DNA of 64,000 bases from the IMG/VR virus record IMGVR_UViG_3300007169_000667, positions 26,421 through 90,420 of that record. One strand, written 5' to 3'. Position numbers and translations under genes: made by a program. The notes beneath the pieces are model-generated. The model searched no databases. It worked only from the letters and a program-made list of their open reading frames with translations, and had not been told where the DNA came from. Positions 1-64,000 of the stretch are shown piece after piece; position 1 is the stretch's first letter; every line of letters begins with the position of its first letter. This stretch comes from a virus. Taxonomy: Duplodnaviria; Caudoviricetes.

Positions 1-186
1 GTCTACAATGAAACCGGAGTTCGGGTGCCTTATAGAAACTCACATACCAATGGTGCAGTCTATAAATTTCACCTGTATCCATATTCTAAGAGGATAGTAC
101 AGTTTGGATTTTATGACTTAAGAGCTGCAACAAAACACAAACTAGCATTAGCTAAAGCAATAAGAGACAACAAGTTAGACGTTTAA
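1..186 (+). CDS. C-terminal part of a gene truncated by the window edge (possibly the IHF/HU-like gene that precedes tail genes in crAss-like phages)
   Basis: Frame 1 is open from base 1 to TAA at 184-186 (VYNETGVRVPYRNSHTNG...LAKAIRDNKLDV*). The IHF guess rests on synteny only. Confidence 0.5.
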   Translation, partial: VYNETGVRVPYRNSHTNGAVYKFHLYPYSKRIVQFGFYDLRAATKHKLALAKAIRDNKLDV

Positions 187-195
187 ACAAAGACT

Positions 196-1032
196 ATGAA
201 ATACGATAATGTTCCCTTTATTTCTTCCGAACCTTTAATTGCCGAAGTAAAGCAAGAGCTTAAATCGTACTTCGAAGCAGGAGCTATTAGCGAAGTTCTT
301 ATTCCTACTTTTGTAGATCAAGCATTAAGAAAGCTTCGTGTTATGGTACTAGATCCTCAAGAAATGGTTCTTCGATTTGAAAACTATAAGTCTGAGGTAC
401 CCTGTGACTTTGCTTTATTAGACTATGCTATTCATTATGATTCAGATGTATTCTGGAGTCAGGGTGTAAACTCAGCTAAAGGCACTTGGTATAAATCTAT
501 ACAGTGTACTGAAGGCTGTACAGACTGTGGCTTAAAAGAGGAGATGTATGAGATTGTAACTGTCCCTACTCCTGGATTTAAGATTACCATGAAGAATCCT
601 ACTTGGATTCGAGTGTATCATGGATCAAAAGCTTTGTGTACAGAAGGGTGTGAAAATTTAAATGTTTCTTCAAATAATGTTATACAGATTCACCCAAATA
701 AGACAGTTACTTCTACGTTTGAAAGCGGTTGTGTTTACTTTAGATATTTCTCACGTCCAATGGATGATGATAACCTACCTATGGTGCCAGAAATTCTTGA
801 GGTTGAAGAGTATATCAAGTCTTATCTTAAGTTTAAGTTTTTTGAACAACTTTGGCATTCAGTAGTAGACGAGAGTCAACGTCAAGTAGAAGCTAAGTTT
901 CAGTACTACAGACAAGATCAATTAAATAAATTACAAGCTGCTAATGGCTACCTGTTGACTTATACTAAGCAACAGATGGCAGATAACGTAGCTAAAACTA
1001 GAACTCGTTTTAATAAGTTCCATATCTCCTAA
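196..1032 (+). CDS. Tail ring/adaptor protein (P22 gp4-like tail tubular protein of crAss-like phages)
   Basis: 278 aa, directly upstream of the large stabilization gene as in crAss-like tail modules; C-terminal helical YYRQDQL...LQAANGY segment. Confidence 0.55.
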   Translation: MKYDNVPFISSEPLIAEVKQELKSYFEAGAISEVLIPTFVDQALRKLRVMVLDPQEMVLRFENYKSEVPCDFALLDYAIHYDSDVFWSQGVNSAKGTWYKSIQCTEGCTDCGLKEEMYEIVTVPTPGFKITMKNPTWIRVYHGSKALCTEGCENLNVSSNNVIQIHPNKTVTSTFESGCVYFRYFSRPMDDDNLPMVPEILEVEEYIKSYLKFKFFEQLWHSVVDESQRQVEAKFQYYRQDQLNKLQAANGYLLTYTKQQMADNVAKTRTRFNKFHIS

Positions 1033-1037
1033 GTTTA

Positions 1038-4000
1038 ATGGATAACAAGATAAATCAAAATGTAGCAGGTTTAAACCTTGATTCGGTTAACTACCAGATT
1101 AAGGAGAACATGATTACGTTTGCTCTAAATGCAAACATTCAGTCTCATGACGGTAATTCTACTACCTATACAAATGAGTCTTCTAACCAGTTATGTTTTG
1201 ATTTTACTTCTCAGTATCCTGGCTACAAGATTGTAGGTAATTTAAACATTATAGAACAGTCTAAACTAATTGTTTTCTTGGCTCATCCTGATGGAAGATC
1301 TTTGATAGGAGAGATAACTAATTTAGATAAAGACTGTAACACATTAACAAAGTCTGAAACAGACTGTGGTTGTATTTCTGGAACAGTGGTCAGCAGTACC
1401 GTAGGATCTCAACTAGGAGAGTCCCTAGATACTTGTTGTACTTTTACTCCTCTTATAGTAGACAACTGTTGTCAAGATACAGGAGGATGCTATTTCTATT
1501 CTGTAGAATCTGTAGAGCAACAAGGTGAATCTAATCAAGCATATACAGTTAACTGGACTGACTGTAGTGGGCAACAACAAAGTCAAAGTTTTTTTGGCTT
1601 AGGTTTCTTCCTAGCACGCAAAGGACAATATACTTTGCCTCCGAATGTTAGAATCATTAGTGAAGTTTATGAAGGAGGAGGAACTCCTTGTGATCCAGGA
1701 ACAGGATGCTGTTTGAAACTATCAGTCGATTTTCCTGTATTTGCTGAGTATCGTATTGACAACTGTGAGACTAAGATCTACTTTGTTGCACGTAATATAC
1801 AACCTCGTTATTTCTCTTTAGAAGAACCTTTAGGGAAAGATCAATGTGGTGATCCCATCAACTCTCTTTCAACTGCTTGTGAGCGCTTAAAACTGTTTCC
1901 TGACTTCTGTCAACCAGAAGTATATCCTACCTCAGTAGATTCAGGAGGAAGACTTAAGGGAGGTGTTTATTCTTTTTCTGTAGCCTATGCAGACGAGAAC
2001 GGAAAAGAACTTACAGACTATGTTGATTTTTGTAATCCTATTCCAATCTTTGAACGGACTATTACAGAACAAACAGAGTACGAAACTTCTAAATCTATTA
2101 GAATTTCTATAGATCATAAAACTGCAATCTTTGATTATTTTAACTTAACTGTTGCAGAAAATATTAATGAAGTAACTACATACCACTTAGTAGGTACTTA
2201 CAGAGTTAATCAATCTAGTCTAAAAGATTCTATTATTTACACAGGAGATTACTCTTCTACTTTTTCTTCTATTACTCCTTTAGTTCGTAGTCCTCACTAT
2301 GAGCATGCTGAGATTATCGAAAAGCAGAACGACATCTTGATGTTGGCTGACTTGGTGGAAACGCCTAAGTACAACTTCCAACTTATTGCAAATCAGATTA
2401 AACTTCGTTGGGAAACTGTGCAGATGCCTGTAGATAAGAAGTTTGATTATTCTAATCCTGAGGTTGCTTACTTCTTCCGCACATATCAGAGGGATGAGGT
2501 TTATCCTTTTGGAATTAAATTTAAATTAAAGAACGGTAAATACACAGATGTATTTCATATTCCTGGTAGGCTACCTAGTAGTACAGACCTAGAACCTATG
2601 AATCCTGATAATAAGGATGTATTCCAAATTGTAAATGACTGCGTAGTAGAAGACCAATCCTTACGTTGGCAGGTATACAATACAGGATCTAAAGGATTGA
2701 TGTACTCTGAAAATCCTGCAAATAAACAAGAAGAACAATACTCTTGTGCTATTACTCCAGGGGAGGCAGGACAGTTTGCTTATTGGGAATCTACAGAGAC
2801 TTATCCTTGTTATGAAGAAGTATGGGGAGATTTAGCAGGTCAACCTATTCGTCACCACAAATTTCCTGACAGTGCTATTACACACATCCATAAAAACGAT
2901 GAAGCTATTATCTATCCTATAGGTGTGCGTATACAGGAGACAGAGTTTGAAAACGTAATAAACAACACAACTGTCTATGATCCGTTAAATACTTATGGTA
3001 ATCACCAGATTCCTGTTAAGGAACTTATCTGTGGGTACGAGTTAGTAAGAGGTAATCGTGTAAACAATAAGTCTGTAATTGCTAAAGGATTAGTTTATGA
3101 TGTAGGAACCTTCTTAGACAAGACCACAGGAAAGAAAGTATACTATCCTAATTATCCTTATAATGACTTAAACCAAGATCCTTATCTTAAGATGGGATCT
3201 GATTGGTACAAAGAAGGCGATAGAGGAATGGTGAGTGATGATATGGGAAATCACTCTGGGTTTATAAACACTATAGCTTTTGGATCTCAAAGATTTACTT
3301 TCCATTCCCCTGATACTCACTTTCAGTATCCTAAGATTGGAACAGAACTTAAATTAGAGACTATAGAACATGGGACTGTAAAGGGCCATTTTGTTCCTGT
3401 ACTAGACCATCCTAAATATAAGATAATCGGAAGAGGAACTAATATTTTGTCTTCTTCAGTAGCCACACTTTTATCATATGTTACAAGTGCTGAATCAGAC
3501 GCAAGTGCTACAGCAGGCTTTAGATCTACTTTTGAAAGTCGAGTAACAGAGATTATAACTAATACCTCTATAATGAAAGACCTGATAGAAAAGGCTTTGT
3601 CTTATAGAGAATTAGCATGGCAGTATAACTCAGTTGGTACCTATACTAAATATGAATCTATTCCTAACACAGGGGATAAACGAAGAGTACTGGATATTGG
3701 TTTATACGCTAACGACAAGATAGTAGAGTTAAATGATGATGCTCCATTACATAATAGATTAAGAGAGACTTCTGTTTATCTAAAAGTAGGTCAGACATTT
3801 GCCCTTCATTCTGCTACTAGTATTGTTGATACTTCAAGATTCACAATCTCTCAGGCAGGAATGGAAGACAATCCATCACGGATTGTAGAGTCTAATACTC
3901 GTGCCTACTACTCTTCAATTAAACGAAATTTCCCTAACCAATATGGACAAATAGAAAACATTAAATACGTATCTACTGGCTATAGTGCAGATGTATTTGA

Positions 4001-6137
4001 AGATAATACAGGATACTTAAAAGTAGAAAGAACTTTCTATCCTGCATTTGGTGGCGATACATACATTAACCAGTTTGCCCTTAAGCGTAAACACTCTTTC
4101 TTTACTCGTAACTTAGCTAACTTGCCTGCTAAAGTAGACAATGTTCCGTTTGATTATTGGCTGTATCCAAACTTGGGATATCCAACATTCTATGCTGGTA
4201 ACTCATCTGAAGCTATTACTGCAGCAGATGTAGCAGGAACTCTCACTGCTCTTGGAGTAGCAATAACTGCAAAGAAGGCTCCTGCATTACTTAACTTAGG
4301 ATCACAAGCTACTGCTATTGCTGAACTTGCTGCGGATGCCGCTTTTACTACTGCATTTGCTTCTATACTGAACGACTATATTCCTAAGATAAATCTTGAT
4401 GCGGCAAACAGTTCGTTTGACGTAGATAGGGAAGGATACTTTTATACAGCTTCTTACGGTATTCCAGTATTCTATGTAGAGTCCGATATTAATGTAGACT
4501 TACGTCATGGAAGAAACGACCTAGAAGAAAACTTTTATCCTAATGTAGGAGAAGGTATTCCTGATGAGTGGCTACATGAAGTAAATGTCCCTATTAAGTT
4601 TGATAACTTCTACCACTACAACGCCACTTATTCTGCACAGAACTTGAGTCCTAACTTACCATACAGACTAAAGTATCCTTCATTGGAGTGTTTATCTATT
4701 CATCATAACCGTGTAATTTATTCTGATCCTGCAAATTCCTCTAATTATCTTTCAGATGCTTGGAGAGTGTTCCGTCCAGGAAACTTCTATGACTTTCCTA
4801 AGCAAGGTGGTCGCTTAGTTGATTTGAATGCAGGAGAGAATGAAAGAGTATACGCTAGATTTGAAAATACTACTAAGGTATACAACTCTCGTATTACATT
4901 AAGTACTACTTCTCCTTATCAGTTAGAGATTGGTAATGCAGAAATGTTTAAACAAAAGCCTGTTGACTTGGCTAAGAGTGACTTGGGTTATATTGGAACT
5001 CAACACAAAGCTTATGTCAAGTGTGAATATGGTACATTCTGGGTAGACGCTAAACGTGGTCATATCTATCAAATTACAGGAGACGGCTTTAACGAGATTA
5101 AAACAGAAAATAACTATAACTGGTTTAAGCAAAATCTACCTTTCCAAATTCTTAAAGACATCCCTAATGCAGACGTAGATAATCCTCCTATCGGATTAGG
5201 CATTGTTATGGGTTGGGATGAAAGATACGAAAGAGTATTTATTACTAAGTTGGACTACAGAGTAAAGCCAGAATATCGTGAAGGAAATTCTTCTGTAGTC
5301 AAGTACATTACAGATACTTCAGATACTAATTATCGTAAGTATGTACTCGAGACAGGGGCCACTCAAGTTACAATTACTTTTGGTGACCCAGCTTTCTTTG
5401 AGAACAAGTCTTGGACAGTAGCATATTCACCTAAGTTAAAGAACTTTATTTCTTTCTACTCTTTCCTTCCTAATTTCTTTGTTCCTCAGTTAGGTCATTT
5501 TCAAACAATGATTAATACCTCTGCAGGAGCATCTACGTGGAACCATAATTTATCTGTGTATACTTATCAGACTTACTACAATAGGTTGTATCCTTATATA
5601 CTAGAGTATAATGTAAGTACATTTCCTCAGATATCTACGGTAAATTCTGTTACATTGATGCAAGATATCCAAGAATACTACTCTGATTACGAGTACTATT
5701 CTTTAGGTACTAATAACAATACTAACTTAGCAAACTTTACTAAGGCTATTATCTATAATAAAGAACAGTCTTCTGGTACTATCAAACTAATTCCAGAGAT
5801 ATTTGGTAACACAAGACAGAAGATCACTTATCCTAGAATGACAGCAACAGGTATAGAAACACTTATCTCTCGTAGGGACCATGTCAGTACTTTTAACGGA
5901 TTCTGGAACGTTGCAGCTCAAGGAAATGGGCAACCTTTGTGGTCTACCCAATGGAGTGACTTAGTTACTCAATATCCTATAGACAAAGTACCTAATACTA
6001 AGAGTATAAGACCTACATCTGTATCCTATCAAAAAAATAAAATTAAGTCTGACTTTGCTAGAGTAAGATTGATTCAAGATCAGTACTCTAGATTTAAGTT
6101 TATTAACACCATTCAAATAACTCAAACAAATCCATAA
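1038..6137 (+). CDS. Tail stabilization/muzzle protein (P22 gp10-like, crAss-like)
   Basis: 1699 aa with blocks typical of this family (FALNANIQS, GVYSFSVAY, YQRDEVYPFGI, IRHHKFPD, FGGDTYI, FWVDAKRGHIY, SFYSFLP). Confidence 0.7.
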   Translation: MDNKINQNVAGLNLDSVNYQIKENMITFALNANIQSHDGNSTTYTNESSNQLCFDFTSQYPGYKIVGNLNIIEQSKLIVFLAHPDGRSLIGEITNLDKDCNTLTKSETDCGCISGTVVSSTVGSQLGESLDTCCTFTPLIVDNCCQDTGGCYFYSVESVEQQGESNQAYTVNWTDCSGQQQSQSFFGLGFFLARKGQYTLPPNVRIISEVYEGGGTPCDPGTGCCLKLSVDFPVFAEYRIDNCETKIYFVARNIQPRYFSLEEPLGKDQCGDPINSLSTACERLKLFPDFCQPEVYPTSVDSGGRLKGGVYSFSVAYADENGKELTDYVDFCNPIPIFERTITEQTEYETSKSIRISIDHKTAIFDYFNLTVAENINEVTTYHLVGTYRVNQSSLKDSIIYTGDYSSTFSSITPLVRSPHYEHAEIIEKQNDILMLADLVETPKYNFQLIANQIKLRWETVQMPVDKKFDYSNPEVAYFFRTYQRDEVYPFGIKFKLKNGKYTDVFHIPGRLPSSTDLEPMNPDNKDVFQIVNDCVVEDQSLRWQVYNTGSKGLMYSENPANKQEEQYSCAITPGEAGQFAYWESTETYPCYEEVWGDLAGQPIRHHKFPDSAITHIHKNDEAIIYPIGVRIQETEFENVINNTTVYDPLNTYGNHQIPVKELICGYELVRGNRVNNKSVIAKGLVYDVGTFLDKTTGKKVYYPNYPYNDLNQDPYLKMGSDWYKEGDRGMVSDDMGNHSGFINTIAFGSQRFTFHSPDTHFQYPKIGTELKLETIEHGTVKGHFVPVLDHPKYKIIGRGTNILSSSVATLLSYVTSAESDASATAGFRSTFESRVTEIITNTSIMKDLIEKALSYRELAWQYNSVGTYTKYESIPNTGDKRRVLDIGLYANDKIVELNDDAPLHNRLRETSVYLKVGQTFALHSATSIVDTSRFTISQAGMEDNPSRIVESNTRAYYSSIKRNFPNQYGQIENIKYVSTGYSADVFEDNTGYLKVERTFYPAFGGDTYINQFALKRKHSFFTRNLANLPAKVDNVPFDYWLYPNLGYPTFYAGNSSEAITAADVAGTLTALGVAITAKKAPALLNLGSQATAIAELAADAAFTTAFASILNDYIPKINLDAANSSFDVDREGYFYTASYGIPVFYVESDINVDLRHGRNDLEENFYPNVGEGIPDEWLHEVNVPIKFDNFYHYNATYSAQNLSPNLPYRLKYPSLECLSIHHNRVIYSDPANSSNYLSDAWRVFRPGNFYDFPKQGGRLVDLNAGENERVYARFENTTKVYNSRITLSTTSPYQLEIGNAEMFKQKPVDLAKSDLGYIGTQHKAYVKCEYGTFWVDAKRGHIYQITGDGFNEIKTENNYNWFKQNLPFQILKDIPNADVDNPPIGLGIVMGWDERYERVFITKLDYRVKPEYREGNSSVVKYITDTSDTNYRKYVLETGATQVTITFGDPAFFENKSWTVAYSPKLKNFISFYSFLPNFFVPQLGHFQTMINTSAGASTWNHNLSVYTYQTYYNRLYPYILEYNVSTFPQISTVNSVTLMQDIQEYYSDYEYYSLGTNNNTNLANFTKAIIYNKEQSSGTIKLIPEIFGNTRQKITYPRMTATGIETLISRRDHVSTFNGFWNVAAQGNGQPLWSTQWSDLVTQYPIDKVPNTKSIRPTSVSYQKNKIKSDFARVRLIQDQYSRFKFINTIQITQTNP

Positions 6138-6147
6138 CATTCTTATC

Positions 6148-6528
6148 ATGAAAGAAAAAGAACTTTTTACAACAATTAAACCTGAAATCTTTTTAGGTCA
6201 ATTGTTTCAGTCTCGTGACATTATGCACTTGACTCACTTGCAAACTGTAAACTATGCTGAGCACAAAGCACTAGACAACTACTACAGTTCTGTTTTAGAC
6301 TTAACTGATAGTCTTATTGAAACTTACTTCGGTACAATTGGAAAGAGAGTAAACATTAAAATTCCTGCATCTGAATACATGAATGCACGCACTCACCTTA
6401 CTTACATGAAGGATTACATCTTCAAGCATAGAGGTGTACTAGGAATGGAGAATACTCATATTCAAAACATCATTGATGAGATCCTTGGTCTGATTACTGA
6501 AACTTTGTATCTGTTGACTTTATCTTAA
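6148..6528 (+). CDS. DUF5856-like ferritin/Dps-fold four-helix protein
   Basis: 126 aa helical protein with HLTHLQT...EHKALDNYY...D...E and terminal NIIDEI...TLYLL patterns. Confidence 0.6.
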   Translation: MKEKELFTTIKPEIFLGQLFQSRDIMHLTHLQTVNYAEHKALDNYYSSVLDLTDSLIETYFGTIGKRVNIKIPASEYMNARTHLTYMKDYIFKHRGVLGMENTHIQNIIDEILGLITETLYLLTLS

Positions 6529-6552
6529 ACTAAATAACTTAAAATAAATAAT

Positions 6553-7368
6553 ATGAGCCGTTTAAAAAACTCTTACTCTACCTGCATGAGTTGCGGAGGT
6601 AAGAAAATGAAATCAGGAGGCAAATGGATTCAGAGCGCTATTAAAAAGCCAGGATCTTTTACTGCACAAGCTAAGAATGCAGGTATGTCTGTTCCTGCAT
6701 TTCGTGATAAAGTATTAAGCAACAAAGAGAAGTTCTCAAGTACTACTGTAAAACGTGCTAACTTGGCTAAGACTCTTTCTAAGATGCGTAAGGGTGAGGA
6801 TGGTATGGAAATGGAAAGACCAAGAGAAATGGATATGCCTACAGTAAAAGCAATTGACCCATTAAACATGGCTGCTAAGAGTACTTTAAATCAATTAGAA
6901 AGTTCTAACCTTTCTCCTGAAAGACAAAAAGTAATGAAGTATCAGCAAATGTTGCAAAGTAAGGGATTTAATATTGCTGCTGATGGTGCTTGGGGACCTG
7001 AAACACAAAAAGCTTATGAGTCATACATTAAGTCTAAGACTGCTCCTGCAGCTAAGTCTACTGTTAAACCTGCAGCTAAGTCGGTGGTAAATTCTCCAGC
7101 TAAAACAATAAAGACTAGTTATGATCCTGCAGTAACTCCAAGTAATAAATATACTGGACCATACTCTACTCGTGTTAATCCTGCAGTCAATACAAGAAGT
7201 TACTCTGATAATACTAGATTAGCAAATCCTGTAAGACCTTATTCTGTAAAAGGTTCTGGCAATCCTAATCAACCGCAGCTTAAAGCAACTTCAAAAAAAT
7301 CTACTCCATATAAAGCTGTAGGTATTAATGCTGCAATGGAGTATATCGCAAAACAAAACAGAAAATAA
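6553..7368 (+). CDS. Basic virion core protein with a peptidoglycan-binding-like domain
   Basis: KWIQSAIKKPGSFTAQAK basic module, VMKYQQML...DGAWGPETQKAY PG-binding-like motif, and MSCGG and MKSGG motifs. Confidence 0.55.
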   Translation: MSRLKNSYSTCMSCGGKKMKSGGKWIQSAIKKPGSFTAQAKNAGMSVPAFRDKVLSNKEKFSSTTVKRANLAKTLSKMRKGEDGMEMERPREMDMPTVKAIDPLNMAAKSTLNQLESSNLSPERQKVMKYQQMLQSKGFNIAADGAWGPETQKAYESYIKSKTAPAAKSTVKPAAKSVVNSPAKTIKTSYDPAVTPSNKYTGPYSTRVNPAVNTRSYSDNTRLANPVRPYSVKGSGNPNQPQLKATSKKSTPYKAVGINAAMEYIAKQNRK

Positions 7369-9329
7369 TGTTTGTACCAGGAGTAAATGGTTCCGTAATT
7401 CCAAGTGCACCCTCAGGCTCTAGGCTTAAGGGTGCATATAAGAATTCTAAGAAACGTAAGATGCCTAATGGAGGATCTGTAGCTATAAATAATATATCTC
7501 CTGAAGGAAGTGTAGCTTACTCTTACTCTCCTTCTTTTAAATCACTTAGAGGAAAGTTAGAAGGGTCTACTAATATCTTAACAGGTAAGCAAGACTTTCT
7601 TATTCCTAGTGTTGGTGCATCTTATAAGGGTGTAGATCTAGATTATACTCCAGGAAATGTAAGAGCATCCTTGATGACTAATAAGCTAAACTTAGATGCA
7701 TCAGCAGACTTCAATAAAAATAAAGTAGTAGGAGCAGCAGTATCTGGAAACTATCAAGTTAATCCTAACTTATCTTTTTATGGTAATGCAAACTATACTC
7801 CAAAAGAACCTCTTAGTTATGGAGTAGGATTTAGATTTAATAAGAATTTTAAAGCCGGAGGTACTAGGTATGTGCCACCCAGTAAAAGACCTCTAAGTTT
7901 TACTAGTAATGCTCCTAGCACTACAGACAACACATTTGTAGCTAGACCTTACATGCCTATAAAATCTGCTTATCAAATGGCTGATGCAGAGAGAATTAGA
8001 CAAATGCATTCTAAAATTAAACCACAAAATCAAAAACAAAATCAATATACAGATAATACATTTGTAAATATTAAACCGCAGGGTAAAGTTAAACCTAAGA
8101 TCAATCCCACTCCAACACCTAAAAAAGTATCTACTAATAAGATTACCACTCCTGTAACACAAGTTGATAACAGGTCTTACCAAGATAATACTTATAGAAA
8201 ACCAGATGGATTAGAAGGTATAAGTGGAAAAACTCTTACACAATGGGATGTTAATAGAGATTATGAACAAGCAAATGAGTCTAGGTTTAGATCTCCTGTA
8301 GGAGCTGCTTTAGACATTCTTCCTACTCCTGCTGCTTCTTATCTACGTAGTTTTGCTAGTATAGACAACCGAAGTGATAATTTTACTGAGGGTCAAAAAA
8401 AAGCAGTTGCTTATGCTATTGCAAAAGCCGAAGAAAAAGGAAATCCTGCAGGACAAGCAGGTTATACAGGAAGTTTTGGATACGATGATTACCCAAGTAA
8501 AAGGCAAGCGTATAATTCTCTACATACATTACATAAATCTGATGGAAAGTTTTCTGATAAGGTAGAAAATATGAAAAAAAACTGGCCATCACTAACTGCT
8601 CAAACTACTCTAGGAAGAGCGTCATTTAAAAAGGTTAATGATAAAGAGTATCTTATTCATGATAAATATAATTTTGATGAACATGCTAAAGATCCTCAAA
8701 GTATTACAGAACGATTAGAAAAGATAGGTTACGACTTTGGAGTAGAAGCAGAAACAAATTTAGTAGTGCCTAAGAGTTATGTAGACGAAGCTAAAAAACA
8801 AATCCTTGCAGAAAAAAATGCAAAGCCAGTTGTACCTACAAAGAAAGAGATTGTTGCGCCTACAAAAACTACTGTTCCTGCAAAAGCTAAAGCACAAGAA
8901 ACATATCAAACTACTGCTTCTAAAAAGACTTATTCTCCTTCACCCACTAAATCTACTACAACTCTTAAGTCTAATACCTCTACTCCTGCAACAAAAAGTT
9001 CTTCTACCTTAACAGGAGAAAGACTTAAAGTACAGAATTACCAAAAGATGCTTAATGAAAAGTATGGAGCTAATCTTGAAACAGATGGAGCATGGGGAAA
9101 GAATACACAAGCAGCTTATGAAAAGTATGTTTTAAATAAAAAGATGGAGAACGGAGGAAAGATATCTAACGATAAACAAATGGTAGATGGAGTGGCAGGA
9201 ATCTTAAGAGATGTGAAAAGTAAACAAAATAGATTACAGTTAGCTAATAAAATGGCTAAGCAATTTAATAGAGAAAAAGTAAACTATAATTTATCTGACT
9301 TCTTAAATAAAGCTAAAGTAAAGAAATGA
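7368..9329 (+). CDS. Modular virion core protein: beta-barrel-like segment, linker, C-terminal PG-binding-like domain
   Basis: 653 aa; amphipathic beta pattern over roughly residues 37-161 ending YGVGFRFNKNF; VQNYQKML...DGAWGKNTQAAY; TAATG coupling to the upstream gene. Confidence 0.5.
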   Translation: MFVPGVNGSVIPSAPSGSRLKGAYKNSKKRKMPNGGSVAINNISPEGSVAYSYSPSFKSLRGKLEGSTNILTGKQDFLIPSVGASYKGVDLDYTPGNVRASLMTNKLNLDASADFNKNKVVGAAVSGNYQVNPNLSFYGNANYTPKEPLSYGVGFRFNKNFKAGGTRYVPPSKRPLSFTSNAPSTTDNTFVARPYMPIKSAYQMADAERIRQMHSKIKPQNQKQNQYTDNTFVNIKPQGKVKPKINPTPTPKKVSTNKITTPVTQVDNRSYQDNTYRKPDGLEGISGKTLTQWDVNRDYEQANESRFRSPVGAALDILPTPAASYLRSFASIDNRSDNFTEGQKKAVAYAIAKAEEKGNPAGQAGYTGSFGYDDYPSKRQAYNSLHTLHKSDGKFSDKVENMKKNWPSLTAQTTLGRASFKKVNDKEYLIHDKYNFDEHAKDPQSITERLEKIGYDFGVEAETNLVVPKSYVDEAKKQILAEKNAKPVVPTKKEIVAPTKTTVPAKAKAQETYQTTASKKTYSPSPTKSTTTLKSNTSTPATKSSSTLTGERLKVQNYQKMLNEKYGANLETDGAWGKNTQAAYEKYVLNKKMENGGKISNDKQMVDGVAGILRDVKSKQNRLQLANKMAKQFNREKVNYNLSDFLNKAKVKK

Positions 9330-9775
9330 AACAAATGATAAAGCGTAAAGATGGGTCTTACTCACAACGTGGATTGTGGGATAATTTGAGGGCCAATAAA
9401 GGATCAGGTAAGAATCCCACAAAAGAGATGCTTAACCAAGAGGCTAAAATTAAAAAAGAAAGTCGCTTAAAGAAAGCATATATGGCTAAGGGTGGAAACA
9501 TTCGTCATACAACTAAAGGTCCAGGAGCGAACTACCGTCCTACAAAACAAGGAGCAGGAATGACTCAGAAAGGTGTAATGGCCTATCGTAGAGCAAACCC
9601 TGGATCTAAACTAAGCACTGCTGTTACAGGTAAGGTAAAACCTGGAAGTAAGGCAGCTATGCGTAGAAAGTCTTATTGTGCTAGATCACTAGGTCAGTTA
9701 CGTAGATCTTCACAGGCTACACAGAATGATCCTAATAGCAGAATTAGACAAGCACGCAGACGTTGGAAGTGCTAA
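9326..9775 (+). CDS. Basic core protein with a DUF6321-like domain
   Basis: 149 aa; GAGMTQKGVMAYRRANPGSKL...RRKSYCAR...RWKC; ATGA overlap with the upstream gene. Confidence 0.55.
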   Translation: MKQMIKRKDGSYSQRGLWDNLRANKGSGKNPTKEMLNQEAKIKKESRLKKAYMAKGGNIRHTTKGPGANYRPTKQGAGMTQKGVMAYRRANPGSKLSTAVTGKVKPGSKAAMRRKSYCARSLGQLRRSSQATQNDPNSRIRQARRRWKC

Positions 9776-9806
9776 AAACCAAAATTAAAAAACTAAAACT
9801 AAATAT

Positions 9807-9962
9807 ATGGCCGCTAAAGCATCTAAATCAAAATCAACTTCTACTGCTTCAAAGTTTAAAGTTAAACCAAAGATCCGCAGAAAAGGAGTAGTAGCAAAAA
9901 CTAAAGCTTCAAAGTTAAAGTCTAGTAAGAACTACTTAAAGAAATCACGAGGTCAGGGGTAA
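9807..9962 (+). CDS. Small highly basic protein (51 aa), putative DNA-condensing peptide; missing from the ORF track
   Basis: MAAKASKSKSTSTASKFKVKPKIRRKGVVAKTKASKLKSSKNYLKKSRGQG*; 15 K, 3 R, no D/E; A-rich leader; followed by a terminator. Confidence 0.75.
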   Translation: MAAKASKSKSTSTASKFKVKPKIRRKGVVAKTKASKLKSSKNYLKKSRGQG

Positions 9963-9985
9963 GCAATTACCCCTTGCTTTTTTTT
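9955..9985 (+). terminator. Intrinsic terminator
   Basis: AGGGGTAA-GCAA-TTACCCCT stem with GNRA loop, then TGC and T8. Confidence 0.8.
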
Positions 9986-10003
9986 ATTAATCTTGTATAT
10001 TTG
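9974..10003 (+). promoter_or_regulatory. Bacteroidota primary-sigma promoter for the ejection-protein operon
   Basis: TTG (9974-9976), 19 nt, TATATTTG (9996-10003); matches the -33/-7 consensus. Confidence 0.7.
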
Positions 10004-10066
10004 TATAACTAGCTTATTTCCAAGCAGTTATTAACATACTAAGTTAATAACATTAATCATTAAAAC

Positions 10067-12388
10067 ATGTTAAGAAGCAATCTTTTTAAGAGATTTGGTA
10101 CAGGGGGTATGAATGAACCTGTAGACAAGGTATCTGGAGCTGGCTTAGAGCCTGTTCAGGACTATCCTACTATTGAGGAAATAGCAAATAAAATTAAACC
10201 TATTACTCCTAGCATGATGGGAGTAGGGACTCCTAAAACAAAAGAAGAATATGAGAAGAGATATGGTAAACTAGAAATCTCTCCAGAATCTTTTGATCAG
10301 TCTTTTGACTTTGGCATCGTAGATCGTCAAGGTGTAGGCGATAGAATGGCTAACAATATTCTTAATCAAGAACAAACATTAAACGCAACCGAGTACTTCA
10401 CTTCTACTCCTGAGAGTGTGCAAAAAGCACAGGATATAAGTAATGAAGTAGCATCTCAATTTGATCCTCAGAAACAGTTTAAGTTTCCTAAGTTAGGAAA
10501 AGATTTAGGAGAAGGGATAGGTTTAGGTTTGCTTGGAGTAGATACAGCTTTGGCCTATAATCAAGACTTAGCAAACCGAGAAAAATTAACACAATCAATT
10601 CAACAAAGAAACTCCAAACCTCTCTATGACTACAATTATATGTATGGCCGTACTACTAGTGGAGGAACAGAGTATCAACCTGTAATTAAAGCCGAAATGG
10701 GTGCAAAAATAAATAAACGTTATGCTAGTGAAGGCATGAACGATGTAGAAATTGAAGGAGGAGAGTTTATCCAACTTCCTAACTTTGACACAGAGTTGGC
10801 TGAAGGACCTTCTCACGCTAATGGGGGTATTCCTACAAACCTTCCTGATGAGACTCGTGTATACTCTAATAACTTAAAGCCAGAAGGTTCTAAGAAAACT
10901 TTTGCTCAGATTGCTAAGAACTACGATATTACTTCTTATAAAAAGACTTTAGAGAATCCTTTTGCTAAACAAGTAGATAAGGATACCGCTAATCTTATGA
11001 TGCAACGTAATCAAAAGATTCTTGATGATTTATTTAGAGATCAACAGATTATGAATGGTAACTCTAATGGAGAGGTAATGGCTAAGAATGGCGCAGGTAT
11101 TGATAACCCAGGATTTAAAGCATTGCCTGGTTATGTACAAGCTAAGATTACTGCTAATATGGCTAACGGAGGTAATCCTCCTTCTAAAGCAGGTATCCCA
11201 AAAAACTTACAAGAGTATGTAAACTGGGACCCTCAAGCAGGAGGCGGTAAAGGTGCTTGGAGATTAGAAGTTCCCGAAGGTCTTCCTTCTTCTAAGTTAA
11301 GAGAAATTGCTGCAGCCGCCAATATTCAAGGATATAAGAATCTAGTACAGACAGCTAATCCTCGTTTAAAAGGACAATCTGCTCCTGGATATGAAGGGTA
11401 CTATGCAGGTCTAACTCCACAGGATTACGAAAGAAGATTAGTAGAGGAAGAGTTGGGTATGGAAGAAGCTGCTAAGTTAGACGAGTTAGGAATGCGTAAA
11501 AAAGCATTTGAGCTAATAGGCATTAATCCTAATGATTATAACATAGAAGATCCTAAAGCATTATATAATAGTAAAGATTTTAGAGAAAAGTTTTATAAAG
11601 GATTTACAAAGTATCTACCAGAGGCACAGTTTCGTCCAGATTTAAAAGATGATTTTAAGTTTGGCTTTGAGCATTACGATGCTATCAAAAAGAAAACTCC
11701 TCCTACTACTCCAGAGACTCCTCCAGGAAAAGGTGTTCCTCCCAATACTCCTACCTATAATGTCCCTCCTGGAGGAAACCAAGGACAATATATCCGTGGA
11801 GAATTTCCTTTATATCAAGCTATCCCTGAAGCATTTGGGTTAGCTCAGGCACAAGAAATTTACCCATACGCTATTCCTGAAGTAGATGCTCCCTATGTAC
11901 GTCCTCAAACTCTAAACATTCAAAGTGAGTTACAAGATATTGATAACATGGGATCAGCAAGTGTAAGAGCTGGAGCAAATCCTCTAGATGTTTACATTGC
12001 AGGATTGGATGCTAAACAGAAGGCTTTCCAGACTAAACAAAATTATGATGCTGAAGGTCGTTCTAGAGCTGATTTGACTAATGCACAGATGAGACAAACT
12101 GCCGACTTATACAATGCGCAATACTTTGATAAAGTTTATAATGATTTAATTGGATCTGCAAGAGATGCACAATCGGCAGAAAAGATGTCAGCTATTGCTA
12201 GTCTAACAAATAAAAAAGGTATGTTTGATCAAGAAGAGAATCTTAAAGATGCATACATTACAAACTTAATCAGTAACTTTGATGTAGACTCTACAGGTAA
12301 ATTTGTTTTAAAACCCTCAGGAAACTTCTCGTATAGTACACCCCCAGCTACAGCTAAGAAGGGTATGTATAAAAAATCTAAAAAATAA
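10067..12388 (+). CDS. Ejection/cargo protein (crAss-like)
   Basis: 773 aa; EIEGGE...GPSHANGGIP motif typical of crAss-like cargo proteins; short hydrophobic stretch GEGIGLGLLGVDTALAY; several GG-type motifs; no Cys seen. Confidence 0.6.
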   Translation: MLRSNLFKRFGTGGMNEPVDKVSGAGLEPVQDYPTIEEIANKIKPITPSMMGVGTPKTKEEYEKRYGKLEISPESFDQSFDFGIVDRQGVGDRMANNILNQEQTLNATEYFTSTPESVQKAQDISNEVASQFDPQKQFKFPKLGKDLGEGIGLGLLGVDTALAYNQDLANREKLTQSIQQRNSKPLYDYNYMYGRTTSGGTEYQPVIKAEMGAKINKRYASEGMNDVEIEGGEFIQLPNFDTELAEGPSHANGGIPTNLPDETRVYSNNLKPEGSKKTFAQIAKNYDITSYKKTLENPFAKQVDKDTANLMMQRNQKILDDLFRDQQIMNGNSNGEVMAKNGAGIDNPGFKALPGYVQAKITANMANGGNPPSKAGIPKNLQEYVNWDPQAGGGKGAWRLEVPEGLPSSKLREIAAAANIQGYKNLVQTANPRLKGQSAPGYEGYYAGLTPQDYERRLVEEELGMEEAAKLDELGMRKKAFELIGINPNDYNIEDPKALYNSKDFREKFYKGFTKYLPEAQFRPDLKDDFKFGFEHYDAIKKKTPPTTPETPPGKGVPPNTPTYNVPPGGNQGQYIRGEFPLYQAIPEAFGLAQAQEIYPYAIPEVDAPYVRPQTLNIQSELQDIDNMGSASVRAGANPLDVYIAGLDAKQKAFQTKQNYDAEGRSRADLTNAQMRQTADLYNAQYFDKVYNDLIGSARDAQSAEKMSAIASLTNKKGMFDQEENLKDAYITNLISNFDVDSTGKFVLKPSGNFSYSTPPATAKKGMYKKSKK

Positions 12389-12393
12389 AAACT

Positions 12394-14073
12394 ATGCCAA
12401 TAGGAGCAAGACATACAAAATTTGAGTATCCCGAATACATCTCTCCTTTTCCAGCAGACGAGTTAATTAAACTTGCTGTTAAGAAACAAGAGATGTATGA
12501 CGAAGGTAGAAGCTTAGTACAAAAACAGATAGATACCTATGGTCAAATTCGTAATCAACTAGTAAAAGATCAAGACAAAGAATACTTTGACAAATCTATG
12601 AGTGGATTAGTTAAAGCAATTAATTCTAGTGCAGGCTTAGACTTTTCTAATAAGTCTAATGTACAAGCTGTTTTAGGAATAGGGAAACCTTTTGAGAATG
12701 ACCCTAACTTAATTAACGCTGTAAACTCTTCTAAGAACTACAGTAAGATGATGGAAGATTATAAGAAGTTAGATCCTAAACTTAAATCTCCTGTAAACGA
12801 TCATTTCTATTTTAAGGGGATTAGATCTTGGATGGAAGATCCTAATGTAGGTGCTCAGTTAAATTATAGTGCTTATAAACCTTATGCAGAAGGGACGGTA
12901 AAAAAATGGTCTGAAGTATCAAAAGATCTTAAGCCCAATATTGAAACTGTATATGAACAATCTCCTGATGGACGTTGGATTACTAAACAAAAAATTTCTG
13001 GAGTAGATCAGGATCGTTTTATGAAGGCTTATAGGTCTATATTAACTCCCCAGGAAGAAGAGCAACTTCAGATGGATGCTGCATATAACCTGGAGATTAG
13101 AGGTAAAGAAAATGTGTTTAACCAGTGGCAACAATCTCAACAAAACAACTTAAATGCTTACGATAATAGAGTAAATGAGTTAGAGGGTAGATATAAACAA
13201 GCGGTGAATAAATTGGGTGAAAATGATCCTACGACTTTAAGAATTGATGCGGAACTTAAAAAAACTCGGATGTATAGAAATGCTACTGCAGATAAACTTA
13301 ATCAGAGTTCAGAAACAATTAATCAAAATGAGTTAGTGTCTTATTTAGTAGACGACCAAATATTCAATGCTGCAGAAGGATATGCCTACAAACAGATTGA
13401 AAGTGATCTTGAAGAAAATAAATACACATTAGAAGCATATAAGAGTTCTTTAAGTATCGGAGAGTATCAAGCTAAGGCTCAAGTAGATATTCAGAAAGCT
13501 GCCTTATTGGATCAAATGGGATTAAGTACTTCTGCTGATGGATCTTCTAGCAAGAAGCAAGGAACACCTGTAGGATTTATGCCTGCAAAGGACAGCGATT
13601 TAAATCCAGAAAACTTTAATGTATATCAAGACTTTAGTACAATGCAAAATCTTAGTGCTGAAGACAACAGAGTTCTTAATGAAGGTATAAGTAATTTAGG
13701 AGGATATAAATTATCACCAGATGGAAAAACCTTAGTTGCAAACTATACTACAAATAAAGATGGTAGTATAAAAAGAAATTCTACTGTTGCAGATGTTTTA
13801 AAGATAGCACAGGCTGAAAATAATGTTGATACTCCAGGTACTACAAAGTTAGATATAGTATTAGGTAAGAATAGAGAATTGTATCTACATAAACTTAAAG
13901 GTCTACTTATGAGTCTATCAGGGGAAGATGTTAGTCCAGAACAAACTATTCAATACACTGTTTCAGATGGGACTAAAAACTATATTCGTAAACAAAGAGT
14001 TAAAGACTTTTTAAACGAAAATGCAAGTGCTATCTTACCTCACATTAATCAAATTGGTAAACTTACCAAATAA
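12394..14073 (+). CDS. Ejection protein
   Basis: 559 aa, helical, no Cys; YISPFP N-terminus; lies between the cargo gene and the giant genes. Confidence 0.5.
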   Translation: MPIGARHTKFEYPEYISPFPADELIKLAVKKQEMYDEGRSLVQKQIDTYGQIRNQLVKDQDKEYFDKSMSGLVKAINSSAGLDFSNKSNVQAVLGIGKPFENDPNLINAVNSSKNYSKMMEDYKKLDPKLKSPVNDHFYFKGIRSWMEDPNVGAQLNYSAYKPYAEGTVKKWSEVSKDLKPNIETVYEQSPDGRWITKQKISGVDQDRFMKAYRSILTPQEEEQLQMDAAYNLEIRGKENVFNQWQQSQQNNLNAYDNRVNELEGRYKQAVNKLGENDPTTLRIDAELKKTRMYRNATADKLNQSSETINQNELVSYLVDDQIFNAAEGYAYKQIESDLEENKYTLEAYKSSLSIGEYQAKAQVDIQKAALLDQMGLSTSADGSSSKKQGTPVGFMPAKDSDLNPENFNVYQDFSTMQNLSAEDNRVLNEGISNLGGYKLSPDGKTLVANYTTNKDGSIKRNSTVADVLKIAQAENNVDTPGTTKLDIVLGKNRELYLHKLKGLLMSLSGEDVSPEQTIQYTVSDGTKNYIRKQRVKDFLNENASAILPHINQIGKLTK

Positions 14074-14087
14074 TAATATAAATACTT

Positions 14088-17000
14088 ATGCCATCTGGTA
14101 ATCTTGGATTTAATCCCTTCTATGGAACAAAAGACTTAACTGTAGCTGCAGATAGACAACTTAATTCTGAAAGAGGTTTACAGTCTTTTGAAACTACGTT
14201 ACGCAAAGGCGCTATTGCTGATCAAAACTATCAGAATAAATTAGTAGAAGAAAATAGAAACTTAAAATTAAATTCTTTAAAGAGTCTGTATATGCAGGCT
14301 TATGATAATCCAATTTTAGCAGAGAAGTCTGCTGCTTCAATGTTTAGTCGTATAGAAGGAGCAAGAGATAAAAATTCTATTAATGCTATTCATCAAGAGC
14401 TAGAATCAATTAGAGAAAAAGCAGAAGATAATAAGTATTTGTTTGATGTTGCAGAGTTGGGAGACTCTTTACTTAACTGGTATGGCAGAGCTCGTGGTGT
14501 AGTTGAGGGTAAAGACAAATTACTTAAGTCTAAAGATATAGATTTAAATGAGTCTACTAAGTGGTTAACACCATCTGATCTCGTTACTAATATTAAATCC
14601 CATATAAATGAGATTGATTACAAATCTTTTGGTGTTAATCTTTTAAATAGTTACGGGAGTCCGGATGAGTTAAACAAAAAGCTAAAACAAAGTCTAGCTT
14701 CTCCTGTTGCTCAGAATGCTTTTGATGACTTATTAACGACTAAGTTACAAGATAATTTTATCACAAGAGGGAATGACTTCTATCGAGAAGGACCAGAAGC
14801 TAAACAGTTTCAACAACAAGCTTTAAATTCACTTAAAAATCCTGATGACCTTGCTAAGAAGTACTTTAAATATGATTTAGAGAACGAAACTATTGGTTCT
14901 TTACGTTCCGCAATTAGTTCAAAACTTACAGAACTTATAGTCTCTCCTAAATCAAAAGATGAGTCAGTAAACAAAGAGAATGATCGTTTAATTACTTCTT
15001 ATAGACAGTCTCTAGAGTTATTAGACAAACGCCAAAAAGAGAACGCTAAGATTTATGGAGTTAATAAATACGAACCTGATTATGAAAGATTAGGAGGAAA
15101 AGGCAGAGGAGGAACTGCAAATTCTTTACTTTCAGGAGTAGTAGATTTATCAAATGCCTTTAGTAGTAGGAGTGACTTTGAGGGAACTATTTATAAGAAA
15201 GCATTGTATGCTCCTGAAGTAATTTCTTATACACCTGATGGTAAGCCAGTAATGTCTAATCAGTTTATGTATGAGAAAGAAGATGGTTCTACTGGTTTTA
15301 ATTTTGGAGCAATACCTGAGGCAGGTGCTGCTATGATAAGTCAAATGTTACCTATTCTTTCTGTAGGATCTGTGGTAGGAGGAGTAGTAGGAGGAGCTGC
15401 AAAAAGTATTGATGCAGCTGCTAAGTTAGCAGAAGGATATTCTACCTTAAATAAAGTATCTGCATTTGGTAAAGAACTTCGAATGGCTGATAGACTCTCT
15501 ACTTTTGCAACAGTTACTGCTGGTACCTTACCTACAATGATTGCAGAAGAAAAAAAGTGGGGAGGCAACTATTTTAAAAGAGCACTAGCTAAAGCATCAG
15601 TAGAAGGTTTGACTGAGGGTATTGGATTCCCTGACGTTGGGGCTTTAAAGTTTAAACCTTTTCAAGCAGATCTAGCTACTTCAGCAAAACGAGCAGCAGG
15701 AATTGAACTTAAGTTTACTGACAATGCTAGAAACTTCTTTAATTCTGCTGGACAATTTGGAGTTATTGGACTTAAACAAAACGCAGTAGAAGCACTAGAA
15801 GAAGAGCTTTCATTACTAGGAAATGCTTTTTTAGAGACTACACTCATGCCTGAAGAGTTTGTAGGTAGAGATAAAACAGAAATAACTGGTGAGAGTATGC
15901 TTGATACTTTTGTTGAGTCTTTTGCAGCAGGCGCTATCTACTCAGGGTTTACAACTGGATTTCAAGGATATGCCGCAGGTAATAAGTCGCATGTTCAGAA
16001 TCAAGCAGACTGGGAAGCAGCAAATAATCCAGAGCTATTTAAAGCTAAGTTAAAACAGCTTAATGAAAAAGGTAGTATTTCTGACCAACAATATGCTCAA
16101 GCTGTACTAGATGTTAATAGGAAGTCAGCTGTTTTAAATGGTTTGTTTGGTTTTGATAGCATTAGAGATGCTAAGACATTGTTAGAAGACAAAGATGAAC
16201 AGTACAACTATTTTATTAATCATCTAAGAGCTGACGAACTAGTTGATATTAATTACGATGCCCTAACTGATCAAGAGAAGCAAATATTTGCAACTAGAAA
16301 ACTTGCAGATAAAATAGACTCTAAAGGAAGAGCTAGAATGGATGAGATTAGAAAAGAACTTGTGGGTCTGTATAAAGAAGAGTTGACCGTAGAGAATGAT
16401 AAAAAAATTAAAGATCTGTCAAAAGAATACTATGCTATCCGAAGAGCTAACATAAAAACAATAAATAAAAAAGATTTAACAGCAGAAGAAGAAAAGTTTT
16501 TAAAAGAAAAAGGAATTATAGGCGAGAAAGACTTTGAATATACTCAAGCAGACATTGATGCTGAGTTATCTAAGGTTACTACTGATATTTTAAAGACCCA
16601 GAAGAGAATAGAAAAGTATGCTAATTTATCTGAAGAAGAGAAAGCTAAAGTTATTTCTAATGCCTACGATGAAAAAATAGCTAGTCTTGATCAGATTACG
16701 GATCCACAGGAACTTATACAATCTAGAGTAAATGTACAAAGAGATCTAGATTATCTTAAACTTAAAGGAAACTATAAGGATAAAGCACAGATTGCAAACA
16801 GAGAACGTTTGCTAGATGCTTATGGAGAAAGATTTGATCAACTTACAAATCAAAGGGACGAATCTGGAAGAAACTTTTTAGAACAGTCTATAGAGAATAT
16901 AGACTATGATACCTTAGAAAATACTTTGGATCTTTATGGTATTACTAAGCTTCGTAATCAGATAGAAGATAATTCTGATTTTATTAATCAGGAGATGGCA

Positions 17001-20000
17001 CTTACAGCAGACGAAAACTTAGCTGCAAGTCAAGTACGGATTCTAGAAAAACTTCTTACTGCTACTCCAGAAGAACGCCAATCAGCATTAGCTGTTTTCT
17101 TAGACAATGTTGCACCTAAAAATGCAATGTATGCTTACAATGTAGAAGCTTTAAATAAACAATTTCCTGGTATAAAATTTACTGTAGAAGAATTAGATAT
17201 AGCCAGAGAAGCTTTAATTCAAAGAAGATCGGAAATGAAAGCACAGGAAATTGCTGGTCAACCTGTAACTGAAGAAGGATTAACTGACGAAGAAAATGCA
17301 GATGTAGAAGAATTTTCTTCAATGGTTAATACTGCAAGTACTCCTTCTACTCCCTCTAATACTCCTGCTTCTTCTACCACTTCTTCTCCTACCCAACCTA
17401 TAGATGAGTCGGGTAAATCTCAAACTAAATTAACTTTTAAAGAGGGATATGCTAAGCAAGTAGGCGACTATAAGAAAAAGTATCCCACAGATTATATAAA
17501 TAAATTTAAAGAATTTTTAGTTAATATAGTAGCAAGAAAGTTCGGTAGAGGAACAAGAGACTTTGACTACATTGTTGGTCTTGTAAATAGTCTCTTTAAC
17601 AAGAGTATTACTATTTCTCAGTTTGAACAAAGTATAGCTAGTATGGCTGATATCATATCTAAAGATATTGCAGCTAGAAAAAGAAATAAAACAAACTCTG
17701 ATACAGCAGAAAATAAACTTGCTTCATTGAACGCTGTATCATACTTTGCTAAAAGATTTGTACGAGAAGAGTTACCTACTACTGCTGCTTCTGCACCTGT
17801 AGTAGCTGCTACACCCGTAGCAAATCCTTTGCCAGCAAATCTAAATACAGAAACTAAAAATAAAGCTTTAGATGCCCAACTTGCTCGAAGAGAAGCAAGA
17901 TTATTAGAATTAAATTCTCCCTTAAGGAGTGCAGCAATAGAGTTTGACAGTAAAGATGTACGAAGAACAGATCCTGCAGAAGTAAGAAATGCTAAAGCAA
18001 TTGAGTCACTTGGTGGTCCAGGTGCTCAAATTAGAATACAGAGTAGAAAAGGAACAGCAATGGTATTCCTAGCTATGAAGTATCCCGATAAAACAGAAGA
18101 GCAAATAGATGAAGATTTTCGTAGAATAGAGTCAATTTTTGAGAATAACTCTATGACTATAGAACAATGGAATGCTTTAACTAGGGAACAACAAGATGCT
18201 ATATTAGCCCCAATGCACGAGCTTTTAGGAGAAGAATACTTTGATAGGTCTACCTTGGGATACTTTATAGTTAACAAAGGAGATGGATTCACAGTTAACT
18301 CTGCTGTTATGATTACTGCTCCTAATCAAGAAGAAGGTTCTTTATCTCTATTTGATGGGTATCCTCTACAATTAAACTTAACCAAACTTGTCTCTAAGGG
18401 TAAAGATGTAGTTTTCCCAGAAGAACATAGTAAGACTTTACAGGATGTAAAAAGGTTAAGAACATTTTTAACTGAAAATCCTTATTCTTTTGTTGATACA
18501 GAGTTTAGTGTGTCTGAAGGAGTATTACCTAAATCCGCTAGTCAAAAGAAAGCAGCTGAGATAGAAAACGAAACCATTGCACAATCTAATGCTAGTGACT
18601 TTGAGATTGCAGACTCAGAAGGTCAGGAAATTTTTGGTAAGACTTTTAAGTTTAACTTAGGTCGTATATACTTTAATAACAATGGTAATCCCGTTATTCT
18701 AGGCAATACTAATATACAAGAGCAAGAGGCAGAGGCAATAGCAGAAATGATATTCTCTGAAACAATTCCTAGTGACTTTGTAGATCAGGCTGGATTAGAA
18801 AAGTATTTGTTTAGTCTTATTAACATTATAGATAAGAAGAATCGGGTACATTTTTTTCCTAATAATAATTATCCAAGTAAGTCCGAAGCAGTAGAGTACC
18901 CACTTACTGTTGTTCAGACTACCTATGTAAACGGTAAACCTGTTAATAAGATTTTGACCAAGGAAGAGTTCTTGGATTTCTTAAAGAAAAGTTTTTATAA
19001 AGCAGATCGTACTATATTACAAAATGGAGATCCTATGATACGAGTATCTTTGGTCGATGGTAAGATAGTAACAACTAAACAATCTTATTCTGACTATCTA
19101 AAAGATACACATACTTTTCCTGTGACAGCTGGGGGAGAACTTATTACACCAATAAATAAAGTAGTTTATCCTGATCAAAAAGAATTTGAGAAAAAAGTAC
19201 TCGAGGTTCTTCCTAAAACTCAGCCCACTCCTCCTCAAGTACAACCAAGTGTATCGAGTCCTAGTGTTTCTACTAGTACAAATCAACCTGAGGCAGTAGA
19301 TCTTCACCTAGTACAACATGCAAAACTTAAAGAAGTAGTAGAAAAAAATCCAATACTTAACAGTTTATTTAAAGGTGCTTATGACAATCTTACTCCAGAG
19401 TTATACGATCAACTGGTACAATTTATCTATGATAATCCAGGCAAAGTGACCTACAACTCTATAGAGTACACAGACTCTAGTAAAAGTGCTTACGGAATTG
19501 TTCCTTATACAACTGATAGTAATCCTATATTTATTTTTGTAGGCATACAATTACCAGGTAGAGAGAAGCCTTTTCCTCTAGTGATGTTAAGCAACGATGA
19601 TTTAGAAGTAAGAGGTATAGATAAAAAGTCTATCCAATTAACTATGCCTAAACAAAATACTGCTCCAGTTATTCCTACTGCTCCTACTCAAACTGTGATT
19701 TCTAAGACTGATTTTGAAAAAAGAAAACAAAAGGATGATGCCAAACCTTCTAGAGAATCTGTAAAATATAAACTTCAAAATAAAATAGCAGGTATAGATA
19801 ATCCTAAACCAGGAAATGAAGTAACTAATTTGTCTGAAGCTATAAAAATAGCTGGTGCTAAACTAGCTACTCCTATAGAAATTAATGAAGGAGAGATTAC
19901 TCATGTAATATTCGACCAAGAAGAGTCTAATTTTAGATTTACTTATAAGAAACAAAAATTTGCCGCATTTTATATAACTAATGTAAAAGGCAATGTCAGG

Positions 20001-20483
20001 TGGGAAATAGCAAAATTTAATGATAAGACAGGTACTTATCAGTCTATTAGCCTAGATGAATTAAAAAATATAAATGAAAAGTATGGCTCTCCAAAAGACT
20101 TGTTACTTAGTTTGGCTGCTAAACCTTTGATTCAAGATATTGAAAACTTTGAAAAAGTAGAATACTCTGAAAAAGATAAATCCTCTGCTAATGGTATTAT
20201 TCCTTTAGAAAATACTGTATCAGCAGAACAAGTAAGGTTGGGTAAAAAGTATGGTCAGACTTATACTTTGGAAGACTTTATCAAAGATTACGATGCAGAA
20301 CTAGCTGCCTCAGAACAATCTACACCTCCTAAGCAATCATTAGCAGACAGACTTAACAGTGTAAACGCAGGGGAGATGTTTGATCAAGATGATATAGACC
20401 AAGCAAAAAAAGCAAAAGAAGATTGTGCCGGATTAGATCGTGCTAAACAATTAAAAGAGATAAAAAAGAAACCTAAGTTGTAA
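14088..20483 (+). CDS. Giant ejection protein A
   Basis: 2131 aa; Gly/Ala-rich hydrophobic segments at about residues 410-440 and 610-630; coiled coils; S/T/P linkers; single Cys2113. Confidence 0.6.
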   Translation: MPSGNLGFNPFYGTKDLTVAADRQLNSERGLQSFETTLRKGAIADQNYQNKLVEENRNLKLNSLKSLYMQAYDNPILAEKSAASMFSRIEGARDKNSINAIHQELESIREKAEDNKYLFDVAELGDSLLNWYGRARGVVEGKDKLLKSKDIDLNESTKWLTPSDLVTNIKSHINEIDYKSFGVNLLNSYGSPDELNKKLKQSLASPVAQNAFDDLLTTKLQDNFITRGNDFYREGPEAKQFQQQALNSLKNPDDLAKKYFKYDLENETIGSLRSAISSKLTELIVSPKSKDESVNKENDRLITSYRQSLELLDKRQKENAKIYGVNKYEPDYERLGGKGRGGTANSLLSGVVDLSNAFSSRSDFEGTIYKKALYAPEVISYTPDGKPVMSNQFMYEKEDGSTGFNFGAIPEAGAAMISQMLPILSVGSVVGGVVGGAAKSIDAAAKLAEGYSTLNKVSAFGKELRMADRLSTFATVTAGTLPTMIAEEKKWGGNYFKRALAKASVEGLTEGIGFPDVGALKFKPFQADLATSAKRAAGIELKFTDNARNFFNSAGQFGVIGLKQNAVEALEEELSLLGNAFLETTLMPEEFVGRDKTEITGESMLDTFVESFAAGAIYSGFTTGFQGYAAGNKSHVQNQADWEAANNPELFKAKLKQLNEKGSISDQQYAQAVLDVNRKSAVLNGLFGFDSIRDAKTLLEDKDEQYNYFINHLRADELVDINYDALTDQEKQIFATRKLADKIDSKGRARMDEIRKELVGLYKEELTVENDKKIKDLSKEYYAIRRANIKTINKKDLTAEEEKFLKEKGIIGEKDFEYTQADIDAELSKVTTDILKTQKRIEKYANLSEEEKAKVISNAYDEKIASLDQITDPQELIQSRVNVQRDLDYLKLKGNYKDKAQIANRERLLDAYGERFDQLTNQRDESGRNFLEQSIENIDYDTLENTLDLYGITKLRNQIEDNSDFINQEMALTADENLAASQVRILEKLLTATPEERQSALAVFLDNVAPKNAMYAYNVEALNKQFPGIKFTVEELDIAREALIQRRSEMKAQEIAGQPVTEEGLTDEENADVEEFSSMVNTASTPSTPSNTPASSTTSSPTQPIDESGKSQTKLTFKEGYAKQVGDYKKKYPTDYINKFKEFLVNIVARKFGRGTRDFDYIVGLVNSLFNKSITISQFEQSIASMADIISKDIAARKRNKTNSDTAENKLASLNAVSYFAKRFVREELPTTAASAPVVAATPVANPLPANLNTETKNKALDAQLARREARLLELNSPLRSAAIEFDSKDVRRTDPAEVRNAKAIESLGGPGAQIRIQSRKGTAMVFLAMKYPDKTEEQIDEDFRRIESIFENNSMTIEQWNALTREQQDAILAPMHELLGEEYFDRSTLGYFIVNKGDGFTVNSAVMITAPNQEEGSLSLFDGYPLQLNLTKLVSKGKDVVFPEEHSKTLQDVKRLRTFLTENPYSFVDTEFSVSEGVLPKSASQKKAAEIENETIAQSNASDFEIADSEGQEIFGKTFKFNLGRIYFNNNGNPVILGNTNIQEQEAEAIAEMIFSETIPSDFVDQAGLEKYLFSLINIIDKKNRVHFFPNNNYPSKSEAVEYPLTVVQTTYVNGKPVNKILTKEEFLDFLKKSFYKADRTILQNGDPMIRVSLVDGKIVTTKQSYSDYLKDTHTFPVTAGGELITPINKVVYPDQKEFEKKVLEVLPKTQPTPPQVQPSVSSPSVSTSTNQPEAVDLHLVQHAKLKEVVEKNPILNSLFKGAYDNLTPELYDQLVQFIYDNPGKVTYNSIEYTDSSKSAYGIVPYTTDSNPIFIFVGIQLPGREKPFPLVMLSNDDLEVRGIDKKSIQLTMPKQNTAPVIPTAPTQTVISKTDFEKRKQKDDAKPSRESVKYKLQNKIAGIDNPKPGNEVTNLSEAIKIAGAKLATPIEINEGEITHVIFDQEESNFRFTYKKQKFAAFYITNVKGNVRWEIAKFNDKTGTYQSISLDELKNINEKYGSPKDLLLSLAAKPLIQDIENFEKVEYSEKDKSSANGIIPLENTVSAEQVRLGKKYGQTYTLEDFIKDYDAELAASEQSTPPKQSLADRLNSVNAGEMFDQDDIDQAKKAKEDCAGLDRAKQLKEIKKKPKL

Positions 20484-20509
20484 TTTTAGAGTATCTTAGT
20501 GTTACGTAT

Positions 20510-20517
20510 TATATTTG
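20510..20517 (+). promoter_or_regulatory. Putative -7 promoter element for the RNA polymerase gene
   Basis: TATATTTG in the 62-nt intergenic gap; no TTG at the -33 spacing. Confidence 0.45.
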
Positions 20518-20545
20518 TTAAAACTAATTATAAAATAAAACTAGA

Positions 20546-23500
20546 ATGATTTGCCCTAATCTAAGTGACCCTAATATTCGTGCAGAGTTTAACTCTTTAA
20601 AGAATGTTGTAGGAGAAGACTTTGCTTACTTTCTTTGGAATAGAAACCAAGGTAATCCCTTGAGTAAAAAGACTATTATAAAAAATAAAAAAGAAGTTGT
20701 CGTAGATAATTCTATTTATAGTAACTTTTTATCTCAGTATCAGGGTAATGAAGCTAAAGCTATCTTTGCAGTAGCTGTTACATTTAGTAACAAGTTCAAG
20801 AAGCAGTATCCAGGATTTGATGGATTCAACTCTTTTATACAGTCTAAAGTTGTTCATTCCTACATTACAAAAAACGGAGGAGACTTAGATGCTTTGGCTA
20901 CTAAGATTATTGCTAAAGTAAATCAAGGATTTAAGGCAGAAAGATTTAGGCCAGAGGAAATTCAAGAAGTGAGCAGAGAGATGCTACAAAACATCTCAGA
21001 CGATGTAGATAAAACTATTGATAAGCCAACAGGTCGCCAACTATTAGATGCTTATATATGGTTTTCACAATCACCTTTATCTAACTATGTAGGTTTTGCT
21101 AACTTAAGTAATATTGTTAATCAGAAAGCTTTTGCTCAATGGACAAAAGATGCAATTACCTTGTATCAAGGTTCAGACTCTTCTGACTTGTATCATGAAT
21201 CTTTTCATGAATTTACACAAAGATTCTTAACTAAAGCAGAGAAAGCGGCTTTGTACGAATTAGTGCGTTCCAGACCTGGAAACATTAACTTAGGAGGGAC
21301 AGAGATTCCACATTATTCTCTTACTAATAGACAAATAGAAGAGGTATTAGCAGAGTCTTTTCGAACCTACTCTTTAAACAGAAGCCAAGAACTTTCTCCT
21401 GAAGAACAAGCAATACTTGCAGCATCGGAAGAAGAAACTCTAGAACAACCTGTAAGAAATTTGTTTCAGCGTATAATGGACTTCTTACGTAATCTATTTA
21501 CTAAAAAGACCAGTATTACTCCTGAAGGACAGATTGTTGAAGAGAAAGCCCCTATAGATGAATTATTTGAGAAACTGTATAGAGGCAATCTCTCGGAGTA
21601 TAAACCTTCTGACTTAAATATAGAACATAATAAACTTAATAGAACTAAAGAGTTTACTTTAGAGGTAGTTACAAGTGCGGGAGAAAAAGTATCCATCGAG
21701 TACACTTCTGTTGAGGGTGCTGAGATTCTTAGTGCTATTGACTATTACTTTAATGCAGCAGTAGATAGAATGGGAATTAATGCTGCATTCTTTAATAACT
21801 CTAAACTAAAAGCACAATTACTACCTAAGATCTATGATCAGGTAAAGACGTCTTTAGAGGCTGCTATTGAAAACTATGAGTCTCAATTAGAGACTGCAGA
21901 TCCAGCTACTGCAGAAATTCTTGAAGAACGTATTAATTCTCTTAAGCCCTTAGTCTACAGTAAAGATGGACAAGATAAGTGGGCTGAAACAGTAGAGTAT
22001 CATAAAGGATTTTCTAAGGGAAACATACTTAAAACAAAAGAAGGAGATGATACCAAAGACATAGATTCTGTATTAGATGAGATAGCTGAAGAAGACCGTA
22101 GTAGAAACGAATATGCTTCAAAGTCAGCTGAGATGATCAATCCTATTGATCTTGCTTCTCCTGAGATATTAGAACTTATTAAAACTCTTCCAGATATTAA
22201 AAGAAATGAATTAGGAGAAGAGATTCAACAGGTGGGAAGTATTTTAGGTCTACCCCAGGTAGGAGACTACCTAACCAATAAAAACTTAATTCTAAATACT
22301 GTAAGCGGTATTAAGAGTTACAGTGAGGCAATCCAAGCTTTAGTAGAAAAAGCAGACTTGTCCCCTCAACTTCTCTATTTTGTACAAAGAATGCCCAAAA
22401 CTACTGGTACATTGAGTATAGAAGAGGAAGCATTAAAAGCTGGATTTCTACAGTTTGCTTCTATGCCTACAGTAGTTCCTTTAAATATTCGATCTACAGT
22501 AGAAGATACTCCTGGAAAGAAACCAGTTTTAAAGACTAGTGTGTTTGTTGAAAATACATTGTCTCTAAATAACTTGATGGAATACTTTGATCAAGACTTT
22601 ATTGAAAATTCTAGTAGAAAATATAGGAACGTAGATGTAAATAGTATCAATGTTCCTACCTTTAGTGTTAAGTCTGTATTAGCTGATTATCTAGGACTAG
22701 CTCCTTTTGTTGCTGAAGATGCTTTTAGATTTTTTAAGGATGTATTTGGCGTAGATTTATATGGAGGAGTATCTCCATCACTTATGTTTGATAGAAAAGG
22801 TAACTTCATTCCAAGTTCAAACCTAAGAATTACACCTATTGGACTTAAAAATATTCTTACAATTGCTAAACTATCAGTCAATAAGATGGTATTAATGGAT
22901 CAAATTGCTCGGTCTGGCAATCTAGATTTAATTGCATTAACTCCGCAGACAACTTCTCTTCCTCTAAGTACTTGGACTACAGATATCTCTAGTAAACTTC
23001 AAAAAGCTATTAACGCTCTTAAAGATAATGACCCTGTTAAAGTGTTGTATAAACAAAGATTTGGTTCGATTACAACATTTAAAAATGAGAGAAGAAACTT
23101 CTTTAACACAGTAGAGTCTTTTTATAACTTATCTAATTCAGCTTCTTATCTTAATTTAGAGAAGAATTTAGAATGGTCTATCAGAGAATGGAATCATATG
23201 ATAGATACCGTAGAAGATTTAAATAAGGTAAAGAACTTATCCCAACTTAAAGGACACTTAAGTCCAGAGACAAATAACTTTATTAAGTACAGTGCTTGGG
23301 GTAAAAAGATGTTTGACTTCAACGGAGATCGTAAGAAAAACTTAGCAGGAGAAGACGTTTCTATAGAAGTATTAAACTTTTCTGGTATGCAGACTGGTAT
23401 TTTTGATGGTAAGAAAACAACAAATCTCAGTGCAGACTCTAAGTTAGTTCAGGACTTTTTAGGATTTTTAAAAGATCGCACCTTTGAAAACATAAGAGCA

Positions 23501-26500
23501 GGAGCTAAAAACAGTGCTTTTGCTACTAGAATAAATGGAAACTTAGCAGATAGAACGTATCATAAGTTTGAGGACTTTATTGTGATGAATAAGACAGTCC
23601 TTGCTTCTTCTGTACAGTCACAGTTTACAGATTATTTAAAGTTTGAAGTCTCCCGTATGTATGATGATAGAGCTAAGTCTACTCAAAAAGAAGTACGTGG
23701 TTCAGAATTTATTATACTTCAAGACATTCTTTCTCCTCAATTACAAGATGAGCTTAAGAATCTTGTGGCAGTAGCTGAGTCTAAAGAATCATTAATAGAA
23801 GCAGTCAGTCAGTTGTATAGTGGTAGAAGAGATACTCGTTATGGTGAGTTTAAAGATTCTCTTACTCAATACTTTCAAGACCAATTAAGAGTTTTTAAAG
23901 CTGCTTTAACTGAAAGTATTGCAGATGGTAAGAAAGCAAATTTTGTAAAGAAGTTTAATCAAACATTTACTGAAGAGGGAGATGCTAGAAGTGAGTCACA
24001 AATTGATGCGATTATTCTAGCTTATATTACCAACTACTATACTCATCAGATAGAATATATGCATATGTTAGTGGGAGATCCTTCTAACTTTAATGCAAAA
24101 GGAGGAAACTGGAGGGAAGTATTTAAGCGTTTAGGTGGTAGTATTTCTCCAGGGAAACAACCACACTTAGATGATCAGACTTTATTATCTTGGAATTCTG
24201 AGCCTAAGTATGCAAGACTACTCGAACAACAAGTTAAAGGTAGAGGCAAGTCTAGAGAGTATGATGAGAATTTTAAATATATTCAATTTAAAGATATTAA
24301 ATCGTTTACTAGGTCTCAGGAAGATGTTTTAAGAAAACAAATCGAAGATGGATTTGTAGATTGGAAACTAAGTTTACTTCCTAAGAATGCATCAAAGGCA
24401 AAGAAAGCAGAAGTTATACTAGCCGCAAAAGAAGAGATTAAAACTAACCTTGATGATATGTTTGCTCAGGACAAAGAGTCCGATGCTCAAGCGTATGCAA
24501 ACTTAGACTTTATTCGTTTCTATCTTAACTCAATAGATGAGTGGTCTTCAGAACTTGAAGAAGCCTACAATCATGAAGTTAAAGTATTAGAAGCAATCAA
24601 AGCTTATAGGGCTAATAAAGGTACCAAACAATCAGTATTAGATTTAATAGAGCAATCAAACAAAGGTATCCTAACTTCTTTAAAATTAGGTTACTATGGT
24701 TCTCCTTTAGAGAATACTAAGTATGTAACTTTAGGTAAATACTCCGTATTCAATCTATTACCATCTGCAGTATTTAATACTGACTTAGAATCTTTTATGT
24801 TTGATATGTTTGAGAAGGGTGTGGACTTTGCAACTTTTGATTCTGGAAACAAGATGTCTACTCCAGTAGAGTCAATTCCTTTCTACAAAGAAGACGATGT
24901 ATTGTCTATCAACAATATTCCTACAAAAAGTATTCTTACCTATCCTATAAGTGGACTACGTAGACAACAGTATATAGCACCTAAGTTTAAAAATGAGGCA
25001 ACTCTTTCTACTCAGATGGTTAAGTTGTTGTTTGGGGATTTTTATATTAATGGAGAGATTAATCCAGCATTTGCACAGATCCAAGATAAAATGGACTCCT
25101 TACAACAAGAGTTTATTAACATGGTTCAGAATGTCGTAAATGCGGAGAAAGCCAAAATCTATACTCAAATAGAAGCAGAGGTAGACGAAAATGGTGTTAT
25201 AAAAACCTTCTCTATTCCTGCCTTTAAACGGTGGTTATTCAAAGAATTCGACAAAAAAGATATTCCAAACTCGGTATATGTCTACATTGACTCTCTTGAT
25301 GAGAATGAGTTTATTAGATCTATTGATGGATCCTCTAGAAGAGACTTGGTAGAAAATGTAATTAGTTCGGCTTTATCTAAACGTGTGCTTAAACCAAAGA
25401 TGTTTGGAGAAGCCTATATTCAATTAGCTTCTTCTGGATTTAATCAGTTAGGAACAAGATTTAAAAAACCTAGTAAGGAAGACGTTAGTAAATACGGAAC
25501 TTCAGGATTGAGGGACTACAGAGTAGAGAATGGTAAAACCCAACCTGCTGATATTAAGATTGCCTTTAATCCTAAAAAACATTTACCTTTATTAAACTTA
25601 GAGTTTAATGGTCAGAGGATAGCAACTCTTGCTAGGTTAAATGAGGCACTTTTAGATGACAACTGGGTAGAACTTCATTCAGAAAAAATTACTATGGCAG
25701 GTGTACGTATTCCCGTACAAGGATTTAACTCTATGGAATACTTTAGAGTGAGAGAGTTCTTACCTACAAGTGCAGGTCCTGTTATTGTAGTACCTCCTTC
25801 AATTGTTACTAAGTCTGGATCTGACTTCGATATAGATAAGTTGTTTATGTATGAGCCTATGTTAGACTCTGAAGGTAATATAATGGATGATTCTATTGTA
25901 GACTCTGCAGACTTTACAAAGAACATGCTTAACAACATAAGAGAGCGAGTTGTTAATCTACAAAATAAGAAAGAGATCAAAGAACTCTTAAACAATACAG
26001 GTGCTTACTTTATAAAAGGATTATACGAGAAAGACATTAAGAACTTAAAAGGAGTATTGTATGACTTATCTACTAGAAAAGCCTCTTACGATGATCCATT
26101 GGTAGAAGGTGCACACCTACGTATTAAACTATTAATTGCACGTATAGAACATCTATTAAAAGAAAATCCTTCATTAGCTGATACTTTGGCTAAGTTAAAA
26201 GAGATAAACAAAGACTTAGATACATTGCAGGGTTATACTCCAAACAATATTAAAAATGTATCTTCTAATAGAATGATTAAAGTTATCTCTGGTGTATTAT
26301 CTGAACCTGCTCTATTCTCTAGATTTACAAAACCTAATTCTAATAAAATCTTACCAGAGATAGCTGCTAAATACTTAGCATTACGAAATAAAGGAGGTAA
26401 GATTAGTTCTACGGATATGTTTTCTCCATTAACCTCAGTTGCTTTGTTTAAAGAAAATACTTTAGGTAAAAAGTCTTTGGGTGTGGACGCTAAGATGAAT

Positions 26501-28360
26501 GCATTACATAAACTTTTCCAACAAGTAGGATTAAGATTTAAGGCAGGTAATATAACAAACAACTATAGAATGAAGGCAAACAGAACAACATCTGGAGAAA
26601 TCATTCTAGGAGGATATATAGATGCTGACAATGACAATCTGATATCAGATGTAATCAATGAGTTTATTAATGGTCACGTAGACATTGAGAAAGAAGACTG
26701 GATTAACTATTTTAATGGTGATAATGTTCGGACTCCTCTTATTCTACAAATGGTTTTAAATGGTACTCCAGTTAAGGATGCTATTCTTTTAGTGAATCAA
26801 CCTATTATTCAACATTTCTTAAGAGAGAATTTTGTTGGACATATAGGAAGAACACTTGGATCAAAGTCTAAATCTGAAAAACAATACGTAATCGAGGCTT
26901 TAAAAGTACTTGGAGTATCGCCTATTATGGAGGAAATCCAAACTCCTAAAGGAAAAAAATCAGTTATTAACTTACAAGATACAGTAACAATGTTACTTGA
27001 AGACGATTACTTTAAGAGACATATAGAACGTTTTAATGAAAATGATTATCCGCCTTATGTAGAGAATAGTAGGAAAGCATACGATATTATTTTAGAAGAA
27101 GCTAAAACTGGAAACATAGAAGCTCAATCTAAGTTGGCTGCACAGGTTGCCTTCTTAACGCAGTATCTTGCTGTAAAGGATCAACAAGATGTACTATATG
27201 ATTTGACTTCTAATATAGATTTTAATACAAATAACTACAGAAATATTACAGATTTTTTCTCTGTAGCCTATGGTATTAATTCAGCGTCTGATTATTTCAA
27301 TGGAGAAGCAGTCGAAAAAATTCTTTCTAATAGCGTAGTATCTCCCTTTAACATTGTATCAGAAGCAGTAGAGATTTCTAGAAGTGTCTTCGATATTCTA
27401 GCTTTAGCTCCTGTTCAGGAACAAATACAAAAAATACTAGATGAAAATAAATATTGGAGCAGAGATAGGGCAACTAGAGAGGTTAATAAGATTCTTAATA
27501 ATTTTATGCATATTCTTATTAGCAGATTTGGGGATGACTATAGTAGAGATTTGTATAATAGATATGGAAGAGATTCTGGATTCTTAGAGAAGGATAAACC
27601 CAACAACTTAAAGTCTAAGTTTATTACTTTGTTTAAGGATAGTAGTAAGCCTGAGTTGATGCAGTTTGCAAACAAAAATTTATTTTTAGCTAACTTTAAT
27701 ACTATTGATGTAAAAGACTCAAAGATGTTTTATGTAGCTATGAAGACAAATGAGAAAGATCCTGATGCTATAGATGCTGTACAAAAAGCATTCATGGATG
27801 GATTAAATCATCCTAATCCACAAGTGTCTCAGTTTTTTACAGATGTTGCTAGTGCTACTATAGTATCACAAGGATTTAATATTCGTTTTAGAAGTATACA
27901 ACCATATCTTCCTATTAAAGGATATATTGATGTAGCAGCAGGTTTATCTGTTACTTTAAAAGGTTTAAAGTATTCTTATAATAACTCTGACTCTAACGAT
28001 GAAGAAGCTTTAACTATCTTTACAGAAGGCATTAAAGCAGCATATGCCCAATCTAAACAAAAGGGTCTATCAGAACTGGATAGAGTGTTTCCTAAGTATA
28101 AATTTAAGGGAGATGTAGCAATCGTAGAAGAGGTTGATGAAGATGATGTTCTTCCATTAGAAGAAGGTAATACTTATGATGATCCAGAGTTTGACGATGA
28201 AGAAGCTTACAGAAGTCAAGGAATTTTAAATAGTTCTAGAGGTAATAGACCTGTTGACTTAGGAGAATCTACAGGTGTAAATGTTGCACGTAAGTCAGGA
28301 AAAAGTACGCCACTAAGTTCTACAGATGCAGAAGTGACTAAGTGTAACATAGAAGATTAG
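20546..28360 (+). CDS. Giant ejection protein B: virion RNA polymerase (phi14:2 gp66-like) with N-terminal zincin domain
   Basis: 2604 aa; catalytic GSDFDIDKL (D1760/D1762/D1764) preceded by RIPVQG..S; FKRLGG block; HESFH (217-221) with downstream EEVLAE. Confidence 0.88.
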   Translation: MICPNLSDPNIRAEFNSLKNVVGEDFAYFLWNRNQGNPLSKKTIIKNKKEVVVDNSIYSNFLSQYQGNEAKAIFAVAVTFSNKFKKQYPGFDGFNSFIQSKVVHSYITKNGGDLDALATKIIAKVNQGFKAERFRPEEIQEVSREMLQNISDDVDKTIDKPTGRQLLDAYIWFSQSPLSNYVGFANLSNIVNQKAFAQWTKDAITLYQGSDSSDLYHESFHEFTQRFLTKAEKAALYELVRSRPGNINLGGTEIPHYSLTNRQIEEVLAESFRTYSLNRSQELSPEEQAILAASEEETLEQPVRNLFQRIMDFLRNLFTKKTSITPEGQIVEEKAPIDELFEKLYRGNLSEYKPSDLNIEHNKLNRTKEFTLEVVTSAGEKVSIEYTSVEGAEILSAIDYYFNAAVDRMGINAAFFNNSKLKAQLLPKIYDQVKTSLEAAIENYESQLETADPATAEILEERINSLKPLVYSKDGQDKWAETVEYHKGFSKGNILKTKEGDDTKDIDSVLDEIAEEDRSRNEYASKSAEMINPIDLASPEILELIKTLPDIKRNELGEEIQQVGSILGLPQVGDYLTNKNLILNTVSGIKSYSEAIQALVEKADLSPQLLYFVQRMPKTTGTLSIEEEALKAGFLQFASMPTVVPLNIRSTVEDTPGKKPVLKTSVFVENTLSLNNLMEYFDQDFIENSSRKYRNVDVNSINVPTFSVKSVLADYLGLAPFVAEDAFRFFKDVFGVDLYGGVSPSLMFDRKGNFIPSSNLRITPIGLKNILTIAKLSVNKMVLMDQIARSGNLDLIALTPQTTSLPLSTWTTDISSKLQKAINALKDNDPVKVLYKQRFGSITTFKNERRNFFNTVESFYNLSNSASYLNLEKNLEWSIREWNHMIDTVEDLNKVKNLSQLKGHLSPETNNFIKYSAWGKKMFDFNGDRKKNLAGEDVSIEVLNFSGMQTGIFDGKKTTNLSADSKLVQDFLGFLKDRTFENIRAGAKNSAFATRINGNLADRTYHKFEDFIVMNKTVLASSVQSQFTDYLKFEVSRMYDDRAKSTQKEVRGSEFIILQDILSPQLQDELKNLVAVAESKESLIEAVSQLYSGRRDTRYGEFKDSLTQYFQDQLRVFKAALTESIADGKKANFVKKFNQTFTEEGDARSESQIDAIILAYITNYYTHQIEYMHMLVGDPSNFNAKGGNWREVFKRLGGSISPGKQPHLDDQTLLSWNSEPKYARLLEQQVKGRGKSREYDENFKYIQFKDIKSFTRSQEDVLRKQIEDGFVDWKLSLLPKNASKAKKAEVILAAKEEIKTNLDDMFAQDKESDAQAYANLDFIRFYLNSIDEWSSELEEAYNHEVKVLEAIKAYRANKGTKQSVLDLIEQSNKGILTSLKLGYYGSPLENTKYVTLGKYSVFNLLPSAVFNTDLESFMFDMFEKGVDFATFDSGNKMSTPVESIPFYKEDDVLSINNIPTKSILTYPISGLRRQQYIAPKFKNEATLSTQMVKLLFGDFYINGEINPAFAQIQDKMDSLQQEFINMVQNVVNAEKAKIYTQIEAEVDENGVIKTFSIPAFKRWLFKEFDKKDIPNSVYVYIDSLDENEFIRSIDGSSRRDLVENVISSALSKRVLKPKMFGEAYIQLASSGFNQLGTRFKKPSKEDVSKYGTSGLRDYRVENGKTQPADIKIAFNPKKHLPLLNLEFNGQRIATLARLNEALLDDNWVELHSEKITMAGVRIPVQGFNSMEYFRVREFLPTSAGPVIVVPPSIVTKSGSDFDIDKLFMYEPMLDSEGNIMDDSIVDSADFTKNMLNNIRERVVNLQNKKEIKELLNNTGAYFIKGLYEKDIKNLKGVLYDLSTRKASYDDPLVEGAHLRIKLLIARIEHLLKENPSLADTLAKLKEINKDLDTLQGYTPNNIKNVSSNRMIKVISGVLSEPALFSRFTKPNSNKILPEIAAKYLALRNKGGKISSTDMFSPLTSVALFKENTLGKKSLGVDAKMNALHKLFQQVGLRFKAGNITNNYRMKANRTTSGEIILGGYIDADNDNLISDVINEFINGHVDIEKEDWINYFNGDNVRTPLILQMVLNGTPVKDAILLVNQPIIQHFLRENFVGHIGRTLGSKSKSEKQYVIEALKVLGVSPIMEEIQTPKGKKSVINLQDTVTMLLEDDYFKRHIERFNENDYPPYVENSRKAYDIILEEAKTGNIEAQSKLAAQVAFLTQYLAVKDQQDVLYDLTSNIDFNTNNYRNITDFFSVAYGINSASDYFNGEAVEKILSNSVVSPFNIVSEAVEISRSVFDILALAPVQEQIQKILDENKYWSRDRATREVNKILNNFMHILISRFGDDYSRDLYNRYGRDSGFLEKDKPNNLKSKFITLFKDSSKPELMQFANKNLFLANFNTIDVKDSKMFYVAMKTNEKDPDAIDAVQKAFMDGLNHPNPQVSQFFTDVASATIVSQGFNIRFRSIQPYLPIKGYIDVAAGLSVTLKGLKYSYNNSDSNDEEALTIFTEGIKAAYAQSKQKGLSELDRVFPKYKFKGDVAIVEEVDEDDVLPLEEGNTYDDPEFDDEEAYRSQGILNSSRGNRPVDLGESTGVNVARKSGKSTPLSSTDAEVTKCNIED

Positions 28361-28374
28361 ATTATATTTAAAGT

Positions 28375-28403
28375 TTGATATTTTTAATTAAAGATTATAT
28401 TTG
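28375..28403 (+). promoter_or_regulatory. Bacteroidota-type promoter
   Basis: TTG, 18 nt, TATATTTG upstream of the 1934-aa gene. Confidence 0.55.
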
Positions 28404-28417
28404 TAACATACGTAAAA

Positions 28418-31400
28418 ATGAGCAAAGGCTGTATTATACATGTAAATAATCCTATATCAGGAGAAAGACATGCTTCCACTTTAGGATATCTATTAACGCA
28501 ATTAGATTTAGATAGCGACTATATTGCACAAACTATAGAAGCTATTTATGATAACGTTGGAAGTACTCGTTCTTGGGGACCTCTTAAATCGTCTATGACT
28601 GCTGCTCATAATCCAGAAGCAGATATAGAACAGTTTTTAGGTTTAGCGGGAATTCAACTTCCTCCTAGACAACTTGCTTATGTAAAGGATGTACAAAAAT
28701 TTTACGAGGAGAGAGACTTAGATATAGAAAAAGAATATAATCTAACTGATGTACAACAACTTGTACTAGACAATCAGCCTTATTCTACTTTCTCATTACA
28801 AATAGAACCTGTACAGAGCGATTTACCTGGTGCACAAAGAACTTACAAATTGACTCCTGCATCAGGAAAAAATGAGTTTAAGTTAATGATGACGGAGGCT
28901 TTAGAGTACGAGTTGATTAGAAGTAACTCTGCTTTAGAGTCAGCTAACGTACAACATCTTCAGCCATACTTAGACTTTACTAATCCTGATATCTTTGATA
29001 CTGCTACAAAAATTATTAATGATCCTAGTACTCCACAATATCAGAGAGAGATACTTAAAAAACTAATTAGAGTACTTCATATAGATCCAAACATCAGTAT
29101 GGACTTTAGAGTAGAGCATACAGGAGTTATGAGGGATCGCAATGGTGACTATCTTATTAGGCCTGCAACATATGATGCCAGCAATCGTAAACTAAGTTTT
29201 AGTCCTATAGCATTAGGTGCTCTAGATATAGATTCTTTTAAGAAGTTGTTTATTCATGAGTTAGTCCACTCTGTTACTGTGCATGCTATGATGTCTCCTA
29301 GTAATGCTACTGATAAAAAATTGGTTGAAGGTATAAGAGAGGCCTATCTTTATTATAAGACTAAATATAAAGGACAAGCTCCTGTAGGAGATTATTACGG
29401 TTTAGCAGATGAGTTTGAGTTTGTAAGTGAATTCTTAAGTAATCCTGCCTTTAGAGATTCTATAGAAAAAAATGATGTAGAATATGCTAGAAATATTTTT
29501 GAAAAGATATGGGACTTTATACTAAGTAAGCTAGGTTTAACTAAGCCAGATAAAAAGATTGCCCCAACTCAAGAAGCACTTGATGAATTGTTAGATAATT
29601 ATTTTGCAGAAGTAGTATTTAATAACAACTTAAATACTAAAAGTAATCCATTAGATAAACAAAAATTTAACTATGAGATGACAACTATGCAAATGGAAGA
29701 AGCTAAGGAGTACTTATTAAAAAATTCTGAATTCCAAAAAAATCTTACTAGGTTTCTAGACTCAGACATTATTGACTGGAAAAAGATTTTTATGGAGGCG
29801 AATAGTATAAAAATTAATTTGCCTTTGCTATATAAATCAGAAGAGTCTCTGCAAAATATATCTATTGGAGAAGCTAAAGAGGCTTTTAGATCCCTAGTTA
29901 CATACTTTCATGATACAGCTAAGTATCTTAGATCTTTACAATTATCTATGGATTCTATGTCTGCAAGTGGTATCTATACTCAAGAGGAGATGTTTAGACA
30001 AGCATACCATGCTCGTGAGTTAGGTGAACACTTTAAGCAAGTAATGCGTGAGTATACAGACATTATGGGAGACACTGGTACAGGCACTGTATTAAATACT
30101 CAAATAAGAAACATAGAAGCTTTAGCTAACTCACTTACACAAGACTACTTTAATAAAGCTACTAAAGCTATTGCAGAGAAGTTAGCTAGAGAGATTGCTC
30201 CTCAAACAGAATCTATGCGAGCAACTATTGCTCAGAATATAGAACAGTTTCAAAAATCTTATGATTCAGCAGTTGCTTCAGGTAATAATACATTAGCTCA
30301 GAATCTTAAGAATAAAATAGCAGAGGAAACCAAGAAGTATAATGAATTGGCTACAGAAGAAAATATTGCCAGAGCATTTACTGGCAAATTAAAAGATATT
30401 AATTTATTCAGTCTTTATGCAGAATCTGCAGCACTAACAGGTAATATTATTACAGGTACTGTGGGTTCTATGTTGAGTAAAATGTATGACGAAGCTAACG
30501 CAGAATCTATTGTACTAGAAAGAAAAATGCGGGGATTAGGAGATAGGCTAGAAAAAATTACAAAGTCTAAAGGGGGTAGGAATCTTACAGGTTTAGATTT
30601 TCAAAATACTTTTGGACCATACATCCGTAAAGTAACAGTTAAAGAAATTAAGAAGGGAGAGATAGTAGAAAGAGAGACTTTAGTTTTTAATACAGAGATG
30701 GATGAGATCGCTTATCAAAACGATCGAATTACTCTTATTCATGCTATCCAGCAACTTAAAAACCAAAAAAATCAAACAGATATTATAAAAGAAGAGATAA
30801 AGAAAAAAGAAAGAGAGTTAGTTAATCTACAAGAAGAGTTTGAAGAGAAGCCTTTTATAGATGAATACTATCGTATTCAATCCTTATTAAGTGATGAAGC
30901 AAGGGAGGCTAGAGAAGAAATCATAGAGGAGATGCGTAAGATTCAAGCATCTTCTTTAGACGAAGAGAATAATGAGGATGAATTAGATAAGTTAGAAGAC
31001 TTAAAGTCTCAGTTAGAACGTTTAGAGGCAGATACCGACATCAACGGTATAGTTAAAGATGAAAAGGGTTTACGTATAGCTGCAAGTATAAGAGAGTGGA
31101 AAAAAGAGAAAAATGCTGCAGAGTTATACAAATATGAGCTAACAGAAACTAATAAAGCTTTATTTAATGTACAACTAACAAAAAAGAAAGCTTCTTTGGA
31201 TAGAGTTAAATTAGAGTATGAAGATGCTGTAGCAACAAAACAACCTGAAGAGGTTATAAATTCTAAAAAAGCTATACTAAATGCAGTCCAAAAAGACTAT
31301 GATGTTTGGAGAGCCAATAATGCTGTAAGAAAGATTAGTCCAGAGTTTTATGAAGAACGTAGAGAGATCTTAGATTCTATTTCTGCTATTCAAGAGAAAG

Positions 31401-34222
31401 TAGATGTTCCTGGCATGAGAACTGTTTCAGAGATCTGGGATGAGATTTTTAGCCTATTAAAAGGATTTAAGAATAATGATAATCTTTATGATGGATCAAG
31501 AATTCCTAATGAGACTGTTACTGTAGAGGAGAATGGTGTTGTTAGAGAAGTAAATATTCCTATACGTATAGCAGAGTTAGAGAAAGAGTTAGAAGAAGTT
31601 AAAGAAACTATTAAAGAGGAGTCTCCTGAACTATCCAGAGAAGATCGTGTAGCTCTTCGTAATCTATATAAAGAGCTTTCTGCAATCCAAGAAAAAGTCT
31701 ATACACCTGCATATATTGAAGTATACAATACTAAGTTAGCTGAACAAAGAGCCAAACTTTCTGCTCAAAATTCTGCTAAGTATGCAGGAGATCAAAATGG
31801 TAGTTTGCTAACTTCGGATGCTGTAGAGGCATTAAAAAATACTACATGGTATAAGATGAACCATAAAAAGGTTTATAACTATTCTGAAGCTGCAGGTACC
31901 TTTATAGAAGAAGATGAACCACTAACCTATTGGATGACGACTGAACCTACAGATAAGTCCTACATTAGTTTTAATGAACCCTCGTTTAGATGGAAAACTA
32001 TTACTCTTAATCCTGTTTTTAGAAAAGAAACCGTTACTCAGAACAAGAAATCTAAACGAGTATCATTGGATAATACAAAGACTAAGTATATAAATCCAGA
32101 GTACGCTAGATTAAGTACTGAAGAAAAACAGTTACTTTCTGAAATACTTGAGGTGTATAATGAGATGCAAAAAGGAGTTCCTAGAAACCTTAAGAAAGGT
32201 TTAGAACTTCCTTCTGTAATGAAAGAAGGCTTTGAGGCTTTAGGAAATAAGAAATTTGGTACTATTGGCTCTCAGATAAAAGGCGTAGCTAGTAACATAT
32301 GGGATAATATGACCTTTAAGAATGATGAAGATATGTCTAGAGACGAAGAAGGCAGTATGGTGACAAAGGTTAATAGAAGACTTTTCTTACGTTACAATAC
32401 TCCTATTGGGGCAGACAAGATGAGTGTAAACTTTATTAATAGTTTAACTATGTACGGTACTGATCTGATTAGGTTTAGAAAAGCTTACGCTAATGCTCCA
32501 TATTTATACGGTATACAAGATGTTCTTAGTGAAAAAATTCCTGGAAGTCGTATCCAAAAGATGGTAAATAACTTATTTGAACGTAAGTTACAAGGTAAGT
32601 CTAGAAAGCCTATGATTAATAATAAAGCGGGTAGGGTATTTGAGTGGGCTTTAGATAAGGGATTGGGTATTGGTGCAGAGTTAGCACTTAGTTTACGTTT
32701 ACCTTCAAGTATTAAAAACTTTGGAGCTGGTACAATAAACATCTTTGAACAGTTAAAGATTTACGGTGTTAGTCGAAAAGATGTTACTGTAGCAATGGGA
32801 AAGAATGCTAAGCATATTGGCGATTTATTTAAATCTTATGTAGAAGATGGTATAGATTCTCCTTATATTCAGAAGATGCGTTACTTCAATATTATGGTTG
32901 AAGATCATTTAACTGAATCAGGTAAAAGAGTATATGTTAGTGATTTAGCTAAAGGAGTTAGAAAATACAATCCTCTTTATATGCTTTCTTTTACTAGGAC
33001 ATTTGGTGAATTTGAAATGCGTAGTGCGGTAGCAGAATCTTTATCTAAGCAGTTTATGGTAGAGATGACCGATGGAACATTCAAGCCTATAATGGATGCT
33101 TACATTGTAGAAGAGGGTGTTATTAAACCTGATCCAAATATTAAAGACATAGAAGGATTTAGTGGAGTAGAATCTGCATTTAGGCAAAAAGTAAACGCAG
33201 TAAATGCTCTTATTCATGGAGCGTATGGTGCAATGGATAAAGGAGAATATAGTAGATATACTATAGGAAGATTAGTTGGCTACATGAAGGGATGGTTTAC
33301 CTATCAGTTTATTAGAAGATTTGGAAATAGAAGAATGAACTATGGAGCAGGTATGGAACAACAAGGGTACTTTAGAACCTTGGTACAGGCTCTTAAGTTA
33401 ATCATGCAGAATAGATTTTCTTTTGCAGCTGTAGACAGTTTAATGAGTCCTAGAGAAAAAGCAGAAGCTATGGCAGCAGTTTATGACATGCTTGTGTTAA
33501 GTGTAAGTACTGCTATTGCAATTGCTTTAAATGCTTTAGTATACTCTGATGATGACGATGAGGAAAATATCTGGGGAGCTTATTTTTTACTTTACAATCT
33601 TTTACAAATCGAAGATGAATTAAACACGTTGAATCCTGTCTTTGGAACAGGATCTATTGTCTATTCTCGTATGATGAATAATGTAGACGGTAAGAATATA
33701 GGACAATTTTATTTAGAGAAAAATTTTATTCTTCCTTTGCAGGGAGCTTTTGAGTCTATTAAATTAGCTTATCAATTTGTTAACCCATTAGATGATGTAG
33801 ATATGTTTGATGAGTATATTGAACGTAGTAGAACAGGTAATATTTTAAATCCTAAAAGATATAAGCCTGATCCTGTACTTCAGGGACAGATGGAGTTTTT
33901 TGCTAGATTAGAAAAAATGTTTGGACTTGCAGTAAGTACAAATTACTTTACTGGACCTGAGTATATCTATAGGAAATATGAAGCTAAAAACCCAAGATGG
34001 TTTATATCTACATTAGATTCTGAGATAAAGGGAACGAAAGGAGACATATCTTCTATTAATAAACAAATTAAAGCTATGACTCGTCAGTTAGACTATTTAG
34101 ATGATGAAGAAACTAAACAATCTTTACAATCACAAATAGATGATCTTCAAAAAGAAAAAGTCCAGCTTAAAGAACAACAGAGAGAGTTGTCTGACTATGA
34201 AGAAGGATTAGATAGAAGTTAA
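28418..34222 (+). CDS. Giant ejection protein C with N-terminal zincin domain and C-terminal hydrophobic helices
   Basis: 1934 aa; HELVH (280-284) followed by EFVSEFLSNPAF; long coiled coils; hydrophobic MLVLSVSTAIAIALNALVY and IWGAYFLLYNLL; single Cys5. Confidence 0.65.
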   Translation: MSKGCIIHVNNPISGERHASTLGYLLTQLDLDSDYIAQTIEAIYDNVGSTRSWGPLKSSMTAAHNPEADIEQFLGLAGIQLPPRQLAYVKDVQKFYEERDLDIEKEYNLTDVQQLVLDNQPYSTFSLQIEPVQSDLPGAQRTYKLTPASGKNEFKLMMTEALEYELIRSNSALESANVQHLQPYLDFTNPDIFDTATKIINDPSTPQYQREILKKLIRVLHIDPNISMDFRVEHTGVMRDRNGDYLIRPATYDASNRKLSFSPIALGALDIDSFKKLFIHELVHSVTVHAMMSPSNATDKKLVEGIREAYLYYKTKYKGQAPVGDYYGLADEFEFVSEFLSNPAFRDSIEKNDVEYARNIFEKIWDFILSKLGLTKPDKKIAPTQEALDELLDNYFAEVVFNNNLNTKSNPLDKQKFNYEMTTMQMEEAKEYLLKNSEFQKNLTRFLDSDIIDWKKIFMEANSIKINLPLLYKSEESLQNISIGEAKEAFRSLVTYFHDTAKYLRSLQLSMDSMSASGIYTQEEMFRQAYHARELGEHFKQVMREYTDIMGDTGTGTVLNTQIRNIEALANSLTQDYFNKATKAIAEKLAREIAPQTESMRATIAQNIEQFQKSYDSAVASGNNTLAQNLKNKIAEETKKYNELATEENIARAFTGKLKDINLFSLYAESAALTGNIITGTVGSMLSKMYDEANAESIVLERKMRGLGDRLEKITKSKGGRNLTGLDFQNTFGPYIRKVTVKEIKKGEIVERETLVFNTEMDEIAYQNDRITLIHAIQQLKNQKNQTDIIKEEIKKKERELVNLQEEFEEKPFIDEYYRIQSLLSDEAREAREEIIEEMRKIQASSLDEENNEDELDKLEDLKSQLERLEADTDINGIVKDEKGLRIAASIREWKKEKNAAELYKYELTETNKALFNVQLTKKKASLDRVKLEYEDAVATKQPEEVINSKKAILNAVQKDYDVWRANNAVRKISPEFYEERREILDSISAIQEKVDVPGMRTVSEIWDEIFSLLKGFKNNDNLYDGSRIPNETVTVEENGVVREVNIPIRIAELEKELEEVKETIKEESPELSREDRVALRNLYKELSAIQEKVYTPAYIEVYNTKLAEQRAKLSAQNSAKYAGDQNGSLLTSDAVEALKNTTWYKMNHKKVYNYSEAAGTFIEEDEPLTYWMTTEPTDKSYISFNEPSFRWKTITLNPVFRKETVTQNKKSKRVSLDNTKTKYINPEYARLSTEEKQLLSEILEVYNEMQKGVPRNLKKGLELPSVMKEGFEALGNKKFGTIGSQIKGVASNIWDNMTFKNDEDMSRDEEGSMVTKVNRRLFLRYNTPIGADKMSVNFINSLTMYGTDLIRFRKAYANAPYLYGIQDVLSEKIPGSRIQKMVNNLFERKLQGKSRKPMINNKAGRVFEWALDKGLGIGAELALSLRLPSSIKNFGAGTINIFEQLKIYGVSRKDVTVAMGKNAKHIGDLFKSYVEDGIDSPYIQKMRYFNIMVEDHLTESGKRVYVSDLAKGVRKYNPLYMLSFTRTFGEFEMRSAVAESLSKQFMVEMTDGTFKPIMDAYIVEEGVIKPDPNIKDIEGFSGVESAFRQKVNAVNALIHGAYGAMDKGEYSRYTIGRLVGYMKGWFTYQFIRRFGNRRMNYGAGMEQQGYFRTLVQALKLIMQNRFSFAAVDSLMSPREKAEAMAAVYDMLVLSVSTAIAIALNALVYSDDDDEENIWGAYFLLYNLLQIEDELNTLNPVFGTGSIVYSRMMNNVDGKNIGQFYLEKNFILPLQGAFESIKLAYQFVNPLDDVDMFDEYIERSRTGNILNPKRYKPDPVLQGQMEFFARLEKMFGLAVSTNYFTGPEYIYRKYEAKNPRWFISTLDSEIKGTKGDISSINKQIKAMTRQLDYLDDEETKQSLQSQIDDLQKEKVQLKEQQRELSDYEEGLDRS

Positions 34223-34234
34223 TAATTCTATCTA

Positions 34235-34264
34235 TTGACTTTATTTTTAATTAATATACTTTTG
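34235..34264 (+). promoter_or_regulatory. Bacteroidota-type promoter for the fibre cluster
   Basis: TTG (34235-34237), 19 nt, TACTTTTG (34257-34264). Confidence 0.65.
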
Positions 34265-34349
34265 TACTACGGGCCTAATAGCCGAGTACTTAGGTAATCT
34301 AATTACTGTAAAGATAATTAAACTTAAATCTAAATAAGAATATATAATT

Positions 34350-34670
34350 ATGGAAAATAATGATTTGCTTAAGGAGCAGGCCAAACGTCTAAGACAGATT
34401 GCTTCTAACACAGAAGAACCCCAAGACGTATCTAGAAGTATTGCCCTTACAGGGTCTCTTACTGCTCTTCCTTCCGAGTGTTGCAAGTTTGTAACTTTAA
34501 TGAACACTACGGGAACTACTGTAAGCTTTACAGTAAACAATTCCATGTCTGGAACTTCAGGAGCTACAGTTGTTTTACCAAACAACTCAGGAGTAAGTAT
34601 AGATACCCCTAATACAGTAAACGTAAAAGTACTAGGTACTGGAACTCTGTATTACATTGTATCTCAATAA
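34350..34670 (+). CDS. Small beta-rich structural protein (fibre/head decoration-associated)
   Basis: 106 aa, T/S/V-rich beta strands, A-rich leader, first gene of the fibre cluster. Confidence 0.45.
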   Translation: MENNDLLKEQAKRLRQIASNTEEPQDVSRSIALTGSLTALPSECCKFVTLMNTTGTTVSFTVNNSMSGTSGATVVLPNNSGVSIDTPNTVNVKVLGTGTLYYIVSQ

Positions 34671-34716
34671 GTTAGCCTTTATTAGGCTTAACTTTATTTA
34701 AACTTAACTTACCATT

Positions 34717-36615
34717 ATGGCTCGTATAGGAAAATTTTTCTTTTTTGATGGCTCAGAAAATTTAGCCACTGTCTTCTATTATCATGTAAGATCTAATGGA
34801 GGAGTAGTAGAATCTATAGGCTGCGTAGATAATACGTCTAGCTTTTTAGAACAATCTTCTTTTCTCTTATCTCCAAGTGGATACAAAGAAGACACAGTAT
34901 ACACACAGAAACCTATAGGAGCAACAGGTAACTTAACTTTTACCAGAGGATCAGATGCTTGGAGAACTAACGTACAAGGTCTCTTACAGAGAACTCCTTA
35001 TAACCTAGTACAGTATAGTAATGACTTGAGTAACGTAAGTTGGACTAAGACAAGTGTAACTATTACACCTGATAGTACTGTTGCTCCAAATGGGACACTC
35101 ACTGCTGACTTAGTAACCTTTACTACAACAAATGGATACGTACTAAGAACACAATCAGTTGCTCCTGCTACACAATACACTTTTAGCGCATATTTCAAGA
35201 ACAGTACATTTGCAACAGGAGAGACTGTATTCTTTAGATTATCAGATGGCGTTATAGCTCCTGCAATTGCTACAGTTAATATTGTAAATAAAACAGCTAC
35301 TTATAACACTAATCCTTCTGCTTGGACTAATTTAAGTGGAGTAGTTGAAGAGGTAGGAAATGATTGGTTTAGAGTATCAGTAACTGCAACATCAGTAAAC
35401 GGAGGTAATGGGTGGATTGAAGTTTTTACAAATGGATTTGCAAAAAGTCTTTATGTCTGGGGATTTCAAATAGTAGAAGGCGCTTATCCTTTAGAGTACT
35501 TTCCTACTACAGATAGACTTGATGTACCTAGAATAGATTACTCTTATGGTACTTGTCCTGCTTTACTATTAGAACCGCAGAGAACGAATATAGTATTATA
35601 TAGTGAGCAGTTTGATGATGTAAGTTGGACTAAAAATGCATCTACTCTAACCCCTAATACTACGGTTTCTCCTAATGGGAATTTAAATGCTGACACATTA
35701 TCAGTAACTACAAGTACTTACAGTGGAGTCTATAGAACGGTTTCTGGGACATCAGCAATCTATACTGTAAGTGTTTACGCTAAGAAGAATACTAAAGATT
35801 GGCTTTTCTTAGTTGACGTACAAGGTACTGGAGGAAGAGCATGGTTTAACTTAAATACGGGTGTTTTAGGTACTGTTGTTTCAGGATATACAGCTACAAT
35901 AACAAACGTAGGAAATGGATGGTATCGTTGTACATTAACTAATACAACTGCACAATCAGCTATATATCATCAACTAGGACTAAGTGATGCTGATAATACT
36001 TTAACACCTATCTCTGCTGGTTCTGCTTTTATTTGGGGAGCCCAATTAGAAGCAGGTGCTTATCCTAGTTCTTATATCAGAACAGAAGCAACCACAGTAA
36101 CTCGCTTAGCTGACTCTTTCTCTCGTAATAACATATATACTAATAACCTTATAACCTCTGCAGGAGGAACTTGGTACATTCAATTTAGAGTTACAGCAAC
36201 AGAAAGAGATAACAGTAATGTTTTACGTCTAGGCGACATTAACAATGCACTGCAGATAAATTCTGGACTTGGAGGTTACACATTTATTGTAAACAAGAAT
36301 ATAGCAGGTAGCGGAACAAACGTATACTTTTCCTTTCTAGGATTAAGTTCATCTGTTAAGTTGGTAATAAAATGGAATGGTTCTACCGCAGATATATTTG
36401 CCAATGGAACTAAAGTTGTATCAGGTACTTCCTTTACTCCAACTACAATGAATGATTTAACTTGTTCTGTAGGTTCTCCTTTACATATCCAAGGAATGGC
36501 TTTATATCCTGTCCCATTAGATGATGTGGACTGTGAGTTGCTTACTAATCCTACTTCTAGTGGATACAGTTCTTTTGCTTCAATGGCTTCTAGCTTAGGA
36601 TACATATTAATCTAA
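34717..36615 (+). CDS. Fibre/spike protein paralog 1 (tandem CBM/LamG-like beta-sandwich domains)
   Basis: TRGSDA, NLVQYSNDL, VGNxWxR (twice), WGxQxxxGAYP (twice), LLLEPQRTN. Confidence 0.65.
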   Translation: MARIGKFFFFDGSENLATVFYYHVRSNGGVVESIGCVDNTSSFLEQSSFLLSPSGYKEDTVYTQKPIGATGNLTFTRGSDAWRTNVQGLLQRTPYNLVQYSNDLSNVSWTKTSVTITPDSTVAPNGTLTADLVTFTTTNGYVLRTQSVAPATQYTFSAYFKNSTFATGETVFFRLSDGVIAPAIATVNIVNKTATYNTNPSAWTNLSGVVEEVGNDWFRVSVTATSVNGGNGWIEVFTNGFAKSLYVWGFQIVEGAYPLEYFPTTDRLDVPRIDYSYGTCPALLLEPQRTNIVLYSEQFDDVSWTKNASTLTPNTTVSPNGNLNADTLSVTTSTYSGVYRTVSGTSAIYTVSVYAKKNTKDWLFLVDVQGTGGRAWFNLNTGVLGTVVSGYTATITNVGNGWYRCTLTNTTAQSAIYHQLGLSDADNTLTPISAGSAFIWGAQLEAGAYPSSYIRTEATTVTRLADSFSRNNIYTNNLITSAGGTWYIQFRVTATERDNSNVLRLGDINNALQINSGLGGYTFIVNKNIAGSGTNVYFSFLGLSSSVKLVIKWNGSTADIFANGTKVVSGTSFTPTTMNDLTCSVGSPLHIQGMALYPVPLDDVDCELLTNPTSSGYSSFASMASSLGYILI

Positions 36616-36644
36616 ACAAACTATTAAACTTAAATTTAAATTAG

Positions 36645-38303
36645 ATGGCTACCCCAACACTTATATTAGGAGCAAATAACTGGGCAATAGAAGAAGATAA
36701 CATTCTAGGATATGCCTTAGGATCTTCTTCTAAGCAATACTTACCTAGAGAGATCTCATTTACTAGGGGATCAGATGCTACATATACTGACTCTACAGGA
36801 GTAATTAGACAAGCATGTTGGAATTTGTTAGGCTACTCTGAAGAGTTTAACAATGCATATTGGTCAACAGCTAGAGGTACGATTACTCCTAACGCTACTA
36901 TTTCTCCTACAGGTATCCAAGATGCTGATACGCTTGTAACTTTAAGTGGACAAGTTACTACCCCTGTAGTGTTTAAAACAAATTTCATTACATTTACTGG
37001 AAATACAGCATATACTCTTAGCCTCTTTGCTAAAGTATTGGGAGACACCAATGTATTTAAAATTGCTTATGTGGATAACTCTGCAGGAGGTTATACTGGA
37101 GGAGTAGCTACTTACAACTTGAGTACGCAAGTAATTAGTATTACGCAAAGTCCTAATTCTTCGGTAACTGCTTCAATGCAAAACGTAGGAAATGGATGGT
37201 ATCGTTTAATTTTAAGTTTTGTGACTGTAGCTACACCAAGCTATCATTACATTGACTTTGGACCTGATAGTGTATCAACTAATAACACTTTTGGAATTTG
37301 GGGCGCTCAGTTAGTTCATGGAACACAACCTCTCACTTACTTAAGAACAACAGACAGACTTAACGTTCCTAGAGTTGACAGTTCTACTGGATCTAAAGCT
37401 TTTTTGGTTGAGCCTCAGAGAACGAATTTGGCGTTGTATAGTAATGATTTTACTAATGTAGTTTGGAGTAAGTCTGGTGCTACTGTAACTCCTAACACAA
37501 CAATTTCTCCTGATGGTACTCAAAATGCTTCAACTATTGTATTTAGTGGAGTTGACAAATATGTTACACAAGGATGTTTTACACTTGGTACAAGTGCAAC
37601 TAGTTCTGTTTGGGTTAAAGGTACATCTGGAGAAACAATAACAATTGCTTGTGGAGGAACTGACCAAGTATTTACGCTTAATGGGAGTTGGCAAAGATTG
37701 TCAGTAAGCAGAGCATCTACATCTAATATCTATGCAAACATCAATACATTTCTAGGAGCAACTGCAAGGACAATCTACGTTTATGGATTCCAAGCAGAGG
37801 TTGGAGCATATCCTACTAGCTATATTCCAACTCAAGCAACAACTGTTACAAGGATTGCTGACAGTGCTGTAAGAACAGGTATTAGTAGTTTAATCGGACA
37901 AACAGAAGGCGTGCTTTATTGCGATGTTAATTTAGATGTTCGCCAATCTTTTACTTATTTAGCCATCGCTCCAAATATAGGTGCGGCAAATATTTACATA
38001 GGAATTGGGTTTAATGCAACATCAATCCAATACGAAGTGGTAAATTCTGGGGTTCAGTCGCAAATAACTTTTCTCAATTCATCTACTGGTAGGTTTAAAA
38101 TCGCGGGGGCATATAAAGAAAATGATTTTGTTTTGTATGTTAACGGCTCACAAATTGGTACAGATACGAGTGGAACAGTTCCAACTTGTTCGGAAATTGG
38201 TTTGTTTGCATATAATCAAGCCACACCAATGAGATACAATCAAGTTGCCTTGTTTAACACACGTCTTACTAACGCAGAACTTGCTGCACTAACAACCTTA
38301 TAA
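36645..38303 (+). CDS. Fibre/spike protein paralog 2
   Basis: Same architecture: TRGSDA, VGNGWYR, WGAQL, LVEPQRTN, GAYPTSYIPT, C-terminal LamG-like domain. Confidence 0.65.
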   Translation: MATPTLILGANNWAIEEDNILGYALGSSSKQYLPREISFTRGSDATYTDSTGVIRQACWNLLGYSEEFNNAYWSTARGTITPNATISPTGIQDADTLVTLSGQVTTPVVFKTNFITFTGNTAYTLSLFAKVLGDTNVFKIAYVDNSAGGYTGGVATYNLSTQVISITQSPNSSVTASMQNVGNGWYRLILSFVTVATPSYHYIDFGPDSVSTNNTFGIWGAQLVHGTQPLTYLRTTDRLNVPRVDSSTGSKAFLVEPQRTNLALYSNDFTNVVWSKSGATVTPNTTISPDGTQNASTIVFSGVDKYVTQGCFTLGTSATSSVWVKGTSGETITIACGGTDQVFTLNGSWQRLSVSRASTSNIYANINTFLGATARTIYVYGFQAEVGAYPTSYIPTQATTVTRIADSAVRTGISSLIGQTEGVLYCDVNLDVRQSFTYLAIAPNIGAANIYIGIGFNATSIQYEVVNSGVQSQITFLNSSTGRFKIAGAYKENDFVLYVNGSQIGTDTSGTVPTCSEIGLFAYNQATPMRYNQVALFNTRLTNAELAALTTL

Positions 38304-38351
38304 ACTTAAACTTAAATTACAAAATATAAACTTTAAATAATAAAACAAGCT

Positions 38352-39971
38352 ATGTCATACGCTAAAATATTTCCCTTAGGTTCTCTTGGTTCAGTAGTAA
38401 ACACAGGAGTACTTCAACTTCAAGGAGGGGTGTACCTAGATGGTACCCTTAGAATTCTTACTGATCAATTAAACACTCCATCAGTATTAAGACTCTCTAC
38501 TACATCAGTAACAAACTATGGAGGAGGATCTATCACAACTAACACGGCATTTGGTGACCAAGCATTATTGAGCAACACAAGCGGTTCAAATAACCTTTCA
38601 TTAGGCTATCGTGCTTTACGAGCCAACACAAGCGGAACACAAAACGTTGCTGTAGGGGTGGATGCGTTGTTGGCAAGTAGTACGGCGAGTAGTTGTACTG
38701 CTGTTGGTTATCAATCCTTAAATGCTAATACTACGGGTATTAGAAATACTGCTATAGGTGAGAGGTCTTTGCTTACAAATAGCACAGGTGCATTAAATAC
38801 TGCTGTAGGTAAGGATGCATTAGTACAAAATATCAGTGGAAATAATAATACTGCCGTAGGTGTGACTGCATTAGCCAACAACACCGCATCCAACAACGTT
38901 GCCGTAGGTTACGAAGCCGCATTAACCAACACCTCAGGCATAAGCATAACTGCGATAGGGTATCAGGCGTTGAGGTTGAGTACGGGAAACTACAATACTG
39001 CATTAGGATATCAGGCAGGTTTAGCAAATACTACAGGGGCTTCAAACGTAGCGTTGGGAAGTTCAGCACTATTGGCAAATATTACAGGTTCAAATAATAT
39101 CGCTATTGGAGGTGCTTTATTTGTTCCAAGTGGCTCAAGTTTTAATGTAGCAATTGGAAATTTATCGTTAGGGGCTAATTGTGGTAATGCAAATACTGCA
39201 GTAGGTCATAATGCATTAAATCTAAACACATCAGCAAATAACGTAGCGGTAGGTTTTAGTGCAGCAGCCGCCAACACCTCCGGAACAGGAATCACAGCCA
39301 TAGGTTATCAGGCGCTGACTGCGAGTACGGGAAACTACAATACTGCTTTAGGTTTTCAGGCGGGTACACAAATAACTACAGGTACAAATAATACAATCAT
39401 AGGATATAACGCAGGTAATGCAGGATTGGCTGTAGGTAGTAACTCTACGATAATTGGCGCGAATGCAAATACATCAGGTTTTCAAGGTGGCGTTGTATTA
39501 GGCTCAAACGCTACAGCAACAGCCGCTAACCAGTTTGTAGTTGGTAGTGCATCAGCTAACGCGGGTACTGTAGTTGCAGAAACAAATACTACTATTTCTT
39601 CTTGGGCTGTCAAGATTAACGGAACAGATAGAAAACTTCTCTTATTAGATACTGCTCAGAACGTAATTGATGTTAAGCAAAGTGTTGCTGCCTCCACTTC
39701 TACTACTACAGTAAACTGGGCTAACGGAAACTTAGCGGATATTACGCTTACTTCTAGCACTACTTTAACCTTAAGCGCTCCAGTAATAGGAACCTACATA
39801 GTAAAGTTAACCCAAGGAGGAGCAGGAAGCTTCACAGTAACTTGGCCTGCTACAGTAAAATGGTCAGGAGGTATTGCCCCTGTATTGACTACTACTGCAG
39901 GTAAGATAGATATCATTACTTTAGTATGGGATGGAACAAATTATTACGCTTCTTATATCTTAAATTTTTAA
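38352..39971 (+). CDS. Tail fibre with repeated NTAxG/beta-roll units and a C-terminal WP..VKW..G domain
   Basis: About 20 NTA(V/I/L)G-like repeats; WPATVKWSGGIAPVLTTTAGKIDIITL. Confidence 0.65.
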   Translation: MSYAKIFPLGSLGSVVNTGVLQLQGGVYLDGTLRILTDQLNTPSVLRLSTTSVTNYGGGSITTNTAFGDQALLSNTSGSNNLSLGYRALRANTSGTQNVAVGVDALLASSTASSCTAVGYQSLNANTTGIRNTAIGERSLLTNSTGALNTAVGKDALVQNISGNNNTAVGVTALANNTASNNVAVGYEAALTNTSGISITAIGYQALRLSTGNYNTALGYQAGLANTTGASNVALGSSALLANITGSNNIAIGGALFVPSGSSFNVAIGNLSLGANCGNANTAVGHNALNLNTSANNVAVGFSAAAANTSGTGITAIGYQALTASTGNYNTALGFQAGTQITTGTNNTIIGYNAGNAGLAVGSNSTIIGANANTSGFQGGVVLGSNATATAANQFVVGSASANAGTVVAETNTTISSWAVKINGTDRKLLLLDTAQNVIDVKQSVAASTSTTTVNWANGNLADITLTSSTTLTLSAPVIGTYIVKLTQGGAGSFTVTWPATVKWSGGIAPVLTTTAGKIDIITLVWDGTNYYASYILNF

Positions 39972-40000
39972 TCTAGTTTAAAATAAAAATAAAAACTAAC

Positions 40001-41908
40001 ATGCTAACAGGAATATCATTTTTAAATGAAACTATACAATCTAATGCGAGAGCAGTAAATGGAGGAGGTATATCGGAAAGTTTAGATGAAGCAAACGCAT
40101 TATATTCTCGCTTAACAGGAGCTTCATTTGAGTTAGTACCTTCTTCTTTTGGGAGAGGAGTTCTTTACTCAGGAGCTCCAGGAGCAAATGGGGATTTAAC
40201 TTGGACTCGTGGAAGTGATGCGTTTAGAACCAATGCAAGTGGGTTGATTCAGCGAGTGCCGTGGAATTTGTTTCAGTATTCCGAGGATTTAAGCAATGCT
40301 TCAAATTGGTTTACTATATCTGCAACTGTAACCACTAACACTACAACTGCACCCAATGGGACATTGACTGCGGACAAGTTGACTGCAACTACAACAACAA
40401 GCACTCATATTTTACTACAACAACCTGCGGGGTCAGTCAGTGGTGCAACATCAACGGTATCTATTTACGCAAAATCAGCGGGATTGTCTAATATACAATT
40501 TCTGAACAATGCGGGTGGATTAGGAGTTGCTAACTTTAATTTATCTGCTGGGACTGCGGTTTTAGTCAATGGCGTTTCTGCAAGTATTGAAAATGTTGGC
40601 AACGGATGGTATAGATGTATTATGACATACACGCCAACAACTTCGGGGAATTACAATGTTCAAATAAGGTTGGCAGATAGTTCGGGCAATACAACATTTT
40701 TAGGAAATGGAACTGATGGCGTATTCATTTGGGGCGCACAACTTGTCGAAGGCACAACCGCACAAACATACCTACCAACAACCGACCGATTAAACTTTCC
40801 CCGTCTAAGTTATACCTACGGCAGTTGTCCGAGTGCGTTGTTAGAACCGCAGAGGACTAATTTGGTGTTGTATTCGGAGCAGTTTGATAATGCGAGTTGG
40901 GTAAAGGATAGTAGTGCAACGGTGACGGCAAACACAACAACTGCCCCCGATGGGAATACAACTGCCGACACCATCAATATTGCTGCCGTAGCAAATTCAC
41001 GAATAAATCAAGTAATAAATATTAACAATTCAACTACTTACACAATAAGTGGATATTTCAAAAATATAGCATTAGCATCGGGTCAAAATATAGCATTAAT
41101 CTATGGTAATACAAATTCCTTTGGTCCTCCGAATAATTTTACTGCAACTGCCTCTATTGATTTATTCAATGGAACTGCAACTTATTCACTTACGGGGACA
41201 TCGGGAACGGGGTTTTCGGGTAGTGCAAGTGGTTCAATTCAAAATGTTGGCAATGGTTGGTATAGAGTGACATTAACATTTACAACGGGAACTGCCGCTG
41301 CTACTGGTGGAGTATTTAGATTAATGAGTTTAGATGTCGTAAGTGCTAGGTCGTTTTATGCTTGGGGAATGCAGATGGAAGCAGGCGCATACCCCACCAC
41401 CTACATCCCAACTACATCAGCCACCGCCACCCGTGTTGCAGATTCTGCCGTTAAAACGGGGATTAGTTCTATCATAAATAGCCAACAAGGAACACTATAT
41501 GTAAATTGTAGGGCATTGTTTAATGGTGGAAGTTTTAGAGGCATTTCAATAAGCGATGGCACATATGCCAACCGAATCGCTATTGTTCAGTCATCAACTG
41601 CAAATACCTTGCTCATTGCTTTTGTAATTGGCAGTACATTCATTGTCAATCAATCAATATCTGGTTACACACAAACCAACCTTAACAAAGTTGCGGTAAG
41701 TTGGGGAAGTGGTACATTAAAAGTATTTATCAATGGAAGTTTGTCAAACACTTTTACATCAATTACAATGCCGTCATCAAATTTATTCACAAGAATTGGA
41801 TTTGATGCGGGTGCAAGTGGAAGTGAATTTGAAGGATTCATCCAACAAATGGCACTTTTCCCAACACCCCTTTCTGATACTGATTGTGCGGCTATCACGA
41901 GTTTATAA
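40001..41908 (+). CDS. Fibre/spike protein paralog 3
   Basis: TRGSDA, VGNGWYR (twice), CPSALLEPQRTN, GAYPTTYIPT; codon usage differs from neighbours. Confidence 0.65.
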   Translation: MLTGISFLNETIQSNARAVNGGGISESLDEANALYSRLTGASFELVPSSFGRGVLYSGAPGANGDLTWTRGSDAFRTNASGLIQRVPWNLFQYSEDLSNASNWFTISATVTTNTTTAPNGTLTADKLTATTTTSTHILLQQPAGSVSGATSTVSIYAKSAGLSNIQFLNNAGGLGVANFNLSAGTAVLVNGVSASIENVGNGWYRCIMTYTPTTSGNYNVQIRLADSSGNTTFLGNGTDGVFIWGAQLVEGTTAQTYLPTTDRLNFPRLSYTYGSCPSALLEPQRTNLVLYSEQFDNASWVKDSSATVTANTTTAPDGNTTADTINIAAVANSRINQVININNSTTYTISGYFKNIALASGQNIALIYGNTNSFGPPNNFTATASIDLFNGTATYSLTGTSGTGFSGSASGSIQNVGNGWYRVTLTFTTGTAAATGGVFRLMSLDVVSARSFYAWGMQMEAGAYPTTYIPTTSATATRVADSAVKTGISSIINSQQGTLYVNCRALFNGGSFRGISISDGTYANRIAIVQSSTANTLLIAFVIGSTFIVNQSISGYTQTNLNKVAVSWGSGTLKVFINGSLSNTFTSITMPSSNLFTRIGFDAGASGSEFEGFIQQMALFPTPLSDTDCAAITSL

Positions 41909-42646
41909 ATGGCAGTAGTATACGCACATATGAAAAAAGATAGTAGAGAAATCTACTACATTGGCATCGGAAACAATGTTAAAAGAGCGTATCACACCGG
42001 ATGTAGAAGTGAATTATGGAAAAGACACTATAGAAAATACGGCTTAATTGTGGACATACTTTGCAGTGATATCGACATTTCTACAGCCAAGGAAGTAGAG
42101 AAGTTTCTTATTGCACAATACGGAAAGAAACAACTGTGCAATAGAACTGATGGCGGTGAAGGATTCTTTGGGGGTAAACACACGGAAGAGACAAAACAAA
42201 AGATTAGTGAAATGAAAAGAGGTAGGAAACCAAACAAGGAAACACTAATCAAAATGTCAATAGCATCTAAAGGACACAATAGAAGACCAGTGGGTTCTTG
42301 GAGTCAAAGTGAGGAGGCAAAACGTAAAATAGGAGAGGCTTTTAAAGGAAAGAAAAGAAGTGAATACTTTTGTCAAAGAGCAAAGGAAGGTAAAACTGGA
42401 TACAAACCAGCAAAATCTACAATATATGCCGCAGCTAAAGTAAGGAAAGAGAAAGCCTGCTTAATACAGGAAATAACTACAGGGTTTACAGGTAAGCCTT
42501 GGGAAGTTTGTGATAAATTCAACATAGACAGAAGCGAGCTGTACAAAAAATGTAAAACTAATAAACCGTATATGTCTGGAAGAAACAAGGGATTATGCTT
42601 TAAGAAAATAAACCAAACTAGATTAACTTTAACAAAATTAAACTAA
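41909..42646 (+). CDS. Free-standing GIY-YIG homing endonuclease with NUMOD3 repeats
   Basis: VVYAH...YYIGIG...R; E and N catalytic positions (KEVEKFLI, LCNRTDGGEG); KHTEETKQKIS and SEEAKRKIG NUMOD3 motifs. Confidence 0.85.
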   Translation: MAVVYAHMKKDSREIYYIGIGNNVKRAYHTGCRSELWKRHYRKYGLIVDILCSDIDISTAKEVEKFLIAQYGKKQLCNRTDGGEGFFGGKHTEETKQKISEMKRGRKPNKETLIKMSIASKGHNRRPVGSWSQSEEAKRKIGEAFKGKKRSEYFCQRAKEGKTGYKPAKSTIYAAAKVRKEKACLIQEITTGFTGKPWEVCDKFNIDRSELYKKCKTNKPYMSGRNKGLCFKKINQTRLTLTKLN

Positions 42647-42674
42647 CTTAAACTAAATTTAAATATATTTGAAT

Positions 42675-43049
42675 ATGGAATACTTAAAATATGAATTTGC
42701 AGATCAAGCAGCTTGGTCAAAAAAGAAAGCAACTATCTGGGCAGAAGAGTCTGGATACAACAACTGTCACGTAGTAGAGTTAGGAGATATTGTTTTAACT
42801 CCTGCTACTTACGATGAAGAAGGTAATGTACTTACTCCTGCTGTTACTGCAGGTAAGTTTGGTGTAGACATCGTATGGAACGAAAGCGAAGATTCTGCTT
42901 TTACTAGTTTCCAAGTATGGCCTGCTCCATGTGGTGTACATACCTTTGCAGGATTAGAGTCTTTGTACGAAGCAGCATACTATGCAAAGTTTCCTGATCG
43001 TAAGCCAGTTATTGATGCTCCAGTTGAACCTACGCCAACTGCAGAATAA
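42675..43049 (+). CDS. Hypothetical protein, possibly a fibre assembly/chaperone protein
   Basis: ATG at 42675 preferred to the TTG in the track; TPATYDEEGNVLTPA and WPAPCGVHTFAG motifs. Confidence 0.45.
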   Translation: MEYLKYEFADQAAWSKKKATIWAEESGYNNCHVVELGDIVLTPATYDEEGNVLTPAVTAGKFGVDIVWNESEDSAFTSFQVWPAPCGVHTFAGLESLYEAAYYAKFPDRKPVIDAPVEPTPTAE

Positions 43050-43066
43050 CATTAAAGATTAATTTA

Positions 43067-43165
43067 AGTCAGGCAATTGGGTTACAATTAATATCTTAGA
43101 ACCATTGACTAATTTTTTTATAAAACTATCTTTGTACAAATAAGACTGGGCTTGGTTGCCTGACT
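43067..43165. repeat. 10-bp perfect inverted repeat bracketing the holin promoter
   Basis: AGTCAGGCAA (43067-43076) and TTGCCTGACT (43156-43165). Confidence 0.8.
43105..43134 (+). promoter_or_regulatory. Bacteroidota-type promoter of the lysis cassette
   Basis: TTG (43105-43107), 19 nt, TATCTTTG (43127-43134). Confidence 0.7.
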
Positions 43166-43173
43166 AATCTAAA

Positions 43174-43590
43174 ATGAAAACTTCCTTCTTCCTATATTCT
43201 ACTACTACTGTTTTGGCGTTTTTGGGGACTTACTTTTTTAACCTAGGGGCTGACAATGTAGAACAGTATTTGGCCTTGGTTGCTGTCGTTTTTATTGATG
43301 GATTCTTTGGAGTATGGGCAGGTACTAAAAAGGAAGGATTCCAAACTAGAAAAGCTCTTAAAGTTCTTAAGACACTTTTCTCTTGGGTGTTAATACTTAC
43401 GGGTGTTTTAATGATTGAAAAGGGATTTGAGGGCACATTCTGGCTAAGCGAAACTTTCTGTGCTCCCTTTATTGTATTTCAGATAGTGAGTGCTCTTAAA
43501 AACGCTCACACAGTGGGGGTAATAAACAATAGTGTATTGTCAGAGATCCTAAAAAGAATAGATCAGCATAAGTTTGACCACAATAAATGA
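43174..43590 (+). CDS. Holin (holin_4_1/TcdE-like)
   Basis: 138 aa with 3-4 TM helices; VFIDGFFGVW...K, SALKNAHTVG and charged C-terminus. Confidence 0.7.
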   Translation: MKTSFFLYSTTTVLAFLGTYFFNLGADNVEQYLALVAVVFIDGFFGVWAGTKKEGFQTRKALKVLKTLFSWVLILTGVLMIEKGFEGTFWLSETFCAPFIVFQIVSALKNAHTVGVINNSVLSEILKRIDQHKFDHNK

Positions 43591-43904
43591 AAGATTTCTC
43601 CGTTAAACTTAACTTTATCCTTGTACTTGTAATCGCTTACTTACTCTATAAATATGAGTACGTACAAGAACAAGATACCAATCAGGTAATTGCTTTTATA
43701 GATTCTATAGATAAAGCAAACGATACTTACTTTGAGAAGATAGACTCTTTAGAACATATTAAGCATGAAGAGTTTCACAACTACGAAAAAATCACCCTTA
43801 AATATGACACCATCCAGATTGCTATTGATACTATGCCTGACATTGATGGCACAAAATACCTACTCACAATCTCTAGACAGCTTACCGCTAAAGGAATTGA
43901 ATAA
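43587..43904 (+). CDS. Membrane-anchored coiled-coil protein, i-spanin-like
   Basis: N-terminal TM (LNFILVLVIAYLLY) with periplasmic helical tail; ATGA overlap with the holin. Confidence 0.45.
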   Translation: MKDFSVKLNFILVLVIAYLLYKYEYVQEQDTNQVIAFIDSIDKANDTYFEKIDSLEHIKHEEFHNYEKITLKYDTIQIAIDTMPDIDGTKYLLTISRQLTAKGIE

Positions 43905-44163
43905 CGAGTTCCTTAAGGGAATTCAAGCACGTGAGAGAGTAGTAAGTCTTAAAAAGATTATTAAGACAGACAGCATCCAATTAATTTACTATAAGGATTC
44001 GTTGATTCCTAACTACCAAAAAGCTTTAGATACAGCTAAAGTAGAGATAGTTCGCTTAGATACTAAAGTAAAATCTCAAGCAGAAACTATAAAAACTTTA
44101 AATAAAGTTTTGAAAGGTGGATTATTTGCTATAGTTTTGTTAACCATAGGATTGATTTTATAA
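43804..44163 (+). CDS. Overlapping secreted/membrane coiled-coil protein, spanin-like partner
   Basis: Likely start MTPSRLLLILCLTLMAQNTYSQ (signal peptide); C-terminal TM GGLFAIVLLTIGLIL; overlaps the upstream gene by about 100 nt. Confidence 0.45.
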   Translation: MTPSRLLLILCLTLMAQNTYSQSLDSLPLKELNNEFLKGIQARERVVSLKKIIKTDSIQLIYYKDSLIPNYQKALDTAKVEIVRLDTKVKSQAETIKTLNKVLKGGLFAIVLLTIGLIL

Positions 44164-44174
44164 TCCCTAAGCCT

Positions 44175-45497
44175 ATGATGCCAATATCTAAACAGATTAT
44201 CCAGCACTACATGGATAATCCAAACACAGACGAATCAGCCTTAGAGGTTGCTATTCGCTTCAACTATTATCCCCAAGATCCTAGTCAATTAAGAGCTAAA
44301 AGAGTCAGAGACTTAAAAAGAGCTGCTTTACTTAAAGTACAACTTAATCAGTCTTTGAATCCTAATAACCCTCAATCTACCCAAGTCTTAGGAAGTTACG
44401 ATGAAAACTTAGATAAAGGAACCCTTGAGGTTTCTAAACTAGTCTCTGAGCAGCCTAGATCTGCAGAAGAGATCATTAAGATTCATAAGATAGACACTAC
44501 AAAGTGGCGCTTAGTACAATACTGGAGTAAAGAAAAACAATCAGGTTGGCTAGTATCAGCACTCTTTGCTTCTGTTAAGCCTGAAGATCGTTTGCCCGAA
44601 GACATTAGAGATGTTCTAAGAGAGGTTTTCCTTGAGTCTAATCTTCCTGTATACCAAGCACCTAAAAAGTCGCCTATAACGTCTAAGAAAGCCTTATTCG
44701 TATACATGAGTGACAAACACGTAGGAGCGCTTACACATCCTAATGCTATTTTCTCAAATGAGTACAACGAAGATGTCTTCGAAGTAAGAATGATGAAAGT
44801 ATTGGAGGAGATAGAAAAACAAGTAAGAACCTACGGAAGACTAGAAGATCTTTTTATTTGTGATTTAGGAGACTCTTTAGATGGTTGGAGTGGTCAAACT
44901 ACTAGAGGAGGACATGCACTTCCTCAAAATATGAACAACAAGGAAGCCTTTATGACATACTTGTTTTCTCACAAAAGATTTTTTGATGCATTGGTAGAAA
45001 AGAATCTAGCTAATAACATTCATGCTATTATGCAGACAGAAGATAATCACAGCGGCTCATACGGGTATATTACTAACCAAGCACTTACACTTTACTTAAA
45101 CACAGCCTACCCATTTATCAATGTTAAGATAATGGAAAAGTTCCTAGAACACTTTGACTATGGAAAACATACATTTATTTTTACTCATGGAAAAGACTCT
45201 GAAGATCTTAAGCATGGTCTTCCCCTTTTCTTAAACGAGAAAGCAGAAAATTTCCTTAACAAGTACATAGACCACCACAAGTTAGGAGAGAATAAAAATA
45301 TCTCAGTGGTAAAAGGAGACCTACATACCGAGAGCATGCAACAGTCATACAAGTTTAGATATAGAAACGTATTGTCTATGTATGGATCATCTAAGTGGAT
45401 AATGAATAACTTTGGTCCAGGATATCCAGGAGTTTCTTTTGATTTAGTAGAAAAAGATACGGATTTAATATATTCGTTTTATATTCGCTTTAAGTAA
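44175..45497 (+). CDS. Calcineurin-like metallophosphoesterase with N-terminal helical domain
   Basis: SDKHVG, GDSLDG, DNHSG, HGK and GDLH metal-binding motifs. Confidence 0.75.
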   Translation: MMPISKQIIQHYMDNPNTDESALEVAIRFNYYPQDPSQLRAKRVRDLKRAALLKVQLNQSLNPNNPQSTQVLGSYDENLDKGTLEVSKLVSEQPRSAEEIIKIHKIDTTKWRLVQYWSKEKQSGWLVSALFASVKPEDRLPEDIRDVLREVFLESNLPVYQAPKKSPITSKKALFVYMSDKHVGALTHPNAIFSNEYNEDVFEVRMMKVLEEIEKQVRTYGRLEDLFICDLGDSLDGWSGQTTRGGHALPQNMNNKEAFMTYLFSHKRFFDALVEKNLANNIHAIMQTEDNHSGSYGYITNQALTLYLNTAYPFINVKIMEKFLEHFDYGKHTFIFTHGKDSEDLKHGLPLFLNEKAENFLNKYIDHHKLGENKNISVVKGDLHTESMQQSYKFRYRNVLSMYGSSKWIMNNFGPGYPGVSFDLVEKDTDLIYSFYIRFK

Positions 45498-45514
45498 AGT
45501 TAAATACAGTTAAG

Positions 45515-45745
45515 ATGATTACGTTAGCAGATATAGATAAATTAAAGAATAAGTTTTACTTAGACTCAGAGAAAGAGGGACATGCAACAAGAGCAAATAC
45601 AATAGTTCTTACAGAAGCCCAGTACGATGCTTTGCTTAGAGAGATGGGAATAGACGAGTTAGACGACATATATATAGAAAGCATAGAAGGACTACAAGTA
45701 GTCTTTGCAGAAGGATTAGAAGAACCTCGCTTACTTAGACTTTAA
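45515..45745 (+). CDS. Hypothetical protein, last + strand gene
   Basis: 76 aa acidic ORF with A-rich leader. Confidence 0.5.
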   Translation: MITLADIDKLKNKFYLDSEKEGHATRANTIVLTEAQYDALLREMGIDELDDIYIESIEGLQVVFAEGLEEPRLLRL

Positions 45746-47347
45746 TTAAAGTACGTTTACAATAATACCATTCTGTATATCAAAAGTCACAGGAGGTAGG
45801 GGAGCAGGTTGTTGTATAGTAACCATACCTGTATATCCTGCTACACTATTTAAAACTCCTGAATTAGAAACTACTGGTCCATCTGTAGTCAGTGAAGTTA
45901 CAGTCAGACTACTTTGTACTCTAGCAGTTCCATTTACATCAAGTTTGTATCCTGCATTACTAGTACCTCCTACAGTCATATTACCTGCAGGAATAGAAGT
46001 AAATGTAGTAGAAGAGTTTCCTATTACTGTGGTGTTTGATCCGAGACCCAAAGCGGTGTCCCCAATAATAATTGAGTATGAGTCATTAATTGTAGATAGT
46101 CTAGTATTTCTACCTATTGCTGTATTGTGAAATGCTGTAGTAACTTGAGTTGTTCCATCTGCTAAATAGCTCCCAGCATTTTCACCGATAAATGTATTTC
46201 TGTAGCCACTAGTTAAAAATCTACCTGTTTGTGATCCTACAATTGTATTTCCATAACCTATAGTAAGATTATATCCTGCTAAGTCTCCAAATAAAGAATT
46301 ACTATTTCCAGTTGTTAAACTACCTCCAGCAACTCCTACAATAACGTTAGCTTGTCCTGTTGTTATACTTTTACCTGCATCTGCTCCTATTAATACAGTT
46401 CTAATTGCTGAACCACTTGAGGCAATAATTGCATTCCCTGCATTTCGTCCTAAAGCAGTAAGGTTATTATCAATAACCATCCCTTGAACTCCACCTACAG
46501 TAAAGTAACGTGCAGTAGTGTTTACTTTATAATACTGAAGAGCTACTCCCGTCAAAGAAGCATCTGTTGCTGAGTCTGTATAGGTAGTTGTTACGTTATC
46601 GTTTATAGTAGCAAGAAATCTTTGAGCATCACTAGTTTGTCCTACTCTAGTTCTGTAAATTTTTCTAGCTGTTACACGAGGGTCACTAGATACAGGAATA
46701 CCTGTTAAGTTTACAGTTGTATTCCCCGTGGTCGTAGTAACCGTTAAAATACTACCTGCATTAGTTTCTCCTAAGGCTGTTACATAAGTTACAAAATAGT
46801 AGTAGGTGCCCACTCCTAAGTTAGTACCTGCTGAAAGAGTAAACCCTCCAATTACAGGAGGTGCAGCCAAAGGATTTATATTAAATGCTCCTTGTACTGA
46901 GACCGAACTAGTTTCAAGAGTTGTTCCTTGTACATCTAATCTATAACTAGGTGAAATAGTTCCTATGCCTACTCTTCCATTAACTGTGTCTGTAGAGATC
47001 AGATTGGTAGCCACTGTCAATCCACCAATAGTAATAGCATTTGTAGTTGTATTACCCGCTGTAGTGACTTGTGCTAAGGTAGGCGTAGGTAGACTTATGG
47101 AACTTACTAGTTTCCATGTACCATCATCTGCTAGGTATCTAGTACCTGCTCCAGTAGAGCCTGTCCCTAAGCGATTAGGATCAATAATTCCTATAGAAAT
47201 ATAGGAGGCATCAAACAATCTATAAGCAAAGGGACCTGTTCCTGATACAGGAGATGCTAAGAAATATCCTGCAGGCATTTGAGGAATACCTGTGGGATTT
47301 ATACTGTAAGCTTGTAACTCTGCAGAAGTCAGTGGATTATTAGGCAT
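45746..47347 (-). CDS. Fibre/receptor-binding-like protein on the replication strand
   Basis: 533 aa; YLADDGTWK, TLAQVTTAGNTTT, GRVGIGTISPSYRLDV, YFVTYVTALGET and NxxxG repeats typical of fibre proteins. Confidence 0.65.
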   Translation of the reverse strand: MPNNPLTSAELQAYSINPTGIPQMPAGYFLASPVSGTGPFAYRLFDASYISIGIIDPNRLGTGSTGAGTRYLADDGTWKLVSSISLPTPTLAQVTTAGNTTTNAITIGGLTVATNLISTDTVNGRVGIGTISPSYRLDVQGTTLETSSVSVQGAFNINPLAAPPVIGGFTLSAGTNLGVGTYYYFVTYVTALGETNAGSILTVTTTTGNTTVNLTGIPVSSDPRVTARKIYRTRVGQTSDAQRFLATINDNVTTTYTDSATDASLTGVALQYYKVNTTARYFTVGGVQGMVIDNNLTALGRNAGNAIIASSGSAIRTVLIGADAGKSITTGQANVIVGVAGGSLTTGNSNSLFGDLAGYNLTIGYGNTIVGSQTGRFLTSGYRNTFIGENAGSYLADGTTQVTTAFHNTAIGRNTRLSTINDSYSIIIGDTALGLGSNTTVIGNSSTTFTSIPAGNMTVGGTSNAGYKLDVNGTARVQSSLTVTSLTTDGPVVSNSGVLNSVAGYTGMVTIQQPAPLPPVTFDIQNGIIVNVL

Positions 47348-47361
47348 AGTAAGTAGTTATA

Positions 47362-47369
47362 CAAATATA
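47362..47369 (-). promoter_or_regulatory. -7 promoter element of the 533-aa gene
   Basis: TATATTTGTATAACT on the - strand, identical over 15 nt to the promoter at 9996. Confidence 0.6.
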
Positions 47370-47379
47370 ATATAATACA

Positions 47380-47415
47380 AAAAATAAGAAAGGGGAACTT
47401 CTCAGCTCCCCTTTC
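47380..47415 (-). terminator. Intrinsic terminator ending the GroES/dCMP deaminase operon
   Basis: GAAAGGGGAGCT-GAGA-AGTTCCCCTTTC then TTATTTTTT on the - strand. Confidence 0.8.
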
Positions 47416-47475
47416 CTAGTTGGTTGGTAAAAAACTAAACTAATTAACTAAAACTAAATAACTTTAAAACTATGA

Positions 47476-47799
47476 TTAGATCGCTTGTGGTCCTCCTGTA
47501 GCAGCTAAAAATGCAAGAATTTCTTCTTTTACTTTTAACTCTACTACGATTGGCTCACTTGTGATTTCAAATTTAGTGATTTTTACTGGAACTTTTTGCT
47601 TAGTTGCGGGATCAATCTTATACTGATAGTCTACAGGGTTAAGTTTATCTGCATTACCTTCTAAGACAACAGCTAAGCCGTCTGTTGTAGGGTAGGTCAT
47701 AAGAACTTTGTTGATGTTAAAAGAGTAACCTTTCTTAACAATCAACTCCATTTCTTCACCGTTCTCAATCTTTTCTTTTTCTGTGTAATAGAACAACAT
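47476..47799 (-). CDS. Hypothetical protein
   Basis: Likely start MLFYYTEK at 47799 after an A-rich leader. Confidence 0.5.
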   Translation of the reverse strand: MLFYYTEKEKIENGEEMELIVKKGYSFNINKVLMTYPTTDGLAVVLEGNADKLNPVDYQYKIDPATKQKVPVKITKFEITSEPIVVELKVKEEILAFLAATGGPQAI

Positions 47800-47818
47800 A
47801 TTTTTTAAATTATTAATC

Positions 47819-48100
47819 TTACCAAACAATAGCAATATCGCTATCTCTTACCATGATCTTTTCTTCTCCTTCTACTTCAACTAACTCTGCTGATTGAAGG
47901 TACATCAAATTTACATAAACAAAGTCTCCTACTTTTACGTTGGTTACTTCTTCTCCGAGTGCGTATACTTCTAAACGCTTAAGGTTAGCCAACTCTTTCA
48001 TATTCAACTCTTCTTCCATCTCTGGTGTCAGTTGAATGAGCCTTTCTTCTCTCATAGGACGATTGAGTAATACTCTGTGTCCTTTTACTGTGATTGCCAT
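47819..48100 (-). CDS. groES: Co-chaperonin GroES-like
   Basis: KGHRVLL...mobile loop...EVYALGEEVTNVKVGDFVYV...KIMVRDSDIAIVW. Confidence 0.8.
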   Translation of the reverse strand: MAITVKGHRVLLNRPMREERLIQLTPEMEEELNMKELANLKRLEVYALGEEVTNVKVGDFVYVNLMYLQSAELVEVEGEEKIMVRDSDIAIVW

Positions 48101-48123
48101 ATTTTATTTTATTTTATTTTACT

Positions 48124-48570
48124 TTATTTGTTTTCTACTTTAACTACTTCTAGACCTGCTTTCTTTAATAAATCTATCCCATTCATATCTCTATAGTCTT
48201 GAAGATATACAAATGTACTAATTCCACTCTGTATAATCAACTTAGCACAATGTACACAACATGCGTGAGTACAATATAAAGTAGAGTCTTGGGTAGAGAT
48301 AGGAGACTTACAGGCCTTAGTAATAGCATTAGATTCTGCATGTAGTACAGTATCTAACGTAACATTGTTTTGTTCACAGACATTAGGAAAGCCAGAAATT
48401 TGACCATTATATCCAAAAGAAATAATGTTACCGTCTTTAACTATTACTGCACCTACCTGTAACCTCTCACAGTAAGACTCTTCTGAGACTCTTGCGGCTA
48501 AGTCTAAGTATAAACAAACTTTTTGCTTAAGTAAGTAACTGTGAGAGGTTGGTATAGTGTAGGTGTTCAT
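48124..48570 (-). CDS. dCMP deaminase (ComEB-like)
   Basis: S.C.RLQVGAVIVKDGNIISFGYNG, HAESNAI, CCVHCAKLI. Confidence 0.9.
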   Translation of the reverse strand: MNTYTIPTSHSYLLKQKVCLYLDLAARVSEESYCERLQVGAVIVKDGNIISFGYNGQISGFPNVCEQNNVTLDTVLHAESNAITKACKSPISTQDSTLYCTHACCVHCAKLIIQSGISTFVYLQDYRDMNGIDLLKKAGLEVVKVENK

Positions 48571-49070
48571 CTTAATGACAATTCAAATCTAAAGATTTCT
48601 TTTGGAATATCCACAACTACATCATTAAAATTTATATGCTGATGTAAAAGTGACTTATAGTCTTTGGACATTTCTTCAAACCTACCTTGCTTAAACAACT
48701 CTATATCTCTGTGGTAAATAGAACTAGGCTTAAAGACATACATTCTCATATCATCTACGTCATAGTAATCATAGAATGAGTCAAAGTTTGTAATCTTGTT
48801 TTCGAACATCTCAAAAGCGTCCTTATCAGTAGGTTTAAATAAAAAGAAAAGGCAACTGTTGTACTTAGACTTATAACCATAGTCATCTAGATAAACATTA
48901 ACTAAACCAAAGTTCGCTAATAGTCTAGAAGCATTAGCCCCTGACGTAAATATCAGGGGACTAAGAAACTTGGTGGTATTATTTGTAGTATCTGAGTACA
49001 CAATATTATATTTATACGATTCTGAGGCCATCATTTTGGTAATCCTCCCTAGTATAAGCCCATAAATCAT
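48567..49070 (-). CDS. Hypothetical protein
   Basis: 167 aa ORF; the true start is probably the ATG near 49031-49034. Confidence 0.5.
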   Translation of the reverse strand: MIYGLILGRITKMMASESYKYNIVYSDTTNNTTKFLSPLIFTSGANASRLLANFGLVNVYLDDYGYKSKYNSCLFFLFKPTDKDAFEMFENKITNFDSFYDYYDVDDMRMYVFKPSSIYHRDIELFKQGRFEEMSKDYKSLLHQHINFNDVVVDIPKEIFRFELSLR

Positions 49071-49980
49071 TCTCTGAGTGCCACTTTAAGCGATCAATTG
49101 CTTGGTGGAACCCTTCATACTCCTTATGCAAGTACGTTCCTCCTGTCTTACCTATAGACATTAATGTGTCTGATAGTTCATAGATCAAAGGACTGCCTGG
49201 AAACTTTTGGCTTTCTACAATAAATCTAAAGTTGTTTATCTTTAAGTTATCTCCGTACTTAGACAAGTCAGATCTCATCAATCCTTCTGTATAGAAGGCT
49301 GCTTGGAAATCATATCTGTGCTTAAGCAAAGTTTCTACCCAATAGTTCAAAGAAGTTGTGGTTGTCTTTAAATCAATAGGATATAGGATGTTGTTTACTA
49401 CATCAACTACCACTAAATCTAAAAGACCCTTACATTCTACTCCTTCGTATTCAAAGTTGATTGCTTGTTGAGTAAATACTTTATATTGAGAGTTACCTAA
49501 GATATACTTGTTAGTGAAAGGATTATTCTTAAGGCTATTTGCAATTACTTGGATGGTGTTGTATTGCGTAGGGGTTACTACTTTCTTTCCCTCTCCTGCA
49601 ATCAAATCATCATAGTATGCTTTACCTTCTTTCTCAAACCTTTCTCTTACCTTAGCAAGAGTATCTCGCTTAAAACCTGCTAACTCGTATGCAATGTTCT
49701 CTGCCATAGTATCATTACGATTAGCAAATAGATGCCATACAAAGTCTCCCATTTGTCCTGTAGGTCTCTCTACAGTACTGAAATAGAATTGTTCTAAGAA
49801 GACGTCTTCTCCTTGTGTAAGAATTAAGTCTACACCATCTCCTATAACTGTTACTTCTGCAGGTTCATCCATATCAGAGTTAGGGTCATAGTTAGCATAT
49901 AGATTAGGGTGTAGCAATATTTTCTTAAGCCTGCTCTGGCTTTGTGCTGTATTGGATAAGTAATCTTGATCTAGGATCAT
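49012..49980 (-). CDS. PD-(D/E)XK exonuclease, RecE/Exo VIII (DUF3799)-like
   Basis: CKGLLDLVVVD...IDLKTT...RYDFQAAFY. Confidence 0.8.
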   Translation of the reverse strand: MILDQDYLSNTAQSQSRLKKILLHPNLYANYDPNSDMDEPAEVTVIGDGVDLILTQGEDVFLEQFYFSTVERPTGQMGDFVWHLFANRNDTMAENIAYELAGFKRDTLAKVRERFEKEGKAYYDDLIAGEGKKVVTPTQYNTIQVIANSLKNNPFTNKYILGNSQYKVFTQQAINFEYEGVECKGLLDLVVVDVVNNILYPIDLKTTTTSLNYWVETLLKHRYDFQAAFYTEGLMRSDLSKYGDNLKINNFRFIVESQKFPGSPLIYELSDTLMSIGKTGGTYLHKEYEGFHQAIDRLKWHSENDLWAYTREDYQNDGLRIV

Positions 49981-50156
49981 TGCTTCATAAATTTAATAGT
50001 GAGTGTAAACCATAAGAACCCTAAGTGCATACTAAATCTTTCTCTAGAGTTAGTGCGACTAAAAGTTATTATGGGGAAAGGATAGAAGAACCAATAGGGA
50101 TAATCCCTCTGTCCTTTTGTTAGTTTGGAGAAGTTACTTACTTGAATCTTCATCAT
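49977..50156 (-). CDS. Small hypothetical protein (59 aa); missing from the ORF track
   Basis: MMKIQVSNFSKLTKGQRDYPYWFFYPFPIITFSRTNSRERFSMHLGFLWFTLTIKFMKQ*; stop/start overlaps with both neighbours. Confidence 0.65.
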   Translation of the reverse strand: MMKIQVSNFSKLTKGQRDYPYWFFYPFPIITFSRTNSRERFSMHLGFLWFTLTIKFMKQ

Positions 50157-50968
50157 ATGTGACTAATTTTTTTTTGTAAATGTGTGTAAATTTGATTAAT
50201 TTTTGTAATAAATTGTTCTTGTGTTAAGTCCGATTTAACAATATTGCAATACTTACAACAAGGAACACAGTTATCAAGAGAATAGTGTTTTGTGGGATCT
50301 ACCCTATCTATGCCATTTCTTACAATCTTTATGTTTTGTACAATTTTATTTTTACCAAGGGTTTTCTCCTCAGCCGGTTGCCCACAATAAAAACAGTCTC
50401 CTTTAATTAATTTTTCAAAATCCTCTAAAGATAGTAAATTTTTAATTCTCCCCTTTGATTTTTTACACCTTCCTACAATAGATAGATTATATAACCTTTC
50501 AATATCTGATTGTCTTCTAGTACTTTGTGGTCTTTCTTTGTATCCACAGACTGTACATTTTTTAATACCTTCCTTAGTAATTAAATCAGTGGTTGATCTT
50601 TTAGTTATTGTTCCACACTTGCACATGCATGTCCACAAAGCTCTTATTGTCTTTTTTCCTGTACTAGATACATATACTTTTCTAATAGGCTCATCTTCCA
50701 ATATAGTAAAATCCCCATAAACGTCTCCTTTATTTAAAGGTTTAACTCTCGTTTTGCCTGCTTTTATTTTGTTAAGCTTGTTAAAAAATCCGTCTTTAAG
50801 TCTTTGATCTGTTAATTCTTTTGTACTACAAGGTTTACATCTTTGTAAACTTATGCCATCACTATTTTTTGGATAAAGGACATACCTTGTAGGATTATAC
50901 TGAATTGTACGGTAACTTAAACAAGAAGGACAACACACTTCTACCTGTTTATATTTAGTTTTTTGCAT
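50153..50968 (-). CDS. HNH homing endonuclease with Zn ribbons
   Basis: CFYCG...NGIDRVDP..HYSLDNCVPCCKYCNIVKS; N-terminal GDVYGDFTIL...WTCMCKCG. Confidence 0.8.
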   Translation of the reverse strand: MQKTKYKQVEVCCPSCLSYRTIQYNPTRYVLYPKNSDGISLQRCKPCSTKELTDQRLKDGFFNKLNKIKAGKTRVKPLNKGDVYGDFTILEDEPIRKVYVSSTGKKTIRALWTCMCKCGTITKRSTTDLITKEGIKKCTVCGYKERPQSTRRQSDIERLYNLSIVGRCKKSKGRIKNLLSLEDFEKLIKGDCFYCGQPAEEKTLGKNKIVQNIKIVRNGIDRVDPTKHYSLDNCVPCCKYCNIVKSDLTQEQFITKINQIYTHLQKKISHI

Positions 50969-51003
50969 AACTTATGTATTTTATACGTAAATATACATAA
51001 AAA

Positions 51004-51441
51004 TCATATATTATGCAAGGACTTTTTATAAAAATGTACCCAGAACATCATATTACAAATTACGTGATGAGCATGAAGCAGTTGACTTTCTTTATCTACA
51101 AATTCATCTTTCATCATTTCTACAAGATGTCGCTGTGATGAGTCTAAAATAGATCTTAATTCTAATCCTTTCTTCCAGTTGTTTTCTCCTGAACTGTTTA
51201 AGGTATAACCTTCAGGAAACTTTAGATCTTTTTTTGCATCAAGACCATTGATCAACACTCCTTCTTTTGTTAGGTAGGTAGAATATTTGTTTGCTCCAAA
51301 CTCAAGCACTTCTACTAGTCCTTCTAAAGATTCAAAATCTACAAGAGACCATTTTCGCTTACCTGAGTTGTACCTTAACGCTTGTTCTTGCTTAGGAGTG
51401 CCTTCATTATAATCTTCCATTGCAGGGAAATCATTAGCCAT
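51004..51441 (-). CDS. dATP/dGTP diphosphohydrolase domain protein (DUF5664)
   Basis: RYNSGKRKWSL, VLEFGANKY, NWKKG, SQRHL, DKESQLLHAHH..CN. Confidence 0.8.
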   Translation of the reverse strand: MANDFPAMEDYNEGTPKQEQALRYNSGKRKWSLVDFESLEGLVEVLEFGANKYSTYLTKEGVLINGLDAKKDLKFPEGYTLNSSGENNWKKGLELRSILDSSQRHLVEMMKDEFVDKESQLLHAHHVICNMMFWVHFYKKSLHNI

Positions 51442-51444
51442 TGT

Positions 51445-51717
51445 TTAACGCATTAAAGCTCCTGTAGTAGTTCTAGAGATAGGATCTGCAGGTACTACTG
51501 TAAGTAATACTCTTCCAAACTTCATGGGAGAAACATTAGTTACAATAGACATTACTCCATTACAATTAATTAAGGTTCCTGACTGGATAGTTTGACTTTC
51601 TTCTTCTCCGTAGTAAGTAATCATGTTTTCTCCATAGGCATAGGAGGGTTGGACATCGGGAGAGCCTACAGCTTCCACTTTGTCTGATTCTGTGCGGGGT
51701 TCTATAATATATAACAT
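51445..51717 (-). CDS. Hypothetical protein
   Basis: 90 aa ORF in the operon. Confidence 0.5.
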   Translation of the reverse strand: MLYIIEPRTESDKVEAVGSPDVQPSYAYGENMITYYGEEESQTIQSGTLINCNGVMSIVTNVSPMKFGRVLLTVVPADPISRTTTGALMR

Positions 51718-51732
51718 AATTTTATTTTTAAT

Positions 51733-52170
51733 TTAGTCTAGTTCTGGTACTTCCACTCCCAGGATATCTCTTGCAAATCCAATCACATCTTGGATAAACT
51801 TATGTACTTCGTCTTTCTTACCCTTAGATAACGATAGAGGAGTTTTAATAAACTGTCCTTGGAACATTATCTCTTCGTAGAAATACTTGTCCTTAAGGAA
51901 AATAACTACCTCTTCTTTGGTATATATTTCTCCTGTAAGGGACTCAAAACCTGCTTTTACTATAGGTACTAGGGTACTATAGAAATAAGCCAACTGAGGG
52001 TTTGTTTTCTTAGAATCAACTCGTGTAATACAAACCTCTACATCTATCTTAGGATCTTGTTTCATAAGTTCTTTAAAGTATGACTGCATTAACTCTTTAT
52101 CTCCCTTAAGATAAACGTTACCATCTATATTAAGGGAAAGAGTTGCCGGTATGTAGACTCTATTTATCAT
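51733..52170 (-). CDS. NinB/Orf-like recombination protein
   Basis: KKTNPQLAYFY...LS..KKDE..KFIQDV..FARD.LGVEVP. Confidence 0.55.
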   Translation of the reverse strand: MINRVYIPATLSLNIDGNVYLKGDKELMQSYFKELMKQDPKIDVEVCITRVDSKKTNPQLAYFYSTLVPIVKAGFESLTGEIYTKEEVVIFLKDKYFYEEIMFQGQFIKTPLSLSKGKKDEVHKFIQDVIGFARDILGVEVPELD

Positions 52171-52459
52171 TGGTTCTTTTCTCTAGTTCTTCCAAAAGCA
52201 AAAATGCCAACTCTTCGTCTTCATCTATCTGGCTACTTGCGTTTCTCTTCTGCAAATATCCATCTAAAATTTTAATAAAGTAAGCATTTTTTGCTTTTGC
52301 TTCGTTAATTGCTTTCCGTAAATCGTCATTAACAAACTCACGAATAAACAAATACTGTGTGTTAACTGCTCTTGCAAGGAGATATGTTCTCCTTACTTCC
52401 TTTAATTGTTCGTCTGTCATCTTACTTCTTCCAATATTTTGCATAAGCTGGCTCTGCAC
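52160..52459 (-). CDS. Hypothetical helical protein
   Basis: 99 aa; probable start MTDEQ just after the polA stop. Confidence 0.5.
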   Translation of the reverse strand: MQSQLMQNIGRSKMTDEQLKEVRRTYLLARAVNTQYLFIREFVNDDLRKAINEAKAKNAYFIKILDGYLQKRNASSQIDEDEELAFLLLEELEKRTNDK

Positions 52460-54395
52460 CTAGCTTAACTCGCTTACAGAATTTAGCTGCAGACTTTTCC
52501 ATAGCACCTTGAATAGCATCACAAGCTTCTTCTACAATACTTTCAGGACATTCTACAAGGTATTCGTCATGAATAATGTTAACCAGCTTGACAGTACCAA
52601 ATAGATTGTTAGGAATTATGTAATCTTGCCAGAAGTAAATTCCAGCAAGTTTGCTTATTTCTGCAGATTCTCCCTGTACTCTATAGTTAAGAGACATTCT
52701 TTCGATGTCTCCTTTCTTTCTAAAGTATCTAGAGACTTTATCCTTCATCTCACGTGCAGTTGGTGTATTACTATTTTTAAGTTGTTTATAACGATCCCAG
52801 AACTCTTTATTCTTTAATTCTTGTTCTATGGCTTTAAACTCGTCAAAATAGTCTACGTAACACTTTTTACCTGTGACTTTAGAGAGTAGTACATAACCGT
52901 TTTCTATACCAAACTTCTTAGCATTTGTATAGTATTTATCTAAGTCAGGAAATGCTTCAAAGTATTTGTTATAGATATCTACACCTTCTTGTTCTGTTAG
53001 TTGAAGTTGGTCTGATATAGCTTTTGCTGATCCACCATATGCTAATGCAAATCCGATTACTTTACTCTGCTGTCTCTTGTCTTTATGTTTAGATTTAATT
53101 TCATCTAAAGATAACCCATTTAACTCTTTAAACATCTTAGATGCAATAAAACTGTGCATGTCAGACAAACCTTTGTCATAAAACTCTAACAAAGAAGGAT
53201 CTAAACATTGGTTGACTAGAACTACAGACTCTTGTGCACTGTAATCGCAACTAATAAGTAAGCTACCCTCCTCTGCTACGAAACATGATCTTGTTTCTTG
53301 GTCTGATGGAATGTTTTGGAAGTTAAAGTTCTTTACGTTTCCTGATTTACCACCACTAGATAAGCGTCCTGTGTTCATCAACTGCTTAAACTGTGTGTGT
53401 ATTCTTCCGCTAACTGGATTAATTTGTTCTATCCAGTTATATCCATAAGTTCCAATATCCTTTTGGGCTCCCTTAAACTTTAAATAAGTTTCAATAATGG
53501 GATACTTTGAGCTGTATTTTACTAGGTGACTAGCTTCAATTGTATCTTTTGTTACTCCTTTCTCTACTACCTTAGTATCTACACCAATCTCTTGAAAGAA
53601 CTCTACAACTTGAGAAGGTGAGTTCCAATTCACATTGGTCTTGGTAGAAGAAGAGAAGAGGTCAAGTTGGTAGTCGATAAACTTCTCCATCTTATTATCT
53701 AGGATGAATTGGTTTAATGCTGCCTCTGCTTCATCAGCTTCTCTCTGTACCTTTTCTATCTTTGCTGTCCATTGTGGTACATCTAGTTTCATACCGCAGT
53801 ATTCGATGTATGCAAGGACTAAAACAAATTTATTGTCTAATTCAATAGACACAGAGGTACCATCAGCAAGCTGCATGAATTCTTGCTTTTCCTTTAATTT
53901 GTGCAGATACTTTACGTCATACGCAGAGTACTTTACGAAACCTTCAGTAAGTCTACCTGTAATATTTGCTCGTTCCTCTTTGCTTAGAACTACACCACAA
54001 TGACGTAATACACAAGCAGAAAGGGAGCATCTATGGCTTTCTATACCTAGGCGAGATGTTTTTTCTCCTAAGAAGGTATCATATACCTTTGTGGGAATAA
54101 CTCTGTAGTGATAAAGGAATCGTAAGTCAAACTTTAAGTTATGACCTATTAGTCCCTTAGTCTCCAACAACTCTTTATAGTCGTTGATATCAATCGTAGT
54201 TAAATCAATTACGTATTGAATATCTCTATCTCCTAACTGAAGAGTGTAGAGTTTACAAGTATAAGGATCAAATCCTGAGGTCTCAGTATCTAATCCTATC
54301 CACTCTAAATCTTTTAGATAATCGAGGGATTCTTGTACAGTACAGATAGTTATGTCGGGTAAGGAGATATCTTGTTTAGTTACTAGATAAATCAT
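52422..54395 (-). CDS. polA: Family A DNA polymerase (3'-5' exonuclease plus polymerase, no 5'-3' exonuclease)
   Basis: Exo I GLDTET; TGRLSS; motif A DYSAQE; motif B RQQSKVIGFALAYG (Phe at the 762-equivalent); motif C HDEY. Confidence 0.93.
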   Translation of the reverse strand: MIYLVTKQDISLPDITICTVQESLDYLKDLEWIGLDTETSGFDPYTCKLYTLQLGDRDIQYVIDLTTIDINDYKELLETKGLIGHNLKFDLRFLYHYRVIPTKVYDTFLGEKTSRLGIESHRCSLSACVLRHCGVVLSKEERANITGRLTEGFVKYSAYDVKYLHKLKEKQEFMQLADGTSVSIELDNKFVLVLAYIEYCGMKLDVPQWTAKIEKVQREADEAEAALNQFILDNKMEKFIDYQLDLFSSSTKTNVNWNSPSQVVEFFQEIGVDTKVVEKGVTKDTIEASHLVKYSSKYPIIETYLKFKGAQKDIGTYGYNWIEQINPVSGRIHTQFKQLMNTGRLSSGGKSGNVKNFNFQNIPSDQETRSCFVAEEGSLLISCDYSAQESVVLVNQCLDPSLLEFYDKGLSDMHSFIASKMFKELNGLSLDEIKSKHKDKRQQSKVIGFALAYGGSAKAISDQLQLTEQEGVDIYNKYFEAFPDLDKYYTNAKKFGIENGYVLLSKVTGKKCYVDYFDEFKAIEQELKNKEFWDRYKQLKNSNTPTAREMKDKVSRYFRKKGDIERMSLNYRVQGESAEISKLAGIYFWQDYIIPNNLFGTVKLVNIIHDEYLVECPESIVEEACDAIQGAMEKSAAKFCKRVKLGAEPAYAKYWKK

Positions 54396-55036
54396 TTTAA
54401 TAATGGTCCTACTATCTTGTTGTAATCGTGAAGTGCTTCTCTAAGCTTTTGATACTTTTCTACCTGTGTGTAGTTGCCTTGTTCGATATCTGTAAGGCAA
54501 GTTCTATATACATCGTAGATAAGTTTTCTATCGTGGTTACTAAGCTTAAGAATTTTGTTTGATAACTGAAGCATATCTTCAGTAGTATCTTCTCCCCAAA
54601 TCTTATTTAGAGACTTACCTAAGTTCCACACGTGATGTGGAGTGTAAAGGTTACACTTAGGACAAGCTGGTAATAAGTTTGTTAAATGGTAACGAGTAGA
54701 TACTTTAGTTCTACCTACAAAGTGTGCACATTGTAAGCCTTTAGGGTCGAGGGTAATCTCACAAGCATGGCACTTGTTAATGTGTGCACCTCTTACTAAC
54801 CATGATGTTATTTGATCTAACTTGGTTTGAGTAATGGTTTCTTGTTTGATCTTTCTCTTAATCTCTTTCTTTACTTTCTGTTTAGCCTTTTTCTCTTTAA
54901 CTACACAGCTAGCACAAAGTCTTTTGGTCTTGTTTGCAATAGCCTTTACTTTACCGCACTCAGAGCAAGGCTTCTGCAAGTCTTTTTCTTCTGGGCTTCC
55001 TTTTACAGGAACTTTCTTGATTGTTCTCTTTAACAT
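54392..55036 (-). CDS. NinG/Rap-like HNH junction endonuclease with N-terminal Zn finger
   Basis: CHAC...CAHFVGR...TRYHLTN...CPKCN; ATG at 55036. Confidence 0.7.
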   Translation of the reverse strand: MLKRTIKKVPVKGSPEEKDLQKPCSECGKVKAIANKTKRLCASCVVKEKKAKQKVKKEIKRKIKQETITQTKLDQITSWLVRGAHINKCHACEITLDPKGLQCAHFVGRTKVSTRYHLTNLLPACPKCNLYTPHHVWNLGKSLNKIWGEDTTEDMLQLSNKILKLSNHDRKLIYDVYRTCLTDIEQGNYTQVEKYQKLREALHDYNKIVGPLLK

Positions 55037-55042
55037 GGTATA

Positions 55043-55050
55043 CAAATATA
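55043..55050 (-). promoter_or_regulatory. -7 promoter element of the NinG-polA operon
   Basis: TATATTTG on the - strand, 6 nt before the ATG and immediately after a terminator. Confidence 0.55.
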
Positions 55051-55051
55051 A

Positions 55052-55080
55052 CAAAAGAAAAGGGGATCTGTTGACCCCCT
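55052..55080 (-). terminator. Intrinsic terminator
   Basis: AGGGGGTC-AACA-GATCCCCT then TTTCTTTT on the - strand. Confidence 0.75.
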
Positions 55081-55104
55081 AATCTTTTTTGGCATGCAAG
55101 AGAA

Positions 55105-55953
55105 TTACAAAGATAACTCTTCCTGAAATACAGGACTATGCAATTCAGAAATTAACTCAAAGCCTCTGTTGTTGATAGTATAAGCTGTACCGTGGATCAA
55201 AGACTCACGCTTATGCTCTAAACTTTTGTGTCCCATCATGTAGTTAGTAAAGCGAGTAGTAGCATTAAATAAAGCGTAAGCTGTATTACCGTGAGTACCG
55301 TATTCTGTAGCAATAGCTTGTCTAAAATCTAAGATACGATTCTTAGTACGTCCTGCTTCCCCATCTCCACCAATAATTCCTAAGATAAATTCATCTGTAA
55401 CTACCTCAGGAATGTTTACTTTGCTTAACTCGATTAGCTTTTCAACAAACTGCTCCTCTTGATAAAGAGAGTTTTGTAACTGAGAAATGATTACAGCCAA
55501 GCGACCATGAGAATTCTTAGTATGTCTTACCCTCTGAGAGTCTTTTAGAGCCATGTAAAAGGTATTTGCACATACAACTGTTACATTGGTTGCTCCAAAG
55601 CCAATAGGAGAGCTCCCATCGTGTGATGTAAGGGCTGTTAAATAACGCTTATTCTCAGATCCTCCAATAGTAACATCTGTTAAAGGGAACTGATAGTATA
55701 CTTTTTGGCCGTCTCCTAAGAAACCACCTCTTTCTCCCGAGATATTAACCCTAGCAGCAGCTTCTAAAAGCATATCTAAGATTTCTTCGTTTTGTGTAGG
55801 AACATATTTTGCTCCTACAATACCTAAACACTTGTTGTTGTCTTGTCTGAAGACACCATAAGCAGGAGTAGGTTCTCCATTAGGACCTACGAGTCCTCGT
55901 TTTTCTACTGTCCAGTTAGTCCTGGAGCTTTCTAATAATTGTTGTTTGTTCAT
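55105..55953 (-). CDS. DUF932/DUF945 (TIGR03299-like) protein
   Basis: NWTVEKR, LGIVGAKYVPTQN, SHDGSS, VVCANT, HTKN, GNTAYALFNATT. Confidence 0.85.
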   Translation of the reverse strand: MNKQQLLESSRTNWTVEKRGLVGPNGEPTPAYGVFRQDNNKCLGIVGAKYVPTQNEEILDMLLEAAARVNISGERGGFLGDGQKVYYQFPLTDVTIGGSENKRYLTALTSHDGSSPIGFGATNVTVVCANTFYMALKDSQRVRHTKNSHGRLAVIISQLQNSLYQEEQFVEKLIELSKVNIPEVVTDEFILGIIGGDGEAGRTKNRILDFRQAIATEYGTHGNTAYALFNATTRFTNYMMGHKSLEHKRESLIHGTAYTINNRGFELISELHSPVFQEELSL

Positions 55954-55958
55954 AATCT

Positions 55959-56183
55959 TTATAAGGCTGGTCTTTTAAATGTGTCGATAAATCTACTTAG
56001 TTCTTCTAATTCTTTTAGTCTTCCTTGTACTTCGCAGTATTCGTATTCACTGCTTTGTTCTTGTTCTTTTACTTCTTTAATTCTAGTAGTAAGGTGTTCT
56101 ACTAATTTACCTTTAAACTCTAGGTGACCCAGAGTCTCGAAATCTTGCCAATTCATGTTTTTTATTTTAAGTTTTGTAGCCAA
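55959..56183 (-). CDS. Hypothetical coiled-coil protein
   Basis: 74 aa ORF in the operon. Confidence 0.45.
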   Translation of the reverse strand: MATKLKIKNMNWQDFETLGHLEFKGKLVEHLTTRIKEVKEQEQSSEYEYCEVQGRLKELEELSRFIDTFKRPAL

Positions 56184-56863
56184 TCAATCTGATCTCCGTT
56201 GTTGGCCATTAATATTTCGTTTATTCTTTTAAAGTGGTCACAACCCCATTTTCCACCTGCATATAAAGCGGCTGCAGGATGAGGTGCAACTAAGATGTGA
56301 TGAAACTTATCATCAATTAAAGGAGCAAACTTTAAAGCATCTTTACCCCAGAAACAGAATATAAGTCCTGTGGTATTGTCATTTAAAGTCTTGAATACAG
56401 CTTCTGTAAACTGATGCCAGTGAGTCAGATGTGAGCCTGACTTACCTTCTTCAATAGTTAAAGCGGCATTAATTAAAAGCACTCCTTGCTTAGCCCATGC
56501 TTCTAAATCCATATCAATAGGAAATGATAGTTCGTCTGGGTAAATGTCTTCTTTAATCTTGTTGTACATAACCCTTAAAGAAGGAGGAACTTGATCTCTA
56601 TTTCTTGGACTGAAAGCTAAGCCATGTGCTGTGGGTTCTCCTTTGTACCTACCTGGGTAAGGATCTTGTCCCATCAGAACGATCCTTACTTTCTGGAAGG
56701 GAGTTAAATTAAAAGCCTTGAAGACTTCATCTTTGTGAGGAAAGATAGACTTAGTTTTTCTCTCACTTGCAATGAAGCCCCCAAGGCTCTTAAAGTATGG
56801 ACTTTCTATTGTATCTCTTAGGTGTAGGTACCAATCATCAGGTACATTTATTATTTTTTCCAT
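56162..56863 (-). CDS. ung: Uracil-DNA glycosylase, family 1
   Basis: GQDPY, HGLAFS, PPSL, QGVLLIN, LTIEEGKSGSH, HP loop. Confidence 0.92.
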   Translation of the reverse strand: MEKIINVPDDWYLHLRDTIESPYFKSLGGFIASERKTKSIFPHKDEVFKAFNLTPFQKVRIVLMGQDPYPGRYKGEPTAHGLAFSPRNRDQVPPSLRVMYNKIKEDIYPDELSFPIDMDLEAWAKQGVLLINAALTIEEGKSGSHLTHWHQFTEAVFKTLNDNTTGLIFCFWGKDALKFAPLIDDKFHHILVAPHPAAALYAGGKWGCDHFKRINEILMANNGDQIDWLQNLK

Positions 56864-57461
56864 GTCTTCTAATCATTCGTCTCTGTCTATTATCTAGAGT
56901 CTGAATAACAATATTAGGATTTACTTTAGTAGTCATAGACTCTGGGTACTTTTCTTCTATTTTATTTAAGATTTGATTGTACTTAGTCTTGTAACTAGTT
57001 ATTGTGTCGTAGAAGTCACAATGCTGTCTGATTGCATGAACAATCGTAGAGTGATCTTTGCCTAACAATCTTCCTACTTTCATATAAGTGTAGTGAAACT
57101 GTATTAAAAGAACTGCAGCAAACTGAAATCTTGTCTCTACTAATTCTCGTTTACGACTATAGAGTACAAAGTCTCCAATGCTTACTTTGTTTATCTCACA
57201 AGTAATACGCATTACTTCTAACTCAAACTCTGTAAACTTAGCTAAGTTCACTCTTACTTGTAAGGATTTCTCCATTGCAAGCTTTTTCTTTCTTGCAGCT
57301 TCTTCAGGATCTACAATGCTAACTCTTCTACTATAATACTGTTTATTTTTAGATTTTTTACGTACTACTTCAAGTAGGCCTTCTCTTACAAGGGCTTCTA
57401 TTTTTAGTTTGTCAAATACAATCTCTAACGCTTCGTCTACAATATCTTTAATTCGTGGCAT
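56838..57461 (-). CDS. Protein with a DnaA C-terminal (domain IV) HTH
   Basis: SRKRELVETR...VGRLLGKDHSTIVHAIR matches the DnaA signature (GGRDHSTV). Confidence 0.75.
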   Translation of the reverse strand: MPRIKDIVDEALEIVFDKLKIEALVREGLLEVVRKKSKNKQYYSRRVSIVDPEEAARKKKLAMEKSLQVRVNLAKFTEFELEVMRITCEINKVSIGDFVLYSRKRELVETRFQFAAVLLIQFHYTYMKVGRLLGKDHSTIVHAIRQHCDFYDTITSYKTKYNQILNKIEEKYPESMTTKVNPNIVIQTLDNRQRRMIRRHGKNNKCT

Positions 57462-58426
57462 AATTTAATTAATTTTTCTCTTCCGTGATCCTTATAAATG
57501 TCGCTAATGTCTTTACCTAAACTAGCATGGTGGTATAATACAGGAATATCATACATCTCTGATATTTTCTGTGCACCTTCTATACCTGCTCTATCTGCAT
57601 CAAACCACACATATATGTTATCAAATCTTGCTTTGAGTAACTCATAAGCATTTTCTGATATAGGTGTGGTCTCACTTCTTACTGCAACTGCGTTAACTCC
57701 AATAGAGTGTAAAGTCATAACATCTTTAGTACCTTTAGTAATAACCAGTATACTTCCCTTATGAGGAAGCTGTGTGTATCCTTCTAACATTCCTCCGAAG
57801 AAATTTGTTCTAAACTTTACTCTTTTATCCGCATAAGGACGATAAAGTTTAAATTTATCTTTCTCTTTGTAACGATAGCAAGGATCAAAGTCATTATTAA
57901 CGTACCAAATGTTGTCAGCTATCCAAGCTTTGTCTACTCGTCTTACATCATAGAACTTAAGAATACTTGGTGTAACTCCAAATTGAGCCCAATATTCTAA
58001 GTCTTTAGGGGAGAAACGTGTAAGTTTAACTTTGATAGATGCTGGCTTTACTTCTGCTGGCTTTACTGTCTTAAGACTATCTACCTCCATTTTAAGACCT
58101 AATCTATCTTCTAGACTAAAGTTCTTAAGTTGGAAGTCTGATTCAATCTTATAAAGAATATCAGGATACTCATATCCTGTTCTCATTTGAGCTATGTCGA
58201 TACAGTTGTAGTGGACTTTCTCAGTAGCATAATCTATAAAATAAAGATTACCTCCTTGACTCCACTTAAAGAAGCATGTTGCATGTTTATCAGATCTGAA
58301 AGGATTCTTGTACTTGTTTCTTAGGTTAATCTTCTCTCCAAAGTAAAACTCCATGAGCTGTTCTTGTCCTAATAACTTGTATAAAGTTTGGACATTAGGT
58401 CTAATTTCAATACTTGTCAGATCCAT
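57437..58426 (-). CDS. dnaG: DNA primase (DnaG-like, crAss-like type)
   Basis: NPFRSD, Toprim ITKGTKDV, WFDADRAG, KDISD. Confidence 0.8.
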   Translation of the reverse strand: MDLTSIEIRPNVQTLYKLLGQEQLMEFYFGEKINLRNKYKNPFRSDKHATCFFKWSQGGNLYFIDYATEKVHYNCIDIAQMRTGYEYPDILYKIESDFQLKNFSLEDRLGLKMEVDSLKTVKPAEVKPASIKVKLTRFSPKDLEYWAQFGVTPSILKFYDVRRVDKAWIADNIWYVNNDFDPCYRYKEKDKFKLYRPYADKRVKFRTNFFGGMLEGYTQLPHKGSILVITKGTKDVMTLHSIGVNAVAVRSETTPISENAYELLKARFDNIYVWFDADRAGIEGAQKISEMYDIPVLYHHASLGKDISDIYKDHGREKLIKLCHELKIL

Positions 58427-58441
58427 AGGAATGGTTTTTAA

Positions 58442-58476
58442 AAGAAAAAGGGGCTACAAATGTAACCCCTTTTCTT
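58442..58476. terminator. Intrinsic terminator, potentially bidirectional
   Basis: AGGGG-CTACA-AA-TGTAA-CCCCT stem flanked by A-runs and T-runs. Confidence 0.7.
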
Positions 58477-58499
58477 AGAAATGAAACAGATTGTTAAAA

Positions 58500-59339
58500 T
58501 TAAAATAAGCTATCTACATCATCACTTACAGAAGCAGTAGCTACGTCACTTCTTTCCCAAGACATCATGTCATCAGAGAAAGGACTTTCTACTTCGTTAG
58601 AAGCAGGAGCATTGTTCTCTGTGTATTCTTTGAAGTCAAAGGTTCCATAGTAACTCTTAAATCCATACTCACCAGTAACTTGCTTAGCTACATAGTCAGT
58701 AATCTTGCTGTTTACGTTTACAAATACTTTAGTGCAAACGTCTTGGTATTTGTCGTCTTTAATTCCCAACAATACTTTAACACCCATGTTGGCTTTGTTA
58801 AAGTGTGCAAAGAAATCTACCAACTCATTACCTTTACCTTTTGCAATAGAACTCCAAGAGTCCAATACAAATGGCTTCTCTTTAGGAGAGATATTACCAT
58901 AAGCCTTCAATAAAGAATACACAGACTCTTCTCCGCCTTTAGCTTCACGAACACTCTTAAGATCCATTCTACGAGAAGGATCTAAACCTGCTTGTGCTTC
59001 ACTCAAAGCAGCTAAGTTCTCAGCCCAAGAAGTACGAGTAAAGTTATCAATGAACTGTTTCTTACCTGCTTGAGAAGTACGGGTGTCGTTATTAACCCAC
59101 AAAGAGAATTTACCACGCAAATCTGTTTTGAAGTCTGGATGGTTAACATACCAGAAGTCTAAACGCATTCCGTTATCTCCCTCGTAGTTAGGTTCTTTAA
59201 CCTTGTCTTCGTCAATCCCTAACAAAGCAGCAAGTGCTTTAGTAGAAGGGTTAACAGCTACAATTTGGATAGGAGCAAATCCTGTGTACAATTTTTTGCC
59301 TGATGAAGGCTCTCTGGTTTCTAATTCGTCAAATTTCAT
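58500..59339 (-). CDS. Single-stranded DNA-binding protein (crAss-like)
   Basis: LYTG...VAVNP N-terminus, acidic tail ending DDVDSLF, adjacent to the AAA ATPase. Confidence 0.55.
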   Translation of the reverse strand: MKFDELETREPSSGKKLYTGFAPIQIVAVNPSTKALAALLGIDEDKVKEPNYEGDNGMRLDFWYVNHPDFKTDLRGKFSLWVNNDTRTSQAGKKQFIDNFTRTSWAENLAALSEAQAGLDPSRRMDLKSVREAKGGEESVYSLLKAYGNISPKEKPFVLDSWSSIAKGKGNELVDFFAHFNKANMGVKVLLGIKDDKYQDVCTKVFVNVNSKITDYVAKQVTGEYGFKSYYGTFDFKEYTENNAPASNEVESPFSDDMMSWERSDVATASVSDDVDSLF

Positions 59340-59375
59340 AATAGTAATTTTTGTTTTTGTTTAATGTTTAATTTT

Positions 59376-60080
59376 TTATTTTGATTTTGCTGGTGTTGCT
59401 GGTGTTTCTTCTGTATAATAACTGTCAATAGAGTCACATACTGCTTTAAGATCATTAGGGATCAATGTTTCAGAGAACATACCCATTGGGCTCTTAGCAG
59501 GGTAGTTACGATAACGGTTAGTCACAAAATGATAAGTTGCATTCTCGTCTTTATCTTCACCTACGTGAGTGTAAAGACAGATTGTAAACAATCCTTCGAG
59601 AACAATTTGGTTGTCCAATGCTTTACCGATAGTCTTAATCTTCTGACCTACGATATGTCCATCATCCTCGATTGTCTCACTGTGAGTGATGTAGAATACT
59701 TTAAGGTCATTACGAAGCTTACGAGCAGTAGTAAGCATGTTAGTTACGTCCTTCGCTAAATTTACAAACTTACCGAAGCCTACTTCGTTTGCCTTCTTCA
59801 TCATGAGGAATGACATAGAGTAGATAGCATCATCCATTACAATGTTTTTAATGTGAGGTGCTTTTTCGCTAATCTGTTGTAACAAAGTTGTAATTTGGTT
59901 GATGTCGTCTACTTCCATGTAATTCTTAGATTCTAGGTTGTAGAGTTTCTCAGCTCCTTTGAAAGGCAATTCTTTCCGTGCTACGTTAATAATAAAGGTT
60001 TCTTTGGGGTCTAAGGTTCTTACAGACGTAGATTTACCAGTGCCTGAAGGACCTACAATTGCGATTAGTTTTGAACTCAT
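59376..60080 (-). CDS. AAA_24/Sak4-like ATPase
   Basis: GPSGTGKST, IVMDD, FYITHSE, YPAKSPMGMF. Confidence 0.8.
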   Translation of the reverse strand: MSSKLIAIVGPSGTGKSTSVRTLDPKETFIINVARKELPFKGAEKLYNLESKNYMEVDDINQITTLLQQISEKAPHIKNIVMDDAIYSMSFLMMKKANEVGFGKFVNLAKDVTNMLTTARKLRNDLKVFYITHSETIEDDGHIVGQKIKTIGKALDNQIVLEGLFTICLYTHVGEDKDENATYHFVTNRYRNYPAKSPMGMFSETLIPNDLKAVCDSIDSYYTEETPATPAKSK

Positions 60081-60092
60081 TTTATTTTTAAT

Positions 60093-60410
60093 TTATTTTG
60101 TTTCTTCTATATTGTCTACGATGTCTCCTAAAGTATCCCAACCAAAGTTGGCTACAAAATGTACAGCAGCTTCAAAACAATTAGCAATATCCTGTGAGGG
60201 ATCTTCTAATAGTTCTTCTCTCATGTCTGCATTATTGTAGAGTTCCTCTGCTACCCATAGGATATATTCATTTTCTTGGTGCTCTGTCCAGGTATGTTTC
60301 TCATACCATCCTTCCTCTTGGAAGTCTATGCTATCGTAATCTACATTGACTACTTCGCACATCTTTCTTATTAATCTTACTAAATAAGGGTTCTTTGCTT
60401 CTTCAATCAT
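60093..60410 (-). CDS. Hypothetical acidic protein
   Basis: 105 aa ORF in the operon. Confidence 0.5.
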   Translation of the reverse strand: MIEEAKNPYLVRLIRKMCEVVNVDYDSIDFQEEGWYEKHTWTEHQENEYILWVAEELYNNADMREELLEDPSQDIANCFEAAVHFVANFGWDTLGDIVDNIEETK

Positions 60411-60417
60411 TTTTAGT

Positions 60418-61530
60418 TTATCTATTTAAAAAATTCTCATAATGTCTAGCCGTAGGGCTATTCATCTCTTGGGGTCTAGGTAACTCATCAAACTCTCCGT
60501 TAGCTCCGTTAAAGTAAAGTCCTATGCTTGAATTTTCTAAGCCATAGTATCGGTCTTTTAAGAACTTTAGAGATCTGTATTTATTACCTAGTAATGATAC
60601 ATCATAGCCGTTGTGTGTGGCTATGTTGTATCTAGCAGGACTAAACAAACCCATTACTATCTCGTAGTCTTGGTGTACACCCTTATTGATATGAAGTTCC
60701 TCCATTGAGGGTTCTAACTTCTCTTCCATAAGTTGACCTTTGTAAGTGTAGGTTTGTTTTTCTGATGCAGGGGTTTGTTGGTGTACGATTACGTTAACCA
60801 TCTTATAACGCTTAGAGAATACGTCAAGAACATAATCTTTAATCATAAAGTCAAAGGTTTGATAAGACGATAACTTCATCTTGGTATCAGGAGCAATCTC
60901 ATTAGATAGAAGACTGATGTGGTCTAGTACAAAGAATACCCACAAATCTTCTGATTTATACTTATATCCCGATACTATACGCTTACCTTCTTCTATTTCT
61001 TTGTAGGTGTACTCTCCTACCTCTGGATTCTCAAAGAATGCTTTTACGTACTTTGAGATACCCGTAGGATTTCTGATATAGTCTATTACCTCTACAATCT
61101 CCTCTAATCTTTGAATAAACGTTTCTGCTTGCTTAATCTTTTCTAACAGCTCAGAGTTTACTGTGAACTTACCAGTAGACTTAAGTTGTTGTACAGTTAT
61201 TGTTATCTTGTATTTCTCATACATATAGATAGATATAAAAGACAGCCAAAAGTCTGTAGCACTTTCTTCTAAAGCAAAATAGAAAATCTTAGGTTTTATT
61301 CCACTATTGGACATTCTAACCTGCTTGTAGATGTTTAAGATAGTCATGTATTTAGCAAACTTTGACTTACCTACACCTGATGCAGCTGTTAAACAAGTAA
61401 TAGATCCCTTAGTAAATCCACCATAGTGTTCAGCGAGACGAGGAAATGGGGGAGGAATAGAAGTTAAACCTCCTGTCTCTTTTAATGTTTTATTGTGCTC
61501 AATCTGAGCTAAGATTTTCTCAAAGCTCAT
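60418..61530 (-). CDS. dnaB: DnaB-like replicative helicase (motor domain only)
   Basis: Walker A AASGVGKSK, Walker B VLDH, HQQ, KFLKDRY.G. Confidence 0.8.
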   Translation of the reverse strand: MSFEKILAQIEHNKTLKETGGLTSIPPPFPRLAEHYGGFTKGSITCLTAASGVGKSKFAKYMTILNIYKQVRMSNSGIKPKIFYFALEESATDFWLSFISIYMYEKYKITITVQQLKSTGKFTVNSELLEKIKQAETFIQRLEEIVEVIDYIRNPTGISKYVKAFFENPEVGEYTYKEIEEGKRIVSGYKYKSEDLWVFFVLDHISLLSNEIAPDTKMKLSSYQTFDFMIKDYVLDVFSKRYKMVNVIVHQQTPASEKQTYTYKGQLMEEKLEPSMEELHINKGVHQDYEIVMGLFSPARYNIATHNGYDVSLLGNKYRSLKFLKDRYYGLENSSIGLYFNGANGEFDELPRPQEMNSPTARHYENFLNR

Positions 61531-61532
61531 AA

Positions 61533-62114
61533 TTAAAGGATTTGATGACTGTTGTAAGCAGGTCCTGAGCCATTTTTAAGTTCTTCACACCACTTGGCTA
61601 AGTCGCTTTGGTCTACACCATCTACCTTCTTAAAAATAAAATAACCACACTCTCTTATGTATTTAATAGAACCTTGTTGCTTCATATAACTAATACATAA
61701 ATCTGTGGCTTGTGAAATCTCTTCTAGAGTATAGTCATACTCAGAAAGAAACTTAATTAATCGTTTTACTACACTAGACTTATCTGTGGTTTTACCTGAG
61801 ATACCTAGATTCTTAGCACTAAATTTGGATATGAAATCCCCCAACCAAGTCGGGGGAATCACAATATCCTTACTATTACTATGTTTAGGTTCGTCAATAA
61901 AAATTTCCTTAAGACTTTGTTCCTTTAAAGAACCTGGAACTCTACTAACCTGTAGTTTTCCTAAGACTTCTTCTGCATCGGCTTCTTCTAGTGCTTTAGG
62001 TGTCCAACTATAAGTTGTTCCGTTAAATAGAAGCTTCTCTTCGTAAATCCACTTGTCGATTAGTTTCTCTTCTTTAGCTATTGCCCAAAGAACCTCGTAA
62101 AATGTCTTCTTCAT
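61533..62114 (-). CDS. Hypothetical replication-associated protein (possible initiator/loader)
   Basis: 193 aa immediately upstream of DnaB; function inferred from position only. Confidence 0.35.
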   Translation of the reverse strand: MKKTFYEVLWAIAKEEKLIDKWIYEEKLLFNGTTYSWTPKALEEADAEEVLGKLQVSRVPGSLKEQSLKEIFIDEPKHSNSKDIVIPPTWLGDFISKFSAKNLGISGKTTDKSSVVKRLIKFLSEYDYTLEEISQATDLCISYMKQQGSIKYIRECGYFIFKKVDGVDQSDLAKWCEELKNGSGPAYNSHQIL

Positions 62115-62304
62115 CTGCTTTCTTAATTAAAGTAAAGTTTACACCCTTAAATATGTCTTCGGATATAATTTTACCCGGGTCTACAAAGATAACGGATTCA
62201 TCATCTTTTTCCAAGCTAATCTGGTCTTCTAGCCACATTTTTTTCATAAAAAGATAGTCTGGATGTGACTCCAGACTATCTCCATAGTGTTCTATTTCTA
62301 TCAT
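62074..62304 (-). CDS. Hypothetical protein
   Basis: 76 aa; its ATG is embedded in the last unit of the 10-bp array. Confidence 0.45.
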   Translation of the reverse strand: MIEIEHYGDSLESHPDYLFMKKMWLEDQISLEKDDESVIFVDPGKIISEDIFKGVNFTLIKKADEEDILRGSLGNS

Positions 62305-62350
62305 TTACATAACTTTACATAACTTTACATAAATTTACATAACTCTACAT
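62301..62350. repeat. Five tandem 10-bp units (AACTTTACAT consensus; - strand ATGTAAAGTT)
   Basis: tcatttacat aactttacat aactttacat aaatttacat aactctacat. Confidence 0.9.
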
Positions 62351-63118
62351 GTCTGCTATTTCTTGGAAGTCTACTAACCCCTTCATACACTGTTCAATCT
62401 TTGTTGCTACATACTCTTGGTCTTCCTTGGGTACGTTAAATACGCTTTCACAAGCATGACAACAAGTGTGTAATAAAAGATCATTAGTGATTACTAAGGT
62501 ATTTTCTGCATAGCAATGAGGACATACATCATCCATAATCATTTCATCAAGTAAATCTTGTCCTATCTCTTTTACTGTGGGAAAGAAAGCTGAGAAAGAT
62601 TTAAGTTCTGTTCTGATTTTAGGATCTGTATACTCAGGATAACATTCCATAATCCACTCATTGTAAGCTTCATATGCCTTTTCGTCTTCTGAGTCATCGG
62701 AGTCATCAACCAGTTCAGAAGGCATATCTTTACTCCAATAAGTAGATTGCTTGCCTATTTTAGATCCTGTAGACCCTGTAGATCCCTTAGAAGCAGAAGG
62801 CTCAAAAGGATCTTTAGTCTTAGACTTAGATCTTAGATCTACCCATTCTCCAGACATTGTATCATAATGCCAATCATCATCGTCATCATCAATATCAAAC
62901 ATATGAATTTGACGACCTCCATAACCAATAGGGGTAGAGGTAGATTTAACTTTAGATCCTCCATAAGGAAGTTCAGAAGTAAATACAGGTACATCGAAAG
63001 TAAGAGGAATGTTTCTCTCAGCAAGCATAGTAAGCATATCATAAGCAAAGCTAAAAGCATTGATTAAGAGAGCTACACTTGCTACCTCGGTATCTGAATG
63101 CTCGTTAAAATAACCGCA
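62345..63118 (-). CDS. 3' exon of an intron-split gene; M20/M28-like peptidase C-terminus plus acidic linker and Zn ribbon
   Basis: Starts CGYFNEHSDTE (resembles the SCGY.N.H..E metal-ligand motif) right after the terminal G of the intron; ends with CPHC...CHAC. Confidence 0.55.
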   Translation of the reverse strand, partial: CGYFNEHSDTEVASVALLINAFSFAYDMLTMLAERNIPLTFDVPVFTSELPYGGSKVKSTSTPIGYGGRQIHMFDIDDDDDDWHYDTMSGEWVDLRSKSKTKDPFEPSASKGSTGSTGSKIGKQSTYWSKDMPSELVDDSDDSEDEKAYEAYNEWIMECYPEYTDPKIRTELKSFSAFFPTVKEIGQDLLDEMIMDDVCPHCYAENTLVITNDLLLHTCCHACESVFNVPKEDQEYVATKIEQCMKGLVDFQEIADM

Positions 63119-64000
63119 CAATTGTGTTATCCTAGGGACTCTTTATTCCCTAGTTCTTATACTTCCTATTAGTATAAGTTCAGACTATATCATTATCTTA
63201 GAATAATTACTTGGTAGTAAAACTAAGATATTCTGCGCTCGTGGATATTTCTTCTTCAGCACCACCTGTTAAGAATACTTTATCTAGTCGTTACACCTTT
63301 ACAATATTTCTATTGCACTTGGCTCGGGATTGGGATTCTCACCTTTCCCCGAATTCACAGAATTTGCGTATGTAGATCGCTCTACATAGGTCCTGAATAA
63401 CTCGAATTTATTTAATTTACGTTGTAATGCTAATTTATAATCAACTGGTTTTATGAATTCCCAAAAAGGTAAAACAGACTTACGTTTTATATGTAAGTAA
63501 GTTATTCCTGCAGAATTCATACGACAGTAAGTATCAATTTCTTTTGGAAGCCAATTAAGTATTAAGTCTAGTATATCAGTAGTTTTACTACATATATATA
63601 CGATAGGACTTGCTGCTTTTTGATACACTCCAATACACCCATCTCCGTCAAAATATCCTCTTATAAAATGAGGTCTTAACTCTACAGGTAGTTGGAGATT
63701 ACCAAAGCCTTCTGTACTTTTTCTAGGATGGATTCCTTGATTAAAAAGATTTTCTACAAATAGTCTATTGTGTACATCAATTCTCCAAGCAGGAGTTGAT
63801 TGGTATACTTTTTTATTAGACGAAACAATAACTTCTTTAGATTTATAATACTTTAAATCAATAGAATGTTTAATCTCCAAAGCAAGAGTCTCAAGTATAT
63901 ACTTGTCTTGTTCCTGGAGACCCAAAGAAAAAGTATAAGAGTTTCCACTTATTTTATCTTTCTTTATTCTTATACATCCATCAGCAGCAATTAGTCCTAA
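63119..64000 (-). mobile_element. Group I intron (5' end outside the window)
   Basis: On the - strand: P GTGAATTCGGGGAA (63345-63358), Q AATCCCGAGCCAAG (63318-63331), R GTGTAACGACTAGA (63283-63296), S GATATAGTCTGAAC (63178-63191); P7 GACTA/TAGTC; P9-like hairpin; terminal G at 63119. Confidence 0.85.
63299..64000 (-). CDS. Intron-encoded double-motif LAGLIDADG endonuclease (5'-truncated)
   Basis: The frame stays open to base 64000, giving motif 1 LGLIAADGCI; motif 2 is FIRGYFDGDGCI; the 3' end runs into the intron P/Q core. Confidence 0.85.
   Translation of the reverse strand, partial: LGLIAADGCIRIKKDKISGNSYTFSLGLQEQDKYILETLALEIKHSIDLKYYKSKEVIVSSNKKVYQSTPAWRIDVHNRLFVENLFNQGIHPRKSTEGFGNLQLPVELRPHFIRGYFDGDGCIGVYQKAASPIVYICSKTTDILDLILNWLPKEIDTYCRMNSAGITYLHIKRKSVLPFWEFIKPVDYKLALQRKLNKFELFRTYVERSTYANSVNSGKGENPNPEPSAIEIL

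Follow-up and report, generated by a model that had tools for sequence, protein, structure and literature searches.

The giant proteins of the locus

The most abundant phages in the human gut pose the question of how giant proteins, above all an RNA polymerase (RNAP) of 260–430 kDa, leave the head in the right order. It is raised here by a 64,000-nt stretch of viral DNA (Duplodnaviria; Caudoviricetes), positions 26,421–90,420 of the record IMGVR_UViG_3300007169_000667. This whole stretch is called the window; all coordinates refer to it, and the start codons of its open reading frames (ORFs) were picked mechanically. Three giant genes lie on its plus strand: gene A (14088..20483, 2131 aa), the counterpart of phi14:2 gp67 and crAss001 gp47; gene B (20546..28360, 2604 aa), encoding the virion RNAP; and gene C (28418..34222, 1934 aa), the counterpart of phi14:2 gp65 and crAss001 gp49. 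Promoter-like motifs on the same strand precede B (TATATTTGTT at 20510..20519, 27 nt upstream of the start) and C (TATATTTGTA at 28396..28405, 13 nt upstream).

Searches of Pfam and PHROGs assigned no family to A, B or C. The order of the genes around them is that of a crassvirus cargo block, consisting of ring protein, muzzle, DUF5856, small cargo proteins and then the giants. CrAss_Ring_1, crAss_MUZ and DUF5856 were found at 196–6528, and relatives show the identical order. As is the case in crassviruses, the genes for the muzzle and DUF5856 are followed by cargo-type ORFs of 653, 773 and 559 aa together with a 149-aa ORF (7368..14073, plus strand). The preliminary description had stated that the 559- and 773-aa proteins are free of cysteine, which is confirmed and applies likewise to the 653-aa ORF; the 149-aa ORF has two cysteines. 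These four ORFs are outside the cysteine chain described below. Most likely A, B and C are cargo packed and injected by a crAss-like phage, with the RNAP in the middle. The presence of cargo proteins in the virion has been established by mass spectrometry for phi14:2 and crAss001 alone.

The polymerase identity of B is based on the catalytic motif of two-barrel RNAPs, DFDID (25823..25837, plus strand; B 1760–1764), whose residues D1760, D1762 and D1764 are invariant in an alignment of 24 B homologues. In addition, B matches the 'catalytic RNA polymerase subunit' g066 of phi14:2 with an E-value of 8e-10 (tblastn), and a phmmer search with B against PDB chain sequences gave no match. Both putative metal-site motifs reported in the preliminary description were confirmed, HESFH at B-217 and HELVH at C-280. 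HESFH (21194..21208, plus strand; B 217–221) resembles a metal site and is followed by the conserved residues E265, E266 and E270. A 450-aa model of the B N-domain reached a pTM of 0.40, and its matches with Foldseek and VIA-align were short helical hairpins only. HELVH (29255..29269, plus strand; C 280–284) lies in a zincin-like domain as in gp65. H280, E281, H284 and E334 are invariant in the alignment of C homologues, as is E338. The best fold matches of the C N-domain are zincins, namely the protease domain of anthrax lethal factor, PPEP and selecase, albeit weak ones (E 3e-3).

Four cysteines at the facing ends

Re-reading of the ORFs gave exactly the cysteine positions reported before, A-2113, B-3, B-2600 and C-5, and no others. 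The single cysteine of A (TGT, 20424..20426, plus strand) stands in an E-D-C context, and an E-[DA]-C context is conserved in five relatives (L001, L002, L007, L009, L010). It is located 18 residues from the C-terminal end, an overhang exceeding those at the other junctions. B possesses just two cysteines, Cys3 in M-I-C-P-N-L (TGC, 20552..20554, plus strand) and Cys2600 four residues before the C-terminal end (TGT, 28343..28345, plus strand), both forming invariant columns in the alignment of B homologues. The only cysteine of C is Cys5 in M-S-K-G-C (TGT, 28430..28432, plus strand), which is invariant among the C homologues.

Thus, A, B and C hold four cysteines in 6,669 residues, whereas about 87 would be expected from the background of the window; its remaining ORFs contain 146 in 11,129 residues (1.31 %). 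For the ejection-type proteins altogether the ratio is 4 in 8,654 residues versus 1.31 % in the other ORFs. The probability that four random cysteines fall one into each of the junction-facing ends of 21 residues is about 2e-9, a figure calculated post hoc, and the real test of the pattern is its conservation.

Conservation in crAss-like relatives

Cysteine positions were counted in crAss-like relatives, as the preliminary description had proposed, and the facing terminal pairs turned out to be conserved. The pattern of the window is present in 11 of 11 close relatives, whose B proteins are 98–42 % identical, and it persists even where B comprises 2886 or 3853 aa. Relatives of A have one cysteine, 8–21 aa before the C-terminal end. 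Of 120 B homologues with identities down to 23 %, about 100 have both end cysteines. In the alignment of 24 B homologues (mean column identity 17 %) no more than 45 columns are invariant, and C3 and C2600 belong to them just as the catalytic aspartates do. A further 76 IMG/VR loci, grouped into 27 clusters at 50 % identity, contain 133 junctions with both cysteines, 67 with neither and one that is discordant; this sole discordant junction holds an inserted gene for a homing endonuclease (GIY-YIG). Internal cysteines amount to 35 in 489,243 residues (0.007 %) in these relatives. The terminal ones lie 0–21 residues from the C-terminal end and at positions 3–7 of the next N-terminus, and at the outer ends of the chain none was found in the relatives surveyed.

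The reference phages follow the same rule. The final residue of phi14:2 gp67, Cys1797, is the sole cysteine of this protein; gp66 has only Cys3 and Cys2179, and gp65 only Cys3. In crAss001, Cys2339 is the only cysteine of gp47 and Cys5 that of gp49, and gp50 combines Cys5 and Cys2404 with one internal cysteine; gp47 is encoded on the opposite strand, yet keeps its end cysteine. In p-crAssphage the cysteines in question are Cys1956 of the 1957 residues of gp45 and Cys3 of gp44. Internal cysteines are tolerated in a few gut phages, with seven in p-crAssphage gp44.

Several loci were first taken for something else. The B protein P0069 (L020) seemed to have no N-terminal cysteine, until an in-frame ATG 66 nt upstream gave a start reading M-A-F-C. 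Locus L093 looked like a loss of the pair in separate genes and is really a frameshifted A-B fusion: HEAWH is in the first of two ORFs with overlapping frames and DFDxD in the second. The supposed links of L048 and L092 (229 and 197 aa) were rejected as chain members, both being GIY-YIG endonucleases. In L021 (P0096), B is fragmented among inserted genes.

That the pattern arose by chance, from composition or as an artefact of gene calling can be dismissed with near certainty. For the window by itself the odds are indeed post hoc, and the starts were chosen mechanically, but 27 clusters (50 % identity) and three cultured or reference phages show the pattern again, and the apparent exceptions are a miscalled start (L020), a frameshifted fusion (L093) and inserted endonuclease genes. 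Judged by these comparisons, the pattern is not due to chance.

Cysteine pairs and gene fusions

Across gene architectures the number of cysteines tracks the number of junctions. Where A and B are fused and C is separate, only two cysteines are left (L016, L017, L019). Loci L014 and L015 encode an A-B fusion, a short linking protein (131 or 300 aa) that has a cysteine at either end, and C, whereas chains of four proteins have six cysteines (L025, L030, L031, L033, L042, L061, L089, L092). A-B-C polyproteins have no terminal cysteine at all, and P0131 is free of cysteine over 4834 aa. Residues 476–876 of P0124 align with residues 369–748 of A. A change in the number of links can be seen between L025 and L028, which are 98 % identical over B residues 1–2592 and 97 % over 215 more: L025 carries one extra link and one extra cysteine pair.

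Since the pair is lost wherever genes fuse and the rule is kept elsewhere, the cysteines point to end-to-end links, probably disulfides. The sequence comparison demonstrates that the two cysteines of each junction belong together and that their link substitutes for a peptide bond.

A model of the B-C junction

A complex of the B C-tail with the C N-domain, one of those suggested in the preliminary description, was modelled and predicts a contact between C-Cys5 and B-Cys2600, with a partner of low confidence. The complex scored 0.66 and the best of three controls 0.01; among solved complexes 58 of 80 attain this mark, among mismatched pairs 2 of 110, a calibration that is approximate here because own alignments were used. 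The runs share at least 33 % of the contacts, one of three scored 0.02, and the pLDDT of the partner was at least 30 and below 50 in at least one run. Among the confident contacts is that of C-Cys5 with residue 145 of the B fragment, which is Cys2600. Furthermore, the model pairs a strand of C 6–10 with B 2593–2598. The modelled Cys5 contact is located in the N-terminal strand region of C (residues 3–48) and not at 280–334.

Comparison with known systems

A terminal disulfide between ejection proteins has been seen by cryo-EM in the pre-ejectosome of cyanophage A4 (A-4L), where Cys1715 of gp27 is bound to Cys5 of gp26 (PNAS 2025; PMC12002296). The A-4L record shows no other cysteine in the two proteins, which are 1717 and 1114 aa long. 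As in the window, a sole cysteine near the C-terminal end (two residues away) faces a cysteine at position 5 of the ejection protein encoded next, and even the N-termini are alike, M-S-K-H-C in A4 gp26 and M-S-K-G-C in C. Unlike the window, A4 has a single junction and no RNAP, and it belongs to another phage family. A phmmer comparison of A4 gp26–gp28 with all crAss chain proteins gave no match at E 0.01, and the A4 precedent is an analogy. The A4 paper reports one bond, with no general rule and no tie to gene fusion (PMC12002296).

Also close are gp67-gp66-gp65 of phi14:2 and gp47-gp50-gp49 of crAss001, homologous proteins flanked by the same genes (ring, muzzle, DUF5856) and bearing the same four end cysteines. 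B of the window is only about 22 % identical, and its N-terminal HExxH region is absent from gp66 and gp50. The papers on these two phages never mention cysteine in the cargo proteins (PMC10172136; 10.1101/2020.03.07.982082). Other inter-subunit disulfides are visible by cryo-EM in crAss001 virions (PMC10172136). Some phages fuse the three proteins, and cleavage into three has been proposed (10.1101/2020.03.07.982082). Such A-B-C polyproteins (P0131, P0129) have the same domains in the same order as the proteins of the window; their joints are peptide bonds lacking terminal cysteines, whereas the joints of the window lie between separate genes with cysteine pairs. Cysteine is strongly suppressed, as here, in the ejection proteins of Schitoviridae including the virion RNAP (N4 gp50, DEV gp71–gp73; PMC11445570). 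Those proteins are essentially free of cysteine, whereas the proteins of the window keep one at each junction-facing end.

The preliminary description knew of no report of the mechanisms it proposed. This has to be qualified for the single terminal bond, which is already known from cyanophage A4 (PMC12002296); the order-wide rule of terminal cysteines is described in no paper found.

A probable disulfide-linked thread and its alternatives

Probably each junction is closed by an inter-protein disulfide, so that A, B and C form one thread, a pseudo-polyprotein. The proteins are kept nearly free of cysteine, selection retaining only those at the junction-facing ends, and each facing pair would form its disulfide in the assembled particle. 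The joined chain of about 6,700 residues, in the order A-B-C, would be a covalently linked counterpart of the one-piece polyprotein found in some relatives. With cysteines this close to the termini, the branch point spans just a few residues, which would suit a chain crossing portal and tail partly unfolded. The link may set 1:1:1 co-packaging as well as the sequence of exit; in the reducing cytoplasm of the host it might be cleaved, releasing the polymerase. Because the host cytoplasm is reducing, the bond would need to form during or after assembly. Many such phages inhabit the anoxic gut, a point that speaks against a disulfide. The longer overhang of A behind its cysteine and the internal cysteines tolerated in a few gut phages also count against the thread. 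The cysteines alone leave unexplained how pairing is specific among several copies per capsid.

As regards the linkage of A with B and of B with C into one thread, the earlier proposal is strongly supported by the comparison: cysteines occur as facing pairs only, are lost at fusions, gained with extra links and absent at the outer ends. Disulfide chemistry and ordered ejection are the parts that we infer.

The same pairs could bridge a metal (Zn, Cu(I), Fe), or all four cysteines could form one Cys4 site or cluster. This is improbable, even though exactly four cysteines are counted in the chain of the window and in those of many relatives, L014 and L015 again arrive at four despite their differing architecture, and a histidine stands near the cysteine at some N-termini (M-A-R-H-C). 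A single obligatory Cys4 site, suggested at one time by the count in L014 and L015, was dropped, since it is excluded by chains with two, six and zero terminal cysteines. For a bridge at each junction, no conserved ligand besides cysteine was found near either end, and a pair of thiolates by itself is poorly suited as a structural site. Equally hard to favour is a role of each cysteine on its own, as an anchor to portal, capsid interior or tail or in homodimers (A-A, B-B, C-C). The proteins are presumed to be packaged in several copies each, and crAss001 has disulfides among its tail and portal-vertex proteins (PMC10172136). Independent anchors, however, do not predict a first N-terminus and a last C-terminus free of cysteine, nor that a C-terminal cysteine is always partnered (133 junctions with both, 67 with neither and one explained exception); moreover, the complex model would bring B-Cys2600 and C-Cys5 together.

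Other thiol chemistry, that is peptide or thioester ligation, a transient bond or a relic processing signal of a polyprotein ancestor, is very unlikely. It would fit the alternation of fused and unfused forms in evolution and the requirement of native-ligation-type chemistry for a cysteine near the N-terminus, but this cysteine stands at position 3–7 and not 1, and Pfam and PHROGs revealed neither an intein nor a sortase-like or any other ligation domain. As the fused polyproteins are free of cysteine at the former junctions, the cysteines are no part of a cleavage site. Hardly any weight can be given to the other mechanism of the preliminary description, in which the junction pair latches the nearby zincin site like the cysteine switch of MMPs. 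HExxH and downstream glutamates are conserved in B (H217, E218, H221, E265/E266) and C (H280, E281, H284, E334), and the C N-domain is zincin-like. Motif and cysteines nevertheless occur without each other, which leaves the latch unsupported: end cysteines are retained without HExxH in phi14:2 gp66, crAss001 gp50 and gp49 and in C of L014, L016, L017 and L019, and HExxH is found without accompanying cysteines in P0131, P0058, P0076, P0103 and P0120. It is even retained in fusions with no cysteine inside about 2,000 residues, as in P0131 with HExxH at 1538 and 3770 and zero cysteines. The modelled contact of C-Cys5 is likewise with the B tail and not with C 280–334.

Meaning for the crAss-like phages

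Returning to the disulfide-linked thread, an extension to all Crassvirales can be offered tentatively. End disulfides might replace peptide bonds throughout the order, with the RNAP and its partners forming a redox-reversible pseudo-polyprotein of 4,000–9,000 residues, which would be threaded N-to-C in fixed order and unzipped in the host cytoplasm, and whose joints would switch freely between stitched and fused. For uncultured crAss-like genomes the rule delimits which proteins are members of the ejected chain. It also has a practical use, as it predicts true start codons and flags frameshifted or split genes. Finally, a simple conserved sequence rule leads to a testable hypothesis, in which covalent end-to-end tethers would be interchangeable with gene fusion.

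Cysteines of the three probable ejection proteins

The consecutive plus-strand genes A (14088-20483), B (20546-28360) and C (28418-34222) encode proteins of 2131, 2604 and 1934 aa, which in translation contain exactly four cysteines: A-Cys2113 (TGT, 20424), B-Cys3 (TGC, 20552), B-Cys2600 (TGT, 28343) and C-Cys5 (TGT, 28430). The other open reading frames (ORFs) of the window contain 1.31% cysteine, so that about 87 would be expected in A, B and C; the computed probability that four random cysteines land one on each end facing a neighbour is ~2e-9. The positions in the preliminary description proved exact to the base, and its cysteine-free upstream proteins of 559 and 773 aa were borne out; translation of the upstream 653-aa ORF likewise gave none.

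B is similar in sequence to virion RNA polymerases from crAss-like phages (tblastn against phi14:2 g066, E 8e-10) and carries a DFDID motif at residue 1760. No family was found for A, B or C in Pfam or PHROGs. A crass ring protein, a muzzle protein and a DUF5856 protein are encoded upstream of the three genes, and a replication module (PolA, Toprim primase, dCMP deaminase) occupies the minus-strand half. The phage belongs to the Crassvirales, as a divergent member; A-B-C are the counterparts of phi14:2 gp67-gp66-gp65 and crAss001 gp47-gp50-gp49, which mass spectrometry places in the virion and which are regarded as ejected cargo.

Conservation of the end cysteines

All 11 close IMG/VR relatives (B identity 98-42%) have one cysteine in A, 8-21 residues before its C-end, the B N-end M-I-C-P-N, a cysteine 0-4 residues before the C-end of B, even where B has 2886 or 3853 aa, and Cys5 in C. 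In phi14:2 the only cysteines are the final residue of gp67 (Cys1797), Cys3 and Cys2179 of gp66 and Cys3 of gp65. The crAss001 proteins have Cys2339 alone in gp47, despite the opposite strand of its gene, Cys5, Cys2404 and one internal cysteine in gp50, and Cys5 alone in gp49. In p-crAssphage, Cys1956 stands at the end of gp45 (1957 aa) and gp44 begins M-S-C. This human-gut prototype (BK010471) keeps the junction pair, yet has seven internal cysteines in gp44, near which thioredoxin-like proteins are encoded (gp39 and gp37 listed).

Among 120 B homologues, the most distant at 23% identity, ~100 have both end cysteines, usually without further ones; when 24 diverse B proteins are aligned, C3 and C2600 are as invariant as the catalytic aspartates. 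Across a wider set of loci the N-end cysteine almost always lies at one of positions 3-6, and 0-9 residues follow the C-end cysteine. Comparison of the end sequences found no conserved residue other than cysteine at either junction end. The expected pairing across junctions in orthologous gene trios is conserved among these crAss-like genomes. A itself varies in length: a relative with a 98-99% identical B has an A of 1928 aa (L001:4152-9938), 203 residues shorter. The gap lies inside A, where the sole repeat found is a short 18-nt tandem repeat at 20142-20187.

Exchange of cysteine pairs and gene fusion

B homologues without the N-end cysteine are A-B fusions, whose N-terminal parts match A or gp67; inspection of neighbouring genes found no separate A gene upstream of them. 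Where such a fusion is followed by C (L016, L017, L019), only two cysteines are present, 0-1 residues before the fusion end and at position 3-4 of C. If a small protein stands between, it holds exactly two, one per end (Cys3 and Cys130 of 131 aa; Cys4 and Cys300 of 300 aa). Four-protein chains (L025, L030, L031, L033, L042, L061, L089, L092) have six end cysteines, and full A-B-C fusions lack the terminal ones: no cysteine occurs in the 4834 aa of P0131, and P0129 has only two, close to the active site. Over B residues 1-2592 L025 and L028 share 98% identity, and 97% over a further 215, but L025 has one protein and one cysteine pair more. In one clade of A-B fusions (P0123, P0124, P0125, P0127) a single internal cysteine lies exactly 8 residues past the first Asp of DFDxD.

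A profile-based scan added 76 loci, whose genes were walked automatically. Both cysteines were present at 133 junctions, neither at 67, and one junction was discordant; internal cysteines numbered 35 in 489,243 residues. The surveyed loci form 27 clusters (50% identity, catalytic region). The first protein of a chain never has an N-end cysteine and the last never a C-end one. The cysteine count is twice the number of protein-protein junctions. Facing cysteines act as a pair, and their link is interchangeable in function with a peptide bond; protein comparison demonstrates both that the pairs are conserved at junctions and that they trade off against fusion.

The apparent exceptions were explained when looked at closely. 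In L020 the start codon is miscalled: the public P0069 gene begins 22 codons late (L020:1741-1806), and an in-frame upstream ATG gives back M-A-F-C, so that the rule can serve for start-codon correction. L093 has an A-B fusion broken by a frameshift, and L048 and L092 contain inserted GIY-YIG genes. Such homing-endonuclease genes also lie between or beside chain genes at L015:22762-23508 and L014:5953-6639 and leave the rule undisturbed. In L021 (JGI 3300012125) B is in pieces (385 aa with Cys4, 2462 aa, 308 aa) among small inserted genes, possibly owing to introns, recoding or assembly errors.

Nature of the link

A single four-cysteine metal site joining all end cysteines is excluded, because cysteine number tracks junction number; the same relation speaks against each end cysteine being an independent anchor or forming homodimers. 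The preliminary description had also proposed that junction cysteines latch zincin sites in B and C as a cysteine switch. HExxH and a Glu are invariant in C, and zincins are the best, albeit weak, fold matches of its modelled N-domain (pLDDT 74), consistent with gp65, whose zincin-like domain is known. HE[AS][WF]H is widely conserved in B, about 1,300-1,540 residues ahead of DFDxD; fold searches with a 450-aa model of the B N-domain (pTM 0.40) yielded just short helical-hairpin matches. However, motifs and end cysteines occur independently among relatives, and a switch is thus not supported. The HExxH of B with E265/E266/E270 (residues 217-270; 21194-21355) hardly varies across most B homologues and A-B fusions. 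It is absent from phi14:2 gp66 and crAss001 gp50 and may give the polymerase protein a second metal site or a protease.

Disulfides are the most economical chemistry, since only cysteine is conserved at the ends. A direct precedent is the cyanophage A4 pre-ejectosome, in which cryo-EM resolved a disulfide between gp27 Cys1715 and gp26 Cys5 (PMC12002296), each the sole cysteine of its protein (1717 and 1114 aa) in the A-4L record. Virions of crAss001 contain other disulfides between subunits (PMC10172136). Further argument for this chemistry comes from a complex model that combines the C-terminal 60 residues of B with the N-terminal 375 of C. The best of its three controls scored 0.01; its own score of 0.66 is a mark that 58 of the 80 solved complexes and 2 of the 110 mismatched pairs met, approximately, as our own alignments were used. 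Contact agreement between runs was at least 33%, partner pLDDT was at least 30 and below 50, and one of three runs scored 0.02. The model, which is a prediction and not a measured structure, puts C-Cys5 against B-Cys2600, among its most confident contacts, beside paired strands formed by C 6-10 and B 2593-2598. Of the single thread first proposed, the pairing stands, and within the particle A, B and C are probably joined head to tail by disulfides.

Possible N-end module and promoter-like motif

B residues 1-40 (20546-20665; M-x-C-P-N-x-S-D-P...) match residues 1-39 of the C proteins of L055 and L041, genomes with fused A-B (E 1e-8 and 7e-7). N-ends of the type C-P-N-x-N-S-x-E-W are found again on many small and C-type chain proteins, and the shared N-end looks like a portable 'acceptor' module.

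The motif TATATTTGT[AT] occurs five times in the window against 1.1 expected, at 9996-10005, 20510-20519 and 28396-28405 (plus strand) and 47360-47369 and 55041-55050 (minus strand). Four copies lie just upstream of gene starts (the 773-aa ORF, B, C and a minus-strand 533-aa ORF), and all relatives have the motif ahead of both B and C. Its sequence fits the TAnnTTTG -7 promoter element of Bacteroidota, so that B and C may be transcribed from separate promoters.

Implications for ejection

Cysteine is known to be suppressed in the ejected proteins of N4-like phages (PMC11445570), and one terminal disulfide is known from A4 (PMC12002296). Our literature search found no paper on crassviruses that describes the terminal-cysteine rule, the chain or the way it alternates with fusion, and two key papers (PMC10172136; 10.1101/2020.03.07.982082) do not mention cysteines in these proteins. 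Oxidation of the end cysteines would have to take place despite the reducing cytoplasm and the anoxic conditions of gut habitats, and the thread would need pairing specificity despite several copies per capsid. With less assurance than the disulfide tie itself, the thread would set the stoichiometry and exit order of A, B and C and would be opened by cytoplasmic reductants. In relatives with fused A-B-C, a protease, as has been proposed (10.1101/2020.03.07.982082), would instead release the proteins.
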